Origin: a candidate division FCPU426 bacterium | GTDB lineage: Bacteria; Oederibacteriota; Muellerivitia; Muellerivitales; Muellerivitaceae | Assembly: GCA_963771075.1 (NCBI GenBank) | Contig: CAVYSE010000018.1 | Span: forward strand, 64,001-128,000 | Direction: 5' to 3' | DNA length: 64,000 bases | Shown here: piece after piece, positions 1 to 64,000 of the stretch | How positions within the stretch are numbered: the first letter of the stretch is position 1 | Layout of the letters: every line of letters starts with the position of its first letter | Notes under the pieces: generated by a model | The model's database searches: none | What the model saw: only the letters and a program-made list of their open reading frames with translations | Told to the model about the DNA's origin: nothing | Made by a program: the position numbers and the translations under genes

Positions 1-162
1 ATAAACGCGAGATGAATTCCAAGATCGTCTCATTGTTGCCCGACCATGCCTCTTCCACGAGGCTTCATGCCGAGAGGTATGTCTTGGGTGTATTGGCGCC
101 AATGCCAAAGGGCTTAGTTCCAGCTTCCTGCGCAGGCGACACGAAAAGGGAAAATAGACAAA

Positions 163-1338
163 GTGAAAATTAAACGAAAATCATCCAAACCCAAATTTTC
201 ACTTCCACCAGAAATCTCACCCGATATTATCCCGGTCACCCGTCCCCTATTGCCTCCGTTGGAAAAATTCATTCCTTATCTTCGCCAAATTTGGAAAAAC
301 CAATGGTTAACCAACAACGGGCCTTTTCATCAGAAGTTGGAAATGGAATTGGCTGAATATTTGGGGGTGAAACATTTGTCGCTTTTTACCAACGGCACCA
401 TCGCTTTGGTGACGGCTTTACAGGCGCTTGGAATAAAAGGCGAGGTCATTACAACTCCTTTTTCCTTCGTGGCAACAAGCCATGCGTTGCGGTGGAATAA
501 CCTTACCCCTGTTTTCGCGGATATAAGCCCGAACACCTTCAATCTCGATCCCGATAAGGTCGAGGCCGCCATCACCCCGCGCACCAGCGCCATTTTACCT
601 GTCCACTGTTATGGGCGGGCTTGCGAAACAGCCCGCTTTGAAGCCATCGGGCGAAAACACGGCCTCAAGGTCATTTATGACGCGGCCCACGCATTTGGGG
701 TCCGCGATCCAAGCGGCAGCATTTTAAGCCATGGGGACCTGACCATTCTCAGTTTCCACGCGACAAAAGTTTTCAACACATTCGAGGGCGGGGCCATCGT
801 CAGCCCCAACGCTGAAACGAAAAAGCATATCGATCATTTAAAAAATTTCGGTTTTATCGATGAGGTGACCGTGGTCGACGTGGGGATCAACGGCAAAATG
901 AACGAATTGCAGTCGGCTTTCGGTTTATTGCAGTTGAAATACATGGCGCGGGCCTCCAAAAAAAGCCGTAAGATCGACATGCAATACCGCAAAAGGCTAA
1001 AAGGCTTACGTGGCATAACCTTATTTGATCTGCCCAAGGACATCATTCACAACTATTCCTATTTTCCAATTTTGGTGAATGATGAATATGCGATGGATCG
1101 TAATGAACTTTATGCCCGCTTGAAGGAAAAGGGCATATACGCCAGGCGTTATTTTTATCCTTTGATCAGCAACATGCCCATGTATCGGGACCTACCATCC
1201 TCGGCACGGGATAACCTGCCCAAAGCGAATGTCTTCGCCGAACGCGTGATTTGCCTGCCGATTTTCCCATCCATGACAAAGAAAGAAGTTAAAAAAGTGA
1301 TCGATTCAATAACCCGCGTGATGGAATCCCAAAAATGA
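163..1338 (+). CDS. DegT/DnrJ/EryC1/StrS family PLP-dependent sugar aminotransferase (VioA-like)
   Basis: Motifs IYDAAHAFG, SFHATKVFNTFEGG (PLP lysine), GINGKMNE, RRYFYP. Confidence 0.92.
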   Translation: MKIKRKSSKPKFSLPPEISPDIIPVTRPLLPPLEKFIPYLRQIWKNQWLTNNGPFHQKLEMELAEYLGVKHLSLFTNGTIALVTALQALGIKGEVITTPFSFVATSHALRWNNLTPVFADISPNTFNLDPDKVEAAITPRTSAILPVHCYGRACETARFEAIGRKHGLKVIYDAAHAFGVRDPSGSILSHGDLTILSFHATKVFNTFEGGAIVSPNAETKKHIDHLKNFGFIDEVTVVDVGINGKMNELQSAFGLLQLKYMARASKKSRKIDMQYRKRLKGLRGITLFDLPKDIIHNYSYFPILVNDEYAMDRNELYARLKEKGIYARRYFYPLISNMPMYRDLPSSARDNLPKANVFAERVICLPIFPSMTKKEVKKVIDSITRVMESQK

Positions 1339-1379
1339 ACCCTCTCCATTTTGTCAAAACGCAATAATCAGGAGTTTAT

Positions 1380-3440
1380 GTGATTAAAAATAGGAATGTT
1401 CTCATACTACCGGCCGGATCGGAAATCGGCCTCTCCATCCATAGCGCCTTATCCCAATGCAAAGAAGTTACCCTTTTTGGCGCTGGGGAAAATGACAACA
1501 ACCACGCCCGTTTCGTTTTCAATAAATACCATATTATAAAAAATGTTAACGAAACCGGATGGCTCGAGCAATTGGACTCTTTTTGTAAGATGTTCGATAT
1601 CCACTACATTTTTCCGGCCCATGATGATGTCATAGTCGCTCTAGCCACCCACCAAGAAAAGATTCCTGCCCGAGTGATCACTTCCTCTTTGGCCTCCTGT
1701 CTTATTTGCCGTTGCAAATCGAAAACTTACAATCATCTCCAAAAACGGGTCCGGGTTCCCAAGCTTTACGCCGGGATTCAAGAGATAAAATCATTTCCTG
1801 TGTTTGTGAAACCTGATATGGGCCATGGGTCACAAGGAGCTCATCTGGTTAAAGATCTTGCCGAATTAGTTTTTAGACTTGAAAACACCGAAAATCCCAT
1901 CATATGTGAATACCTCCCCGGCGAGGAATTTACAGTGGATTGTTTTTCTGATCGAGAGAAGGGGCTTTTATTTTGCGGCGCCCGAACCCGATTGCACATT
2001 CGTAACGGCATCTCCAACAACACCCGAACGGTCGATTTACCGGAAGCCAAAGAATTTGCGACGATCATTGGTAAAGAATTAAATATGAGAGGCTCATGGT
2101 TCTTCCAACTCAAACGTGCCTTGGATGGGAAACTGACCCTCTTGGAAGTCGCGCCTCGAACCGCAGGGGCCATGGGAGTTCACAGGGCCATGGGTGTCAA
2201 TTTCCCATTGTTGAGTCTTTATGAGGAAGAGCGAGAAAACATCTCCATCTTAATCAATTCAGGCCCCATCGAGATGGACCGCGCCCTCGGTAGTGTTCAA
2301 TACAAAATGAATCTGAAGTATTCTTCGCTATATATTGATCTGGATGACACCCTGATCCTCCATGACAGGGTGAACCTTAAGGTCCTCCAACTCATCTATC
2401 AGTGTTTATCGTCAGGCAAAAGGATTCATCTCTTGACCCGGCACCGCGGGAACCTCGACCAAACCCTTCAAAATCATCGACTTTCCAGTCTCTTTGACAC
2501 GGTCACTCTATTGCCGGAAGGCGCAAAAAAATCGGATTACATCAAGGGCGAGAACTCAATTTTTATCGACGATAGTTTTTCCGAGCGAAAAGACGTCAGC
2601 GGCCAATGTTCAATACCAACTTTCGATTGCAGTATGATCGAAGGGCTTCTGAATGCGACGGAAGTTCTTAAAAAATCTAATGTCCAGACATCCAATACTC
2701 AAAAAAGAAAAAAGATTATTTTGGGTTCAATGCAACCATATTTCTTCCCTTATTTGGGTTATTTTGATCTGATCCATAGTACTGATCGATGGATTGTTTT
2801 TGATACTGTCCAATACATCCGAAAAGGTTGGATCAATCGAAACCGTATTCTTCACCCAACAAAAGGTTGGCAATATATAACCATCCCCATAAAATATGCC
2901 CCACAAAGTACCCCCATACGGGAAATACAAACTACAGATCCCCAACTCTGGCAAACTAAAATATTGGGTCAATTAGCCCATTATCGTAAAACCGCTCCCT
3001 TTTATGAAAAAACGATAGATTTTGTAAAATCTTGTTTCGATACTGACCAGGTTCTTCTCGCGAATCTAAATACATATATTCTTTCTCTGATTTGCCGATA
3101 TTTGAATTTGAATTTTGATTACTCATTATTTTCCAATATGAATCTCGTGTTAAATCCCGTTGACGGACCAGGAGATTGGGCTCTTCGGATGTGTGAATCT
3201 ATCGGTGCCACGGAATATATCAATCCACCTGGCGGAACAAGCATTTTCGATTCCCAACGTTTTACAGAAGCAGGAATTAATTTGAGGATCCAAAAACCCA
3301 TTGAATTCGTCTATTCATGTAATGGATATTCATTTGAGCCCAATCTTTCCATAATTGATATATTAATGTGGAATACGCCCGAAGAAATTAAAAAATACCT
3401 AGAAATTAGAAAAAACGAGTCACGAAATCATGAAAATTGA
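1380..3440 (+). CDS. Fusion protein: ATP-grasp domain + HAD-like domain + WbqC-like domain
   Basis: VFVKPDMGHGSQG / EYLPGEEFTVD / LLEVAPR (ATP-grasp); YIDLDDTL and FIDDSFSER (HAD); MQPYFFPYLGYF...GWINRNRI...YINPPGG...LSIID (WbqC). Confidence 0.8.
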   Translation: MIKNRNVLILPAGSEIGLSIHSALSQCKEVTLFGAGENDNNHARFVFNKYHIIKNVNETGWLEQLDSFCKMFDIHYIFPAHDDVIVALATHQEKIPARVITSSLASCLICRCKSKTYNHLQKRVRVPKLYAGIQEIKSFPVFVKPDMGHGSQGAHLVKDLAELVFRLENTENPIICEYLPGEEFTVDCFSDREKGLLFCGARTRLHIRNGISNNTRTVDLPEAKEFATIIGKELNMRGSWFFQLKRALDGKLTLLEVAPRTAGAMGVHRAMGVNFPLLSLYEEERENISILINSGPIEMDRALGSVQYKMNLKYSSLYIDLDDTLILHDRVNLKVLQLIYQCLSSGKRIHLLTRHRGNLDQTLQNHRLSSLFDTVTLLPEGAKKSDYIKGENSIFIDDSFSERKDVSGQCSIPTFDCSMIEGLLNATEVLKKSNVQTSNTQKRKKIILGSMQPYFFPYLGYFDLIHSTDRWIVFDTVQYIRKGWINRNRILHPTKGWQYITIPIKYAPQSTPIREIQTTDPQLWQTKILGQLAHYRKTAPFYEKTIDFVKSCFDTDQVLLANLNTYILSLICRYLNLNFDYSLFSNMNLVLNPVDGPGDWALRMCESIGATEYINPPGGTSIFDSQRFTEAGINLRIQKPIEFVYSCNGYSFEPNLSIIDILMWNTPEEIKKYLEIRKNESRNHEN

Positions 3441-4425
3441 TACCAGAAATAGTTTGAACCCCAAAAAAGAAATTGGCGGTTATTTTGGTTTGGAATTACC
3501 CATCGGCCAGAATTTCCCCCATAACAATGGGTTATTATTGAATACAGGTCGTAATTGTCTTGAATACATTTTAAAATTCAATAACGCGGCTCGTTTATTC
3601 ATCCCTCGTTATACGTGCGACGTCGTTTTAGAACCTTTAAAGAAATTAAATATTAGTTTTGTCTATTATAGAATTGGGTTGGATTTTCAAATTCTTGAAA
3701 ATTTTTCACTAAAAAAGACTGAGTACCTTTTGTATACCAATTATTTTGGAATAAATGATACTTATATAAAAAAAGTGAGAAAAATATACCCTTATTCATT
3801 AATTGTTGATAATTCGCAATCTTTTTACAGCCCCCCACTCAAAAACGTTAACACCTTTTATAGTCCTCGGAAATATTTTGGACTTTCGGATGGGGGTATT
3901 GTTTATTCAAGAAGCCACATTAAAAATAAATTAATTAGAGACTTTTCCACAGATCGATCAAAATATTTATTGAAACGATTAGATACAAGCGGCGCGGAAG
4001 GTTACGAACATTTCAAGCATTCCGATCATGATTTAATAAATCAACCTATAAAACGCATGTCGTTATTAACCGAGCATATTCTTAGGTCCATCAATTTTTC
4101 AGCCGTAAAAGAAAAAAGGATTCATAATTTTTATACATTACATAAAAGTTTGCATCACTTAAACGAACTGAAAATTCCTGAACATTATTTCTGTCCAATG
4201 CTTTATCCGTTTTTAATCAAAAATGGTTACAAAATTCGGAAAACCTTAATTAAAAAAAGGGTTTACATTGCCACCTATTGGCCCGACGTGCTGGAATTCT
4301 GTGACATAAATTCCAATGAGCATTATTTGTCTAAAAATTTATTAGCACTGCCTATCGACCAAAGGTATGACACTCAAGAAATGATGAAAATCGTAAATAT
4401 TATTAAACAATGTAACTTTAACTAA
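3430..4425 (+). CDS. DegT-like PLP-dependent aminotransferase-fold protein
   Basis: EIGGYFGLE, NYFG, IVDNSQSFY, FYSPRKYFGLSDGG, LPIDQRY motifs. Confidence 0.7.
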   Translation: MKIDTRNSLNPKKEIGGYFGLELPIGQNFPHNNGLLLNTGRNCLEYILKFNNAARLFIPRYTCDVVLEPLKKLNISFVYYRIGLDFQILENFSLKKTEYLLYTNYFGINDTYIKKVRKIYPYSLIVDNSQSFYSPPLKNVNTFYSPRKYFGLSDGGIVYSRSHIKNKLIRDFSTDRSKYLLKRLDTSGAEGYEHFKHSDHDLINQPIKRMSLLTEHILRSINFSAVKEKRIHNFYTLHKSLHHLNELKIPEHYFCPMLYPFLIKNGYKIRKTLIKKRVYIATYWPDVLEFCDINSNEHYLSKNLLALPIDQRYDTQEMMKIVNIIKQCNFN

Positions 4426-4465
4426 ACCTAAATTTTCATTTTTTTTTATTAAAGGGAGGTTTTAG

Positions 4466-5215
4466 ATGACCTTAAATCCATTCGAGGTTAAAAATTTTGA
4501 GGATTTTAGACTTTTGGCGCAGGACGATACACTTTCTAAATATGGAAGAATTGGTGCGCTTGATTCCTATCGACAGGGTTTTGAACAATCCATTTTCGAG
4601 GATATATGCCAGAAATTGTCCAACCTTGTGAATAAACATCAAAAGGTCGTTGATATTGGACCAGGCTGTACCGATATCCCACAATTATTGATGGATCTCT
4701 GCAAGGAACAAGGTCATTCTCTCACCTTAATCGACAGTTCCGAAATGCTCGCGCGATTGCCTCAAGAACCATTTATAGAGAAAATTCCCGGACTTTTTCC
4801 TCCCCAATGTTCCGAATGGATTCAAAAACGGCAGGGCCAAATGGACGTCATCCTTTGTTATAGCGTATTGCATTATGTCGTTGTTGATACGCCTTTAATA
4901 AATTTTATAGACAGCGTCCTTTCCCTCTTGGCGCCGGGCGGTCAAATTCTTATAGGGGATATTCCCAATATTTCCATGCGCAACCGGTTTTTCGCAAGTG
5001 AGGCTGGCGTCCGCTGCCACCAGGAATTCACTAAATCGAAGGAAATACCCCAGGTAGTTTTCAATCGAATTGAACCTGGAAAAATTGATGATGGTATCAT
5101 TTTTGGGATCTTACAAAGGTCCCGAAATGCAGGATTACACGCCTATGTGATTCCCCAAAATCCCAATATGCCATTAGCAAATCGTCGTGAAGATATCCTA
5201 ATAATCAGGCCTTGA
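4466..5215 (+). CDS. Class I SAM-dependent methyltransferase
   Basis: VVDIGPGC motif I, ILCYSVLHY, LAPGGQILIGD. Confidence 0.8.
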   Translation: MTLNPFEVKNFEDFRLLAQDDTLSKYGRIGALDSYRQGFEQSIFEDICQKLSNLVNKHQKVVDIGPGCTDIPQLLMDLCKEQGHSLTLIDSSEMLARLPQEPFIEKIPGLFPPQCSEWIQKRQGQMDVILCYSVLHYVVVDTPLINFIDSVLSLLAPGGQILIGDIPNISMRNRFFASEAGVRCHQEFTKSKEIPQVVFNRIEPGKIDDGIIFGILQRSRNAGLHAYVIPQNPNMPLANRREDILIIRP

Positions 5216-5229
5216 TACTTATTTCAAGC

Positions 5230-6502
5230 CATAGCTGTCTAAATTAGCCAAAATCAAACCCGGCTTGTTTTGGAATCGGGAAGCCGTCAGATGAGGGCTT
5301 GAAGGGGTGGTTTAGCCAATCCCAAAGGTTCCTTCGGCAAAACAGGTTCACGGGAAGGATACTGCTCAGGGTATAAAGCGGCCAAACGAATTTCGATTTG
5401 AATTTCATATAGCTGAGCATCAAGTACGCAATCATAGCCGTCCACAATTGAGACAGTAGGGCGTTCGGGGACGTACCCACGAAACTCTTGACCTTGAGCT
5501 GTTGTTTGAGGGTCTTGAAGAAAAGTTCGATTTGCCACCGGTCCTTGTAGACGGCGGCGATGGTGGAGGCGGCCAATTGGAACTGATTAGTGAGCAGGAC
5601 GACCCGTTTCTTGGTTTCGGGATCCCTGGCAACGACTCGCCTCAAACGATGGGAATACTTTAGACGAGTGTGGAAGTCCCTCAATTCGATGATCTGGTCG
5701 GCCACGATATTGGATCGGGTTTTCTCATGGCGTTCCACCACCCGAAAGGATGAGTTGGATTTGAGGCGCGTGACAAAGAAAACACCTTGTTTTGTAAGGT
5801 TTTGGAGAAGGGCGAAATCGAGGTAACCCCGGTCCATGACCATGACATCGCCTTTTTCCAAAGGAACGAGTGGAAGGATATTTTTTTCGTGAATATTGCC
5901 GGGAGTCATGCGAAGAAATGTAGGCAGGTAGCCTGAGTGATTGAACTTCACGTGAAGTTTGACGGCTCCTTTTGTTTTTCGAAATTTGGCCCAGTCAAAA
6001 AGGGACAGGCAGAGGCTGATGGTAGAGGCGTCCAGGGAATAGAGGGGGTTCTTGAACCTGAATTTATGATGAGGAGCCACCGTCTGGCATTTAGACAGCA
6101 TGAGGGAAAATAAGTCCTCAAAGAGAGACGCGGGGCGGTTGGCGTTGGCGTAGGACAGGGAGGGGCGACAAATGGGCTGTGCTCCCAGGTGATACAGGTT
6201 GTTGCTCTGGGTGGCGAGTCCGGCTTCGATGCCCCGGAGTGCATCTTGTCCGGCCAATTGGCCATAGAGCATGGCCACGAAGTGGGACCAGGAAGTGACA
6301 CCCCGGGCGTGGTACTCGGCCCGGTGCTTCAAAACCAGGTTTTGGAATTCATGTCTCGAAAAAAACTTTAGCATCTGGGAAAGGATTGTGGAACAATGAG
6401 CCAAGGCACGACCTCCTGGAATAATAAGGGTTTCGCACACACTTATTATATTTCTCCGGGTTGGTTAGGCCTTTTTTATTGGGGCTAATTTAGACACACA
6501 TG
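5230..6502 (-). mobile_element. IS4-family insertion sequence, intact, with 20-bp IRs and 9-bp target duplication
   Basis: CATAGCTGTCTAAATTAGCC (5230-5249) vs GGCTAATTTAGACACACATG (6483-6502), 17/20 complementary; ATTTCAAGC at 5221-5229 and 6503-6511. Confidence 0.93.
5244..6440 (-). CDS. IS4-family DDE transposase (DUF4372 N-terminus)
   Basis: LDASTI, VMDRGY, YKDRWQIELFFK (YREK signature). Confidence 0.93.
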   Translation of the reverse strand: MCETLIIPGGRALAHCSTILSQMLKFFSRHEFQNLVLKHRAEYHARGVTSWSHFVAMLYGQLAGQDALRGIEAGLATQSNNLYHLGAQPICRPSLSYANANRPASLFEDLFSLMLSKCQTVAPHHKFRFKNPLYSLDASTISLCLSLFDWAKFRKTKGAVKLHVKFNHSGYLPTFLRMTPGNIHEKNILPLVPLEKGDVMVMDRGYLDFALLQNLTKQGVFFVTRLKSNSSFRVVERHEKTRSNIVADQIIELRDFHTRLKYSHRLRRVVARDPETKKRVVLLTNQFQLAASTIAAVYKDRWQIELFFKTLKQQLKVKSFVGTSPNALLSQLWTAMIAYLMLSYMKFKSKFVWPLYTLSSILPVNLFCRRNLWDWLNHPFKPSSDGFPIPKQAGFDFG

Positions 6503-6547
6503 ATTTCAAGCAGTAAAATGCGTAGACTCTTAATGAACTAAAGGCCC

Positions 6548-8017
6548 ATGACAAACACCCTTAAACATAAAGCCGTAAGTGCCTCGATTTGGAGTGCAAT
6601 CGATATCTTCGGTCGGCAAGGAGTGCAGTTCGGCATCACCATCATCCTGGCACGGTTGCTGACACCTGCCGATTATGGCACCGTTGGTCTTCTCTCCATT
6701 TTCATTGGGCTTGCGGGCGTTTTTATCGCCTCTGGATTTTCCACTGCATTGATCCAACGGCACGAAATAAATGATGTCGATCTTTCTTCAGTCTTTTATT
6801 TCAACATCGGTATAGCACTTCTTTTAAGTGCCCTACTAAGCGTTTCAGCACCTTGGATCGCAACCTTCTACAATATGCCGGTGCTCACACCGCTTACTCG
6901 CCTCCTTGCCGTGGGCCTCTTCATTGGGGCCTTCGGCAGTATTCAGAGCACTCTGATGACAAAGGCGCTCGATTTTCGCAAACAATGCATTATCTCCCTT
7001 GCCGCAGTCGTTGTTTCCGGCGCCATAGCCGTAATATTAGCACTGCAACATTATGGAGTCTGGAGCTTAGCCATCTCAACACTTGTTTCTACTTTCGTTT
7101 CCACCTCCCTTCTTTGGATTCTCAATTCTTGGCGGCCAAAATACGTTTTTTCCCTGACGGCAGTAAGATCACTTTTCAGTTTCGGCGGTTATTTGCTTAT
7201 CAGCGGATTACTCGACACCTTCTATACACGCCTGAACACCTTAGTCATTGGTAAATTCTATTCTCCTAAAGACCTCGGGTTCTACTCTCGCGCCGACAGC
7301 ACCCAACAATTGCCGGCCAGCCTGCTAACCGGAGTAATCGGCCGGGTGGCCTTTCCAATATTTTCTGAGGCTCATAAAGACAAAAAAAATCTACGTGTCG
7401 GTTTACGCAAGGCGATCACCTTGGTGATGATGGTCAATATTCCGGTCATGTTAGGAATGGTCGTTACTGCTAGATCGCTAGTCCTTGTCCTTTTTGGAAA
7501 GCAATGGTTACCTTGTGTTCCTTATTTAAAAATTCTTTGTATTGGCGGCATTTTATGGCCGCTTCATGTCCTCAACCTTAACGCCCTGATCGCCCAAGGG
7601 CACTCTAAACTTTTCTTTCGGCTAGAAGTGATCAAGAAAGTGGTGGGTGTAATAATCCTAGGAATAGCTAGTTTTTTTGGGATTTTGGCCATTGCTTGGA
7701 GCATCGTTATTACCAGTATTATCTGCTTTGCCATCAATGCCCGTTACAGTGCTCTTTTTCTCAATTACGGCACTCTTCACCAAAGCTTAGATTTGCTTCC
7801 TTATTGTGCCACAAGCATATTTATGGCCACTTGCGCCTGGGCAGTAAGCCTAGTGCCAATACATACCCCTTTCATACTTTTAATCGGGCAAGTGATGACC
7901 GGACTTGCCACGTATTCCCTTGCTTGTTATGTCTTTCGCCTCCCGGCCTTTATTGAATCCATAGAACTTTTGTGGAACTGTCTTCAAAACAAAAATCTGT
8001 CGGACATAAAACCATGA
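6548..8017 (+). CDS. wzx: Wzx-type polysaccharide flippase (WzxC-like)
   Basis: Many TM helices; ILARLLTPADYG, IGKFYSPKDLGFYSRA. Confidence 0.88.
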   Translation: MTNTLKHKAVSASIWSAIDIFGRQGVQFGITIILARLLTPADYGTVGLLSIFIGLAGVFIASGFSTALIQRHEINDVDLSSVFYFNIGIALLLSALLSVSAPWIATFYNMPVLTPLTRLLAVGLFIGAFGSIQSTLMTKALDFRKQCIISLAAVVVSGAIAVILALQHYGVWSLAISTLVSTFVSTSLLWILNSWRPKYVFSLTAVRSLFSFGGYLLISGLLDTFYTRLNTLVIGKFYSPKDLGFYSRADSTQQLPASLLTGVIGRVAFPIFSEAHKDKKNLRVGLRKAITLVMMVNIPVMLGMVVTARSLVLVLFGKQWLPCVPYLKILCIGGILWPLHVLNLNALIAQGHSKLFFRLEVIKKVVGVIILGIASFFGILAIAWSIVITSIICFAINARYSALFLNYGTLHQSLDLLPYCATSIFMATCAWAVSLVPIHTPFILLIGQVMTGLATYSLACYVFRLPAFIESIELLWNCLQNKNLSDIKP

Positions 8018-9012
8018 CCTTGCCAATTTCGGACGATATATTAGCCGTGGAAAATAAAAATGAAATTACTTTAAGCGTAATCTGTTTTGCTTTTAACCAC
8101 GAAAAATATATTGTGCAAGCAATCGAAAGTTTTTTATCACAAAAAACGAATTTCAAACTTGAAATAATCGTTCATGACGACGCATCAATCGACAAAACAG
8201 CAGATATTGTTTACGAGTACGAAGAAAAATTTCCAGAACTTTTTACGTGTATCTTCCAAAAAGAAAATCAATATTTGAAATGTCCAACCGCCATGATCGG
8301 ATTAACCTTTAATAAAGCGCGAGGGAAATATATTGCATTGTGCGAAGGCGATGATTTTTGGACCGATCCCCTCAAATTACAGCAGCAAGTTGATTTTCTG
8401 GAGGCAAACCCCACCTATTCAATGAGTTTTCACCCGTCAATGAAATTGTATCTGGAAACTAACATTACTTTTGAAAAGCCACTCTTGGGTCCAAGTAAGA
8501 TTCAATCGACCTACAACCTGGATGACCTTTTGCGAGAAAGCAACTTTATACCTACAAGTAGTGTTGTTTTTCGTGCATGGGATGGCCCCAATCATTTACC
8601 GGTGTGGTTTGATCAAGCGAAAATCGGTGATTTTCCCTTGTTCCTCCTTATTGCGAAAAAAGGATATATTGGTTTTATCAACAAGGCGATGTCTGCATAT
8701 CGTATTCATCCCGGAGGAGTATGGACTTCAGCGAAGTCTTTTGAAAAGGCAAAAATCATTCTTGATATTTATCGTTTGTTTCGGTCAGAAATAAATTTAA
8801 AACAAAGGAAGTCTTTCTCAATAGGCATTTCTAATTATTATAGGCATGTAGCTAATGAAGGCTTTAAAAATGGATTAAAATTAAAACCATTTTTCGACTT
8901 TATGATGGCTATTTATTACTCCATTCCTTTCAATTTTTTTAACCTGGTCTCAAAAATTATTAAAATTATTTTGAGAATATTGAAGAAAACCGTGCAACAA
9001 AATGAAAAATAA
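8014..9012 (+). CDS. Glycosyltransferase family 2
   Basis: FNHEKYI...IIVHDDASID...GKYIALCEGDDFW; ATG overlaps the wzx stop. Confidence 0.9.
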   Translation: MTLPISDDILAVENKNEITLSVICFAFNHEKYIVQAIESFLSQKTNFKLEIIVHDDASIDKTADIVYEYEEKFPELFTCIFQKENQYLKCPTAMIGLTFNKARGKYIALCEGDDFWTDPLKLQQQVDFLEANPTYSMSFHPSMKLYLETNITFEKPLLGPSKIQSTYNLDDLLRESNFIPTSSVVFRAWDGPNHLPVWFDQAKIGDFPLFLLIAKKGYIGFINKAMSAYRIHPGGVWTSAKSFEKAKIILDIYRLFRSEINLKQRKSFSIGISNYYRHVANEGFKNGLKLKPFFDFMMAIYYSIPFNFFNLVSKIIKIILRILKKTVQQNEK

Positions 9013-10195
9013 TAAGCCATTCGATAACATTGTCTTTAATGAAGCGCTTGAAGAAATGAAATCTATTCGTTTCAGGGTATCCAGACAACCGGAACCGGGT
9101 TACTCTCCCTATATTGTTTTTAGCGGTAGGTCTAATCATCGCTGGTGGCTTATTCCGAAAACATTCAGAAAAATAATGATAAGTAGTTTTGCTTTATACC
9201 AACCCGTTATTTTCATTTCAAAACTATTGAAGTGGTTGGGATTATTTTTAACAGGTTTAGGGTTTTCTTCTTTTCTGAGAAAAACTCTTTACGTCTCTGA
9301 GAAATCACTACTACCTGATATTTTTAAAGGAATTAATCTCCACTTCGCTTTCTTTACCGGTACCCACAGTTCCCACCGTAAAACAACCGTCCAGGTTATG
9401 GATTCTATTGGTTCCATCAAAGGATATGCCAAAATAACCTTGAATCCCTCGATCAAATCGCTTTTGACTCATGAGGCCGAAACCTTGAATCGGGTTCAAA
9501 AGCTTGACCTTAATTGTGCCTTAGTCCCAAAGGTCCTCTATTGCGGGAAAATTGGGCAAGCCTGGGTTTTGGCGACTGATAGTCTAAAAACCATCTGTTC
9601 AAAAACTTTTACAATACTGACCCAAACCCACATAAGCTTCCTTAAGGAACTTTCAGAAAAAACAATAATATTCGGTACAAATAATAATAGATGGCTCATT
9701 AAAGAACTAAATTCCCAATACAAATTTGTGTCTAACAGGTTATCTATCCATTGGCAACAAAGATTAAAAAAGTCCTTGGAATACATTGCAAGTCATAAAG
9801 GCACCTTAGGAAAGAGATCTTTAAGTCATGGCGATTTCACACCGTGGAATACTTTTATTGTTAACGACAAGCTTTATGTTTTCGATTGGGAATACGCTTC
9901 TGATAGTTTTTCACCCAATTACGACCTAATTCACTTTATTCTTTCGCTTCCATCAGTAAAACGCCAAACTTCAACCAAAATAATATTTTTAATTAGAAAG
10001 CAATTGAAGGAATTAAAGATCGCCCAAGACAATGTTTGCGCAGATATTCTTTTTCTATCCTACCTATGTGGGCGCACACTACAATTTATCGCTAGGGAAA
10101 AAAGAGGTAAGAGTGGGGTAGTTCCATGGGACGGGGAACAACAAATGGCGTCTTTAATTGACGTACTCTTTGAACAAAAAGGTCTAGAGAGATGA
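9002..10195 (+). CDS. Aminoglycoside-phosphotransferase-like kinase
   Basis: GYAK, HGDFTPWN (catalytic loop), FDWE (Mg-binding loop). Confidence 0.75.
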   Translation: MKNNKPFDNIVFNEALEEMKSIRFRVSRQPEPGYSPYIVFSGRSNHRWWLIPKTFRKIMISSFALYQPVIFISKLLKWLGLFLTGLGFSSFLRKTLYVSEKSLLPDIFKGINLHFAFFTGTHSSHRKTTVQVMDSIGSIKGYAKITLNPSIKSLLTHEAETLNRVQKLDLNCALVPKVLYCGKIGQAWVLATDSLKTICSKTFTILTQTHISFLKELSEKTIIFGTNNNRWLIKELNSQYKFVSNRLSIHWQQRLKKSLEYIASHKGTLGKRSLSHGDFTPWNTFIVNDKLYVFDWEYASDSFSPNYDLIHFILSLPSVKRQTSTKIIFLIRKQLKELKIAQDNVCADILFLSYLCGRTLQFIAREKRGKSGVVPWDGEQQMASLIDVLFEQKGLER

Positions 10196-10220
10196 ATACT
10201 CCCGATAAATGGAATAACAT

Positions 10221-11201
10221 TTGAGAAATCCACATGTGGCTGTAGTCATCCTCAACTATAACAGTGAAAAAGATTTACAGATTTGTGCAGAGCAGGTAGC
10301 TCAACAGACAGGAATTCAGCTCTCTATCATCCTTGTCGATAATGCATCCAAACCCGACTCGCTCATTTCAATCAAATCCTGGCTTTCCAACTGGCGACCG
10401 GATGCGATAATTTGGACTCCTGAGAAAGTGCACTCGCAGATAAGCAATAATCCCGAGATTGTCAGACGAGAAAATACCGTCTTTTTGATTGAGAATTCCG
10501 AAAACCTTGGATATTCGGCAGGAAACAATATTGGTATCCACCTCGCGGATATTCTGGGGGCTGATGTAGTTTTGATAGCAAACCCCGATATGCGAATTGA
10601 AGATCCTAATTACCTAAAAGAGCTGTCACAACAGCTAATGACTAAAACAGAATACTTTATTGCCGCATCTCGCATCCTCGGCCTCGATGGTAAAGATCAA
10701 AATCCATTGCGTGAAGCGAGATTTATTGAAGAACTCCTTTGGCCTCGTTTCATTTTTCGCCGTTTTTTCAGGCAAATGAATTATGTACTACCGTTACCAT
10801 ATGAAAAACCGCTAATCGTCCCCAAAGTTTCTGGTTGTTGTATGTTGTTACGCATGGAATTTCTTCGGAAAACAGGTTATTTTGACGAAAGTGTCTTTCT
10901 TTATTGTGAAGAACCAATTCTTGCAGCCAGGGTTCGCAAAGCAGGTGGGAATATTCTTTTTGTACCTAATATAAAAGCCATACATGCGCACGTTGCTAGC
11001 GAAAAGGAAAACAGTGCTAAACGGATGCTTCTCTTTATTAAAAGCAGGAAATACTATCTTAAAACTTACAGTGGTTATAAACCGTGGCAATTAGCCTTGC
11101 TATTCGCCTCCTATTTATTACTTATGTTTTACAATCGGATAAAGAACCTTTCAAATTCTTTGCAACCTTCAAGCGATCCCAAAGGTAAAAACCATGCTTG
11201 A
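10221..11201 (+). CDS. Glycosyltransferase family 2
   Basis: VVILNYN, VDNAS, NLGYSAGNNIG, ANPD, FDESVFLYCEE. Confidence 0.9.
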   Translation: MRNPHVAVVILNYNSEKDLQICAEQVAQQTGIQLSIILVDNASKPDSLISIKSWLSNWRPDAIIWTPEKVHSQISNNPEIVRRENTVFLIENSENLGYSAGNNIGIHLADILGADVVLIANPDMRIEDPNYLKELSQQLMTKTEYFIAASRILGLDGKDQNPLREARFIEELLWPRFIFRRFFRQMNYVLPLPYEKPLIVPKVSGCCMLLRMEFLRKTGYFDESVFLYCEEPILAARVRKAGGNILFVPNIKAIHAHVASEKENSAKRMLLFIKSRKYYLKTYSGYKPWQLALLFASYLLLMFYNRIKNLSNSLQPSSDPKGKNHA

Positions 11202-12495
11202 AATTATGGCCGCTGCAATCGCAATTCCTTTCTTGTTATTTATGATGACAAAAAGGGTTTATGCATTATTTTTTGTAATCCTGTTGACCACTGAATTTTT
11301 TTATATCCAAGTGGGAGGGGGCGTTGCTCACCCTTATCATTTTCTTTCCCTAATATATTTGTTAGTCTTATTTGAGAAAATTCCGAAACTCTTTAAATCA
11401 AAAGTTTTTTTGGCTTTGATTGCCTTCGTCGCTATTAATCTAGGTGCTGTGGCGCTTTCAGATACTCCGGACAAGGCTTTTGCCAGCTTCCTCTCCCTAT
11501 GTGCAAATATAGGAGTTTCCATGGCAACTGCGCTCATTCTACTTGCGGGGAAAATCAAAATATCTTCTTTAAAAAGAACCATAATTGGAGTGACTTTGAT
11601 AAGTATTCCGTTTGGGATTCTCCAAATCTTTGCCTTTCGATTTGCTGGCATCGTTTTGGCCCTGTCATCAGAACAAGTCAATCAGATTTCTCTCGGTTTT
11701 GGTCCCGCATTTCGCAATGAAGCCAACACCTTTGGGAAATATATGGTTTTTCCCTTTTTGTTATTTCTTCCAGAATATATTGAATCTAAACGCATCAAAA
11801 AAATTAACCTAATTATTTTGGCTTTTATTATTGGCATCTTGATGAATTTTACTCGCACTTCGATCTATGGAATGGGAATAACTTTTTTATTCATTCTTAT
11901 CTGGTACCTACGCAAGAACAAATTTTCCTTATTAATCCAAAAAGGCCTGAAAATAGGCCTGGTTATTGCCTTCGGCATTTTTTTGATGCTCAGTGGAGTT
12001 CTCAAAACAAGCGAGTACGCTCAATACAAAATTAATAACTTTTTCAATCAAGAAGAAATTACAAGTGGAGGGTCGAGTAACTATCGCATTAACTCCATGC
12101 AACTTATTCTTGACGATTCATTATCGAGCACTAAAAAAACGGTGATCGGAAATGGTTGGGGTCAGACACCTTATGACACCAACACTGAATTAAAAACCGG
12201 CGCCGGGGATATCGTTGATTTAATGGGTTATTCAGGAATTTTGGGTGTTTTTGGCTATCTTTTCTATACGTGGTTGGCTTTCAAATCAGCTAGTACTGTC
12301 TCTGCTTCCAGCCAGGATCAAGAGAAAGCGATATTCGCTACAGGTGTCACTTTTGCGCTTGTAGGGATCTTTTGCACAGCCCAATTTGCCAGTTATTTGA
12401 TCGCCCCCGAGTACTGGATGTTGATTGGTTTATGTATTTTTTTAAGTGTTCCGGTAAAAGAACCCGGATTGCCCATTCTGATACGGAATAGGTGA
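11194..12495 (+). CDS. Wzy-like polymerase / O-antigen ligase family membrane protein
   Basis: About 10 hydrophobic segments, NEAN, FTRT, periplasmic SSNYR...IGNGWG loop; operon context. Confidence 0.7.
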   Translation: MLEIMAAAIAIPFLLFMMTKRVYALFFVILLTTEFFYIQVGGGVAHPYHFLSLIYLLVLFEKIPKLFKSKVFLALIAFVAINLGAVALSDTPDKAFASFLSLCANIGVSMATALILLAGKIKISSLKRTIIGVTLISIPFGILQIFAFRFAGIVLALSSEQVNQISLGFGPAFRNEANTFGKYMVFPFLLFLPEYIESKRIKKINLIILAFIIGILMNFTRTSIYGMGITFLFILIWYLRKNKFSLLIQKGLKIGLVIAFGIFLMLSGVLKTSEYAQYKINNFFNQEEITSGGSSNYRINSMQLILDDSLSSTKKTVIGNGWGQTPYDTNTELKTGAGDIVDLMGYSGILGVFGYLFYTWLAFKSASTVSASSQDQEKAIFATGVTFALVGIFCTAQFASYLIAPEYWMLIGLCIFLSVPVKEPGLPILIRNR

Positions 12496-12499
12496 GTAA

Positions 12500-13741
12500 A
12501 TGTACAAAATATTGGTTTCCGCATACGCTTGTGAACCGGGCAGAGGAAGCGAAGGAGAGATAGGTTGGAGTATTGTCCACGAGTTGTCTAAACATCACAA
12601 TGTATGGGTTATCACCCGGGCCAATAACAAAGTTGTCCATGACGCTGCTTTTGTCCAAGAAAAGAAACCTAAAAATCTTTTTTTTCTCTATTACGACACC
12701 CCCAAATGGTTCCGTTGGTTCAAAAAAGGGAAACGCTTTTTCTTGATCTACTATTATCTATGGCAATTAGGTTCCATATTTCAGGCTCGCAAATTTTTAA
12801 AAACACAAAAAATCGATATCGTGCACCACTTAACCGGCGGGATGGATTGGATGCCGTCAGGGCTTTCCTTTTTAGGCCTTCCTTTTTTATGGGGGCCTGT
12901 TGGAAGCGAGAATATTCATCCTGTGATCTTCGATTCCCTTCCTTTTACTCTTCGGATAAAGGAAACATTTCGTAAATTGGTCCAAAACCTCGGCAGACAT
13001 GTGGACCCTTTTGTAAGAGTGACCGGGAATAAGGCTAAAATCATCCTTTCCCACACCCCCCATAATCTCCCCTCCCGCAATCAAAATAAAATCCTCCCTT
13101 ACATGCAAACCGGAATAAGCCCAACGGGTCGGTTTGTAAAAATGAAAGTTTCTTTTGAGCGAGGCGATGGCTTTTCCGTGGTATATGCCGGTGAACTCAT
13201 CCATTGGAAAGGCGCCTCTTTTGCAATAGATGCTTTTCTCAACTTTGCTCGTAGCAACAAGCGGGCACGTTTGAAGATGTTTGGGGATGGACCGTTGCGC
13301 CGGCAACTTCAGCAAAAGGTCGGAAAAAGCGGTTTGGGGGGGCAGGTGGAGTTCCGCGGTAAGGTTCCAATGGATGTTCTGATCGAGGAATTAGACCAAG
13401 GAGATGTGTTTCTTTATCCTTCCTACCATCATGGTTTGGCAACGGTGGTACTCCAGGCGATGCTTACGGGATTGCCGGTGATCTGCCTTGAAGGTGATGC
13501 GATTGGGCGCACCATCGGTTCAGAATGCGGAATAACTGTTCCCTTGAATAAACACGAAGATTTTATTCATGGCCTTTCCGAAGCATTATCACTGATACAT
13601 TCTGACGAATCCTTAAGGGTTGCTTTGGCGAAACGCGGTAGAGAAGTTGCAATAAATACTTATTCTTATCAAACCATTGGTGCAGGGTATGATGATATTT
13701 ATCGTAAGCTTTCCGAAAAGACAGGCGACGGGAAACCATAA
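12500..13741 (+). CDS. Glycosyltransferase family 4
   Basis: SAYACEPGRGSE, WKG, FLYPSYH...VLQAMLTGLPVI. Confidence 0.9.
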   Translation: MYKILVSAYACEPGRGSEGEIGWSIVHELSKHHNVWVITRANNKVVHDAAFVQEKKPKNLFFLYYDTPKWFRWFKKGKRFFLIYYYLWQLGSIFQARKFLKTQKIDIVHHLTGGMDWMPSGLSFLGLPFLWGPVGSENIHPVIFDSLPFTLRIKETFRKLVQNLGRHVDPFVRVTGNKAKIILSHTPHNLPSRNQNKILPYMQTGISPTGRFVKMKVSFERGDGFSVVYAGELIHWKGASFAIDAFLNFARSNKRARLKMFGDGPLRRQLQQKVGKSGLGGQVEFRGKVPMDVLIEELDQGDVFLYPSYHHGLATVVLQAMLTGLPVICLEGDAIGRTIGSECGITVPLNKHEDFIHGLSEALSLIHSDESLRVALAKRGREVAINTYSYQTIGAGYDDIYRKLSEKTGDGKP

Positions 13742-13742
13742 C

Positions 13743-14726
13743 ATGCCAAAACAGAATTTGCCGATTTCGGTTGTAATTTGCGCTTATAACGCGGAAAAAT
13801 ATCTAGAAGGATCCCTACAAAACATTCGCGAACAAACCTACCGAAATCTTGAAATTCTTGTTATCGATGATGCATCTACTGATGGAACAGGCTCGATTGC
13901 TCGAGCCATTGCCAAAAAGGATAAGCGTATACGCATAATCAGGCTTAAGAGAAACGGCGGTATTGCTCACGCACGCCAGATCGGTTTGGAAAAGGCTTGT
14001 CGTGATTGGCTTCTCTTTTTTGATGCTGACGATATTGCCTTACCGGCAATGATCGAAAGGCAAGTTGACGTTCTGAAAAGTGACAAAAATATTATCGGAG
14101 TCTCGACCTTTTCATACTTTGTGGGTGAAGACGAGAAAATCATCGCCGAGCAAAGGGTCGGCATTAAAACAAAGGATGACTTTTTCAAAAAATATACCGA
14201 AAAGAAGCTGATGTTCTTGCTTCCAAACACTCTCTTTTCAAAAAAGCTCGCAATAAAGGTCGGCGGATACCGGCTGAAGGGATTCCCCGATTCATCGTCT
14301 GTCCGATTCCAAGATTTCAGTGAAGACGTTGACCTCTGGTGTCGTCTTTCGGACCTTGGTTCAGAGGGAAAATATCTAGTTACGGTGTCAGAACCCCTTT
14401 TTAAATATCGAAAAACCATGGGTTCCCTATCCACGGCGAATGTATTCCACATGCAGGAAAAAATGAGATGGATAAAAGATTGTCTTGTACACAGGAGAAG
14501 CAACGTTCCAGAAAGGTCATTTGACAACTATCGTAAAGAGATCACTTTTATAGACAAACTTAGCAATCTCCGTTCCGATTGCGCCGCCTACTGCTACAAG
14601 CGGATGGCATTTTATTATTTACGTCGTCAGTATTTACTGGCAGCACCTCTCTTTGCCTTCGTTTTATCCCTTGATCCGGTTTTTATTTTTCAGAAGTTGA
14701 AGACGCAGAAGATTAAGGTGTCCTAA
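13743..14726 (+). CDS. Glycosyltransferase family 2
   Basis: ISVVICAYNAEKY, IDDASTD, FFDADD, EDVDLW. Confidence 0.9.
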   Translation: MPKQNLPISVVICAYNAEKYLEGSLQNIREQTYRNLEILVIDDASTDGTGSIARAIAKKDKRIRIIRLKRNGGIAHARQIGLEKACRDWLLFFDADDIALPAMIERQVDVLKSDKNIIGVSTFSYFVGEDEKIIAEQRVGIKTKDDFFKKYTEKKLMFLLPNTLFSKKLAIKVGGYRLKGFPDSSSVRFQDFSEDVDLWCRLSDLGSEGKYLVTVSEPLFKYRKTMGSLSTANVFHMQEKMRWIKDCLVHRRSNVPERSFDNYRKEITFIDKLSNLRSDCAAYCYKRMAFYYLRRQYLLAAPLFAFVLSLDPVFIFQKLKTQKIKVS

Positions 14727-16102
14727 TGCCAAGCCCCCGCAATATCACAAGTGATTTCCTGACTCATCTTTTCGCGGAATATAGAAAGCAACGCGTCGAA
14801 TATTGCCTTCTGAGGAACTATAAGTCGATCCCGGATCGGATAGAGTCATCGGACGTTGACATTCTTATTTCTCCCTCATTCAAAAGGAAAAATCGGACTA
14901 TTATTTTTAAGCTGGCCAAGAAATACGGGGCCATTATCTACAACTATTATGTCGATGAACGATTCGAACAGTTCTTTTTATCCAAGCGGATTTCTCCTGG
15001 CGATTTGTTCGAACTGAAAGTGGATTTCTTTTTCGATGCTGAAATTTATGGTGTTCGTCTTATTTCCGGTAAAGAAATCTTGGATTCCAAGGTTTCCTAT
15101 AAGAATTTTTACATCGCCAATGATATTTTCCGGGTTCTTGACAAGTGGTTGTTCGTCCATCTTCTCGGTTCACCCCTGCCGCTTAAGTATCATGCTGAAT
15201 TCAAAAGAATTTTCATTCGAAACCGCAAATCCCTTGATTCTATTCTTTCAAAATTATTGGGCAATAAAACAGGAACCGTACTGTGTTCCCTAATTTGCTC
15301 TAAAGGGTTTTCTAATTTGCCGAGAATGAATAAAGGAGCTTTGTTGACCATCCTCTTTAGGGTTGCTCTATATTCACCATTTTTCCATCTCCGGCATCTT
15401 CCCCTTTTCTTTTTCTATCGCCTCAAACATTTCATCTTTCCCAAAGGCGAATTCGTCTCGGTTAGCGGTCCGGATGGAAGTGGCAAATCAACCGTTTTGG
15501 AAAGTACAAAAAAGCCACTCGAACGGTTATTTAGATCACGATCCGGCAATCATGGTCATTTTCGGCCTAATTGGTTACCGAGGATCGCAAACGTAGCAAA
15601 AACAGCAGGTGTTTTATCAAAGGTGGATGAGGCTTATGCCTCTCCCCATAGGGGAAAGCCTTCTGGTTTTCTTGGGTCGCTCTTCCGATTTTCCTACTAC
15701 CTGACAGACTATATCTTTGGCTATTTTCTTAAAATTAGGCCTGCGCTGGTAAGACGGGAGCTAGTGCTATATGACCGTTACTATTTCGACATGGTTGCCG
15801 ACCAAGGCCGTTCAAGAATTTTATTGCCGTTATGGATCCGAAAAATGGCCCTGTGGTTTATCCCTTTACCAAACACCGCTTTTTTTATACATGCCCCGTC
15901 TGCAATCATTCGAAAAAGGAAGAAAGAACTATCGTTGGAAAAAATCGAACAACTAAATGCTTACTACTTAAAAATGGCCGAAACCTCCACTTTAACAACT
16001 CTGGAGAATGATACTGCCGTGGATATTGCTGCTTCTAAATTGGTGGATACAGTTATCTATCGAAGGAGAAAGAGGCTAAAGCTTGATAGGCTTTATCAAT
16101 GA
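14726..16102 (+). CDS. Nucleotidyltransferase-like domain fused to thymidylate-kinase-like P-loop domain
   Basis: LLRNY...SDVDIL (NTase); GPDGSGKST, LYDRYYFD, RKKEL (dTMP-kinase-like). Confidence 0.7.
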   Translation: MPSPRNITSDFLTHLFAEYRKQRVEYCLLRNYKSIPDRIESSDVDILISPSFKRKNRTIIFKLAKKYGAIIYNYYVDERFEQFFLSKRISPGDLFELKVDFFFDAEIYGVRLISGKEILDSKVSYKNFYIANDIFRVLDKWLFVHLLGSPLPLKYHAEFKRIFIRNRKSLDSILSKLLGNKTGTVLCSLICSKGFSNLPRMNKGALLTILFRVALYSPFFHLRHLPLFFFYRLKHFIFPKGEFVSVSGPDGSGKSTVLESTKKPLERLFRSRSGNHGHFRPNWLPRIANVAKTAGVLSKVDEAYASPHRGKPSGFLGSLFRFSYYLTDYIFGYFLKIRPALVRRELVLYDRYYFDMVADQGRSRILLPLWIRKMALWFIPLPNTAFFIHAPSAIIRKRKKELSLEKIEQLNAYYLKMAETSTLTTLENDTAVDIAASKLVDTVIYRRRKRLKLDRLYQ

Positions 16103-18708
16103 AAAGTGAAATAGTTTTTATTCATTTACTTAACGACTTCTCAGGAAGCCCCAAGATACTCAGAGAAGTCATAGATATCGTTGGTAAAAGACAGATAAAC
16201 GCGAAACTTTATATCGGTAGTTCAGGCGAAGGGGTTCTTTCCAATTGCGGCATTCCGACGACCCGTTACTGGTATCACAGATCCAGGCATAGGATACTAA
16301 CCCTTTTCAACTATTTCTTTAGTCAAATCATCCTCTTCCATAAGCTTCTTTTTGATTGTTCCATGGACAAGAATTCGGTCATCTATGTGAATACCTTGCT
16401 CCCATTCGGCGCGGCACTTTATGGACGATTGACGGGAAAGAAGATCATCTATCACATTCACGAGATATCCATCACCCCCTCAACGCTCAAATACCTGTTA
16501 ACTGGCATTGCCAGGAAAACATCCTCTTTAAATCTATATGTATCAAACGCACATATGACGGCCTTGCCTCTCCCTGGGCCCCCTACAAAACGTGTATACA
16601 ACTCGCTCGATACTAATTTCATTCAGAACGCCATCAAAAACCCTTACACAGTTCAGTACGAAGGGAAATTCAATGTATTACTTATTGCCTCATTACGTGA
16701 TTACAAAGGAATTCCCGAACTTCTTGAATTAGCTTCTGGTTTACTCGCGAATAGCGATATTCATTTTCATCTTGTGGTGAATGACGACGAGCATCATATC
16801 GATCAGTATTTTTCAGGGAAGCCGGTTCCTTCGAACTTGACGGTTCATCCCCGGACTTCGGATACAACCCCTTTTTATCGAAAAGCCAATCTGGTATTGA
16901 ACCTTTCACGAGTTGACGAGTGGGTGGAAACATTCGGGTTAACGGTTCTTGAGGCCATGACATTCGGAATACCGGTCATCGTTCCCCCGGTGGGAGGCCC
17001 AGCGGAGCTTGTCAAAGATGGAGTCCAGGGTTTCCAAGTTGATTCACGTGATTCCGTGCTATTGAAAGAAAAAGTGCTGTTACTTTACAAAGACAAGCCC
17101 TTGTGCCAGAGGATGTCCTCTGCCGGTCGATCACGATCCGCAGAATTTTCACCGGAAGTTTTCACTAAAAATATCCTCCCGGCCATTGATGAGGTTCGAG
17201 AAAACATGGCGGATAATAACCGGCTAAAATTGGCCATTCTTGGAACCCGGGGAATCCCGGCCCGCTATGGAGGTTTTGAGACCTTCGCCGAGGAATTGGC
17301 CCAACGACTCGTTCCTAAAGGAATAGAAGTTACGGTTTTCTGTGAATCCGGAAACGGTCCTCAACTCATTGAATACAAAGGGATCAAGCTCGTATATCTT
17401 CCCGCTTCCAAATTGGGCCCTTTAACGACGATCCTTTTTGATCTTCGCTGTCTCTGGCATGCTCGCAGATCCTTTGACTTGGTCTACATGCTGGGTTATG
17501 GAGCCGCTCCCTTTTGCGTCATTCCCAGGTTCTGGGGCAGTAGGGTTTGGATCAACGTGGATGGGATCGAATGGGCAAGGGCCAAATGGAATGCCTTCGC
17601 AAAGTTTTACTTCAAGCTCATGGAACTCTTTTCTTTGTGGACCGCCGATCGGATCATTGCCGATGCGGAAGGTATCAAGGCCCATCTTCGGTCCCGCCAC
17701 CACTGGTTGCCTCCCTGCACCGTGATCCCCTATGGAGCGCCCGTTATTGACGTGGCGCCGGACAAAAACCTGCTCAAGGAATGGGATCTGAACCCCCGTG
17801 ACTACTATCTGGTGGTCGCGCGCCTGGAGCCCGAAAACTACATTCTGGAAATTATCGAAGGATATAAAAGTGCCGATACTTCCACTCCTCTGGTGGTGGT
17901 CGGCGATCATCAAGCCAACACCGCCTATATGAAGAAGCTTTTGGCATTAGCCTGTCCAAATATCCGGTTCATCGGTGGGGTTTACGATAAGGTCAAACTT
18001 CAGGCCCTTCGTTTTCATTCCGAAACCTATTTCCACGGGCATTCCGCAGGTGGGACCAATCCTTCCCTCCTGGAGGCTTTGGGCTGTGGCAACCTCGTCA
18101 TCGCTCACGACAATCCGTTCAATCGCGAAGTGGCTGGTGATCTTGGTTTTTATTTCAGGTCAAAAGAGGATATTCCGGAATTACTCAAAAAAATCGGCTC
18201 CATTCCCCCCGATAAGAGGGAAAGTCTTGCCCAGCAAGCCAAGTCCCGGATGAGGGATAAGTATGATTGGGACCAAATCGCGGAAAGATACAAAGCGCTT
18301 TTGGAAGAGGACAAGGACGTAAAACAAAAAACGAACCGTCCTTTTCTGAAAATTGCTTATTTTTGTTTGGCGCTCTTGATTCTCCAGGTTAGTTATTTCC
18401 TCTCTATTATTTTTTCAACTTCGATCCTCCCCGATAAACCCGGCGCAGTTGTCGTATTTGGTGGTGGAAGCAACCGGGCGGTGGAAGCCGTCCAAGTGGC
18501 CAAGACAACCAATAGTACAAACCTGGTCGTTTCGGATAATCAGCACACAACAATGGGGTCAAGTCTTCATTTTATAGTAACTATTCCAACCGCTTCTTCC
18601 TGCGCTAATGTTGTAAAATGGGCCATCGCGTATCCATTGTTCACGAGGTGGGCTAAAAGCACAAACACCTGGATGTGCCCAAATACCAGAAACAGGCAAT
18701 TAAATTGA
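16099..18708 (+). CDS. Tandem GT4-GT4(DUF1972) fusion continuing into a truncated YdcF/DUF218 domain, cut by the 435-bp element at about 18541
   Basis: ETFGLTVLEAM (GT4 no.1); ILGTRGIPARYGGFETF and GGTNPSLLEA (GT4 no.2, own ATG at 17206); TM + VVVFGGGSNRA (YdcF); the last residues are read from the element. Confidence 0.78.
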   Translation: MKSEIVFIHLLNDFSGSPKILREVIDIVGKRQINAKLYIGSSGEGVLSNCGIPTTRYWYHRSRHRILTLFNYFFSQIILFHKLLFDCSMDKNSVIYVNTLLPFGAALYGRLTGKKIIYHIHEISITPSTLKYLLTGIARKTSSLNLYVSNAHMTALPLPGPPTKRVYNSLDTNFIQNAIKNPYTVQYEGKFNVLLIASLRDYKGIPELLELASGLLANSDIHFHLVVNDDEHHIDQYFSGKPVPSNLTVHPRTSDTTPFYRKANLVLNLSRVDEWVETFGLTVLEAMTFGIPVIVPPVGGPAELVKDGVQGFQVDSRDSVLLKEKVLLLYKDKPLCQRMSSAGRSRSAEFSPEVFTKNILPAIDEVRENMADNNRLKLAILGTRGIPARYGGFETFAEELAQRLVPKGIEVTVFCESGNGPQLIEYKGIKLVYLPASKLGPLTTILFDLRCLWHARRSFDLVYMLGYGAAPFCVIPRFWGSRVWINVDGIEWARAKWNAFAKFYFKLMELFSLWTADRIIADAEGIKAHLRSRHHWLPPCTVIPYGAPVIDVAPDKNLLKEWDLNPRDYYLVVARLEPENYILEIIEGYKSADTSTPLVVVGDHQANTAYMKKLLALACPNIRFIGGVYDKVKLQALRFHSETYFHGHSAGGTNPSLLEALGCGNLVIAHDNPFNREVAGDLGFYFRSKEDIPELLKKIGSIPPDKRESLAQQAKSRMRDKYDWDQIAERYKALLEEDKDVKQKTNRPFLKIAYFCLALLILQVSYFLSIIFSTSILPDKPGAVVVFGGGSNRAVEAVQVAKTTNSTNLVVSDNQHTTMGSSLHFIVTIPTASSCANVVKWAIAYPLFTRWAKSTNTWMCPNTRNRQLN

Positions 18709-18983
18709 AACCGGAAGAGGTACTGGCGAAAGTAGCTAAAATCCATGGGGAAAAGTCGGGTGAGATATTGAAGGCTGGAAAAAGGGAGTCGGAAGCACGG
18801 GACGCGGCCATTTATTTGATGAAACGGAAATCGGGGATGAGTTCAATGGAAATTGGGGAAAAGATGGGCGTGGGTGCCAGCGCGGTGGGGAATCGGATAG
18901 CGATGGTAAAGAAGCGGATGGAGGGAGAGACACGGTTCAAGGCTCGGATAGATAATATAAAATGAAGACTTGACCCCATTGTT
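18549..18983 (+). mobile_element. 435-bp non-autonomous element, copy 1 (probable internally deleted HUH/RAYT-type element)
   Basis: Perfect 28-bp IR AACAATGGGGTCAAGTCTTCATTTTATA / TATAAAATGAAGACTTGACCCCATTGTT; apparently identical copies at 31540 and 32990. Confidence 0.88.
18675..18965 (+). CDS. Helix-turn-helix fragment resembling the DnaA-domain-IV-like C-terminus of RAYT/Y1 transposases
   Basis: EEVLAKVA...ARDAAIYLMKR...SMEIGEKMGVGASAV; stop lies in the right IR; same ORF at 31666 and 33116. Confidence 0.6.
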   Translation: MPKYQKQAIKLKPEEVLAKVAKIHGEKSGEILKAGKRESEARDAAIYLMKRKSGMSSMEIGEKMGVGASAVGNRIAMVKKRMEGETRFKARIDNIK

Positions 18984-18984
18984 C

Positions 18985-19541
18985 TTTATTTGGAGCTATG
19001 ACTTTGTGGCGGATCGAACGAGTGATACCCGGTCGTTGAGGTTTTTGACGGTGATAGACGAGTTCACGAGGGAGAACTTGGCTTTACCAGTACAGAGAAA
19101 GTTTACGGCAGATGACGTGCAGGCGACGCTGGCGGAGCTGTTCATCCAACGCGGAGTACCGGAATACATCCGCTCCGACAACGGCCCGGAGTTCACCGCG
19201 GAGAGGGTGAAGGATTGGCTGCCAAAGGTGGGAGTGAAGACCCTGTTCATTGAACCGGGAAGCCCTTGGGAGAACGGCTACAACGAGAGCTTCAACGGAA
19301 AATTCAGGGATGAACTGCTGAACGGCGAGTTGTTCGATACGGTGTGGGAAGCACGAGTGATCGCCGAAAGGTGGAGGAAGGAGTACAATACAAAACGGCC
19401 ACACAGTTCTTTGGGGTACCGGCCACCGGCCCCGGAGGCGGTCGCCATGGGGCCCAACAGCAACTTCAGGCCCATGTCGACCTCAACAAACTGAGTCTAT
19501 GGTGTGAGATTAGCGGTGGTACTAAAACCGGGGGCAGGTCA
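18985..19541 (+). mobile_element. IS3-family remnant (integrase core + right end only)
   Basis: WSYDF, IRSDNGPEF, PGSPWENGYNESFNGKFRDE, RPHSSLGY; terminus ...GGGGGCAGGTCA at 19541; 5' part replaced by the 435-bp element. Confidence 0.88.
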
Positions 19542-20864
19542 ACAGACCATTGGCTTGGTACATTCAAAGCTTGTTCCTCGACTTGATGTCTCGGAACAGA
19601 AGTATCAGGCCACCTTTTCAAAGAAGTCCGTGATGGATCGATGGGATAAGGGACTTCAAGCGTTGATCGGCTGACATTTGTTGGGCGAATTATTCCTCGC
19701 CAACCCCTTTGGAAAACTTTTTCCCTCCCGGATGCGTTTTTTTCTTGAAGGCCCGGCTTCCTCCGGTTTATTTTCACATCAATTGAAAGGGTACCCGATG
19801 ACTTGTGGTCATCGGGCTAGGGGAGAACCCAAGACAGCACTTGGCGGATAACTGTTAGCTTATCGCTAACGGCTACCAGCAAACCGCTAATGGCTATATT
19901 TGGAGGTTCCCCCATGGAATCAGCACAATCACCCGTTGGTCCTTCGGACCAGATGCCCTATCCCCTCAACCAAATCGTGATGGTTCCCATCGACGACCTG
20001 TGCGACCCGCCTTGGGACCCCCGGCCCGTCGTGGATGAGGGTCCCCTCCAGCTTCTCGTGGACTATATCGCTGGGGAAGGTTACACCCCTCCCATCCTGG
20101 CTTGGGTGGGGGATGGCCGAAAACCCTGGCCGGTGCTTTCCGGCAAACGCCGCCGATTGGCAAATCAACGGTTGGGGAAAACCGAAATCGCGACGATCTT
20201 CTTGGATTGCTCCGAAGAACGGGCAAAAGACCTGACTCAATCCACCAACGAGGACGATAAGCCCTATTGGCTGGGTTCTTGTATCCAAACCGAAACCAGG
20301 TTAGCGGAATTTGGTGAAAATTATGAGATCCTTGGAAAACGGATTGGAAAGACAAAATCCTGGGTTTCGAGAGCGATTTCGTTAACGAAATTACTTAGCA
20401 ATACTTCTCGGAAGATGATTTTCGACCAATATTTAAACGCAGTTGCGAATCGCAACTCAGTTCCAAAAAAAGAAGAAAATCAGGAAACGATCAGCGTAAA
20501 AAAGGGAAGAAAGGCGCAAAAAGAGGAAAATTTAGACGACAAACAATGGTTTTTGTTGGAATCGGTCGCTCTTGAATTATTGCCCCTTTTTAGGGGCCGG
20601 CCGGTGATAGAAGCCGTCCGGCTCGCCGATCAGGTGGTACCTGTCGTTCTTTCCCAAGAATTGGACGCGAAGGGCGTCGCCAAATTGGTTGGTATGTTGA
20701 ACAAGGGCCACGAGATATCCGACTTTATGGAACTCAACCTGAAGGGACCTGCGAAATCCCAATCCGGGGGCGCCACGGCAAAGGTTCATCATGCCGAGGG
20801 GGCTGATCCCGGTAATGGATCAGCACACCCAAAGAGTGACCCTCGGCTTGAGGCCTCGGGTCAG
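19542..20864 (+). repeat. 1.3-kb direct duplication, copy A (copy B at 30213-31535)
   Basis: Near-identical sequence at offset 10671 with only a few substitutions. Confidence 0.93.
19603..19674 (+). pseudogene. Orphan 3' end of the local GT4 paralog family (also at 30274-30345)
   Basis: TTTTCAAAGAAGTCCGTGATGGATCGATGGGATAA matches the 3' end of the GT ending at 30197. Confidence 0.8.
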
Positions 20865-23438
20865 GGGGCTGATCCTGGTAAGGGATCAGCACACCCAAAG
20901 AGTGACCCTCGGCTTGAGGCCTCGGGCCAGGGGGCTGATCCGCCAATTGAATCAGCACACCCAAAGAGTATGGCTCAGATTGAGGCTGAGCCACAGGGGG
21001 CTGGCCCTGAGGTGATTGTGGAGGAAGTCAAGAAGCCCACCTTAACCTTTTTTCAAAGGCTGAAATTATTCTGGCAGGGCATCCTCCAAGCATTTCGGAA
21101 CTTGCGGCAACCGCCTCCCGGGGAAACATCCCCCGCGAAATCGGACCCAACGAATCATGGTTCCGGTACAGGCGACCCTCCCAACGGGACCCAACCTGGA
21201 CCCACGGCCCAGGGGGCCGATTCTAGTATTGAATCGGCACTCCCCAAGAGTGGGCCGCAGCATGTGGCCGCGGCCCAGGGGGCCGATTCTAGTATTGAAT
21301 CGGCACTCCCCAAGAGTGGGCCGCAGCATGTGGCCGCGGCCCAGGGGGCCGATTCTAGTATTGAATCGGCACTCCCCAAGAGTGGGCCGCAGCATGTGGC
21401 CGCGGCCCAGGGGGCCGATTCTAGTATTGAATCGGCACTCCCCAAGAGTGGGCCGCAGCATGTGGCCACGGCCCAGGGGGCCGATTCTAGTATTGAATCG
21501 GCACTCCCCAAGAGTGGGCCGCAGCATGTGGCCACGGCCCAGGGGGTAAGACCAAGGGCTTCGCTAAAGGCTAATAGCCAACCGCCAAAGACTGTCTTTT
21601 CCGATTTTCTGGCTGACTTGGCCGAGGTCTTCCAAGGCTTTACCGCCGCCGGGGTGAAGGACTTTTTAGGCAAAATACCTGAGAACAAGTGGCAGGCCGT
21701 AGGTTATATCCTCGAAAAGGGCCTAAAAGGCGGGATCAAGTGCCTGGGGCATCTGCTTGTGGTGCTTGTGAAACATTTCTTTAAGCTGACGGGAAAGGGC
21801 ATCCACAACATCTCCAAATCCGTGGCCGCATGGGTCATGCCCATTCATTCCAGTAGCGGGTCCAGGTCCCACGGCACCCGAACCGGCCAGAATCCCCTCT
21901 TATATTTAGGCCACTGGGTGGTCTATGGGTTCATCACCTTGGCTTGCTATTCGATCGTGCTGGGGTCCATCGCGAACTTTATTCCGGTCATCGGACCCTG
22001 GATAAGGTCCGGGGAATGGACCTTCCTCCATCTTTTGCCCCAGGTGCCCCTTTGGCTGTTGGGTAAGATTTTACAACATCTTTGGATCTCCTTGGGTCTG
22101 TGGCTCATGCTTCTTTGGATGATCCACCGGGCCTTCAAGCCGGGTTTGGGGTGGCTCATCACTTTGTTTGTTCTTTTTCTCGCCGCCTGGCATTTCAAGG
22201 GTTGGGTGATGGATCAGTTACACCTTGATTTGCCGGCCTTCGAACCCAAGACGTCGGCCGCGGCCCAGGTCTCTGGCCCGAAGTCACAAACTGAGGGCGT
22301 CGGTTCTTCTTTAGAACCGACACACCCAAACCGTGGGCCTAATCTTGAAGATTCGGCCCAGGGGCATGATTTGAGAATACCCATTACCGAAAAAGGAATG
22401 GGTACCCCTCCACCTTTGTCGGCCCTTTCAGCCCCGCCGCCCACGGCGATTGTTTCCTCCCCACCCCCATCGGCGAAACCTAAACCTGCCGCAAAACTTA
22501 AGACCCCGCCTAAAAAGGTCTTAGTTGAAAGCCAAAGCGCAACACTTAAAACCGAGAACTCGGTCGCTCCCGTGGCTCTCCCCGGCGCACCCGCCACGGG
22601 GGAAGAGGCGGCGTGGGTGGCCGAGCTCATCCCCGCTTTTCACACGCCCTTCCTGGTGAAGCCTTTGGATCTTCAGCCTGACCCAACCATTTCCCCCGTC
22701 ATGGTCCAGAAAAGGCTTTCCGAAATCCAGGACCCCGAAAGGTTCCGCGTTTACGTGGGGCATGACCGCCAAACGATTAAATCCATGAACGTGGACGATG
22801 GCGGAATGGACCTATTCTTCAACGGCTCCTTCGGCGGGCTTTTGGGCGACTCATCCAGCTTTCGGTTCTTCTGGGAAGACGTGCAGGGCATCCGCCTGGC
22901 GACGGTGGAGGTTTCGGGCGACAAGCCGCAAACGCTTTGCTTTTGCGCGCTGGAAGTGAAGACCAAGAAAAAAATGGCGGCCTTCGAATGCGCGCCGGGG
23001 GACGTGGCCCATTTGGTGTCGGCCCTGGCGGCGCAGTTCAAAAGCTCCACGAAAAGGGAGGTATCGGTGGCGCCCCTGCCTTACCTGAACCAGGGTATGT
23101 GGCTGGGCGGGCAGAACCAGGTGGATGGGATGTGGAAGGAAAGCCCTGCGGGGCGGTCGCAAGAGGTGAAACTGCGCTTTACCCCGGCGGACTGGAAAAG
23201 GCCCACGACCGGCGGCGGAATCCGCCTGGGGGATTACCTTTGGAGCCTGGGCGTGAACCAGGATAACCAAACCGGGAAGGAAGAATTGCTCAGGCAGTTG
23301 GGCGGAACGGCCTCGGGACCGTCGACCCTTTTCGTGGTGGGCCCGGACGATTGGCGCAAGGCCCAGAATGCCGAGACCGGCCCCGAAAACGACCCCTTCA
23401 ACCCGCCCCGCAGGGCGGTGCGCCTGCCGGCGCCGTGA
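19914..23438 (+). CDS. ParB/Srx N-terminal domain + HTH + repeat linker + TM helices + C-terminal PDZ-like domain
   Basis: PWDPR, PPILAW, VLSGKRRRLA (ParB arginine patch), GKTKSWVSRAISL (HTH), hydrophobic block, SPAGR...GIRLGDYLWSL; GGAGG RBS before ATG 19914. Confidence 0.7.
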   Translation: MESAQSPVGPSDQMPYPLNQIVMVPIDDLCDPPWDPRPVVDEGPLQLLVDYIAGEGYTPPILAWVGDGRKPWPVLSGKRRRLANQRLGKTEIATIFLDCSEERAKDLTQSTNEDDKPYWLGSCIQTETRLAEFGENYEILGKRIGKTKSWVSRAISLTKLLSNTSRKMIFDQYLNAVANRNSVPKKEENQETISVKKGRKAQKEENLDDKQWFLLESVALELLPLFRGRPVIEAVRLADQVVPVVLSQELDAKGVAKLVGMLNKGHEISDFMELNLKGPAKSQSGGATAKVHHAEGADPGNGSAHPKSDPRLEASGQGADPGKGSAHPKSDPRLEASGQGADPPIESAHPKSMAQIEAEPQGAGPEVIVEEVKKPTLTFFQRLKLFWQGILQAFRNLRQPPPGETSPAKSDPTNHGSGTGDPPNGTQPGPTAQGADSSIESALPKSGPQHVAAAQGADSSIESALPKSGPQHVAAAQGADSSIESALPKSGPQHVAAAQGADSSIESALPKSGPQHVATAQGADSSIESALPKSGPQHVATAQGVRPRASLKANSQPPKTVFSDFLADLAEVFQGFTAAGVKDFLGKIPENKWQAVGYILEKGLKGGIKCLGHLLVVLVKHFFKLTGKGIHNISKSVAAWVMPIHSSSGSRSHGTRTGQNPLLYLGHWVVYGFITLACYSIVLGSIANFIPVIGPWIRSGEWTFLHLLPQVPLWLLGKILQHLWISLGLWLMLLWMIHRAFKPGLGWLITLFVLFLAAWHFKGWVMDQLHLDLPAFEPKTSAAAQVSGPKSQTEGVGSSLEPTHPNRGPNLEDSAQGHDLRIPITEKGMGTPPPLSALSAPPPTAIVSSPPPSAKPKPAAKLKTPPKKVLVESQSATLKTENSVAPVALPGAPATGEEAAWVAELIPAFHTPFLVKPLDLQPDPTISPVMVQKRLSEIQDPERFRVYVGHDRQTIKSMNVDDGGMDLFFNGSFGGLLGDSSSFRFFWEDVQGIRLATVEVSGDKPQTLCFCALEVKTKKKMAAFECAPGDVAHLVSALAAQFKSSTKREVSVAPLPYLNQGMWLGGQNQVDGMWKESPAGRSQEVKLRFTPADWKRPTTGGGIRLGDYLWSLGVNQDNQTGKEELLRQLGGTASGPSTLFVVGPDDWRKAQNAETGPENDPFNPPRRAVRLPAP
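20802..20995 (+). repeat. Three in-frame 66-bp double-hairpin modules (type 1)
   Basis: GCTGATCC-N7-GGATCAGC + linker + 27-nt hairpin; period 66. Confidence 0.9.
21216..21541 (+). repeat. Five in-frame 66-bp double-hairpin modules (type 2)
   Basis: GCCGATTC-N7-GAATCGGC + TGGGCCGC...GCGGCCCA; encodes GADSSIESALPKSGPQHVA(A/T)AQ. Confidence 0.93.
22299..22360 (+). repeat. Single diverged double-hairpin module
   Basis: GTCGGTTC-N7-GAACCGAC + ACACCCAAACCG + TGGGCCTAAT-CTTGAAG-ATTCGGCCCA. Confidence 0.8.
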
Positions 23439-23446
23439 GGATTTCC

Positions 23447-23493
23447 GGGGCCAGGCCTCCAATTTCCATTTTTGGGGCCCCGGCCCGGAGGGG
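23447..23493 (+). repeat. Dispersed GGGGYCAGGC..TTTCCRTTTTT..CCCGGC boundary repeat
   Basis: Similar copies at 26822/28153 (split by IS110), 38749 and 40155. Confidence 0.72.
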
Positions 23494-23604
23494 TGCTGTC
23501 AGGCAAGACGCATCGAAGCCCCCGTCGAAACCATCGGTATTGTCACAAGATGAGCGATTGGGTGTATAATCGGAAAGTAGGAATAAGTAGGAAAGTGAGA
23601 AAAT

Positions 23605-23865
23605 ATGGCATCCGTTCGAATCCGTGAAAAAGGCCAAATGACCCTGCCGAATTCCCTTCGGCGGGAAATGGGTTGGAGTTCCGAATATTTCGTCAATGCC
23701 GTCAAGGTGGGGGATTCGGTCCTGTTGATCCCCAAACCCGTCGTGGGGGACGCTCTCGCCCGCAAGGCGGCCCGGACCATGAAAACCCAGGGAATCACCC
23801 TCAGGGACCTATTGGGTGAACTGAAAAAAGCCAGGAAAGATTACTCCAAAAAAGATGCCCGCTAA
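23605..23865 (+). CDS. AbrB/MazE/SpoVT-family antitoxin
   Basis: VRIREKGQMTLPNSLR; overlaps the PIN gene; upstream AAGTAGGAA direct repeats after TATAAT. Confidence 0.85.
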   Translation: MASVRIREKGQMTLPNSLRREMGWSSEYFVNAVKVGDSVLLIPKPVVGDALARKAARTMKTQGITLRDLLGELKKARKDYSKKDAR

Positions 23866-24301
23866 CCGGTTTTTGAGGGTTTTCCTCGACGCCAGCGTTT
23901 GGGTGGCAGGGATCGTTTCCGAGAAGGGCGCCGCGCGGGAAATTCTCCGCTTGACGGAGGCGGGTCTTTTGGAAGTGACAGTATCAGAACAGGTGATCGT
24001 GGAGTTGGACCGTGTGATGAACGCGAAATTTCCGGAGCTTGTGCCGGAGGTACGTGGGTTTCTCAAGGCGGTCCGGCCCCGGGCGGTGGATGATCCGACG
24101 GAACAGGAAATCCGGGCCTTTCGGAGTGTCCTGGAGGCGGGGGATGCAAGCATCCTCGCGGCGGCGGAACGGGAAAAAGTGGATTACCTGGTGACCTGGG
24201 ACCGAAATGATTTTCTTAAGGGAAACGCGCAAAAACTATCTAAATGCCGGATCACCGACCCGGGTGATTTTTTAAGGGCTTTCCGGGAATACATAGGGTA
24301 A
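23855..24301 (+). CDS. PIN-domain toxin
   Basis: RVFLDASV, GDASILAAA, YLVTWDRNDF. Confidence 0.85.
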   Translation: MPANRFLRVFLDASVWVAGIVSEKGAAREILRLTEAGLLEVTVSEQVIVELDRVMNAKFPELVPEVRGFLKAVRPRAVDDPTEQEIRAFRSVLEAGDASILAAAEREKVDYLVTWDRNDFLKGNAQKLSKCRITDPGDFLRAFREYIG

Positions 24302-24433
24302 ATGACCAACCTGAAGGGATCAGATTTCAAGCGACGCGGGGGAGTATCTGAAAATAGGGAATTAGCCCAGGGCCCTTTTGGGTCACTCACTTAACACCCT
24401 TTTCACCGCCAAGAACGCCAAGAACACCTAAAT

Positions 24434-24528
24434 GGGAATCGATGGGCGGTGATAAAAATACGCGTGGAAAAAGACCGGCGATTGGAGAAGATGGTCCATA
24501 AGTGTCAAGTGTTGTCCTGACCCCATTT
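24434..24528 (+). mobile_element. Diverged right-end remnant related to the 435-bp element
   Basis: Encodes GNRWAVIKIRVEKDRRLEKMVHKCQVLS*, cf. GNRIAMVKKRMEGETRFKARIDNIK*; ends TGACCCCATT. Confidence 0.68.
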
Positions 24529-24542
24529 TCGCGCGGGATGGT

Positions 24543-25568
24543 GTGGCGATTAAAAGGGTTTGGCGGCCGTCTTTCCACCAGCACTCCATGATTGGCCGCG
24601 TCTTGAATGCTGTTTGGATGTTGAAGTATTGGTGGCTCAGACTGCTCTTTAACCCTCAAATCAAACCCGATGTCATCCTGATCGGGACCGACCCGCTTTT
24701 TTCAATTATTTTGGTTCCGTGGCTGAAATTGCTCCGCCCCAAGGCCAAGATCGTCCATTGGTGTTTTGACCTTTACCCGGAAGCCGCCATCGCGGATGGG
24801 GTGATTGGGGATGGGAATCCCCTGGTCAAGATCGTGAAATGGATGATGAAGGGGGGATATCAAAAATGCGATTTGGTCGCCGATTTGGGAAGCTGCATGA
24901 GGGAAAGGCTGAAAGATTACGGCATTCAAAAAAGCGTGACGCTTACGCCCTGGGCATTGGAGGAGCCCCCTGAACCCTTGGGCTTCGATAAAGATGAACG
25001 GGCGCTTTTATTCGGGGATGCCCCTTTGGGGATGCTTTATTCGGGAAGTTTCGGCCGTGCCCATGAATTCTACCTGATCCTTAAACTGGCACGAAAGCTT
25101 CATTCTAAAGTGATGATCAACTACGGGGTTCGTGGAAGCCGGCTGGAAGAGTTGAAACTGGCGATTAACCCGGAAGATACCAATGTTCGAATTTCAGGTT
25201 TCGCGCCACCCGATCGATTGGCCGCGCGCCTTTGCGCTCCCGATATCCATATCGTCTCCCTTCGCCCGGAATGGGAAGGCATCGTGGTGCCCTCAAAGTT
25301 TTTTGGGGCCCTGGCCGTGGGAAGGCCGGTGTTGTTTGAGGGGCCTGAAAAATCGGCCATTGCCCAATGGATCAAGGAACACCAAGTCGGCTGGGTTTTG
25401 AGGCCCGGCAACCTGGAAGAAGTGGCGGGCGACCTGGCGCGTTTTTCGGCCGACGAGGCCGGGAAGGCGGCGATGTTCAAGCATTGCAACGAGACCTATA
25501 AGAAGTTCTTCTCCAAGAAGGCGGTTATGGACCACTGGGATAAAGAACTTCAAGCGCTGACCGGCTGA
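24543..25568 (+). pseudogene. 5'-truncated GT4 (WbuB/WcaI-like)
   Basis: Paralog of 28985-30197 lacking the N-terminal LNHYYWPDDVA region; VVPSKFFGALAVGRPV. Confidence 0.8.
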
Positions 25569-25635
25569 CAATGGTCGCGCGGATGATTCTACTCAAACTA
25601 TTTTGGAAACCTTTTTTCGAGGCTTGAAAGGTCTG

Positions 25636-25670
25636 TTGACCGATTTAATATTAGATATTAAAATTGCATC
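25636..25670 (+). promoter_or_regulatory. sigma70-type promoter with palindromic operator, probably leaderless
   Basis: TTGACC-17-TAAAAT, ATG 7 nt downstream, no SD; TTTAATAT-TAG-ATATTAAA at 25644-25662. Confidence 0.6.
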
Positions 25671-26822
25671 ATGTATCTCCATCGGTTACTGGAAAAGACA
25701 CTGTCCCAGGTCCAAAAAGCATTCCCCGCCGTTGTCCTGACTGGCCCCCGGCAGTCGGGGAAGAGCACTCTTTTACGCCATTTCCTGGCGGCCCGGAAAC
25801 CCACGATCCTTTCGCTGGAGGACCCGCGGACCCGTTCACTCATCGCGGAAGACCCCTTGACCTACCTCCGACGGCTTCCCAAACCGGCGGTATTGGATGA
25901 GATCCAGTATTACCCGGACATCACGGTTTACGTGAAAATGATCGTGGATGCCGACCGGAAACCCGGCCAATGGTTCTTGACGGGCTCCCAGCAGTTCACC
26001 CTGATGCGCCACGTATCCGAGTCGATGGCCGGCCGGGCCGCCATCTTGACCCTTCCCCCGATCCAAATGGGGGAACGGAAAAAGACACCCAACTTGGAGG
26101 GCTTTATGGCGGGTCCCAGCTACCCGCAACCCCTGCTTGCCCCCAAAAAACATGCCGCCCTTTGGTATTCTTCCTACCTCCAGACTTACCTGGAGCGGGA
26201 CATCCGAACCCAGCTCGCCGTCTCGGATTTGCGGGATTTCGAGAAATTGATCAGGCTTCTCGCGGCCCGGACGGCCCAGGTGCTCGATTACACATCCCTG
26301 GCGGGGCCCTTGGGCTTGAGCGTGCCCACCGTTAAAAGATGGGTTTCGGCGCTCTCGGCCGGTTACATCATCCACTTGCTCCAGCCCTATTACGAGAATT
26401 TCGGAAAACGCATCATCAAGGCCCCCAAGATTTACTTTTACGATCCCGGTTTGCCGGCTTATTTGCTCCGGCTGGACCAGGGCCCCCCTGTCCAGCATGG
26501 GCCCATGGCGGGAGCCCTATTCGAAAACGCGGTGGTCTCCGAAATGCTGAAGGCCGGATGGGCGAAAGGGACACAGCCGGAGTTCTATTATTGGCACTCC
26601 CAAGGCGGGATGGAGGTGGACCTGCTCGTTCCCGGCCAGGGCGGATACGACCCGGTCGAAATCAAGCTGGCGTCCCGGTTGAAGGCGGACCATGCCCGTA
26701 ACCTGAAATACTGGCTGGAACTTTCCGGGCGAAAAAATGCGGTGGGGACTCTGGTCACCGATTCCAAAGAGGAATTTCCGGGCGCCAAAATCCGGAACAT
26801 GCATTGGGAAAATCTGTTATAG
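25671..26822 (+). CDS. AAA_14 ATPase with DUF4143 / C-terminal nuclease-like domain
   Basis: GPRQSGKST, VLDEIQ, LTGSQ, APKIYFYDPG, EVDL...VEIK. Confidence 0.9.
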   Translation: MYLHRLLEKTLSQVQKAFPAVVLTGPRQSGKSTLLRHFLAARKPTILSLEDPRTRSLIAEDPLTYLRRLPKPAVLDEIQYYPDITVYVKMIVDADRKPGQWFLTGSQQFTLMRHVSESMAGRAAILTLPPIQMGERKKTPNLEGFMAGPSYPQPLLAPKKHAALWYSSYLQTYLERDIRTQLAVSDLRDFEKLIRLLAARTAQVLDYTSLAGPLGLSVPTVKRWVSALSAGYIIHLLQPYYENFGKRIIKAPKIYFYDPGLPAYLLRLDQGPPVQHGPMAGALFENAVVSEMLKAGWAKGTQPEFYYWHSQGGMEVDLLVPGQGGYDPVEIKLASRLKADHARNLKYWLELSGRKNAVGTLVTDSKEEFPGAKIRNMHWENLL

Positions 26823-26840
26823 GGGTCACCTATGAAAAAG

Positions 26841-26994
26841 AATGTCCAGGCAAAAGCGTAGTATCACGGCCCCAAGTCCAACCTGAGTCTCAAAGGACTA
26901 CAAGTCAGTCACCTATTCGCGGTTGTTTCACCGCACGATAACGTTGGACCCGGCCGCTCAATCAGGCCAAGGACCTCAACTCTTGCGGGTTGTG
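26841..26994 (-). ncRNA. Predicted bridge/seek RNA of the IS110 element
   Basis: Non-coding end downstream of the recombinase, with segments matching both sides of the circle junction and the target, the donor pair enclosed by a stem. Confidence 0.65.
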
Positions 26995-28017
26995 TCAGAC
27001 CCCGTCGGAGCTGGCCGGGCAGTCCTCAAAAGCTTCCTTCTTTCGTAACATATGAAAGATGCTTTTCAGCATAGCCCTTGCTACTGCTATTCGTCCCGCG
27101 TTATTCCCATGCTTCTTCTTCACCCTCGTGTATAAGGTCCCATACCGTCGGGTTTTGCGAATGGCATGAAGCGAGTTCTCAACCAATATCCAGCGAATCC
27201 ATTTAGAACCCTGTTTGGTGATGTGGCCGTTGTGGCTTTTTCCCCCTGATGCGTGAACACTGGGGACCAATCCACCATAAGAACATAGATGTTCCGCGTC
27301 CGGGAACCGGCGAATATCCCCAATCTCGCTCAAAATTAATAAAGCCGAAAAGGCACCCACGCCTGGCATGGTCATCATCAGCTGGGCTTCCGGGCTTTCT
27401 GCTGCCATTTTCTTGATCACCTCTTCTGATTTGGCGATCTCTTGGCCTAGTTCCCGGATTACTTCCATATATCCGTCCAGTTCCAAACGGTAGCAAGGCC
27501 GGGTACCTACCGTGGCAAGTTCGCGGAAGTTCTTTATTCCGAATCGGTTTTTAGTAACGGGTTCGATTCCCGCCTTGGTCATGACCGAAGTCATCCGGTT
27601 TTTGGCTTGTGTTCTCAATTGCACCAGGGAAGCCCGGTACCTAAGGATTTCCCGTAAGTCGCGGATCTCTCGGGGTGGCACATAGGCTCGTGGCAGCAGA
27701 TCCACCCGCAAAAGTTGAGCCAGGATTCCCGAATCAATTTTATCCGTCTTGATCTTGGCCGAGGCTATGGCTTTGACCTTTTGGGGGTGGGCCAATACCA
27801 GGTTGGGGAATCGATCCTCGATGAGTTCGTAAAAGTGATACCAATGACCTGTGGCTTCTACTACGACCTGGCTACTCACGGGTTGCTTCTTGAAATAAGC
27901 CTTTAAAGTATCCGCGTCGTTCTTCAGATCGACTTGTTCCAGCACCTTTCCTTTCTCATTCACTCTCGTGACGTAGGATGTTTTCTGGTGTAGGTCTACT
28001 CCGATATACTGTCCCAC
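26995..28017 (-). CDS. IS110-family DEDD recombinase
   Basis: IGVDLH, VVEATG, KTDKID, GLVPSVHASGG, ITKQG. Confidence 0.95.
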   Translation of the reverse strand: MGQYIGVDLHQKTSYVTRVNEKGKVLEQVDLKNDADTLKAYFKKQPVSSQVVVEATGHWYHFYELIEDRFPNLVLAHPQKVKAIASAKIKTDKIDSGILAQLLRVDLLPRAYVPPREIRDLREILRYRASLVQLRTQAKNRMTSVMTKAGIEPVTKNRFGIKNFRELATVGTRPCYRLELDGYMEVIRELGQEIAKSEEVIKKMAAESPEAQLMMTMPGVGAFSALLILSEIGDIRRFPDAEHLCSYGGLVPSVHASGGKSHNGHITKQGSKWIRWILVENSLHAIRKTRRYGTLYTRVKKKHGNNAGRIAVARAMLKSIFHMLRKKEAFEDCPASSDGV

Positions 28018-28396
28018 GGCTGCACCTCCTAAGCGTTTTGCACCACCTGCAAAGGTGAGTGCCTTTTCGACTCTGGGTTTATCCTAGAGCCTCGTCCCAC
28101 TTAAGTGGAGACGCTCTACGCTTGGAGCTCTGCAGCCTTTTTCATGTTATCAGGCTACCATTTTCCATTTTTCAAACCCGGCTCCGGCTGGGCCATGGGG
28201 AGCCCGAACCCAGGCAGAGGCTTCTATTGATTGTCGCTTGATGGGACCAAGTCCCCGACGCTCTTTGACGGGAGAACTCAAAACTTAATCTCCCTGTTAC
28301 CTAATCTAAAAGCCGAAAACATCCGGTCATGCAGGCGGGCATCATGTTGGATTGTGAATAGGGCTATAATACGGGAAACACCGAAGGAGGCGTCCC

Positions 28397-28627
28397 TTGA
28401 CCTGGCAAGATCGAATCATTATTAATCCTGAAGTCATGGTAGGAAAACCCATTGTTAAGGGTACCCGGATTACGGTTGAGTTCATTTTCGGCTTATTGGC
28501 CCAAGGGTGGAAAACCGATGAAATCCTCAAGAATTATCCTGGCATTGAACGTGAGGATATCCAGGCTTGCCTGATTTACGCGAGTGATGTTTTGCGCGCC
28601 GAAAAAGTTTATCCCCTTCCCGTATAA
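28397..28627 (+). CDS. DUF433-family antitoxin
   Basis: RIIINPEVMVGKPIVKGTRITVE...YPGIEREDIQAC; AAGGAGG RBS. Confidence 0.9.
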   Translation: MTWQDRIIINPEVMVGKPIVKGTRITVEFIFGLLAQGWKTDEILKNYPGIEREDIQACLIYASDVLRAEKVYPLPV

Positions 28628-28629
28628 AT

Positions 28630-28818
28630 ATGCGTTTTTTAGCTGATGAGAATTTTCCCGGTTCTGTTGTCGAAACCCTGAGGTTTGAAGGGCATGATGT
28701 TTTTTGGGCCAGGGTGGATTCCCCGGGGACAAAGGACAGGAGCCTCCTTTCCCGCGCGGAGGATGAGGGCCGGATCCTTTGGCCTGATGATGTCGCGCCT
28801 GATTCTTGTATGGAATAG
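28630..28818 (+). pseudogene. DUF5615 PIN-like toxin, truncated and joined to a GT 5' fragment
   Basis: MRFLADENFP...EGRIL, then switches to WPDDVA. Confidence 0.82.
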
Positions 28819-28860
28819 GCACGCCCAATCTTGCGCCTCGGCTTGAAGACCTCGGCGCGG
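28797..28860 (+). repeat. Double-hairpin module outside the ParB-like ORF
   Basis: GCCTGATTC-TTGTATG-GAATAGGC ACGCCCAATC TTGCGCCTCGG-CTTGAAG-ACCTCGGCGCG. Confidence 0.72.
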
Positions 28861-28984
28861 GTCCATCATCGTGAGTTTTCAAACAGTTGGTGCGAATGAT
28901 TAAAAAAGTTCTTGTGCTAAATCATTACGGATTCGACTCCCTATGGTCGCTCACCGCAGGCTATTTCTTTGAGGTGGATTAAGA

Positions 28985-30197
28985 ATGAATAAGATCCTCA
29001 TTCTTAACCATTACTACTGGCCTGATGATGTCGCTTCTGCCCGTCATTACACCGACTTTTGCGAGGATTTCGGCGAAGAGGGGTTATTCGGTCGAGGTTT
29101 GGCCTTGCAACCGGAGCTGTCACCACTATGAGGAAAAGTACCCTTGTGGGCGGGAGATCAAAAACGGGGTCCTCATCCGCCGGGTTTGGAGGCCGCCGTT
29201 CAAGCAGCATTCCAACCTGGGCCGGATGATCGACGCCCTCTGGGTGATGGCGGTTTGGAAACTGCGGTTTTTTACCCTCTTCGGGTCCCGGCCCGACCTG
29301 TTGGTCATCGGGACCGACCCCATCTTCAGCCTTTTACTCGTTCCCCTTTTTAGGCTGTTGCACCCGAAAGTGAAGGTGGTCCATTGGTGCTTCGACCTCT
29401 ACCCCGAATACCCGGTGGCCGCGGGGATGGTGCGGGAAAACCACTGGGCGGTGCGGGCACTGGGGGCCCTGATGGAGAAGGCCTACGGCGCCTGCGACCT
29501 GGTGGCCGACCTGGGGCCCTGCATGAGGCGGCAGCTTGAAAAATATCCCGCGAAATCCCGGGCCACCCTGCCCCCCTGGGCACTGGAAGAACCCCCTTCG
29601 CCTTTGTCTTTCGACCCGGCGGAACGGAAGGAACTTTTCGGTGACTCGCGGCTGGGCCTGCTCTATTCGGGAAATTTCGGTCTGCCCCATGCCTTTGAGC
29701 TGAGTTTGGCTCTGGCCCGCCGGTTGAAAAGCCAATCCACTACATTGACCTACAGCGCCCATGGGAGCCGGATAGAAGAACTCAAGGGGGCTTTGACGCC
29801 CAAGGACACGAATATCCGTTTTGTTTCCTTTGTCCCGCCGGATCGTTTGGCTGCCCGTCTGAGCGCCCCGGATGTCCATGTGGTCAGCCTGCGCCCCGAG
29901 TGGGCGGGGCTGGTGGTGCCATCCAAATTTTTTGGGGTTTTGGCGGTGGGCCGCCCGGTATTATTCGAGGGGGATGGGGGTTCTTCCATCGCCCAATGGA
30001 TCAAGGAGCACCAAGTCGGTTGGATCCTGCGGCCGGACAACCTGGAGGAAGTGGCGGGGGACTTGGTGAGATTTTCGGTGGATGACGCCAGGAAAGCGGC
30101 GATGTTCAAGCATTGCAACTCCGTTTACCAAGCCTATTTTTCAAAGAAGTCCGTGATGGATCGATGGGATAAAGAATTGAAAAATATAATCGGGTGA
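28985..30197 (+). pseudogene. GT4 (WbuB/WcaI-like) with +1 frameshift near 29070
   Basis: MNKILILNHYYWPDDVASARHYTDFCED in one frame, AKRGYSVEVWPCNR onward in the next. Confidence 0.8.
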
Positions 30198-30212
30198 TTG
30201 GGACCCTCCATC

Positions 30213-31535
30213 ACAGACCATTGGCTTGGTACATTCAAAGCTTGTTCCTCGACTTGATGTCTCGGAACAGAAGTATCAGGCCACCTTTTCAAAGAAGTCC
30301 GTGATGGATCGATGGGATAAGGGACTTCAAGCGTTGATCGGCTGACATTTGTTGGGCGAATTATTCCTCGCCAACCCCTTTGGAAAACTTTTTCCCTCCC
30401 GGATGCGTTTTTTTCTTGAAGGCCCGGCTTCCTCCGGTTTATTTTCACATCAATTGAAAGGGTACCCGATGACTTGTGGTCATCGGGCTAGGGGAGAACC
30501 CAAGACAGCACTTGGCGGATAACTGTTAGCTTTTCGCTAACGGCTACCAGCAAACCGCTAATGGCTATATTTGGAGGTTCCCCCATGGAATCAGCACAAT
30601 CACCCGTTGGTCCTTCGGACCAAATGCCCTATCCCCTCAACCAAATCGTGATGGTTCCCATCGACGACCTGTGCGACCCGCCTTGGGACCCCCGGCCCGT
30701 CGTGGATGAGGGTCCCCTCCAGCTTCTCGTGGACTATATCGCTGGGGAAGGTTACACCCCTCCCATCCTGGCTTGGGTGGGGAATGGCCGAAAACCCTGG
30801 CCGGTGCTTTCCGGCAAACGCCGCCGATTGGCAAATCAGCGGTTGGGGAAAACCGAAATCGCGACGATCTTCTTGGATTGCTCCGAAGAACGGGCAAAAG
30901 ACCTCACTCAATCCACCAACGAGGACGATAAGCCCTACTGGCTGGGTTCTTGTATCCAAACCGAAACCAGGTTAGCGGAATTTGGTGAAAACTATGAGAT
31001 CCTTGGAAAACGGATTGGAAAGACAAAATTCTGGGTTTCGAGAGCGATTTCGTTAACGAAATTACTTAGCAATACTTCTCGGAAGATGATTTTCGACCAA
31101 TATTTAAACGCAGTTGCGAATCGCAACTCAGTTCCAAAAAAAGAAGAAAATCAGGAAACGATCAGCGTAAAAAAGGGAAGAAAGGCGCAAAAAGAGGAAA
31201 ATTTAGACGACAAACAATGGTTTTTGTTGGAATCGGTCGCTCTTGAATTATTGCCCCTTTTTAGGGGCCGGCCGGTGATAGAAGCCGTCCGGCTCGCCGA
31301 TCAGGTGGTACCTGTCGTTCTTTCCCAAGAATTGGACGCGAAGGGCGTCGCCAAATTGGTTGGTATGTTGAACAAGGGCCACGAGATATCCGACTTTATG
31401 GAACTCAACCTGAAGGGACCTGCGAAATCCCAATCCGGGGGCGCCACGGCAAAGGTTCATCATGCCGAGGGGGCTGATCCCGGTAATGGATCAGCACACC
31501 CAAAGAGTGACCCTCGGCTTGAGGCCTCGGGTCAG
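30213..31535 (+). repeat. 1.3-kb direct duplication, copy B
   Basis: Matches 19542-20864; ends a few bases before the 435-bp element. Confidence 0.93.
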
Positions 31536-31568
31536 CAGCAACAATGGGGTCAAGTCTTCATTTTATAG
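30585..31568 (+). pseudogene. Truncated duplicate of the ParB-like gene (ParB + HTH only)
   Basis: Near-identical to the 19914 ORF up to ...LEASGQ, then QQQWGQVFIL* from the element IR. Confidence 0.85.
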
Positions 31569-31974
31569 TAACTATTCCAACCGCTTCTTCCTGCGCTAAT
31601 GTTGTAAAATGGGCCATCGCGTATCCATTGTTCACGAGGTGGGCTAAAAGCACAAACACCTGGATGTGCCCAAATACCAGAAACAGGCAATTAAATTGAA
31701 ACCGGAAGAGGTACTGGCGAAAGTAGCTAAAATCCATGGGGAAAAGTCGGGTGAGATATTGAAGGCTGGAAAAAGGGAGTCGGAAGCACGGGACGCGGCC
31801 ATTTATTTGATGAAACGGAAATCGGGGATGAGTTCAATGGAAATTGGGGAAAAGATGGGCGTGGGTGCCAGCGCGGTGGGGAATCGGATAGCGATGGTAA
31901 AGAAGCGGATGGAGGGAGAGACACGGTTCAAGGCTCGGATAGATAATATAAAATGAAGACTTGACCCCATTGTT
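31540..31974 (+). mobile_element. 435-bp element, copy 2
   Basis: Same 28-bp IRs and internal sequence. Confidence 0.9.
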
Positions 31975-32396
31975 CCCAGATTACCGTCACCGGTGCCATG
32001 TCCCCTTACGCCCTCACGATCGATGGCACCAACCAGCTGAGCGGTTGGGCCGGAACGGCCACTTATACTGGAAACCAGGGGTTCGTGGACGGCTGCCGCG
32101 GGATCTTCGTGGAGAGCTACACGGCCGGCACGGTGGTGGTTGGGACGACGCCCAGTGGCAACAATAACCAAACCTGGATCAATACCAACGGGGCAAGCTT
32201 CAGCCAAGTGGGCGGCGGTGGCGGCAGCACCAACGTTTGCACCACCCAGACCGCGGATATCCTGGCCTTCTGGGACGAAACGGGATCGGGTGGTACGATC
32301 CAGGCCGGCGACCCCTATGTTCTTTATTCGAGCCAATCCTCCAGCACAACGCCGAACCTCACCATCACGCTGACGGATTCCCAAACCTGGCCCTGA
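31975..32396 (+). pseudogene. 3' fragment of a Gly/Thr-rich secreted or surface protein
   Basis: Reading frame begins abruptly at the element end; extracellular-type composition; followed by a terminator. Confidence 0.55.
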
Positions 32397-32431
32397 TTTG
32401 ACGGAGGCATTGTAGTCATCTTCCGATGACC

Positions 32432-32466
32432 AAAGCCCGGATGAGAAATCATTCGGGCTTTTTTTA
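32432..32466 (+). terminator. Rho-independent terminator
   Basis: AAAGCCCGGATGA-GAAA-TCATTCGGGCTTT followed by a T run. Confidence 0.8.
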
Positions 32467-32598
32467 TTCTCCCGGGTCCCCTACCTCGAATTTGATCCAG
32501 GTCTCACGCTGCGGTGTGTGAGTTTCGCAAATCGAGCAAGGACTTGGGCCCCTAGGGAGCCTTCGCGGCGGGGATGGCCAGCCGGTTTGGGGCCTCTC

Positions 32599-32850
32599 TT
32601 AGGCCGGCTTCCGCGCTCTGCGTCCATAGGCTACGAACGCGGCCAGGAGGGCCGGCACCACACTCCAGAGCATGCCTGGAAACCCGGCGTACTGGGTGAA
32701 AAGCGCGCAGCCCAACAGCGAGTTGAGGGCCAGGCAGGCGGCCGGGAGAAAACCGCTCATCCAGGCCCCTCGGATCTCTTCATAATGGGAGAACGTGTAG
32801 GCCCCCCCGATCAGGTTCCACAAGGCCAGTAAGATTTGAAGCACCCATAA
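32599..32850 (-). pseudogene. DoxX-like membrane protein remnant
   Basis: LWVLQILLALWNLIGG...LLAAFVAYGR; no clear in-frame start or RBS. Confidence 0.45.
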
Positions 32851-32919
32851 ATGGGGGTGTTTGAATTAGGTATACTTTTACGGAATTAGGGTTTCACGCC
32901 AATCTTAGGAGGCTTATAG

Positions 32920-32985
32920 ATGAGGAAGTTCATTTATGTTTCCGCGTTGATCCTGGCGGCCGGTTTTACCCGTCTTTGGCCGGTG
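32920..32985 (+). pseudogene. 5' stub of a gene cut by element copy 3
   Basis: AGGAGG RBS, MRKFIYVSALILAAGFTRLWPV, then QQQWGQVFIL*. Confidence 0.6.
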
Positions 32986-32989
32986 CAGC

Positions 32990-33424
32990 AACAATGGGGT
33001 CAAGTCTTCATTTTATAGTAACTATTCCAACCGCTTCTTCCTGCGCTAATGTTGTAAAATGGGCCATCGCGTATCCATTGTTCACGAGGTGGGCTAAAAG
33101 CACAAACACCTGGATGTGCCCAAATACCAGAAACAGGCAATTAAATTGAAACCGGAAGAGGTACTGGCGAAAGTAGCTAAAATCCATGGGGAAAAGTCGG
33201 GTGAGATATTGAAGGCTGGAAAAAGGGAGTCGGAAGCACGGGACGCGGCCATTTATTTGATGAAACGGAAATCGGGGATGAGTTCAATGGAAATTGGGGA
33301 AAAGATGGGCGTGGGTGCCAGCGCGGTGGGGAATCGGATAGCGATGGTAAAGAAGCGGATGGAGGGAGAGACACGGTTCAAGGCTCGGATAGATAATATA
33401 AAATGAAGACTTGACCCCATTGTT
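32990..33424 (+). mobile_element. 435-bp element, copy 3
   Basis: Same 28-bp IRs and internal sequence. Confidence 0.9.
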
Positions 33425-33428
33425 CTTG

Positions 33429-33699
33429 GGAAGAGGTACTGGCGAAAGTAGCTAAAATCCATGGGGAAAAGTCGGGTGAGATATTGAAGGCTGGAAAAAG
33501 GGAGTCGGAAGCACGGGACGCGGCCATTTATTTGATGAAACGGAAATCGGGGATGAGTTCAATGGAAATTGGGGAAAAGATGGGCGTGGGTGCCAGCGCG
33601 GTGGGGAATCGGATAGCGATGGTAAAGAAGCGGATGGAGGGAGAGACACGGTTCAAGGCTCGGATAGATAATATAAAATGAAGACTTGACCCCATTGTT
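33429..33699 (+). mobile_element. Partial tandem copy (right 271 bp) of the element
   Basis: Repeats 33154-33424 at offset 275, including the right IR. Confidence 0.9.
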
Positions 33700-33816
33700 C
33701 TTGCTCTATTTGAAAAACCGAAGGCATCCAATCAGCCAGGCGGGTGTCATGCCGGCGTGTTTCTTTTGGAGAGGTGAAGGTTATAATGCCGTAAAATTTA
33801 TTGGGGAAATTGAGCT

Positions 33817-34128
33817 ATGGGTCTTAACCCGAAAATAAAAATTAAGCATAGGAAAATCGAGGATTTCTGCAAGCGGTATCGTATCCGCAAATTGTCTTTC
33901 TTCGGGTCTGCCATCAAGGAAAGTTTCCGACCGGATAGTGATATTGACATTCTCGTTGAGTTTGAGGCGGGCCAAAGCGCCGGGTTTTTGGGTCTTGCCC
34001 ATATGGAAGGTGAATTGTCCCGGATTATGGGGGGGAGACGGATTGATCTAAGGACGCCTGGGGAATTGAGCCGGTATTTTCGGAACGAAGTTGTTGCCTC
34101 GGCCCTGGTTGAATATGCAAAACCCTGA
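33817..34128 (+). CDS. Minimal nucleotidyltransferase antitoxin (MntA-like)
   Basis: FFGSAIKESFRPDSDIDILVEF (GSx10DxD). Confidence 0.9.
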   Translation: MGLNPKIKIKHRKIEDFCKRYRIRKLSFFGSAIKESFRPDSDIDILVEFEAGQSAGFLGLAHMEGELSRIMGGRRIDLRTPGELSRYFRNEVVASALVEYAKP

Positions 34129-34549
34129 TTTCATCCGCGTTCGGCATATGCTGGATGCCTGTTGCGAAGCACTTGAGTTCGTGAATGGCAAGTCCCGGTC
34201 GGATTTAGATAACGACCGGATGCTGGTTCTTTCTTTGGTTAAAGAAGTGGAAATCATCGGCGAAGCGGCTTCCAAAGTCTCCCCTGAAACTAAATCAAAT
34301 CATCCTGAAATACCGTGGCAGGACATGGCGCTTATGCGTAACCGCTTGATCCATGCTTATTTTAACATTGATTTAGATGTGGTCTGGGAAACGATACAGA
34401 AGGATTTACCTGAGTTGAAAAGGAAGCATCAGGATGTTCGGAATTTTGATAGTCCATCCGCCCACGAACCCCCCGCTGTTTATTTGACGAACCGCAAGCC
34501 CCAAAAGACGAAAAAGTCCAAACCCAAACTTAAATTGAAAAAAGATTGA
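34115..34549 (+). CDS. HepT/DUF86 HEPN RNase toxin with C-terminal extension
   Basis: EIIGEAA, MRNRLIHAY (RX4HXY), VWETIQKDLP. Confidence 0.9.
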   Translation: MQNPDFIRVRHMLDACCEALEFVNGKSRSDLDNDRMLVLSLVKEVEIIGEAASKVSPETKSNHPEIPWQDMALMRNRLIHAYFNIDLDVVWETIQKDLPELKRKHQDVRNFDSPSAHEPPAVYLTNRKPQKTKKSKPKLKLKKD

Positions 34550-34555
34550 TTAAGT

Positions 34556-35010
34556 ATGAATAAAGTTCTTGTGCTTAATTATTATTATTGGCCTGATGAC
34601 GTGGCACCTATTCTTATTTGGAATAGGCGCCCCCGAACTTGCGCCCCGACTGGAAGGTCGGGGCGCGGGACCATCATCGGGTTGAAATGATCGGGTGTCC
34701 TTAAAGATGAATAGTGTTCTTGTGCTCAATCACTACTATTGGCCTGATGATGTGGCACCTATTCTTATTTGGAATAGGCGCCCCCAAACTTGCGCCCCGA
34801 CTGGAAGGCCGGGGCGCGGGACCATCATCGGGTTGAAATGATCGGGTGTCCTTAAAGATGAATAGTGTTCTTGTGCTCAATCACTACTATTGGCCCGATG
34901 ATGTGGCCGGGAAGGCGGCGATGTTCAGGCACTGCCACGAGGTTTACATGAAATATTTCTCGAAAAATTCCGTGATGGACTGGTGGGAAAAGGGATTTAA
35001 AAAACTTTGA
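34556..35010 (+). repeat. 151-bp tandem repeat (GT start + double-hairpin module) x2, followed by a 50-codon GT N/C-terminal fusion
   Basis: ATG at 34556, 34707 and 34858, each encoding MNxVLVLNxYYWPDDVA; the third continues GKAAMFRHC...WEKGFKKL*. Confidence 0.9.
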
Positions 35011-35032
35011 TTCCTGCCCCTTCGGTGCTCAT

Positions 35033-35067
35033 TTGACCAACTAGACCAAGTAGGCTAAGATTTCCGT
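35033..35067 (+). promoter_or_regulatory. Probable leaderless promoter with GACCAA direct repeats
   Basis: TTGACC-17-TAAGAT; ATG 7 nt after the -10 box; no SD. Confidence 0.55.
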
Positions 35068-35346
35068 ATGAAAAACAAATACTCCATCTACGAAGCCAAG
35101 ACCCACTTGAGCGAAATTTTGCGCCAGGTCCGGGACAACAAGTCGGTCATCATTACCGACCGGGGAAAGGAAGTGGCCCGGGTGGTCCCGATGGAAGAGA
35201 AGACCTCCTTCGAGAAAAGAGTCGAGATGTTCGAAAGGTCGGGGGTAATCCAATATGCCCCGAACGCCGACCCTTCCCAGATCCGCCCGATTAAGAAATG
35301 CCCCGGCGCCCTCAAAGAATTTCTTGAGAACCGGAACCGTTTTTGA
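35068..35346 (+). CDS. Phd/YefM-family antitoxin
   Basis: YSIYEAKTHLSEIL...VIITDRGKEVARVVP. Confidence 0.9.
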   Translation: MKNKYSIYEAKTHLSEILRQVRDNKSVIITDRGKEVARVVPMEEKTSFEKRVEMFERSGVIQYAPNADPSQIRPIKKCPGALKEFLENRNRF

Positions 35347-35846
35347 GATCCGCCTTTCTCGATACCTCCGTCATGGCCGCCATCCTGTTTGAGGAACCCA
35401 GCTCGACTGATTTATTGCGGATTTTATCCGGCCTGGAATCCATTTACGCCTCGGGCCTTTTAGAGGCTGAAATGAGAAGCGCCGCCTTTCGGAAGGGGTT
35501 GGATACTCGGCTGGTGGAAGCGGAACTATTAAAAGTAAAGTGGATTCATCCGGATCGAGCCCTGACCCAGGAGATCAAACAGATTGTCTCCAATGGGATC
35601 CACTTAAGAGGCGCCGATCTTTGGCATCTTGCCTGCGCGCTTTATTTCGCGGGCAACCCGGCGGCCATTCCTTTTATGACCCTCGATGAACCCCAGGCCC
35701 AAGCGGCCCGCCGTTTGGGATTTCAAGTCATGCCGTGGGGGTGGACGATTGAGCCCACACTTTCAGAACCACCGGCTCGCTATAGGGCGAATCCCGCCTC
35801 CAAGAAGCTCCCCAAGAAGAAACCACAACCGCTAAAAGGCCGCTAA
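35343..35846 (+). CDS. VapC-like PIN toxin with C-terminal extension
   Basis: FLDTS, LRGADLWHLACA, TLD. Confidence 0.87.
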   Translation: MRSAFLDTSVMAAILFEEPSSTDLLRILSGLESIYASGLLEAEMRSAAFRKGLDTRLVEAELLKVKWIHPDRALTQEIKQIVSNGIHLRGADLWHLACALYFAGNPAAIPFMTLDEPQAQAARRLGFQVMPWGWTIEPTLSEPPARYRANPASKKLPKKKPQPLKGR

Positions 35847-35901
35847 AGGTTATGATTGCCAGGATAAACCCTGACTTTAGGATGAACGCGAAAGGTGTGT
35901 T

Positions 35902-36912
35902 ATGAAACGGAAAAAAGCCTTTATCACAGGCGTCACCGGCCAGGACGGTTCCTGGTTGGCGGATTTTCTTTTGGAAAAGGGCTACGAGGTCCACGGCATG
36001 GTGCGCCGGTCCTCTTCCTTTAATACGGCCCGCATCGACCATATTTACCAAGACCCTCACGCCCAGGGGCGGCGATTTTTCCTGCATTTCGGGGACCTTT
36101 CCGATTCCTCGGGCCTTTTCAAACTGCTTTCACAGATCAAGCCGCACGAGATTTATAACCTGGCGGCCCAAAGCCACGTGAGGGTTTCTTTCGACCAGCC
36201 CGAATATACCGGCGAGGTCACCGGGGTCGGGACGATCAAACTGCTGGAAGCCATGCGGGAAGCCTGTCCCAAGGCCCGTTTCTACCAGGCCAGCAGTTCG
36301 GAACTTTACGGCGGACTGGATTGCCCCAAGAAGGGCTACAACGAAACCAGCGCCTTTTATCCCCGAAGCCCCTATGGGGTCGCCAAGCTTTATTCCTTCT
36401 GGGCGGCCAAGAACTACAGGGAAGCCTATGGGATGCACATTTCCAACGGGATTCTCTTTAACCATGAAAGCGAGCGCCGGGGGGAGACCTTCGTGACCCG
36501 CAAGGTCACCCGCGCGGTGGGCCGCATCGTGGTGGGCCTGCAAAAGGACCTCTTCCTGGGCAACCTGAAGGCGAAGCGGGACTGGGGCGACGCCAAGGAA
36601 TTCGTGAGGGCCATGTGGCTGATGCTTCAAAAACCCGAGCCCCATGATTACGTCATCGCCACGGGGGAAACCCATTCCATCGAGGAAATGCTGAAGGTGG
36701 CCTTCGGCTATGTGCGTCTTGACTGGAAAAAACACGTGAAATTCGACCCCCGCTACCTGCGCCCCTCGGAGGTGGACACGCTGTTGGGGGACGCGTCCAA
36801 GGCCCGGAAACAACTGGGTTGGAAGCACGAAACCGGCTTCACGGAGTTGATCGAACGCATGGTGGACCACGACATCGACCTGGCCGGGCGGGAAAAGAAA
36901 GCGGGGGAATAG
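35902..36912 (+). CDS. gmd: GDP-mannose 4,6-dehydratase
   Basis: [35 protein letters not shown]. Confidence 0.96.
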
Positions 36913-36962
36913 AAGAGGAAGCCGCCGTAGCCGTTATAATGGCCCATTCCTGGAGGCGTTTC

Positions 36963-37280
36963 TTGAAACCCGAAGCATCCATCATCGAAAACTTGGCCTC
37001 CCAAATCGTGGAGGCTGTCCACCCGCTGACCATCATCCTTTTCGGCTCCGCGGCCCGTGGGGAAATGGGGCCCGGAAGCGACATCGACCTCATGATCATC
37101 ATGCCGGAGGGGACCGACTGTGGGAAAACCACCCAGCGGCTTTACAACCGCGTGGGCGGGGTCAAGGCGGGCTATGACCTCGTCGTGGCGACGCCGGGTA
37201 TCCTCGAGAAATACAAGGATAACTGCGCCCTGGTTTACAAATGGGCGTTAAAGGAAGGCCAGGTGGTCTATGCCGCCTGA
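36963..37280 (+). CDS. Minimal nucleotidyltransferase
   Basis: ILFGSAARGEMGPGSDIDL; TTG after GGAGG. Confidence 0.85.
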   Translation: MKPEASIIENLASQIVEAVHPLTIILFGSAARGEMGPGSDIDLMIIMPEGTDCGKTTQRLYNRVGGVKAGYDLVVATPGILEKYKDNCALVYKWALKEGQVVYAA

Positions 37281-37785
37281 GAGGGGCGATTTAAACGACC
37301 CCGGAGTATGGATTGATTTCGCGAAAAGCGACCTTGCCTTGGCGCGGGTGGGCAGGACGCCCGGAGTCCGGTTGGGAGCCCTCTGTTACCATTGCCAGCA
37401 AGCCGCGGAAAAAGCCTTAAAAGCCGTGTTGTTGCGCCACCATGTCGAATTTCCCCCTACCCATAACCTGCGGGATTTATTCAACCTCTTGCCGCCGCCG
37501 GTGTCGGCGCCCAGTGAGGTTAAAGCCGCCTGTGATTTAAGCGGATATGCCATCAAGGGACGCTACCCTTTGGACGTTTCGGACGCCTCCCCTTCCGAGT
37601 ATAAAAAGGCCGTCCAATCGGCCGAGAGGCTGTTGAGGTGGGCTGAAAAAGCCGTCTTGGCTGGGGACGAACCCGGCAGGCTGGACCTTGAGGAGCCCCG
37701 GGCGGACTACTCCGCCCGGAAAATTCCATCGCGGAAAACCTCCCCGAAATCCAGGAAAACGAACAAACGAAAGGCAAAACCGTGA
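37270..37785 (+). CDS. HEPN-domain protein with C-terminal extension
   Basis: [26 protein letters not shown]. Confidence 0.88.
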
Positions 37786-38720
37786 AACTCTTCATCGCCG
37801 GTCATAAGGGCATGGTGGGCTCGGCGCTGGTGCGCCGGTTCCAAAAAGAAAAGGGCGTGGAGCTCATCCTCAGGGATTTCGCCCAGCTCGACCTGACCCA
37901 ACAGGCCCAGGTGCTGGACTTCTACCAAAAGGAAAAACCCGACCAGGTCATCGTGGCCGCGGCCAAGGTGGGGGGGATCCTCGCCAACAGCACCTATCCC
38001 GCGGAGTTTCTTTACCAGAACCTGGCCATCGCCGCCAACTGCGTCGAAGGGGCCTGGAAGGCCGGCGTGAAGCGTCTGCTTTTCCTGGGCAGTTCCTGCA
38101 TTTATCCCAAGCTGGCGCCCCAGCCCATGACCGAAGACTGCCTGCTCACCGGCGCCCTGGAACCCACCAACGAGGCCTATGCCATCGCCAAGATCGCGGG
38201 CCTCAAGCTCTGCCAGTTTTACCGGAAGCAATACGGGGTCCTGTTCCATTCGGCCATGCCCACCAACCTTTACGGGCCGGGGGACAATTACCACCCGCAA
38301 AATTCCCACGTGCTGCCCGCCATGATCCTCAAGTTCCATGAGGCCTGGGAAAAGAGCGCGCCGGTCATGACCCTTTGGGGAACGGGATCGCCCAAACGCG
38401 AGTTCCTGCACGTGGACGACCTGGCCGACGCCTGCGCCTATTTGTTGAAACTCGACAACCCGCCCGACTGGGTGAACGTGGGCACGGGAACGGACATCCT
38501 GATCAAGTCCCTGGCGGGATTGGTGGCGGAAATCACCCATTTTTCCGGGCGCATCGAGTGGGATTCGTCCAAACCCGACGGCACCCCCCGCAAATTGCTG
38601 GATGTTTCCCGCTTGAGCGCCTTGGGATGGAAAGCGTCGATCCCACTGGAAGAGGGGATCAAGTCCACTTACCGGAGCTTTTTGGAAGATATTGCCGCTG
38701 GATCCCTTCGCAAAGCGTGA
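37782..38720 (+). CDS. fcl: GDP-L-fucose synthase
   Basis: [46 protein letters not shown]. Confidence 0.95.
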
Positions 38721-38748
38721 ACCATTCCTGCCGGGTTGGTTAATTGAA

Positions 38749-38783
38749 GGGGTCCATTTTCCGTTTTTCGTCCCGGCCTGGGG
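38749..38783 (+). repeat. Boundary repeat, internally shortened copy
   Basis: GGGGTC-CATTTTCCGTTTTTCGTCCCGGCCTGGGG. Confidence 0.6.
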
Positions 38784-38842
38784 CAAGGCTCAAACCCTAT
38801 CGATCAAGGGAATGTTTCCGGAAAGCCTTTTTCAAACCGGCC

Positions 38843-38889
38843 TTGACGATTCTTATTCATTGAGTAAAATTACTCAATGCATTGAGTAA
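38843..38889 (+). promoter_or_regulatory. Promoter with triple alternating 10-mer operator
   Basis: TTGACG-16-TAAAAT; CATTGAGTAA-AA-TTACTCAATG-CATTGAGTAA (38858-38889). Confidence 0.65.
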
Positions 38890-38905
38890 TATGTAAAGGC
38901 GTCCC

Positions 38906-40108
38906 ATGTACCAAAGACCCCAGGCGGAAACCCTCAAAAACCGGTTGGAGGAAAAACGCCGGTTCATCCAGGTTTTGTCCGGCCCCCGGCAGGTGGGCAA
39001 GACCACCTTGGTGGAGCAGGTCATGAAATCAATCCATGCCCCCCATCTTTACGTTTCAGCCGACCAGCCCGCCCTTCGTGACCCCCTTTGGATCCAGAAG
39101 CAGTGGGACCACGCCCGGCTATTGGCGGGGGAAAAGAAAGGGACCGGGGCGGTTTTGATCCTCGATGAGGTACAGAAAGCGGGGGATTGGCCTGAAATCG
39201 TCAAGCGCTTGTGGGATGAGGATACGGCGGACCGCAGGCCCCTCAAGGTGGTCCTCCTGGGTTCCGCGCCGCTTTTGATCCAGAAAGGCCTGACCGAAAG
39301 TCTCGCGGGCAGGTTTGAGACGATTCCGATGACCCATTGGTCCTATGGCGAGATGAAAAAAGCTTTTGGCTGGTCGTTGGATCAGTTTATCTATTATGGC
39401 GGGTACCCCGGCTCCGCTTCCCTCATCAGCGATCCGGAAAGATGGACCCGGTATATCCAAGATTCCATGATTGAGACGACCCTCTCCCGTGACGTCCTAT
39501 TATTAACGAGGGTCGACAAGCCCGCCCTCTTGAGGCGGCTGTTTCAGTTGGGCTGCGAGTATTCAGGCCAGATACTTTCGTACCAGAAAATGGTGGGGCA
39601 ACTGCAGGACGCGGGGAACACCACCACCCTGGCCCATTACGTGGAACTGCTGTCGAAGGTCGGCATGCTGACGGGGCTTTCCAAATACGCCGGCCAGAAA
39701 GTCAGGCAAAGAGGTTCCATCCCGAAATGGCAGGTTTTGAACGCCGCCCTCTTCTCCGTCAGCCAGGATCTCGCCTTCGACGATGCCCGGAAAGATCCGA
39801 AAGCCTGGGGCCGATGGGTGGAATCGGCGGTGGGGGCCCACCTGGTCAACGGTTGTCTTGGAACGGAAATGGAAATATTTTATTGGCGTGAGCGAAACCA
39901 GGAAGTGGACTTCGTCGTAAAGAAAGGAAAGGAATTAACCGCCATCGAGGTGAAAAGCGGTTTGCGTAAACCCTTTTTGCCCGGTCTCGAGGCCTTTGCC
40001 AAGGCTTTTAAGCCTAAACGAACCTTAAGGGTGGGAAGCCGGGGAATACCCTTTGAGGAGTTCCTGGAAAAACCGACGGCTTATTGGGCGGGCCAGCCAA
40101 AGAAATAA
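38906..40108 (+). CDS. AAA_14 ATPase with DUF4143 domain
   Basis: GPRQVGKTT, ILDEVQ, LGSA, YWRE...EVDF...IEVKS. Confidence 0.9.
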   Translation: MYQRPQAETLKNRLEEKRRFIQVLSGPRQVGKTTLVEQVMKSIHAPHLYVSADQPALRDPLWIQKQWDHARLLAGEKKGTGAVLILDEVQKAGDWPEIVKRLWDEDTADRRPLKVVLLGSAPLLIQKGLTESLAGRFETIPMTHWSYGEMKKAFGWSLDQFIYYGGYPGSASLISDPERWTRYIQDSMIETTLSRDVLLLTRVDKPALLRRLFQLGCEYSGQILSYQKMVGQLQDAGNTTTLAHYVELLSKVGMLTGLSKYAGQKVRQRGSIPKWQVLNAALFSVSQDLAFDDARKDPKAWGRWVESAVGAHLVNGCLGTEMEIFYWRERNQEVDFVVKKGKELTAIEVKSGLRKPFLPGLEAFAKAFKPKRTLRVGSRGIPFEEFLEKPTAYWAGQPKK

Positions 40109-40154
40109 CAGGGCCCTTCCTCGACCTCCCGAAAAGAAATTTTCCTTCCTCCGA

Positions 40155-40200
40155 GGGGTCAGGCTCCCTTTTCCGTTTTTGGTACCCGGCCCCGGAGGGG
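40155..40200 (+). repeat. Boundary repeat
   Basis: GGGGTCAGGCTCCCTTTTCCGTTTTTGGTACCCGGCCCCGGAGGGG. Confidence 0.72.
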
Positions 40201-40304
40201 TTACCGGGAGGCTAACCCGGGGAGAAGCGATGGTCCCCAGCCATCGATCCCTTGGATGCGAATGTAATGTACAAAAAATATTACTATATGTACAATGCGT
40301 TGTC

Positions 40305-41465
40305 ATGATTTCAAGGCCCTTTTTTACCGATCTGATTGAGAAGGCGTGGAAGCGCCGGTCCCTGGTCTGGCTCAAGGGCGTCCGCCGGGCCGGGAAGACC
40401 ACGCTCGCCAAAAGCCTGCCGGAGATAAGGTATTTCGATTGCGAATTGCCCCGCACGGCCGATGCCCTGAAAGATCCGGAGGGGTTCTTTGAAGGCTTGA
40501 GGGGAAAAAGGATTGTCTTGGACGAGATACACCGCCTCGCCGATCCCTCCAATGTGCTCAAGGTGGCCACGGACCATTACCCGACGGTGAAGGTCCTCGC
40601 GACGGGGTCCTCGACGCTGGGGGTTTCCGCCAAGTTCAAGGATTCGCTCACGGGACGGAAAACCGAGGTCTTTCTTTCCCCGGTCATCGAGCCGGAACGG
40701 GCCGCCTTCGGGGCCCCTTCCCTGGAGGATCGCCTGCTCAAGGGGGGGCTTCCGGCCTTCCTGCGGCAAGACACCCCCCCGCCCGGCGAATTCGAGGAAT
40801 GGCTGGATTCCTATTTCGCCAGGGACGTGATGGAACTGTTCCGCACGGGAAAACGCGCCTCCTTTTTGCGGTTCGCCAAACTCCTGTTCGCCCGCTCGGG
40901 GGGCATCTTCGACGCCAGCCGTTACGGCCGGGAATGCGAGGCGGACCGCCGCACGATCGCGAATTACCTGGCGATCCTGGAGGAGACCCAGGTCTTCCAC
41001 GTCTTGCGCCCTTACAGCACCCACCGGCCCACGGAAATCGTGTCCGCCCCCAAGGTGTACGGTTTCGACACGGGTTTCGTCTGCCATTACCGTGGCTGGA
41101 CCCAGTTGCGGTCCGACGACATGGGCCTTTTGTGGGAACACTATGTCCTCAACGAGCTTCAGGCCCGCCTGCGGACCCGGCAGGTCCAATATTGGCGAGA
41201 CAAGCAGGAAAGGGAGGTGGACCTGGTCTGGGCCCCGGCGGGCAAGAAAATCACGGCGATCGAGTGCAAATGGTCCGCCGCCAACGCGGAAACTTCCAAC
41301 CTCGAGATATTCGCCGGGCATTATCCCGGGAGCCGGCTGGCCGTGGTCTCGCGCGACGTGGGACACCCTTACCGCCGCAAATCCCACGGCGTTGAGATTG
41401 ATTATTTGGGGTTGGAAAGCCTGGTCCAATTGCTGGCCGGATCAAAAGACGGGAAGGTCGCTTAA
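40305..41465 (+). CDS. AAA_14 ATPase with DUF4143 domain
   Basis: GVRRAGKTT, VLDEIH, ATGSS, PKVYGFDTG, YWRD...EVDL...IECK. Confidence 0.9.
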   Translation: MISRPFFTDLIEKAWKRRSLVWLKGVRRAGKTTLAKSLPEIRYFDCELPRTADALKDPEGFFEGLRGKRIVLDEIHRLADPSNVLKVATDHYPTVKVLATGSSTLGVSAKFKDSLTGRKTEVFLSPVIEPERAAFGAPSLEDRLLKGGLPAFLRQDTPPPGEFEEWLDSYFARDVMELFRTGKRASFLRFAKLLFARSGGIFDASRYGRECEADRRTIANYLAILEETQVFHVLRPYSTHRPTEIVSAPKVYGFDTGFVCHYRGWTQLRSDDMGLLWEHYVLNELQARLRTRQVQYWRDKQEREVDLVWAPAGKKITAIECKWSAANAETSNLEIFAGHYPGSRLAVVSRDVGHPYRRKSHGVEIDYLGLESLVQLLAGSKDGKVA

Positions 41466-41532
41466 AATGATTAAAGCGATGGCCTTGCGCCCTGACTTCG
41501 AGAACCGGCGGATAAATAAATTGCGCAACCTC

Positions 41533-42099
41533 ATGAAAAAAATCCTCATCCCCCTTTTTCCCTGCCTCGGGATGGCTTTGATATTCGAACTGTGTTATTT
41601 CATGTCGGTTTACCAGGGTCGGCCCCCCGCGAAACCCCTTTACGATTGCGTGCTGGTCTATGGGGGGTATGTGAATCGCACCCGGATGGGTTTGATGCTG
41701 GCGGATACGCGCCATATCCCGATCTTCCTGTCCGAAGCTTACGGCGGGCCGGAGCAAGTGCAAAAACTTTTCGGAAAAATTTCATCGCCCATCGTGGTGG
41801 ACCACTACGCCCGCACCACCGACCAGAACGCCCGCAACGCCGTGAAGTTCATGGAAGAGGGCGGGTTCCATCACGCGGCGCTGGTGACCAACTGGTACCA
41901 CCAGCCCCGGGCTCTCCTCCTCACCCGGATGTACCTTTTGGGAAAAGAGGTCGAAGTGCAACCCTATTTCTTCGAGAAGGTACCCGTCTTTTGGGAAAAA
42001 GAACCTGATTTTTGGTTTGAGATGGTGAAGATTTGGGGTAGCCTGGCGCGTGTGATGCTGCATTGGGTCCATTACGACAAACCTGTGTTTCATCAATGA
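41533..42099 (+). CDS. YdcF/DUF218 (ElyC/SanA-like) protein
   Basis: TM + VLVYGG, ARTTDQNA, LVTNWYHQPRA. Confidence 0.8.
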   Translation: MKKILIPLFPCLGMALIFELCYFMSVYQGRPPAKPLYDCVLVYGGYVNRTRMGLMLADTRHIPIFLSEAYGGPEQVQKLFGKISSPIVVDHYARTTDQNARNAVKFMEEGGFHHAALVTNWYHQPRALLLTRMYLLGKEVEVQPYFFEKVPVFWEKEPDFWFEMVKIWGSLARVMLHWVHYDKPVFHQ

Positions 42100-42125
42100 A
42101 GAAATAATTCCGGGAGGGATTCACC

Positions 42126-42983
42126 ATGAAAATCGCAGTGATTGGCGCCTCGGGCATGTTGGGCACCCGGATGGTCGAAGTCTTGGAATCCAACGGCCAT
42201 GAGGCCTTGACCGCCGACCTGCCGGTGCTGGATATCACCGACCCCGCCATGCTGGCCCGCTTCTTCGCCACCCAGGATTTCGATGGGCTCATCAACTGCG
42301 CCGCCTTCACCGCCGTGGACGCCTGCGAGGTCCGGGCCCAAAGGCCGACCGTGATGAAAGTGAACGGGGAAGCGGTTGGGAATATGGCCAACCTTTGCCG
42401 GGAAGCACGCCGTTGGATGATCCACATCTCCACCGACTACGTCTTCAACGGCAGGGGCGAACGCCCTTGGAAGGAAGTAGACGCGCCCGACCCGGTGAAC
42501 GCCTACGGAAGGTCGAAGCTGGAAGGCGAGCGACTTTTCCACCTGGCCGGCGACCCGGGATGGATCGTGCGCACCAGCTGGCTTTACGGACCCAAGGGCA
42601 AAAACTTTGTCCGCGCCATGGCGGGCTTGCTGAGAACCAAATCCCAAGTGGAGGTGGTGGACGACCAGACGGGCGGGCCCACCTTCACGGGAGACCTGGC
42701 GAACTTCCTCCTGAAAATGGCCGAGGCCCAACCCCCGATGGGGACTTACCATTACGCCAACGAGGGCCATGTGACTTGGTGCGGTTTCACCCGGGCGATT
42801 AAGGAAGAGTTGGGGCTGACCTCCTGCGAGGTGGTCCCGGTCACCAGCGACCGCTTTCCACGCCCGGCCCGGCGGCCCGCCAACTCCCGGTTCGACCTGT
42901 CCAAGGCCCGGGCCTTCTTCCCGAAGGGGATGCGCCCCTGGCGCGAGGCCTTGAGGGAATACCTGGCAATGGAAAAGCTTTAA
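42126..42983 (+). CDS. rfbD: dTDP-4-dehydrorhamnose reductase
   Basis: GASGMLG, AAFTAVD, HISTDYVF, YGRSK, VVDDQ. Confidence 0.95.
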   Translation: MKIAVIGASGMLGTRMVEVLESNGHEALTADLPVLDITDPAMLARFFATQDFDGLINCAAFTAVDACEVRAQRPTVMKVNGEAVGNMANLCREARRWMIHISTDYVFNGRGERPWKEVDAPDPVNAYGRSKLEGERLFHLAGDPGWIVRTSWLYGPKGKNFVRAMAGLLRTKSQVEVVDDQTGGPTFTGDLANFLLKMAEAQPPMGTYHYANEGHVTWCGFTRAIKEELGLTSCEVVPVTSDRFPRPARRPANSRFDLSKARAFFPKGMRPWREALREYLAMEKL

Positions 42984-43119
42984 TTAAATCACGAAAGTGG
43001 AATTTCATGAATTCCAGCCTTTTTAGCCCCTTCTAAACCCTGATTGGGGAAAATCTTTATAGTAAACTAAGCCTGTTTCCGCGTGTTTATCCATGAATTC
43101 CCGTTGGGCCTGGAATTGA

Positions 43120-46100
43120 ATGACCTCAATTAATAAAACCCTTCTCGTATTGATCCTTCTTTTCGCGCCCTCCCTTGATTTTGCTTTTTCCCTGAATCAA
43201 GGCGCCGGGTTGGTCATCGGGTTCAAAACTTTCACCCAACGAAACCCGAACGCCTCGGATGCCCTTGCCGATACCCTGGACGCTCCTCAAAAAATCTTCA
43301 GCGATGGGTCCCACCTCTATGTCGCGGATACGGCCAACAACCGGGTTTTGATCTATAACACCCTACCCGCGAGCTTGAATATCCCGGCGGATGAGGTGTT
43401 GGGCCAATGTGACCCCGAATACGGGGGAGGGGGCCAATGAAGGTTTGGCGCCCCCCCAGGCCTATACTTTAAGCTCTCCCGAGGGGGTCTTCAGCGACGG
43501 GGCCCACCTTTTTATCGCGGATACGGGGAACAACCGGGTTTTGATCTACAACACACCGCTTCCCACCACCAACCAATCCGCGGACGTGGAGTTAGGCCAA
43601 ACCAGCTTCACCACCCATACCGCCTCTTCACCCACCTCCTTCACGATGAACCAGCCGATGGGGGTTTATAGCGATGGGACCCGGCTCTATGTGGCCGATT
43701 CGGGCAATAACCGGGTGCTGATGTTTTCCACGATCCCCACCCTGAGCCATACAGCCGCCACTTACGTTTGGGGCCAAACCACGATGAACCTCAAAACGGT
43801 CCCCTCATCCCCTACCAGCTTGACGATGACTTCGCCACGGGATATTTGCGGGTCGGGCACCACCCTCGTGGTCGCGGATTATTTCAACAACCGGGTCCTG
43901 GTTTTTAACACGATCCCCGCGGGAAATACCCCGGCCGCCGACGAGGAGATCGGACAGCCCGACATGCTCTCCAACGGGGCCAATCAAAACGGAAACCCCA
44001 CTTCCATCACCTTGTATAATCCCGCCGCCTTAGGCTTCAGCGCCGGCAATCTTTACGTGGCGGATAAAAATAACAACCGGGTACTCCTTTACAACGGCAT
44101 CCCCTCCGCCAATGGGGCTTCGGCAAACCTGGTGGTGGGCCAGCCCGACATGGGCACGACCCAGGTGAACACCGGCGGCATCGGCCCGGGGAGTTTAAAC
44201 TCACCCCTGGGTGTCTGCGGAGACGCCTCCAATTTGTACGTCAGCGATTCAGGCAACAACCGGCTCCTGATATTCAACGGTATACCCTCCGGCAATAATC
44301 CTTCGGCGAACCTGCCCCTGGGCCAGGGAGACCTTTACAGCGGCCTCATCAACCGGGACGCCGGCAACCCGATGAACAGCCTGTATTTCCCGACGGGAAC
44401 CTACTACGACGGCCACCAACTTTTCCTGGCGGACAACCAGAACAGCCGGATCCTGGTTTACAACTCGATCCCCACCCAAAATGACGTATCGGCGGATTAT
44501 TTCATCGGGGGCCCCGGGGCGGGGGTGACCAACGGGTTGGTCATGGACAACCCGGGAGGCGTCTTCAGCGACGGGGCCACCTTGTTCGTCGCGGATACCG
44601 GTTACAACCGGATCCTGGTCTACAGCCCGATCCCCTCGAACTCCACCGTCGCGCCGAATTTTATCATCGGCCAACCCGATTATTTCACCGGGACCGCCAA
44701 CACGGGGGGCGCCTCGTCCCAATCCCTCAGCACGCCCTACCATGTCTTTGAGGCGGGGGGGAAACTTTTTGTGGCGGATTCGGGCAACAACCGGGTTCTG
44801 ATTTACAACAGCCTGCCGTCGGGTTTTGGCGCTTCCGCGGACGTGGAAATCGGCCAGCCCAACATGACCACCGTCACGGCCAATACGGGAGGGCTGAGCG
44901 CCCAATCCCTGTCCCTTCCCGCGAATGTTTTCTCGGACGGGACCCGGTTGTTCGTCGCCGACGTCGGCAATAACCGGGTATTGATCTTTAACAGCATTCC
45001 CGTGACCCAAAACGCGGCGGCCGATGTCGTGATCGGCCAACCCAATATGACCACCGCCACCGCCAGCGCGCCGGCATCCTTCAGCCTGAGTTCACCCGCA
45101 GGGGTATGGGGGGACGGGACCCGCCTCTTCGTTTCCGATTACGGCAACAACCGGGTTTTGGTCTATAACTCCATCCCGGTTACGAACAATACCCCCGCCG
45201 ACCAGGTGCTGGGCCAGGCCGATTTCGTGAGCGGCGGAGCCAACCGGGGAAGCTGTATCGGGCCCAACACCCTCTATCATCCCTGGGCGGTCGCCCAGGC
45301 GGGAACCCAATTCCTGGTGTCCGATAATACCAATCACCGGGTTTTGATTTTTCAGGATACCCCGATGCCGACCGCCACTCCCACCAACACTTTCGTGTTG
45401 TCGCCGACCCCTTCCTCCACCGGTACCCCGACTTCCACCCCGACATCCACCTTCACTTCCGCGATGACCTCCCTTCCTACCTCCACCCCGGGGCCTGGAA
45501 GCGTGCTTGGAAATTTAGGCGCCGACCAGTTCGTCAGCGCGGTCGCGGTATCGGGCAACACGGTCTATATAGGAGGCGCTTTCCAGAAAATCGGAATCAA
45601 GGTGGGGCAGGGGGCGGCGCTCGACCCGACGAACGGAACACCCCTCCCCAATTCCGCGCCGGTTTCCGGCACCCGGATCAACGCGGTCATAAGCGACGGA
45701 TCGGGCGGCTGGTATATCGGGGGGGATTTCACCTGCGTGCAGGGGATGCCGATCTCCTACCTCGCCCATATCCTCCCCGGCGGGAACCTGGATACGAACT
45801 TTAATCCCCCGGCGCTTTCTTACCCGCTCTATGCCCTCGCCCTTTCGGGAAACACCCTTTATTTTGGAGGGCAATTTTTCTACGTCGGGGCTTCGAGCCG
45901 AAACAACGTGGCCGCGGTCAATGCCACGACGGGAGCCCTCCTCCCCTGGAACCCGGGAACGAACGGGACGGTCAACGCCCTGGCGGTTTCGGGCAGTACG
46001 GTTTACATCGGGGGAAGCTTCACCCAGGTGGCGTCGACCACCCGTAATTACGGCGGCGCGGTGGACGCTTCCTCGGGCGCCCTTCTTTCATGGAACCCCA

Positions 46101-49100
46101 ACCTCAATTCCTACATCGCCGCCATCGCGGTGGGGGCGGGTTCCGTCTATATCGGGGGAAGTTTCACGACGATCAACGGGGGAACCGCCCAAAATTACAT
46201 CGCGGCCGTGGACCCGGCCACGGGCGCGCCGCAGGCCTTTAACCCGAACCCCAATGGGACGGTGTACGGCCTTTTGATCTCAGGCACGACCCTCTACGCG
46301 GGCGGCAGTTTTAACCTGGTCGGGGCTACGAACCGGAATTACCTTGCCTCCTGGGACACGGGAACGGGAACCCTTCAGGCCTGGAACCCCAATTGCAATG
46401 GGCAGGTCCAATCCCTGGATGTTTCCGGGTCGTCGATCTATGTGGCGGGAGGGTTCGCGACGATCGGGGGCGCGGCCCGCGCGAACCTGGCGGCGGTCGA
46501 CGCGACCAGCGGAGCGGTTTTGGCCTGGAATCCCAACTCGAATTCAACGGCCTACGCGGTGGCGGTTTCAGGCGGGAACGTCTATGTGGGCGGGGGATTC
46601 ACCCTCATGGGGGCGGTGACCCGAAACCACGTGGCGGCCATCGATATCCCCTCGGGAACGCTTTTGAGCTGGAACCCCGACGCGGATGAGCAGGTTACCG
46701 CCCTGGCCGTTTCCGGCAGCACGGTTTATATCGGCGGTTTTTTCATCCATATCAATGGCACGGTCGCCCGCAATTATTTGGCCTCGGTCGATACCCTTTC
46801 CGGTTCCGCCCGGCCCTTTAATCCCAACCTCAATTACAATCCTTACTCGCTGATCGTTTCGGGGACGACCCTCTATGTCGCGGGTAATTTTTCCCTTTGC
46901 GGGTCCACCACCCGCAACAACCTGGCCGCGGTGGACTCCACGTCGGGTTCCCTTCTCTCGTGGAACCCCAACGCGAACAATATCGTTTACGGTCTCGCCC
47001 AGTCGGGCTCGACGATCTACGCCGGGGGCAATTTTACGGCGATGAACGGGGGTACGACCCGCAATTACCTCGCGGCAGTGGACGGCACCACCGGCAACTT
47101 ACTGCCTTGGAACCCGAACCCCAATTCTTACGTGAACGTTTTGACCGCTTCCGGGAACCGGGTCTACGCGGGCGGATGGTTCACCACGATGAATGGAGGC
47201 ACCCCCCAAAGTTACCTCGCGGCCTTGGACGGGACGACGGGGACGGACCTGGCCTGGAATCCCAACCCCAACAACGCGGTGGATGCCCTGGCCCTTTCCG
47301 GCGGGGTCCTGTACACGGGCGGTGTTTTTACAGCGATCGGGGGCGCATCCAGGAGCATGATGGCCGCCTTGGACGCGGCCTCTGGAACAGCGCTTTCATG
47401 GACCGCGAACACGAACATTCAGGTATCCTCGATTGCCCTTTCGCCGGGAAATGTATTCATGGGCGGGGATTTCACGGCTTTTGGATGTTTGCCCGCCTAT
47501 TATTACGGCCAGATCGGGGCCGCTCCCACGGCCACCATAACTTCCACCGTTACCTCAACGTCCACGCCCACCGCCACTTCCACCTCCACGCCCACACCTA
47601 GCCCGACTTACTCACCTACCCAAACACCGACTATTACATCCACTTGGACACCCACGACGACTGCCACGATCACCCCCGACCCTTCCGATACGGTCTCCTC
47701 CACCTCCACTATCACCTTAACACCCACGGTTACCGATACTTACACCAACACCATTACCAATAGCCCGACCATTACGGAAACCCCGACCGTCACCTTAACA
47801 CCCACTTCCACGGATACTTACACGAGCACGATTACCCTGTCCCCGACTGGAACCGTAACACCTACGATTTCCGATACACCCACTAACACCAACACCATTA
47901 CGAATAGCCCGACAATCACGGATACCCCGACCGGTACGAACACGGTCACCACCAGCCCGACCTATACGAATACGGTTACGAACAGCTCGACTATTACCGA
48001 CACTCCAACCAACACCAATACGATCACTTTGACACCCACGATTTCCGATACACCCACGCAAACAAACACTATTACGAATAGCCCAACGATCACGGATACG
48101 CCGACTGGCACGAATACGATCACCAGCAGCCCGACCTATACAGATACGGTGACCAATACCCCGACCATTACCGACACTCCAACCAACACCAATACGATCA
48201 CTTTGACACCCACGATTTCCGATACGCTAACCCAAACCAACACGATTACGAATAGCCCGACGATCACGGATACCCCGACCAACACGAACACGATCACCAG
48301 CAGCCCGACCTATACAGATACGGTGACCAATACCCCGACCATTACCGACAGTCCTACCAACACCAATACGATCACATTGACACCCACGATTTCCGATACG
48401 CCAACCCAAACCAACACGATTACGAATAGCCCGACGATCACGGATACACCGACCGGTACGAACACGGTCACCACCAGCCCGACCTATACGAATACGGTCA
48501 CGAACAGCCCGACCATCACCGACACTCCAACCAACACCAATACGATCACCCTGTCCCCGACTGGGACCTTGACACCCACTATTTCTAATACACCTACCCA
48601 AACCAACACGATTACGAATAGCCCGACGATCACGGATACCCCGACCAATACGAATACGATCACCAGCACCCCGACCTATACCGATACAGTCACGAACAGC
48701 CCGACCATTACCGACACTCCCACCAGCACCAATACGATCACCCTGTCCCCGACTGGGACCTTGACACCCACTATTTCTGATACACCTACCCAAACCAACA
48801 CGATTACGAATAGCCCAACGATCACGGATACCCCGACCAACACGAACACGATCACCAGCACCCCGACCTATACCGATACAGTCACGAACAGCCCGACCAA
48901 TACCGACACTCCAACCAACACCAATACGATCACCCTGTCCCCGACTGGGACCTTGACACCCACTATTTCTGATACACCAACTACCACCAACACCATTACG
49001 AATAGCCCAACGATCACGGATACCCCGACCAATACGAATACGATCACCAGCACCCCGACCTATACGGACACGGTGACTAATACTCCGACCATTACCGACA

Positions 49101-50209
49101 GCCCCACAAGCACCAATACGATCACCCTGTCCCCGACTGGGACCTTGACACCCACTATTTCTGATACACCAACTACCACCAACACCATTACGAATAGCCC
49201 AACGATCACGGATACCCCGACCAATACGAATACGATCACCAGCACCCCGACCTATACGGACACGGTGACTAATACTCCGACCATTACCGACAGCCCCACA
49301 AGCACCAATACGATCACCCTGTCCCCGACTGGGACCCTGACACCCACGATTTCCGATACGCCTACCCAAACCAACACCATTACCAATAGCCCGATAATCA
49401 CGGATACACCGACCCCTTCCTTCTCCCCGACCGGTACTTCCTCGCAAACGCCGGTTTTCACGGACACGATTACCCTGACCCCGAGCTATACCTGGACTAA
49501 TACCCCCATCAATACCGTTACCTATACCGTTACGGCAACGGAAACCCCCACTTCCAGCCTAACCACCACACCTTCCAGTACCGAAACCCCAACGCCTAGC
49601 CTCACCAGCACGCCTACCCCCACTCCCCCCAACACCCCCACAGATAGCCTCACCCCCACGATGACATTCACCGGGACATTCACGCCCACAAGCACCCCGA
49701 CGGCCTCTTTGACCTCCACTGCCACGCCATCCGAAACCGGAACCCTCACCTTGTCTCCCACCGAGACTTGGACCCCTTCGGATACCCTCACGCCAACCGA
49801 ATCGCCCACGGTCACTATCACCGCAACCTTTACCCCCTCCCCCACATTGACCCTCACCCCCACGATCACCCAATCTCCCACCGTGACCCTTTCCCCCACC
49901 CCGACGCCGACCTTGGGCACCGGTTCCTACCTTTATTTGAGCGCGAACCGTTTCAATGTGTTATCCGACCCGCCCCTGCGCGTGGATTGCGGGACCTTGA
50001 ACGGCGGCGACCTCCAATTGCGGGTTTACAACGCGGTCGGAGCCACCATCCGGCATCTTTATTCGGGAAACCAGCCATCCGGGGGCTTCAGCCTTTATTG
50101 GGACGGCCTGGACGATAACGGGCAGGCGGCCTCGACCGGTTTGTACCTCGTCGCCCTGATCGAAACCTCGCAGACTCAGATCAAAAAAGTCGTGGTGGTG
50201 AAACAGTGA
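43120..50209 (+). CDS. Giant secreted protein: signal peptide, NHL repeats, WNPN beta-propeller repeats, Thr/Pro/Ser stalk, C-terminal FlgD-Ig/T9SS-CTD-like domain; +1 frameshift near 43415
   Basis: ADxGNNRVLIYN repeats in both ORFs 43120 and 43391; LRVYNAVG...YWDGLDDNGQAASTGLY...KKVVVVK. Confidence 0.82.
47530..49915 (+). repeat. Thr-rich coding tandem repeats (about 192-bp higher-order unit)
   Basis: TNTITNSPTITDTP units; antisense ORFs recur every 192 bp from 48484 to 49252. Confidence 0.9.
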
Positions 50210-52095
50210 GGAAACGAACCCTCCTCGCGCTTTTCCTTCTCTTTCTCATCCCCTGGAAGGGAACCCGGGCGGCGAATTCGCTCACGAGCGGGGCCGATTT
50301 CCTGTTGATGACCACCGGCGCCCGTCCGGACGGCATGGGACAGGCCTTCAGCGCCGTGGCGGACGATATCAACACCCTTACGTTCAACCCCGCGGGCCTG
50401 GGAAATATCAGGCTTCCCGAGGTCGGCTACGGCCACGAAAGTTTTTTCTCGGACATTAGTTATGATTTTTTGGGCGCGGCGGTACCGGCCGGCGAGCTGG
50501 GTGTTTTGGGTTTGGGCTACCTGGGCATGGGAACCCCGCCTTTCAACAGCACCGCCGACCCCGCCGCCGCAACCTCCTCCGTGATGGACCAGGCCTTTAT
50601 CGGGGCGTGGGGCAAGTCCTTTTACGACTTCCATGTGGGCGCGGCCCTTAAATACATCCAGGAAAAGGTGGACACGATCCAGGGAACGGGTTTCGCGGTG
50701 GACCTGGGCGCGCGTTTCCGGATCCTGCCCCAATTGACCCTGGCGGGCGCGGTTTTGAACCTCGGGTCGGGTATCCAATTTTCCTCGCTGGAACCCCTTC
50801 CGCTGGTGGCGAACACCGGGGTGGCTTGGAACGCCTATGAAGACCCGAACCACAGCCTGACCTTGGCGGGGGACGGTTCCTTTGAGGTGAACTCCAACCT
50901 CCAGCATTACAGCGTGGGCGCGGAGTATTGGTTCAAGGACATGGTGGCGTTGAGGGCCGGATACCTGGCGAATTCCCAGGATGAGGGATTTTCAGTCGGC
51001 GCGGGATTTAAGTACCAGTTTTTCCAGTTGGATTACGCCTTCGAGCCCTACAACCAACTCGGATCGGTCCACCGCTTTTCGGGTTTGTTGCGCTGGGACG
51101 GGCCTTGGGTCGCGGGCGGGGAACCCAACGCCCCGAAATATGTAACCGCCCGCCCGGGTCCGAGGGGGCTTGAAATCCGGTGGGATAAAGCGTTTGGCCC
51201 GGTCCATGCCTATGAGGTCCATATCCAGCCCTTGGATGGAAGGGAGGAGATGGTCAGCCCGGCGGTGATCAACCCGGTTTTCCTGTTCAAGGATTGGGAC
51301 CCCAAAACCCTTTATAAGATCACGGTTCGTTCCGTCGGGGAGGGGGGAGCCCACAGTTATCCCTCCAAGGAAACCTATTTCCTCTCCAAGGAAAGCGCAA
51401 ACCCCAGTCCCGCCGAGGCGGTTGAAAGCGATCGGCGGGGGAACCAGGTTTCCGTCGCCATCGGGTTGCAGGGCCAAGTGGACGGTATCGGATTACGCTT
51501 AACTTGGAATGCCCTGAATGGAAGCGATATGACCGGCTATTCCCTCTACCGCCAGTCTCCCTCGGGACAGGTGGAGAAGGTCAGCCAGGCGCTGAAAAAA
51601 AGGACCACCCTCTGGGTGATGGATGCCTCGGGTCTTTACGGCTGGACCTGGCTCGTGACAGGTGTTTACCGGGACGGACGGGAAAGGGTTTTGGGCGCCT
51701 ACCTCTGGTACCCTTCCGAGGAGGAATCGGACCGTTTGGCGGGTAAAAACCAATTACGGCTTTACGCCAGCCCCCAGCCCCATCGAAGGGTCTACCTGGA
51801 TTGGGACAAGGACCCGGAGGCCGCGGGTTATTCCCTATTGGTCAGCCGGGCCGGTGACGGCGTTTATGAGCTGTATCAAGAACTGGGCCGCGCCCATGCC
51901 AGCGGGTTGTTCACCGTGGGAGGGAAGCAGAACCCCTATTATTTCGTGGTGGGGTCCAAAAAGGGGGAGGGACAGTGGGCGAATCATACCAATGAAGCCA
52001 AGGCGGAGTTGTTCAACGAAATGCCCGAGATCAATCGAAATTCCTCCCCGGACCTGTTCGGGGGCCGGGAAGCTACGCCACTGGATGATTATTAA
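50206..52095 (+). CDS. PorV/PorQ-family outer-membrane barrel with C-terminal FN3-like domains
   Basis: GADFL...GARPDGMGQAF..ADD...NPAGL; LRAGY; LDYAF...LGSVHRFS. Confidence 0.8.
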   Translation: MRKRTLLALFLLFLIPWKGTRAANSLTSGADFLLMTTGARPDGMGQAFSAVADDINTLTFNPAGLGNIRLPEVGYGHESFFSDISYDFLGAAVPAGELGVLGLGYLGMGTPPFNSTADPAAATSSVMDQAFIGAWGKSFYDFHVGAALKYIQEKVDTIQGTGFAVDLGARFRILPQLTLAGAVLNLGSGIQFSSLEPLPLVANTGVAWNAYEDPNHSLTLAGDGSFEVNSNLQHYSVGAEYWFKDMVALRAGYLANSQDEGFSVGAGFKYQFFQLDYAFEPYNQLGSVHRFSGLLRWDGPWVAGGEPNAPKYVTARPGPRGLEIRWDKAFGPVHAYEVHIQPLDGREEMVSPAVINPVFLFKDWDPKTLYKITVRSVGEGGAHSYPSKETYFLSKESANPSPAEAVESDRRGNQVSVAIGLQGQVDGIGLRLTWNALNGSDMTGYSLYRQSPSGQVEKVSQALKKRTTLWVMDASGLYGWTWLVTGVYRDGRERVLGAYLWYPSEEESDRLAGKNQLRLYASPQPHRRVYLDWDKDPEAAGYSLLVSRAGDGVYELYQELGRAHASGLFTVGGKQNPYYFVVGSKKGEGQWANHTNEAKAELFNEMPEINRNSSPDLFGGREATPLDDY

Positions 52096-52126
52096 AAGCA
52101 AATCCCACAAACCCATCCCCTGAAAA

Positions 52127-53056
52127 ATGCGCCGATGGCGAAGAACCCTTTCTGTGGTTAAAATGTGGCGCTTCCTTAATGAGCCGCCCTCGAACCGAGC
52201 CGGCAAAGTGAAAACTCTTCAAAGGGTTCCATTGAAAAACACGCCCCGAAATTTCGAAGCCCGGGTCCTGGTCAACGAGCCGGCCGGGAACTATTTCCGA
52301 ATGATCTTCCAGGACCAGGGGGTCCTCCGGAAGGCCCTTCCAGGCCAATTCATCAATGTCCGCGTCTCGAAGGGACTGAACCCCCTTCTTCGCCGGCCCT
52401 TTTCCATCGCCCGGGTCCTGCCCGCTCCCAAAGGAAAGACCCGCGTCGAGATCCTTTACGCCCGCATGAGGGAAGGCACCCGGTTGTTGTCCCTCAAGAA
52501 ACCCGGAGAGACCATCGATGTGCTGGGCCCCCTGGGAAAGCCCTTCCCCTTTTTGGACCGGAAACACCCCGTTTTGATCGTGAGCGGGGGCATCGGGGTG
52601 GCGCCCCTGGTTTTCCTGGCCGAAGTCCTGAAACAAAAGAAAGTTCCCATGACCGTCTTTTTGGGGGCCCGGTCCGCGGGCGACTTGATTGACCTGGATG
52701 TATTCAAAAAGCTCAAGGTCCCTCTTTATATATCCACCGATGACGGATCCAAGGGCCAAAAGGGTTTCGTGACCCAATTGCTGGACGACTACCTGGACAA
52801 GGGCGAGATCCCCAAGGGCACCGTGATCTACGCCTGCGGGCCCCGGCCCATGTTCAAGGCGGTATCCATGGTGGGGGCGAAATTCGAGGTGCCGACCTAT
52901 CTATCCTGGGAAGAACACATGGGATGCGGCTTAGGGATCTGCCTGACCTGCGTCTGCCCGGTCAAGCGGGAGGATGGGACCATTCAAATGGTGCGGAGCT
53001 GTTACGAGGGCCCGGTTTTTGACGCGACGAAAGTGGAATGGGGGAAGCTGGGATGA
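52127..53056 (+). CDS. pyrK: Dihydroorotate dehydrogenase electron-transfer subunit (true start probably about 52208)
   Basis: PGQF, RRPFS, GGIGVAP, CGP, MGCGLGICLTC. Confidence 0.9.
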   Translation: MRRWRRTLSVVKMWRFLNEPPSNRAGKVKTLQRVPLKNTPRNFEARVLVNEPAGNYFRMIFQDQGVLRKALPGQFINVRVSKGLNPLLRRPFSIARVLPAPKGKTRVEILYARMREGTRLLSLKKPGETIDVLGPLGKPFPFLDRKHPVLIVSGGIGVAPLVFLAEVLKQKKVPMTVFLGARSAGDLIDLDVFKKLKVPLYISTDDGSKGQKGFVTQLLDDYLDKGEIPKGTVIYACGPRPMFKAVSMVGAKFEVPTYLSWEEHMGCGLGICLTCVCPVKREDGTIQMVRSCYEGPVFDATKVEWGKLG

Positions 53057-53092
53057 AAAACAATATATCCGGGGAATAGAAGGGAGCGGGTC

Positions 53093-53443
53093 ATGAAAAC
53101 TCAACACCGTCGCGCGCCTTCCTCGGAAGGGTTCTCCGACTACGAGGAACGCATCAAGGAACTAAAGAGGAAAAAGCCGGAGATATATAAGGCCCTCAAG
53201 AGCCCCGATCCGCTCGCCTGTTTGGCGTGGAACGTCATCGAACTTCGGGGCGATAAGGGATGGAGCCAGCAGGAATTGTCCCATCGGGCCGGGGTGGCCA
53301 AAAGGGTGATTGCTTATATTGAAGCCTACGAATCCTTCACGGAAAGCTACAATGCCTCCGTGAAACTCTTGATCAAAATCAGCCGGGCCCTGGGGGTTTC
53401 CTTTTCCAGGCTTTTCCAAGAAGTGGACTTGACGAAGGTATAA
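53093..53443 (+). CDS. XRE-family HTH protein (orphan antitoxin-like)
   Basis: LRGDKGWSQQELSHRAGV...IAYIE. Confidence 0.78.
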   Translation: MKTQHRRAPSSEGFSDYEERIKELKRKKPEIYKALKSPDPLACLAWNVIELRGDKGWSQQELSHRAGVAKRVIAYIEAYESFTESYNASVKLLIKISRALGVSFSRLFQEVDLTKV

Positions 53444-53476
53444 GCGCCAACTCGGAAAGAAACGATCGAATCAATC

Positions 53477-54433
53477 ATGAAAAAGAAAAAACCTGCAAAA
53501 CTCAAGCCGACGGCTAAGGCTCCCGACATGGGCGTCACCATCGGCAAGCTCAAGATGGTCAATCCCGTCATGGTGGCTTCGGGTTGTTTCGGCTATGGCG
53601 AGGAAATTTCCAAGTTCTATCCCTTGAAGCGATTGGGCGCCATTATGGTGAAGGGAACGACCCTGGAACCCCGGCAGGGCAACCTGTTGCCCCGCATGGC
53701 GGAAACCCCCTCGGGCATGTTGAATTCCATCGGATTGCAAAACGTCGGGGTGGAAGCCTTCCTGAAAGAAAAGATGCCCTTTTTGCGGAAGGCCGGCGTA
53801 CCGGTGGTGGTGAATATCAACGGCCGGACCATCGAGGAATACGCCGAACTGGCGGCCCGGTTGGACGGGCAACCCGGCATCGGCGCACTGGAAGTGAATA
53901 TCTCCTGTCCCAATGTGAAGGAGGGAGGGATCGAGTTCGGTTCCAACCCCGAAATGGCCGCGCGGGTAGTCACGGCGGTGCGAAAAGCCACCACCCACAC
54001 CCTGATCACCAAGCTTTCCCCCAACGTTACCAGCGTGAAGGTGATCGCCCGAGCCTGCGTGGAGGCCGGTTCGGACGCCCTCTCGGCCATCAATACGCTG
54101 GTGGGCATGGCCATCGACGCCAAGACTCGCAAGCCCCTGCTCCGTCAAGTGACCGGCGGCCTGTCCGGACCGGCCGTCAAGCCCATTGGCCTCCGGGTGG
54201 TTTACCAGATCCGGCAGGAAGTGAAAGTTCCTATCGTGGGCATGGGGGGCATCGTGACGGGAGAGGACGCGGCGGAATATATGCTGGCCGGCGCCTCGGC
54301 GGTGGCGGTGGGGACCGCCAATTATTTGGAGCCGAGGGCGGCGTTGAACGTGGTGGAGGGCCTGGAAAAATACATGGTGGAACAAAAAATCCGGAATGTT
54401 TCCTCTTTGGTCGGAGGGCTGATTGTTCCTTAA
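53477..54433 (+). CDS. pyrD: Dihydroorotate dehydrogenase B, catalytic subunit
   Basis: ASGCFG, NSIGLQN, NISCPNV, KLSPN, GGLSG. Confidence 0.95.
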   Translation: MKKKKPAKLKPTAKAPDMGVTIGKLKMVNPVMVASGCFGYGEEISKFYPLKRLGAIMVKGTTLEPRQGNLLPRMAETPSGMLNSIGLQNVGVEAFLKEKMPFLRKAGVPVVVNINGRTIEEYAELAARLDGQPGIGALEVNISCPNVKEGGIEFGSNPEMAARVVTAVRKATTHTLITKLSPNVTSVKVIARACVEAGSDALSAINTLVGMAIDAKTRKPLLRQVTGGLSGPAVKPIGLRVVYQIRQEVKVPIVGMGGIVTGEDAAEYMLAGASAVAVGTANYLEPRAALNVVEGLEKYMVEQKIRNVSSLVGGLIVP

Positions 54434-54905
54434 ACCATTACTCCCGGCTCTCATTCTCTTTTCGTCTTTTTTGTTTGTGGGGTGTGTGCCCATCCGGCAA
54501 TTGGTGGAGCGCGGGAACCACGAGGCGTCTTCCTCCCATGCGGCGACCCTTGAATTGGATCGGGTCGAAAAACCCATCGGGAAAGACGATTGGAAAAACG
54601 AGATGGAAGGAATCGCTTCCTGGTACGGGGAGGATTTCAACGGCCACCTGACCGCCAACGGCGAGGTCTACGACATGTACGCCTTCACGGCCGCGCACAA
54701 AACCCTTCCCTTGGGAACGGTGGTCAAGGTCACCGACGAGGAAAACGGGATGACCACCCAGGTGCGGATCAATGACCGCGGGCCTTACGTGACCGGCCGG
54801 ATCATCGACCTATCCCGCACCGCCGCGCGGGCGCTGGGAATGCGCGGGGAGGGAACCGCCCGGGTAAAATTGGAAATCGTGAGCTGGCCGAAGAATCAGG
54901 ACTAA
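54423..54905 (+). CDS. rlpA: RlpA-family lipoprotein
   Basis: Lipobox FVGC; GIASWYG, TAAHKTLP, RINDRGP, IIDLS. Confidence 0.9.
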   Translation: MFLKPLLPALILFSSFLFVGCVPIRQLVERGNHEASSSHAATLELDRVEKPIGKDDWKNEMEGIASWYGEDFNGHLTANGEVYDMYAFTAAHKTLPLGTVVKVTDEENGMTTQVRINDRGPYVTGRIIDLSRTAARALGMRGEGTARVKLEIVSWPKNQD

Positions 54906-55072
54906 GTCAGCGCAAGGTTTTCCTTGCGTTTCTTGATTTCCCTTTCGATTTCCAGCAGGCAACTCACGCAAAAATACCACCCGTCCTTATTCACCAGATT
55001 TTTTCCCACGGTCCCCTTTTTTTTACAAAAATCGCATTCTTGAAAAAGACTTTCCTGGGTTTGGGTCGGCAT
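54902..55072 (-). CDS. 56-aa C4 zinc-finger protein (below the ORF-track cutoff)
   Basis: AGGAGGT RBS; MPTQTQESLFQECDFC...WYFCVSCLLEIERE... Confidence 0.65.
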   Translation of the reverse strand: MPTQTQESLFQECDFCKKKGTVGKNLVNKDGWYFCVSCLLEIEREIKKRKENLALT

Positions 55073-55206
55073 AAAACACCTCCTGCGCTTGATACGAATA
55101 GGTTAGGGAAGGAGGATTAAATAACTGTAACGAATCCCAAAATGATTAGTTACAATGGCGTCGGTTCGGGAAAAATCGCCCACTTTTTTGCGTCCACAGG
55201 CTGAAA

Positions 55207-56034
55207 GTGATGACTATGACAACCTTCTCGGAAAAATTGAAAGCCGCGACCCAGCGCACGAAAGCCTGCCTTTGCGTGGGGCTGGACGTGGACCTGGCCA
55301 AGATGCCCAAGGGCCTTTCCCGCGACTCCGAGGGGATCCTGCGATTCTGCCGATCCATCGTGGAGGCCACCCGCGACCTGGCGGTGGCCTATAAACCCAA
55401 CCTGGCTTTTTTTGAGTCCCTGGGGCCGCGGGGTTTCGAGATCCTCGAACTCATCCGCCAGTCCGTCCCTTACGACTGCCTGTTCGTCGCCGACGCCAAG
55501 CGGGGAGATATCGGTAACACCTCCCAGGCCTATGCCCGGGCTTTTTACGGGCTTTTGAAATCCGACGCGGTGACCCTTTCCCCCTATATGGGGAAGGATT
55601 CCATCGATCCCTTCCTCGAATATCCCGGCACCTGTTCCTTTGTCCTTTGCCTGACTTCCAATCCCTCCGCGGCGGATTTCCAGCTGCAAACCTTGCAAGG
55701 CGGGGAGAAGCTTTATGAGAGGGTGGCCAAGACCGCCGTGGGCTGGGGAAAGGATAAAAAAGGCGAGATCGGCCTGGTCGTGGGCGCCACCCAGGCCCAA
55801 TACGTCAAGGAACTGAGGGCGATCGCCCCCGATACCGTTTTTCTGGTTCCGGGGGTGGGAACCCAGGGCGGGGACCTGCAGTCGGTATTGAAAGAAGGAC
55901 GATCCAAGGATGGATACGGGGTCCTGATCAACGTTTCCCGGCAGATGCTTTACGCCTCCGCCGAGAATGATTACGCCGACGCGGCCCGGGAACAGGCGCA
56001 AAAGCTGGTGAACGAGATGAAGGCGTACTTCTAG
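55207..56034 (+). CDS. pyrF: Orotidine-5'-phosphate decarboxylase
   Basis: CVGLD, YKPN, DAKRGDIGNT, VVGAT, PGVGTQGG. Confidence 0.95.
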   Translation: MMTMTTFSEKLKAATQRTKACLCVGLDVDLAKMPKGLSRDSEGILRFCRSIVEATRDLAVAYKPNLAFFESLGPRGFEILELIRQSVPYDCLFVADAKRGDIGNTSQAYARAFYGLLKSDAVTLSPYMGKDSIDPFLEYPGTCSFVLCLTSNPSAADFQLQTLQGGEKLYERVAKTAVGWGKDKKGEIGLVVGATQAQYVKELRAIAPDTVFLVPGVGTQGGDLQSVLKEGRSKDGYGVLINVSRQMLYASAENDYADAAREQAQKLVNEMKAYF

Positions 56035-56040
56035 GATTAT

Positions 56041-56516
56041 CGCCAAGACACGAAGACACGAAGGAAATCCAAATGGATTTTGTTCAAACGGACAAAGCCA
56101 TGATGAAAATAGACGATGATACGGAAAGAATCGCCAAGGAAATTGTCGATTCGGCTTATCAAGTCCACAATCTTTTAGGCCCTGGCCTCTTAGAGAGTGC
56201 TTACGAAGTATGTCTGGCTCACGAATTAGAACTTAGGGGCTTAAAAATTGAACGCCAGGTGGAAGTGCCTTTTGAGTATAAAGGAATTCGTATAGACGCA
56301 GGATTTGTTGGTGGAAAAGCGAGTTATCGTGGAAGTTAAGGCGATGGAGGGTTTGCTTCCCGTTCACCGATATCAGTTGATCACTTATTTAAAGCTTTCA
56401 AAACACAATCTGGGTTTTCTTGTAAACTTTAATGAATCTGTCATCAAGAATGGACTAAAACGAATTATTCTTTCAAAGTAATGATTCATCGTTTTTCGCG
56501 TCTTGGCGTCTTCGCG
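56041..56516. repeat. Inverted octamer-repeat arms flanking the GxxExxY gene
   Basis: CGCCAAGACACGAAGACACGAAG (56041) and TTCGCGTCTTGGCGTCTTCGCG (56495). Confidence 0.75.
56073..56481 (+). pseudogene. GxxExxY protein with small frameshifting deletion near 56305
   Basis: LGPGLLESAYE; RIDAGF, then [11 protein letters not shown]...QLITYLKL...NFN in another frame; the usual RxD residues are missing. Confidence 0.85.
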
Positions 56517-56542
56517 ATTAAACTTTGAAGTTCGGGGGGAAA

Positions 56543-57124
56543 ATGACGAACGACGAAGTCCTGAAAATATTCGAGGAAACACACGCCCTCTTGAAGGGGC
56601 ATTTCCGCCTTTCCTCGGGCCGCCACAGCGACCGGTATTTACAATGCGCCCTGGTGTTGCAATATCCCTGGCAGGCGGAGAAGCTAGGGCAAGCCCTCGC
56701 GGAAAAAGTCAAGGAATTGAAGCCCCAGGCGGTTCTTTCGCCCGCCATGGGCGGGCTTTTCGTGGGGCATGAACTGGCCCGCGCGCTCAAGGTCCGGTCG
56801 ATCTTCACCGAACGCAACAAGGAAACCGACGCCATGGAACTCAAAAGGGGTTTTACCGTGGAAAAGGGCGAGAGGATCTTCACCGTCGAGGATATATTCA
56901 CGACCGGGAAATCCGTCAAGGAATCCTACCAGGTGGTCCGCAATATGGGCGCCGAGGTGGTAGGCGTGGGATGCCTGATCGACCGCAGCGGCGGCGAAAT
57001 TGCCTTTGACGTGCCGGTCCGTTCGCTGGCGTCCTTGAAGGTGGAAAGCTGGGAAGAGAAGGATTGCGCCCTTTGCAAACAGGGGATGCCGGTGGTGAAA
57101 CCCGGTTCCCGGTCCAAATTCTAA
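56543..57124 (+). CDS. pyrE: Orotate phosphoribosyltransferase
   Basis: GHFRLSSGRHS, VEDIFTTGKS, KPGSR. Confidence 0.95.
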   Translation: MTNDEVLKIFEETHALLKGHFRLSSGRHSDRYLQCALVLQYPWQAEKLGQALAEKVKELKPQAVLSPAMGGLFVGHELARALKVRSIFTERNKETDAMELKRGFTVEKGERIFTVEDIFTTGKSVKESYQVVRNMGAEVVGVGCLIDRSGGEIAFDVPVRSLASLKVESWEEKDCALCKQGMPVVKPGSRSKF

Positions 57125-57149
57125 GGAAAACGTCAACTTCAAGGATTAG

Positions 57150-57278
57150 CGCCAAGACACGAAGAAGAGTAGGCATAAAATGAACGGGGTTAACCAATTA
57201 GGAGTGTAAAAGGAATAAGTCTTTGACTTTAGTGTTCGCACGAAGAACTTGTTTTCTTGGGGCCTTCGTGTCTTGGCG
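57150..57278. repeat. 129-bp gene-less element with perfect 15-bp IR of the octamer family
   Basis: CGCCAAGACACGAAG / CTTCGTGTCTTGGCG. Confidence 0.8.
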
Positions 57279-57311
57279 ATGGATTTGAAGTTAATCGATA
57301 ATGAGGTTTGA

Positions 57312-57596
57312 ATGCCCGAAAAGAAACCCCAACCTAAGACCGATTCCTCTCCCGCCGACCGAAACACGGTCCGGGAATATATCCAGGCGAACCTGCTGGT
57401 ATGGGGTTTCCTGGTATTGCTGGGAATCATCGCCTTCTTCTTCGTGTGCGGGGGAGTTTGGGATGACGTGTCCGAGGGGACCCTGGAATTCCTTTTCGTG
57501 ATCATGGGCGGCGGCTTTACCCTGGTATCCGCCTTGGACTATCTTTACGACCGGAATTTCCGCGCCCAAGCCGCCAACGAGGAGGAACATTCTTGA
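57312..57596 (+). CDS. Small two-TM membrane protein
   Basis: GAGG RBS, two hydrophobic helices, coupled to the next ORF. Confidence 0.6.
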   Translation: MPEKKPQPKTDSSPADRNTVREYIQANLLVWGFLVLLGIIAFFFVCGGVWDDVSEGTLEFLFVIMGGGFTLVSALDYLYDRNFRAQAANEEEHS

Positions 57597-58654
57597 ACTC
57601 TTTCTTGAATAAAAGGATTGCGCTGTTTCTGGCCTGGACCCTCCTGTTTTCCCCCGGGATGACCGCCCTTTCCTTCGCCCAGGCGGCGAATGCCACGGGG
57701 GCGAATGCCATGGCGGCGAACACACCTTTGGCATCGTCGGCCAACGCGGCCGCGACCCCTTCGCCGGCCGACCCCGACGAGCTTTCCACGATCCAGCACC
57801 TGGCCCAAGCCGGTTATTTAGGCGATCAAAAGGCCAAATACCTTTCTGAAAACTTGACCGAGGACCAGATTACGGACGCGTTATTGGCCATTTATGAACA
57901 GCTTTCCGCCGTGGATTCCAAGACCCTATCCCCTGGAAACAAACAATATACGCTGGATGATTTGCAGGCCCTCCAGGCGCTGGTCAAGGATAAGGCGGAG
58001 GATATCCGTGCCCGGAAGGTTTCCTCCTGGCGTTTTGATAACAAGATCCAGAAGATGATCGCGGCCCTCGGCGGAACCGCCCCTGCCCCGGCCAGTACGG
58101 CCGCGCCCCCGCCCACCGCGACTGTCCTTCCCGCAGCGCCCACCGCGACCCCTACCCCGGTCGTCACGCCCGGCCCTTCACGGCAGGAGTTCGAAAGTTT
58201 GAAATCCAACCTCCAGGATTTGGACCGGAAAACCCTGGACATCCAAAAGAGCTATGACCTGAAAGCCGATGAAATCGCCAAAAGCAACGATGAAATGAAG
58301 AAATCCAACGCGGAGGTCCGGGAACAGCTGGACCTGGTGAAAAACCTCATCGACCGGGTCCAGGAAGACCTTCAAAAGACGGAAAACCGCCTGGAGCAGG
58401 TGAGCCAAAAGGCGGAGGAAAAGAACATCACGGACACGGAGCTGGAGCAGGAATTAACGGTCATGCACAAGGATATGAGGGATAATGTGCAGGATGTGAG
58501 CGTACTCAAGCAGGAAGTGGCGAAGTTGGATAAGAGCGGCGAGGTCAAGAGCGAGAACGTGCTGGACCAGGTCCTTGACTCGAAATGGCTCGCGGGCGGG
58601 GCCCTGGTGGTCGGGTTGGCCGCCTTGGTGGTGGGTTTAAGCAACCATAAGTAA
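57593..58654 (+). CDS. Exported coiled-coil protein with C-terminal hydrophobic anchor
   Basis: Signal peptide, Pro/Thr linker, long heptad region, terminal TM. Confidence 0.7.
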   Translation: MNSFLNKRIALFLAWTLLFSPGMTALSFAQAANATGANAMAANTPLASSANAAATPSPADPDELSTIQHLAQAGYLGDQKAKYLSENLTEDQITDALLAIYEQLSAVDSKTLSPGNKQYTLDDLQALQALVKDKAEDIRARKVSSWRFDNKIQKMIAALGGTAPAPASTAAPPPTATVLPAAPTATPTPVVTPGPSRQEFESLKSNLQDLDRKTLDIQKSYDLKADEIAKSNDEMKKSNAEVREQLDLVKNLIDRVQEDLQKTENRLEQVSQKAEEKNITDTELEQELTVMHKDMRDNVQDVSVLKQEVAKLDKSGEVKSENVLDQVLDSKWLAGGALVVGLAALVVGLSNHK

Positions 58655-58729
58655 ACCGGGGGTTGTTCTGGAACCGCCGGTAAGGTGGGGCGGGTAAATT
58701 TAAAAGAGTTTTGAATAAAGGAGCGGACC

Positions 58730-59380
58730 ATGTTCTTAGGACATTATGGGGTCGGGATGGCGGCGAAAAAGATCGCCCCAAAAACTTCCCTGGGCATTCT
58801 CCTGGCGGCGGCCCAGTGGCTGGACATTCTCTGGCCGCTTTTCCTGATCCTGGGCATCGAGCATGTACGCATCACGCCTAATTGGACCAAGCTCAGCCCG
58901 TTGGAGTTTTACGACTTTCCCATGTCCCACAGCCTCCTGATGGTCGGCTTTTGGGCCTTGCTATGGTGGCTGGTTTCCACGGCCCTTAAGATGAACTGGA
59001 AAGTCTCGCTGATCCTTCCGGGCCTGGTCGTGAGCCATTGGGTCTTGGACCTGCTGGTCCACCGCCCGGACCTTCCGCTGACGCCGCGAAGCAGCACGGT
59101 GATGGGATTGGGATTGTGGAACTATCCCATCTGGACCATCAACCTCGAGTTCATCCTATTGATCGTCGGATTCGCCCTCTATATCGGCTGCACGGAGGCA
59201 AAAGATAGGATCGGTTCCATCGGTCCTTGGGTCTTGACCGGCTTTCTCGTGGCCGTCTATGTGGCCAGCCTGGTGTCCCCGCCGCCGCCCTCATCGGATT
59301 TCGTCGCCTGGATGGCCCTTTCCCTATGGGCGCTTTACCCCATCGCCCATTGGATCGACCGGCACCGTAAGCCTGCCTGA
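58730..59380 (+). CDS. Membrane-bound metal-dependent hydrolase (YdjM-like)
   Basis: MFLGH, LDILW, SHSL, SHWVLDLLVH. Confidence 0.8.
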   Translation: MFLGHYGVGMAAKKIAPKTSLGILLAAAQWLDILWPLFLILGIEHVRITPNWTKLSPLEFYDFPMSHSLLMVGFWALLWWLVSTALKMNWKVSLILPGLVVSHWVLDLLVHRPDLPLTPRSSTVMGLGLWNYPIWTINLEFILLIVGFALYIGCTEAKDRIGSIGPWVLTGFLVAVYVASLVSPPPPSSDFVAWMALSLWALYPIAHWIDRHRKPA

Positions 59381-59382
59381 AC

Positions 59383-59823
59383 ATGAAGCCCATTACGGTC
59401 CGGAAGGCCAACGATTCGGACGAAAGCGCCCTGGCGCTGGTATACCGGGCCGTCTTTTCCTCCCCCCCCTACCAGGAACCCTGGACCGACCACGCGGCAC
59501 GGTTACGGGTGCGCCAGCTTCTCCAGGCCATCGACGGCATGGGTTGGGTCGTGACCCTTTACGGCCAGCCTGTAGGTTTTGCCTTCATTCAAATGAAAGA
59601 GGGATACAACGGCAGCTACGTGGAACTTTTAGAAACCGCGGTGCACCCCTATCTTCAGGGCCAAGGAATGGGGAGCCTCCTGATGGGGGAAGTCCTGAAG
59701 TTCAAAAGGTCCAAGAAATTGAAAACCCTCTATGGGGTTTGTTTGAATCCAAAACTCGGAACCTTTTTCAAGAAATGCGGGTTTAAACTTTCAAAACGGG
59801 CAAGACTTTGGTCCAAACTTTGA
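59383..59823 (+). CDS. GNAT acetyltransferase
   Basis: AVHPYLQGQGMGSLL, FFKKCGF. Confidence 0.85.
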   Translation: MKPITVRKANDSDESALALVYRAVFSSPPYQEPWTDHAARLRVRQLLQAIDGMGWVVTLYGQPVGFAFIQMKEGYNGSYVELLETAVHPYLQGQGMGSLLMGEVLKFKRSKKLKTLYGVCLNPKLGTFFKKCGFKLSKRARLWSKL

Positions 59824-59985
59824 TGTTCGATGTGAAAATTGACACTTTTGAATTAAATCGATAGAAATTTAACGTTTAAACCCTTTTAAATAGCTAAAAA
59901 CGTATCAAGACCCCCCGAAAACTTAGTTTTTGATGGTATGGAAAATGCTTTTCCTAAATGAAACGATTCTTTTCAAGGGGATAGC

Positions 59986-60129
59986 ATGGCTCGGGTTTGG
60001 ATCCTACTTATGGGTTTGGTCTTAATGACTTTGGCTTTTGCTTGCGCTTCGCGAAGCCTGCAATCGCCGGTGAATCCCGAACAGGGCCTCACCCTCGTTC
60101 CCACCGCGACCTTGACGCCGACACAATAA
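59986..60129 (+). CDS. Putative 47-aa lipoprotein
   Basis: AAGGGG RBS; MARVWILLMGLVLMTLAFAC + PTATLTPT tail. Confidence 0.5.
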   Translation: MARVWILLMGLVLMTLAFACASRSLQSPVNPEQGLTLVPTATLTPTQ

Positions 60130-60150
60130 GACACTGATTCAAGCTGGCCT

Positions 60151-61860
60151 TCATTCAATCCTCAAACCTGCCGCTTTAACCTCCAACGTCAAACTTCTTT
60201 CTTTCGTGAGCGTCACCATTCCCATGGGTGCCCCGGGGATGCGCCTCACATTTTTCTTTTCGGTGTAACTCACGGTCACCTTTTCCCCGGCCTTGGCCTT
60301 GCTGCGCGTGGCCGCGGCCTGGGCCGCCATATGGATGAGTTCAAGGGTGGGTACGGCCCCGCGCTGGAGGCGGCGGAGCAAAACATGGGAACCGGGCAAA
60401 TCCCGCACATGGAACCAGAGGTCCTCCGGCTGGGCCAGTTGGAAGGTAACGTAATCATTGGCGGCGGCGGAAGTGCCCGCGCAAAGCTCGAATTCCTTTC
60501 CGATTTTTTCCCGGAAAATATTGGGGGTCGGCACCTTTTCAATCCTGGGCTTGGCGGTTTTGAGCCTGACGGCCTTCTCGACCGGGAAGAGTTCCTGGTG
60601 GGCCTTCTTAATCTCCCGGGGGTCTTTGAGGGCGGGCAGGCTCCGCTGGGCCGATTTCAACTGCTCGATCCGGGTCTTGACCTCGTTTTCCCTTTTTTCA
60701 ACCTGGGCCAGTCCCCTCGATCCCTTTTGGGCCTTCTTGAAATAACGCTGGGCGTTCAGGAGGGGAGTGGCTTCCGGGTCGAGGGGAACGCGTTGAAGCT
60801 CGGGGTTTCCCCGGATCACGTCCTCCAAGACCGTCTCGGACTGGTGGATCTTGATCTTGTGAAGCTGGGCCATGATCAGTCTCGCCCCACCATTGGTATT
60901 GGTCGGACCGTTCGGCTTCGGCCGGTCTTTCTTCAGCTTTTCCATGATCCGTTTCTCATGCTTGAGCGCCTTGGCGATCTCGCTTTCCAAGGTGGTTTTT
61001 TGGGAAAGCCAATGGCGGTGCTGGTTGTCCAATTGGAACAACCGGGAGAGGGCCTGATAGGCGGTGGGGAAGGTTTCCCTTTCCTTGGCCGTGGGAATGG
61101 ACTCGTGGAAGAGGCGCAGGACCGGGGGCGGGCCCAGGAACAGGATGAAATCATGCCAAGGGCCCCTCCAGCGCAAGCTTTTTCACCCGGTCCCATTCGG
61201 TAAAGGCGCCGTCGCTAAAGCTTTCCAGGTAGACCGGAAAGCTCAGGGTCGGTGCCCCGCAAATCGGTTTTCAGCCAAGGTCCGAGGGGCGGACGGCCCG
61301 CCATGGGCCCAGAGAGCTTGGAGGGACGATGGGTCCAAATCCCAAAGGTTGGGCTTGTCCCCGGGCTGGGGGGCGGGGGAATAGGGGACCTGGGGAAGCA
61401 CCGGCCTTTCCGAGTCGTTGCGGTAACGCAGGGCGCTGATGATCCCGCCGTCGCCGCCGATCAGGATCAAATTCGGATACTTGGGGAGCCCCTCGAAGAT
61501 CAGCTTGAACGGACCGTCGTGGGTCTTCAAAAGAATCTGGATCACCCTTTGGCCGGGTTCCTGGACCACGTCCAGGACCTGGGCGTAATCCAGGTTCTTG
61601 CGCAGGGACCTGCAAAAATTGGGAGGCTTGTCCAGGGCGGGAGGTTTTTGATCGGTCAGGAAGAGGATCGGCTTCAGGGCCATCAGGGCCGTGACCAGGT
61701 AATAGGTTCTGCCGGTCGGGGTGGTAAAGGGACAACTCCACATGGTCGGGGGAGGACTGGGAGACGTGGGAGACCCTTGAACCGGGTAATAGGGATTTCA
61801 GTTCCCGGGCCAGCAGGGTGGCGAGTAGGGGTGTCAGGTTTGGGTCCTCAAGGTTGGCAT
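60151..61860 (-). pseudogene. NFACT/RqcH (FbpA-like) gene with multiple frameshifts
   Basis: NFCRSLRKNL, NLILI, NAQRYFKKAQK, WFHVRDLPGSHV spread over several frames. Confidence 0.8.
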
Positions 61861-61969
61861 TGGGTTGAATTTTACCATTTTGTTTGAAGGGTAGGGCCCT
61901 TGTTTGGGGGGGCCGGGGGGAATAAACTGAGGAAGATACAGGGTGATCGCAAGGCTCAAGGGGACGCGG

Positions 61970-63650
61970 ATGGATCAGCCATGGCTATCTTCTTATGACC
62001 GGGGAGTGCCAAAAACCCTTGAATACCCGGAATGCACCCTTCCGGACCTGCTCCAACAAACCGCCGAAAAGTACCCCCGCCATTCCGCGATCCATTATTT
62101 CGGTTCGACCCTCACCTACCGGGAACTCAACCAAAAAGTCGACCAATTCGCCAATCTTTTGATCCGGGAGGGCGTCCAACCCGGCGACCGGGTGGCCCTT
62201 TACCTGCCCAACTGCCCGCCTTGTGTCATCGCCTTTTTCGGGGCCATGCGGGCCGGGGCGGTGGTGACGCAATTGAACCCCCTCTACTCCAAAACCGAGA
62301 CCGTCCACCAGCTGAAAGATTCGGGGGCGAGGGTGGTGGTGTCGCTGGACCGGTTCGTGCCCATCCTCGATTCGATCATTGAGGAATGCGGCCTTCGAAA
62401 AATTTGGCTGACCCGCATCAACGATTATTTCGCCAAACCCCTGAAGTGGTTTTATCCCCTGCGCGCGATGGCGCAAAAGTCCTGGGTGCGTTGGCCGGAT
62501 AAGGCCATTTACCGAAGTTTCGTGAAGGACCTGGATTCGGCTCTCGGCGCCAGTCCATGCCCTGTCCCTGGCGAAGATGGACGACACGGCCATCCTGCAA
62601 TATACCGGCGGAACCACCGGGGTTTCCAAGGGCGTGATCCTGACCCAGCGGAACCTGGTGGCCAACGCTTACCAGTGCAAGTTGTGGTTCCCGGGCATTC
62701 CCGACGGGAGCGCGGTCTTTTTGATCGCGGTGCCGATTTTCCATTGCTACGGCTTGACCGCGGGCATGAACTTCGCGCTTTTCAAAGCCTCGCCCATGGT
62801 GCTCCTGCCCAAGTTCGACGTAACGCAGGTGCTGGAGGCCATCCAAAAATACAAGGTGGCGGTTTTCCCGGGTGTGCAGGCCATGTACAACGCCATCAAC
62901 CAGCATCCCCGGACCTCCCATTACGACCTTCGAAGCATCGTGGCCTGCCTTTCCGGCGCCGGGCCCCTGCACCTGGAGGTCCAGAAGAAATTCGAGGAGC
63001 TGACGGGCGGGCGTGTCTCGGAAGGCTACGGGCTGACCGAGGCATCCCCCGTCACGCATTGCAACCCCATTTTTGGAAAACGCAAGATCGGGTGCATCGG
63101 CGTGCCCTTTCCGGGTACGGATTGCAAGATCGTGGACTTGGAGACGGGCAAGAAGACCCTGGGCGCGGGGGAGGTCGGCGAGATTATCGTCAAAGGCCCG
63201 CAGGTCATGCAGGGCTACTGGAACCACCCGGAAGAAACCGCCAAGGTATTGAAGGACGGATGGCTTTATACGGGGGACATCGGGACCATGGACGCCGACG
63301 GGTTCTTTTCCGTCGTGGACCGCAAGAAGGATATGGTCAAGGTCGGGGGTGAAAGTGTATTCCCGCGCGAGGTGGAGGAAGTTTTATTCCAGCACCCCAA
63401 AGTCCTGGATTGCGTGGTGGCGGGCGTGCCGGACGCGGCCATGGTGCACAAGGTGAAGGCCTACATCGTTTTGAAACCGGGCCAATCGGCCGATCCCCAG
63501 GACATCATCGATTTTTGCAAGGGGCAAATGGCGAAATACAAGGTCCCCAAGGACGTGGAGTTCAGGGAGTCTTTGCCCAAGAACATGATCGGGAAGATGC
63601 TGAGGCGGTTGCTGGTGGAAGAAGAAAAGGAAAAACTAAAGAAGATTTAA
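61970..63650 (+). CDS. fadD: Long-chain fatty acid-CoA ligase with +1 frameshift near 62560
   Basis: PWLSSY, YTGGTTGVSKG, GYGLTE, TGD, DRKKD; split between ORFs 61943 and 62577. Confidence 0.85.
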
Positions 63651-63692
63651 CCGCCAAGACGCAAAGACGCCAAGGGAACCTTTGGAGGATTT

Positions 63693-64000
63693 ATGGTAGA
63701 GAATTTTCCATATTGTTTATCGGGGGTTGATGATTCGTTATTTGAAGGAAAGATTAAGAATTTTGCCTCGGGTGATAGGTTGCGCTTCAAAAGTATTGTT
63801 ATTTATCGAGATAAGAATTGTATTTATGTGACTACCGAGGGAAATACGACTCCTGAGAATGCAATCGACGAAACGAAAGCAATTTTTGATGTTGCTCAAA
63901 AACAATTGGAAGAAATAACAAATCGGAGCTTTGACTTCAAAAAGTTGATAGATGGTGTTTCAGTTGAGTTTTTACTGTTTGGCCCAATAGGTAATTTTCT
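63693..64000 (+). CDS. AT-rich hypothetical protein, runs off the window end
   Basis: GGAGG RBS, open frame MVENFPYCL... to the end; preceded by an octamer repeat at 63652. Confidence 0.6.
   Translation, partial: MVENFPYCLSGVDDSLFEGKIKNFASGDRLRFKSIVIYRDKNCIYVTTEGNTTPENAIDETKAIFDVAQKQLEEITNRSFDFKKLIDGVSVEFLLFGPIGNF

Follow-up and report, generated by a model that had tools for sequence, protein, structure and literature searches.

How does a short repeat come to stand between pieces of unrelated genes? This question is raised by a 64,000-nt window (the whole stretch of DNA that we analysed) of a candidate division FCPU426 genome, in which a 435-bp repeat occurs three times and its copies border on broken genes. 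On balance, the comparison of sequences favours the following answer. The repeat is a non-coding TIRtron remnant whose ends are likely processed singly and in trans by an intact A-family HUH/Y1 enzyme, which would leave tandem duplications and flank losses.

The three full copies occupy positions 18549..18983, 31540..31974 and 32990..33424. They are identical in sequence and all lie on the plus strand, a co-orientation that is not significant by itself. Their inverted repeats (TIRs; 18549-18576 and 18956-18983 in copy 1) are perfect over 28 bp and still match at 88% when extended to 43 bp. Copies 2 and 3 have a 5-nt leader, GCAGC, in common, and contig C21 carries one more full copy (97.7%) as well as a piece of 206 bp. 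A sequence-only reading of this DNA had reported the same copies, orientation and perfect repeats and the lack of a flanking duplication. We can confirm all of this: in 20 paired elements of the genome there is no target duplication, the longest flank repeat averaging 2.9 nt vs 3.1 nt in 380 mismatched pairs. The same reading had listed a partial copy. Additional element sequence does exist beside copy 3, but it forms the second unit of a 275-bp sequence that is exactly duplicated in tandem (33154..33703, plus strand; 33154-33428 = 33429-33703) with a blunt joint at 33428/33429. This duplication starts 10 nt outside the right core, runs into the element and takes in 4 nt (CTTG) past the inverted repeat.

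Intact homologues confirm the cut for four of five neighbours of the copies, all on the plus strand. At the left end of copy 1, the 5' third of a YdcF/DUF218-type gene (18349..18548) breaks off. The piece aligns to residues 13-86 of a 204-aa frame, and the 3' part was not found in the assembly. The label comes from the homologue; Pfam did not match DUF218 in the short window piece. Copy 2 is joined, 10 nt outside its left core, to the 5' part of a ParB-like gene (30213..31535). This 1323-bp block duplicates 19542-20864 with 8 substitutions (99.4%), and the intact 1182-aa gene (19890..23438) serves as the uncut reference, the cut falling after 20864. Copy 3 begins at a signal-peptide-like stub of 23 codons (32920..32989), a candidate truncation for which homologue searches found no relative. 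The claim that all three left ends cut genes thus holds for the YdcF-type and ParB-like genes, while the stub stays a candidate. The right ends do join the middle of other sequences, as had been claimed. Copy 1 meets, 11 nt outside the core, the last 553 bp of an IS3-family element of ~1.27 kb (18989..19541), whose 5' ~715 bp were not found in the assembly. Copy 2 meets the last 139 codons of a lipoprotein-like gene of ~400 aa (31977..32396), which begin at residue 252-257 of 390-397-aa homologues, and copy 3 meets the element itself. The missing halves are absent from the opposite element ends. We also considered the stub at 32920 and the tail at 31977 as halves of one circularly permuted gene and rejected this, as the tail has homologues of ~400 aa that resemble lipoproteins and whose N-terminus is unrelated.

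TIR ends and cut genes are many, and they cluster in a glycosyltransferase and toxin-antitoxin region. A second TIRtron family (B) is represented by a solo right end (24433..24532, plus strand), which joins, 6-9 nt outside its core, a 5'-truncated glycosyltransferase gene (24533-25568). The core of another solo TIR end is interrupted by an IS110-family element (26827..28154, minus strand), a bystander that targets TIRs.

The remnant contains a 96-codon 3' end of a TIRYT gene (18675..18965, plus strand in copy 1) with a DnaA-IV-like helix-turn-helix. An in-frame stop lies 7 codons upstream of its incidental GTG. The match to Bac_DnaA_C (E 1.3e-4) is below the cut-off. On another contig, two intact 313-aa genes encode HUH/Y1 and DnaA-IV-like domains, and their TIRs match those of the remnant at 25-27 of 28 positions. 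Families B and C match at 18/28 and 22/28. The search for a parent that could act in trans has therefore produced two intact candidates; the A-family gene lies at C3:235067-236005. Parent A1 matches Y1_Tnp (E 1.8e-12) and, above the cut-off, Bac_DnaA_C (E 3.6e-9). The parents carry the motifs HYH and YVVLNP. An AlphaFold model of the parent, built from 7 sequences and with a weak HUH half (mean pLDDT 57.9), was used only for the fold match: it matches DnaA domain IV with an rmsd of 1.5-1.8, and the top Foldseek hit is 4er8, in line with a Y1 fold related to that of TnpA-REP. The TIR core reads GGGGTCAG in the parents (8/8 to GGGGWSAS) and GGGGTCAA in the remnant (7/8). Positions 91-344 of the element are 66-72% identical to B/C/G014-type parents and positions 334-435 are 91% identical to an A-type parent; a direct parent was not found in the assembly. 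By its features, the 435-bp element is a non-coding TIRtron remnant that has lost the catalytic half and combines sequence of two families. The enzyme is likely supplied in trans by intact copies at other places of the genome, where 17 of 20 Y1_Tnp matches are of the TIRYT type.

TIRYT/TIRtron (Di Nocera et al. 2013, PMC3733652), TnpA-Y1 subclass 2.1.2 (Quentin et al. 2018, PMC6006769) and Group 1 RAYT (PMC5581495) are names for the same class. By features alone, we would place the parents of the remnant in it, with the 435-bp element as a derivative. HUH and a Y---NP core, a Bac_DnaA_C-like tail, long TIRs with GGGGWSAS, solo and clustered TIRs and the lack of REPs are all as in TIRtrons. A 435-bp copy without its catalytic half, patched together from two families, is unlike typical TIRtrons. 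The ORF had earlier been likened to the C-terminus of a REP-associated Y1 transposase. The Y1/HUH origin and the DnaA-IV-like tail bear this out, but the REP association does not fit: the folding of six end sequences of 80 nt is no more stable than that of shuffles (z -0.87 to +1.36), a GTAG foot was seen in none of the ends inspected, and the class already exists as TIRYT/TIRtron.

Where exactly do the ends join? In 11 joints with a near-identical intact neighbour copy, the joint lies 5, 5, 7, 8, 8, 9, 9, 10, 10, 10 and 13 nt outside the GGGGTCAG core, and three stutter joints have offsets of 13, 6 and 5. We left out the joint at C3:4581, whose apparent parent resembles another insertion site. 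The far side has no common motif, with 9 different target-side dinucleotides in 14 tabulated joints. At several joints (C24, C28, G014), 1-3 nt are explained by neither known parent. Duplications that start outside one end and run inward occur at 8 of 88 candidate ends of this genome (8, 9, 13, 20, 36, 161, 240 and 275 nt); a further one measures 981 bp. G014 has one at 1/28 ends (120 bp). Other genomes have them at 17 of 92 ends (from 46/79 loci), including the RefSeq (NZ_) records L149 and L154, vs 0/400 flank control positions, where the scan covered units of at most 300 nt. A frequent end point of the duplications lies 6-9 nt inside the core. Seven duplications first called flank-only all contain core copies as we read their flanks, and five are at ends also called inward; we did not count them as outward. 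These inward duplications at single ends support the earlier claim that the ends act independently. They are stronger evidence for one-ended activity than flanks that fail to rejoin.

IS200/IS605 elements have subterminal hairpins and no TIR, and insert precisely 3' of a fixed tetra- or pentanucleotide; here TIRs are present, the hairpin is absent and the flank is not fixed. The REPtron of E. coli (TnpA-REP/REP-BIME; PMC3333891, PMC8266576) shares a related Y1 fold and cuts at a variable distance from its binding site, which here is read from the joints. Unlike the REPtron, the elements studied here have no GTAG guide and no hairpin, carry a DnaA-IV-like domain and lose flanks at the kilobase scale. 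The joining of C to T (or C to A) is also absent, since the joints, read from products, have no dinucleotide in common. The IS91 family is described with HUH chemistry, one-ended events and no target duplication (PMC13181058), but also with ori and ter ends that differ, with palindromes and with a fixed CTTG/GTTC target. TIRtron ends here are symmetric, behave alike and have no fixed target; CTTG/GTTC does stand beside some A- and D-family ends, yet it is conserved neither across the families nor over 92 ends elsewhere. Like MITEs and IS-mediated adjacent deletions (PMC11708052), the remnant is a short non-autonomous inverted-repeat element with deletions and duplications at its ends. Unlike in DDE MITEs, the matching enzyme is of the HUH type, the joints vary from 5 to 13 nt outside the core instead of falling on a fixed terminal base, and target duplications are missing.

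We propose the following scheme. The DnaA-IV-like tail would bind the TIR, and the HUH domain would nick the strand that reads flank, then GGGG, at a loose distance of ~5-14 nt, staying on the 5' end of the element as a phosphotyrosine. A free 3'-OH would reseal the nick. If host polymerase extends the nick's own 3'-OH before resealing, an inward tandem duplication of 8 to ~1000 nt would arise, in many cases with its end 6-9 nt into the core. A 3'-OH that has been trimmed, or that originates farther out or on a sister strand, would lead to deletion of the flank and a cut in the neighbouring gene. The mosaic would be the outcome of repeated rounds; copy 3 may have arisen from copy 2 by inward duplication, with erosion of the right flanks afterwards. 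The polarity of the nicked strand is read only from the missing motif at the variable side, as the shape of the duplications is silent on the strand. The lack of a hairpin at the ends, which a single-strand enzyme would have to engage, counts against the scheme. A nick-extend-reseal model for tandem amplification was proposed earlier for TnpA-REP and BIMEs (PMC3333891), and the TnpA-REP phosphotyrosine was resolved in vitro by the 3'-OH of an added oligonucleotide (PMC8266576).

Could simpler processes explain the joints? Assembly error can almost be dismissed, even though contig ends hold more TIRtron loci than expected (6 of 19 within 3 kb vs 3.8%) and public contigs, in a comparison whose stretch did not include copy 1, show neither the ParB joint nor the 275-bp joint. 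Parts of that stretch without coverage carry no weight either way. The left joint of copy 3 is bridged by public contigs of two runs from two studies, one of which may be the source sample. At 8 sites the duplicated ParB block departs from its parent, although public runs show the 19.5-kb alleles at these positions (runs with small word shares were left out). The missing gene halves have not been moved to a wrong place but are not in the assembly at all, and unrelated genomes contain the same type of joint. Alternatively, elements may insert with both ends and without target duplication, after which homologous recombination between identical direct copies deletes the DNA between them and pairs the left and right flanks of different insertions. 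The copies are identical and co-oriented, the lost halves fit such deletions, and recombination is described as a common cause of missing target duplications (PMC11708052). Therefore, flanks that do not rejoin, which had been taken to exclude simple insertion, are no proof of one-ended activity; what stands of that claim is that these are no ordinary insertions and that the missing halves do not turn up at the opposite end. Recombination may explain some joints, and a flank lost by deletion would look the same as one lost from the target site at insertion or through recombination between copies. As a general account it is improbable. It cannot yield duplications that run from 5-14 nt outside one TIR into the element, nor ends joined to the middle of another TIRYT gene (C5:95330, C28:305931). 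Unrelated gene pieces also flank isolated full-length copies (for example, an ECF sigma and an M48 peptidase piece), and none of 40 loci has the same Pfam family on both sides, although this comparison has low power: only 15 of 76 frames were matched, with matches on both sides in only 2 loci. Genomes of the same genus (~70-87% alike) offered no empty site; there, the flanks lie on separate contigs.

One-ended strand transfer of the IS608/IS91 type is unlikely. The enzyme would cut an element end and a distant target, which might lie on the other strand or on a sister chromatid at the fork, and join them; excised circles may re-insert. The predicted duplications and deletions have identical shapes, IS91 one-ended transposition without target duplication is known among HUH relatives (PMC13181058), and near-identical full-length copies at distant loci need some long-range route. 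However, such enzymes cut fixed di- or tetranucleotides, which the varied dinucleotides at our joints do not resemble, and the many duplications that halt shortly inside the core look like stalled extension. The sequence-only reading went further and proposed a DNA-shuffling system. If the host maintained a programme for building new functional genes of a polysaccharide island out of gene fragments, the clustering in the glycosyltransferase and toxin-antitoxin region would make sense. This is very improbable. At all joints the frames are truncated and stop within the remnant, the missing halves are lost and not stored, joint positions are loose rather than site-specific, and the full-length genes are multi-copy, like selfish elements. 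We found no functional fusion or reversible switch, just pseudogenes and lost halves, so shuffling overstates the case. In the proposed scheme the TIRtron is a local mutator and not a programmed shuffling system.

Little points to other carriers of these ends. A metagenome scan for the TIR gave 5 matches, of which only L035 looked related. There is no sign of frequent carriage on vectors, with one distant plasmid record (39%) and one viral-contig fragment. Two loose ends in public contigs (X3 at 31975, X1 at 24529) lead into flanks that we did not find in the assembly; other strains or parent elements may be their source.

TIRYTs are listed as the second largest Y1 subclass, present in 14.9% of strains (PMC6006769). 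In the accessible text of the literature, we found no TIRYT mechanism, no junction analysis and no account of cutting or movement, although an action of the enzyme on the TIR has been proposed. In this genome, intact enzymes occur together with non-autonomous substrates that match them, and the parents of over a dozen joints are known. Hence, the TIRYT question becomes a concrete assay of the strand, the 5-14-nt cutting window and the products. For Group 1 RAYTs a duplication rate of 6.2% was reported, and a later preprint describes them as single-copy and unable to duplicate. Unlike in this picture, families A (98.6%), B (99.1-99.5%) and D (98.7-99.8%) are present here at distant loci in 2-4 copies each. 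Elements that copy at about 99% identity and destroy neighbouring genes speak against a static, domesticated view of Group 1 RAYTs. More tentatively, the TIRtron end could be a rolling-circle origin without a terminator: through its DnaA-like domain the HUH nickase would dock on duplex DNA, and aborted cycles of nick-extend or nick-trim would turn the end into a self-perpetuating local amplifier and eraser of genes. If true, this would be a third mode of Y1 transposases beside IS200/IS605 and REP-RAYT, in a subclass carried, as described, by about 15% of strains (PMC6006769).

Three full, identical copies of the 435-bp remnant lie at window positions 18549, 31540 and 32990 (copies 1, 2 and 3), each with the perfect 28-bp IR that a sequence-only reading had described. 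The partial copy listed there is present too, but it belongs to an exact 275-bp tandem duplication as its second unit, and the duplication takes in 4 nt beyond the IR. On contig C21 of the same assembly (4.39 Mb, 28 contigs) lie one more copy, the fourth (97.7%), and a fragment of 206 bp. Sequencing runs that contain this DNA carry the label bog or soil metagenome.

Full-length HUH genes, candidate parents of the kind that the sequence-only reading had proposed to search for, exist in this genome. There are 20 Y1_Tnp matches, 3 short ones of the IS200 type and 17 of a ~315-aa type, the latter spread over at least five TIR families. Two genes of family A are intact and encode 313 aa (C3:235067-236005 and C3:341992-342930); the family also has one broken-frame copy and several fragments. 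Its genes show HYH and Y---NP motifs and match Y1_Tnp (E 1.8e-12) and Bac_DnaA_C (E 3.6e-9). The suspected likeness of the remnant ORF to the DnaA-IV-like HTH of Y1 transposases is supported. A low-confidence structure model of the parent matched TnpA-REP (4er8) best and also DnaA domain IV.

The remnant matches the family A TIR at 25-27 of 28 positions, C at 22 and B at 18. It is mosaic. Over positions 91-347 it is 66-72% like parents of families B and C and of another genome, G014; over positions 334-435 it is 91% like A. The GTG of its ORF corresponds, in C-type parents, to the valine of LDVPKYQK, and an in-frame stop lies 7 codons upstream. When reversed, the left arm (window 18577-18638) resembles a decayed TIRYT gene 3' end (RKKRLE-stop), so a back-to-back fusion of two right ends may have made the remnant. 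A solo arm similar to this left arm occurs in locus L035 and at C3:99708-99767.

The element fits TIRYT/TIRtron (PMC3733652) and subclass 2.1.2 (PMC6006769). No hairpin formed at the element ends. Full-length TIRtrons exist in near-identical copies (A 98.6%; three of B 99.1-99.5% and a fourth 90%; D 98.7-99.8%), and G014 has seven near-complete copies at about 98%. This likeness shows that TIRtrons reach new sites by copying, whatever the route. For Group 1 RAYTs, PMC5581495 gives 6.2% duplication, and 10.1101/2021.07.10.451892 says they are unable to duplicate. In this genome full-length copies, too, adjoin unrelated gene pieces.

As had been claimed, none of the remnant copies' flank pairs rejoins into one gene. 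Left ends do truncate a DUF218-type and a ParB-like gene, both with intact homologues, but the 23-codon stub left of copy 3, a putatively truncated gene, has no homologue in our searches. Left of copy 1, the DUF218-type piece matches residues 13-86 of a 204-aa frame in G014; the genome's single DUF218 match is a separate paralogue, not the rest of this gene. Right of copy 1 is the 3'-terminal 553-bp piece of an IS3 (82%-identical homologue of ~1.27 kb in genome G002), with no other piece in the assembly. Copy 2 is preceded by a 1323-bp duplicate, with 8 substitutions, of the ParB-like gene intact at 19890-23438, and followed by the final 139 codons of a gene whose protein homologues are 390-397 aa long; for its missing middle domain only paralogues match elsewhere in the assembly. 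A second-family solo end (24433-24532) cuts a glycosyltransferase gene that extends further upstream in genome G001.

The ParB-like gene contains 66-bp hairpin-forming repeats (window 20797-21546) whose GGGTCAG ends resemble the TIR core, and this is precisely where copy 2 joins. At 16099-18708 one 869-codon frame takes in a pair of glycosyltransferases along with the 5' portion of YdcF, by real fusion or lost stops. A glycosyltransferase gene start (to 'WPDDVA') is present five times at 28779-29034 and 34550-35003, and between these starts lie toxin-antitoxin genes, a 151-bp tandem repeat and a hairpin-like spacer of ~100 nt. In the fifth one the start runs directly into the 3' end of the gene, and these joints have no TIR. 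An IS110-family element appears to target TIRtron ends, because each of its seven identical full copies (window 26827-28154; C3:100063, C11:539613, C19:80270, C21:11808, C26:74989, C28:109761) interrupts a TIR-like core (GGGGT|CAGG), and these cores belong to several TIRtron families. In G014, the same 27-nt hairpin interrupts the right TIR of four full-length TIRtrons (L049, L051, L056, L057), and short units repeated in frame form long tandem arrays beside TIRtron ends at L048, L049, L056 and L064.

Mapping 65 ends gave 11 non-stutter joints whose neighbour also exists intact in near-identical form (one joint was dropped). All 11 lie 5-13 nt outside the GGGG-containing core of the TIR (G4 core). 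Their target sides share no common dinucleotide. Three stutters, tandem repeats running from outside the core into the element, have offsets of 13, 6 and 5. Exact tandem duplications of 8-275 nt from the joint zone into the core or element occur at 8 of this genome's 88 candidate ends, a set that includes false positives. A further inward unit of 981 bp was found separately on C24, and C28 has a ~650-bp repeat with its joint 13 nt out. G014 has an inward duplication at 1 of 28 ends. In other genomes, the 79 top-ranking of 589 confirmed loci include 46 with a detectable TIR pair (92 ends), and 17 of these ends carry inward duplications of 8-902 nt, compared to 0 of 400 control positions scanned for units no longer than 300 nt. 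Many of the units stop 6-9 nt within the core. Seven 'flank-only' duplications were considered as outward events and rejected; by our reading all contain core copies.

Target duplications are absent, as had been noted. With boundaries allowed 4-14 nt from the core, the longest flank direct repeat of 20 paired elements of all families averages 2.9 nt (maximum 5), compared to 3.1 nt in 380 mismatched pairs. No Pfam family occurs on both element sides in 76 flank frames of 40 loci, of which just 15 frames matched. At L106, L125, L145 and L151 TIRtrons adjoin genes that are whole or almost whole (DHQase, GatB, alanyl-tRNA synthetase family); one may speculate that flank erosion stopped there at needed genes.

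What we see directly is a loosely fixed joint zone beside the TIRs with a far side that is free, duplications that run inward, loss of flanks and no TSD. In a scheme drawn from the TnpA-REP model of BIME amplification (PMC3333891) and general HUH chemistry (PMC8266576), the HTH would bind the TIR, and the enzyme would nick the flank-then-GGGG strand and stay on the element's 5' end. A 3'-OH would then do the resealing: one that was extended would leave a duplication, one that was trimmed or came from farther away a deletion. The choice of strand is our inference, as the shape of a duplication does not reveal polarity. A rival model has the enzyme cut both sites, by analogy with IS91 one-ended transposition (PMC13181058). 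Recombination between identical copies (PMC11708052) could have given the window's unmatched flanks, but it cannot yield inward duplications. The observation behind the proposed DNA-shuffling system is real; a programmed system it is not.

Wholesale misassembly is unlikely. We compared public contigs of four runs over window 23500-33030. The left joint of copy 3 is bridged by one contig each from runs X1 and X2, which belong to separate studies (X1 is possibly the source); at the right joint of copy 2 this X1 contig covers no more than 29 nt of the element side. Neither the ParB joint nor the 275-bp joint is among the pieces listed, a list that omits 19 loose ends and 111 pieces; like both copy-1 joints, they are seen in this assembly alone. 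Contigs of X2 and X7 continue the way the uncut ParB-like gene does, and the ParB alleles listed are those of the 19.5-kb block. Six of 19 hand-listed TIRtron loci lie within 3 kb of contig ends (3.8% expected), which fits population variation or repeat breaks.

The literature searched holds no junction analysis or mechanism for TIRYT/TIRtron, and the supplements of PMC3733652 and PMC6006769 may list flanks. The class is already named; new here are the inward direction of duplication and the offset window. The element is real, and the mechanism proposed for it can be put to the test.

Follow-up and report, generated by a model that had tools for sequence, protein, structure and literature searches.

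Several described repeat systems resemble the double-hairpin module reported here, which is carried by a 64,000-nt stretch of DNA (the window) from a candidate division FCPU426 bacterium. The REP, BIME and REPIN repeats, which are associated with TnpA-REP (RAYT) enzymes of group 2, share with it dispersed short palindromes, tandem arrays, a conserved stem mismatch and one favoured strand, as outlined in the sections cited (PMC8266576, PMC3479197). The ends of IS200/IS605 elements likewise have two imperfect hairpins and a short DNA-DNA pairing near an end, going by the relevant part of PMC8266576. The NTS/SRM motifs of the Ssn nuclease appear in the corresponding sections of PMC11893778 as strand-specific single-stranded DNA (ssDNA) hairpin repeats clustered in variable regions, while Rickettsia RPEs (PMC10969869) are palindromes lying, like the module, in frame in unrelated genes; to the module, too, no enzyme was linked. 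Mitochondrial double-hairpin elements, likened to the module from a partial description, also have two adjacent hairpins and are mobile with no coded enzyme, but are organellar. Integron attC sites, like the module, conserve a bottom-strand fold with little sequence, share a core with the target and have toxin-antitoxin (TA)-type neighbours, and non-autonomous IS200/IS605 derivatives resemble it in the same respects as the IS200/IS605 ends.

The best reading is that the module acts like the REP, Ssn-motif and RPE repeats and is, by the tests run, a member of none of them. The first-pass annotation had suggested a REP/BIME-like or Rickettsia RPE-like mobile palindrome; the likeness in behaviour stands, but membership of REP/BIME does not, with no GTAG-type conserved tetranucleotide 5' of the hairpin in the column profiles on either side and no RAYT gene flanked by modules (see below). 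The module also differs from REPs in its two unlike hairpins with a bulged distal helix, its sequence-free arms and its frequent position in frame in genes. Judged by eye, it is unlike the degenerate SRM pattern as given in the cited part of PMC11893778, and the Ssn-like genes of the module-bearing family have different arms of their own and no module. Compared by description with RPEs, as these are portrayed in part of PMC10969869, it is 66 nt rather than about 150 nt in length, its peptide is not conserved, both strands are read and its conservation is structural. It differs from IS200/IS605 elements in that the local IS200 ends are unrelated to it, no TnpB was found, there is no fixed target tetranucleotide and some insertions carry 7–14-nt duplications, and from attC sites in having no IntI, no R-box, another architecture and lone in-frame and nested copies.

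Three further classes were considered and rejected, namely a MITE (the module ends are not inverted repeats of each other, and target duplication is absent or variable), a parS/NBS-type site (the module has no fixed palindromic sequence) and a known structured RNA (there was no Rfam match in the window at the gathering score, and none in 20700–22500 at E ≤ 1). No published description of the module was found in the literature searched, mostly open-access texts.

Module copies in the window

All 13 module copies claimed in the first-pass annotation, and all of the stem variants claimed for them, were found in the window sequence. As claimed, nine lie in a forward-strand ORF (19890–23438) encoding a 1182-aa ParB/Noc-fold protein with a C-terminal domain common to its paralogs, and one lies in a truncated duplicate of this gene (30561–31568, forward strand). 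The nine, all on the forward strand, comprise three tandem 66-nt modules in frame (20802–20999, starting at 20802, 20868 and 20934), five near-identical tandem modules at 66-nt spacing in which pairs replace the TC/TC mismatch described below (21216–21545), and a single in-frame module (22299–22364). A copy of its own 3' arm lies directly before the array of five, the members of which, being near-identical tandem duplicates, are not independent evidence. An inverted-repeat mini-element starts at the end of the module in the truncated duplicate (31473–31535, forward strand).

The three remaining copies, described earlier as outside the ORF, are not plainly intergenic, as each adjoins a fragment of the 5' end of a GT4 glycosyltransferase (..WPDDVA). 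These forward-strand copies are a decayed module (28797–28864) after the 5' fragment at 28779–28796, a module after the 5' fragment in the first of two 151-bp tandem units (34606–34671) and a module in the second unit (34757–34822). The source of the fragments is a GT4 glycosyltransferase gene (28985–30197, forward strand), the second glycosyltransferase gene, which is frameshifted near its 5' end (28985–29060). Between 34556 and 35010 the 5' end of the glycosyltransferase recurs in pieces, together with a mini-gene in which an internal deletion fuses the N- and C-terminal ends; in two genera, S1/P1 nuclease genes show the same combination of gene fragment and module.

When the window was scanned with the covariance model unfiltered, these 13 copies were recovered and others came to light. 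A forward-strand module with a cut first hairpin lies 5' of the ParB-like gene and is joined to a glycosyltransferase 3' fragment (19543–19603), and its duplicate, with the first hairpin also cut, lies at 30214–30274 (forward strand). Another was located beyond the range 20802–34820, at 48–106 on the reverse strand, and a weak match (22272–22324, E = 4e-4) corresponds to what by its sequence appears to be a reverse-strand second-hairpin half (22272–22300) head to head with the 22299 copy. A 1.3-kb duplication (19542–20864 and 30213–31535) starts within one module and stops at the 3' end of another. The 22299 copy is matched exactly by contigs of other sequencing runs, and the 28797 copy apart from a single 1-nt gap; neither is therefore an assembly artefact. 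No joint skipping a module was seen in the contigs of four runs, which gave patchy cover of 21560–30200.

It should also be noted that the window carries other repeats. A separate palindromic repeat (24433–24530) and an IS110 copy (26822–28154), the latter with several near-identical copies in the genome, both have flanks that vary in other runs. Four copies of a mini-element with inverted-repeat ends of the GGGGTCA...TGACCCC type (18544–18987, 31535–31978, 32985–33428 and 33429–33703) encode only a DnaA-C-like HTH tail. Some 17 Y1 genes of the RAYT-like type, the longest encoding 326 aa, occur in the genome; one that was inspected has ends resembling those of the mini-elements. The region 48001–50000 is of extreme composition (GC skew −0.48, AT skew +0.31).

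Fold and covariation

The element is 66–72 nt long, with ends precise to about 1 nt. Hairpin 1 has 8–11 bp and a variable loop. It is followed by a helix of 3 bp, a bulge of 6 nt, a stem of 6 bp, a 2×2 mismatch, a second stem of 3 bp and, at the tip, a 5-nt loop carrying an invariant G. The mismatch is TC/TC on the top strand, which corresponds to tandem GA/GA on the bottom strand. Mutual information on 58 non-redundant copies recovered hairpin 2 and an extra helix, in which model columns 32–34 pair with 68–70 across the 6-nt bulge. This third helix and the TC/TC mismatch are new beyond the first-pass annotation. No covariation was found for a loop-to-bulge pairing of TTG with CAA.

A covariance model was built from 23 in-register copies. 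In their alignment 91.7% of cells pair and 18 of the 20 pairs change on both sides, a result that none of 500 shuffles reached. As the structure had been derived from the same sequences, covariation was retested on other sets. In 177 unique copies collected with a sequence-only profile omitting columns 32 and 70, the distal pair was Watson-Crick in 143, with all four pair types present (shuffle mean 55, maximum 80 in 2000 shuffles). A pattern leaving the tested columns free selected 60 unique copies from metagenomes, of which 48, 55, 45 and 54 kept the four tested pairs, against shuffle means of 15–21; these statistics ignore kinship, and some of the contigs may share source organisms with the relatives. 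The constraint on structure first proposed is thus upheld by covariation in three data sets.

The loop G was present in all 177 copies, and the TC/TC mismatch in 157 of them and in 220 of 236 copies from other genomes, figures that are somewhat inflated since these columns were in the search profile. The mismatch was converted to pairs in few copies (TC/GA in three, GA/TC in three). When five window sequences were folded as DNA, none of 200 shuffles on either strand did as well as four of them (z −2.9 to −6.7), whereas the 28797 copy was equalled by 12 and 57 of 200 shuffles on the two strands.

The non-canonical stem cells were skewed on the top strand, with 200 A·C and 29 G·T in the 236 copies from other genomes (110 and 27 when the most skewed pair was left out). 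A separate count for hairpin 1 gave 22 and 4. As A·C on top is G·T below, the skew points to the bottom strand as the folded one, and both selection on the folded bottom strand and deamination of an exposed bottom strand would give it. On the bottom strand the mismatch has a pyrimidine-GA-purine context, which favours sheared GA pairs. Wobble pairs make up about 7% of stem cells.

Distribution in the genome and the family

The repeat is genome- and family-wide, and far larger than first noted. Iterated nhmmer searches of the 4.39-Mb genome gave 99 matches at E < 0.01, against none in the reversed genome (117 against four at E < 1). The covariance model gave 110 matches in the genome, with 150 of 1523 candidates scored, which confirmed that copies exist genome-wide, the point for which the first-pass annotation had called for such a model and scan. 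Covariance-model matches were found in all 31 genomes of the family and were absent from 68 genomes belonging to the phylum's other families, and in an earlier run the count per family genome ranged from 1 to 104. Using a strict pattern against one genome per GTDB species, 16 loci were detected in eight assemblies, all confirmed by the covariance model and all uncultured MAGs, with one record being labelled Candidatus Firestonebacteria. The module pattern had no matches in viral contigs. A divergent subfamily with a longer distal helix was seen directly after the loop TTG of ordinary modules at loci L111, L114, L118 and L119 and at C8:49776 and C1:36459 of genome G000.

Insertion alleles, nesting and targets

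Comparison of alleles among relatives bears out the claim that the module is mobile and inserts in frame into proteins. A PMT-like gene is empty in three relatives (G001, G004 and G014); the allele of this genome is longer by 22 codons, that of G002 holds three modules and that of G003 has an N-gap. A GNAT gene shows a 22-codon difference between G014 and this genome, and two in-frame insertions, one of them holding a nested 72-nt element, distinguish the G024 glycosyltransferase from the copies in the window. The modules in genes are read from both strands with a variable encoded peptide, and they also sit inside folded enzymes and within the ParB domain, so that the building of protein linkers, as first suggested, holds as in-frame insertion but is a by-product.

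At some sites the junctions were free of duplication; at others a GC(A/T)GGNG-like core was duplicated over 7–14 nt. One chemistry does not explain both types. In the comparison of L115 with L116 a 7-bp duplication is identical to the last seven bases of the module. Copies are also nested: in a list of 28 5' halves without a 3' arm of their own, of which about 10 would be expected by chance in this genome, nine have that arm displaced downstream, with at least nine of 11 pairs kept. The junctions of nested copies lie at the loop, typically just before or after its TTG. In addition, 20 of 148 copies, many in tandem arrays, have their own 3' arm repeated upstream (about two expected).

Two host sites recurred. 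At tRNA-Thr genes, the covariance-model match ends within tRNA nt 1–8 at seven of 26 loci and a module lies close upstream at ten; at four loci with no adjoining module, the first seven bases of the tRNA are repeated just before hairpin 1, as judged by eye. At two umuC starts the host's own codons, (V)ALV/ALI, serve as the 3' arm; they are mirrored in the 5' arm and the distal 3 nt even where the consensus is lost. Of the 17 listed umuC starts, 15 have no module there. A general rule by which a guide picks the target was rejected, as the GNAT and glycosyltransferase insertions bring their own last codons or 3' end.

Candidate partner enzymes

No partner enzyme could be linked to the module among the RAYT/IS200, integron integrase, TnpB, Ssn-like GIY-YIG, DUF559, GxxExxY and group II intron candidates checked. 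The association with a RAYT raised in the first-pass annotation was not borne out, as no tnpA-REP gene was flanked by modules in 36 Y1 loci; six covariance-model matches fell in five of these loci, and no two of them formed a flanking pair. Y1 transposases were not found in nine of the 31 family genomes, including G021, which is 99% complete and has 64 modules, and Y1 and module counts correlate weakly (rho 0.49). The IS200 TnpA ends in this genome are unrelated to the module.

None of the 31 genomes exceeded the TIGR02249 cut-off for integron integrase, a search whose control was also without a positive, nor the cut-off for TnpB, for which the control was positive in eight of 14. The IS91 Y2 transposase had no match in this genome, with the control matching nowhere. 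Module matches were absent from the 30 Ssn-like GIY-YIG loci, where other arms are present, and from the 30 GxxExxY loci; four were found in two of 30 DUF559 loci, outside the cassette arms. The Ssn-like GIY-YIG and DUF559 genes (L199–L258) lie in small cassettes with inverted hairpin arms of their own. The genome has 11 reverse transcriptase (RT) matches, of which ten identical copies are group II introns (copies in C2, C3, C4, C5, C6, C9 and C21 of G000); as partners these were rejected, since all nine copies with the 5' flank shown follow a different short palindrome.

Origin and spread of the module

It is likely that the module is a non-autonomous mobile ssDNA element, the folded bottom strand of which would be recognised by a trans-acting enzyme; for this enzyme, analogy points to a probable HUH or small-ssDNA-nuclease type. 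Strand-specific recognition of mismatched ssDNA hairpins has precedent in the cited sections of PMC8266576, PMC3479197 and PMC11893778. We infer that the ssDNA folds in vivo, that folds are selected among copies, that nicking occurs in trans and that landing is assisted by homology at some sites. In such a scheme, the bottom strand would fold and a predicted nicking and strand-transfer enzyme would recognise its shape. Those copies that keep the fold would be the ones copied, which would give rise to compensatory changes, possibly helped by arm-to-arm conversion, and insertions in multiples of three would survive in genes, with the ParB-like genes possibly serving as tolerant sinks.

Several observations stand against this reading. 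No partner enzyme was found, the two junction types do not follow from one chemistry, and deamination of an exposed strand could have produced the A·C skew. Modules outside ParB-like genes show no leading/lagging-strand bias (15:15), a bias that would be expected from ssDNA transposition of the IS200/IS605 type. They are co-oriented with flanking genes (16:4 and 39:17, both by crude ORF calls), which fits an RNA step too, and no excised circle was seen. In a more specific but doubtful form of this reading, a new kind of ssDNA recombinase would act on the module by its shape (tandem GA, bulged helix and one loop base) and not by its sequence; the element could then land where its 5' arm and its distal 3 nt, serving as a guide, pair with a genomic core that matches them, tRNA-Thr and umuC being examples. 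If true, the module would be a 66-nt element retargetable by base pairing.

Alternatively, the folded form could be an antisense, bottom-strand RNA, either reverse-transcribed back into the genome or acting as a structured RNA. The G·U-type skew and tandem GA would suit RNA as well as DNA, and the co-orientation with genes, the short duplications at some sites and the RT matches could be read in the same way. However, the identical RT copies are group II introns homing to a different palindrome, no Rfam match was found, and the favoured strand is the template strand, which is absent from mRNA. The wobble pairs are also few for a structured RNA, as these usually show more. An RNA form is therefore considered unlikely.

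The modules could also bound TA or other cargo as an ssDNA signal selected by the host or an island (for priming, for uptake or, like attC, for cassette recombination), with lone in-frame copies left as by-products. This would agree with the arrays of co-oriented modules that have TA, ArdC, RadC and ATPase genes between them, with the duplicated pieces of host genes next to modules (glycosyltransferase, S1/P1 nuclease and Fic) and with the swapping of a 7-nt core with the target, as in cassette integration. Such a signal is nonetheless quite unlikely given the integrase result above and the lack of an attC-type AAC/GTT box in the profile, with many copies lying in genes, in both orientations or in cargo-free tandem and with copy number varying so widely among genomes.

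It is improbable that the fold is under no selection, with template switching perfecting the palindromes and tandem duplication and gene conversion spreading them. Template switching can mimic compensatory change, according to the relevant parts of PMC8794818 and PMC8604942. The few copies with a paired mismatch, the exact mirroring of host codons by the 5' arm at the umuC starts and the 3' arms repeated upstream all fit it. Yet it would erase the TC/TC mismatch, which is kept in most copies, and it poorly explains the pairing across the 6-nt bulge, the strand skew and the clean single insertions in unrelated genes. As the sole cause, template switching is largely refuted; as a contributor, it is probable.

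ParB-like genes as hosts

The ParB-like family was the only recurrent neighbour among 615 ORFs near modules (64 ORFs in 56 loci), with 25 HMM-positive ORFs or pieces in the genome. The N-terminal 280 aa of the window protein were modelled with a mean pLDDT of 84; the predicted fold matches those of ParB, Noc and KorB and contains no transposase-type domain. The C-terminal domain (22590–23435) had no Pfam match and is 87–96% identical in several paralogs with very different N-terminal halves. One query found no ParB-like relative in viral contigs.

That the ParB-like protein binds the modules, as also suggested in the first-pass annotation, or loads at them or mobilises them, is very improbable: 47 of the 110 copies do lie within ParB-like genes, which cover 35 kb, in both orientations, several such genes have a module 53–350 bp upstream and the two counts correlate across 25 genomes (rho 0.80, partly circular), but the arms have no fixed sequence, taking all four pair types, and are too variable for a binding site, while eight of 24 family genomes have modules but no paralog beyond one match of ordinary-ParB level (e.g., G013 with 32 modules) and only 10 of 67 pattern-selected metagenome copies are inside such genes. 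These last two counts, together with the other repeat types that ParB-like genes also carry, lead us to read these genes as strong, tolerant sinks that would be neither required nor the engine.

Significance of the module family

The module is a real, family-wide, structure-conserved mobile repeat. Of the original interpretation, structural constraint, genome-wide copies and mobility have held, REP/BIME membership and ParB binding sites have been set aside, and protein linkers are left as a by-product. What the family offers is a strongly covarying fold with invariant positions, a strand predicted to be the active one, ends that have been mapped, alleles with and without the module, and targets that recur. 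With fold, strand, ends, alleles and targets defined, the design of substrates for pull-downs and cleavage assays is direct. The finding bears on the spread of REPs, RPEs and similar short palindromes, and on how these supply proteins with new peptide. For the organisms themselves, the module marks a single uncultured family of bacteria, and the new protein sequence that it contributes can be measured, at 22 codons per in-frame insertion.
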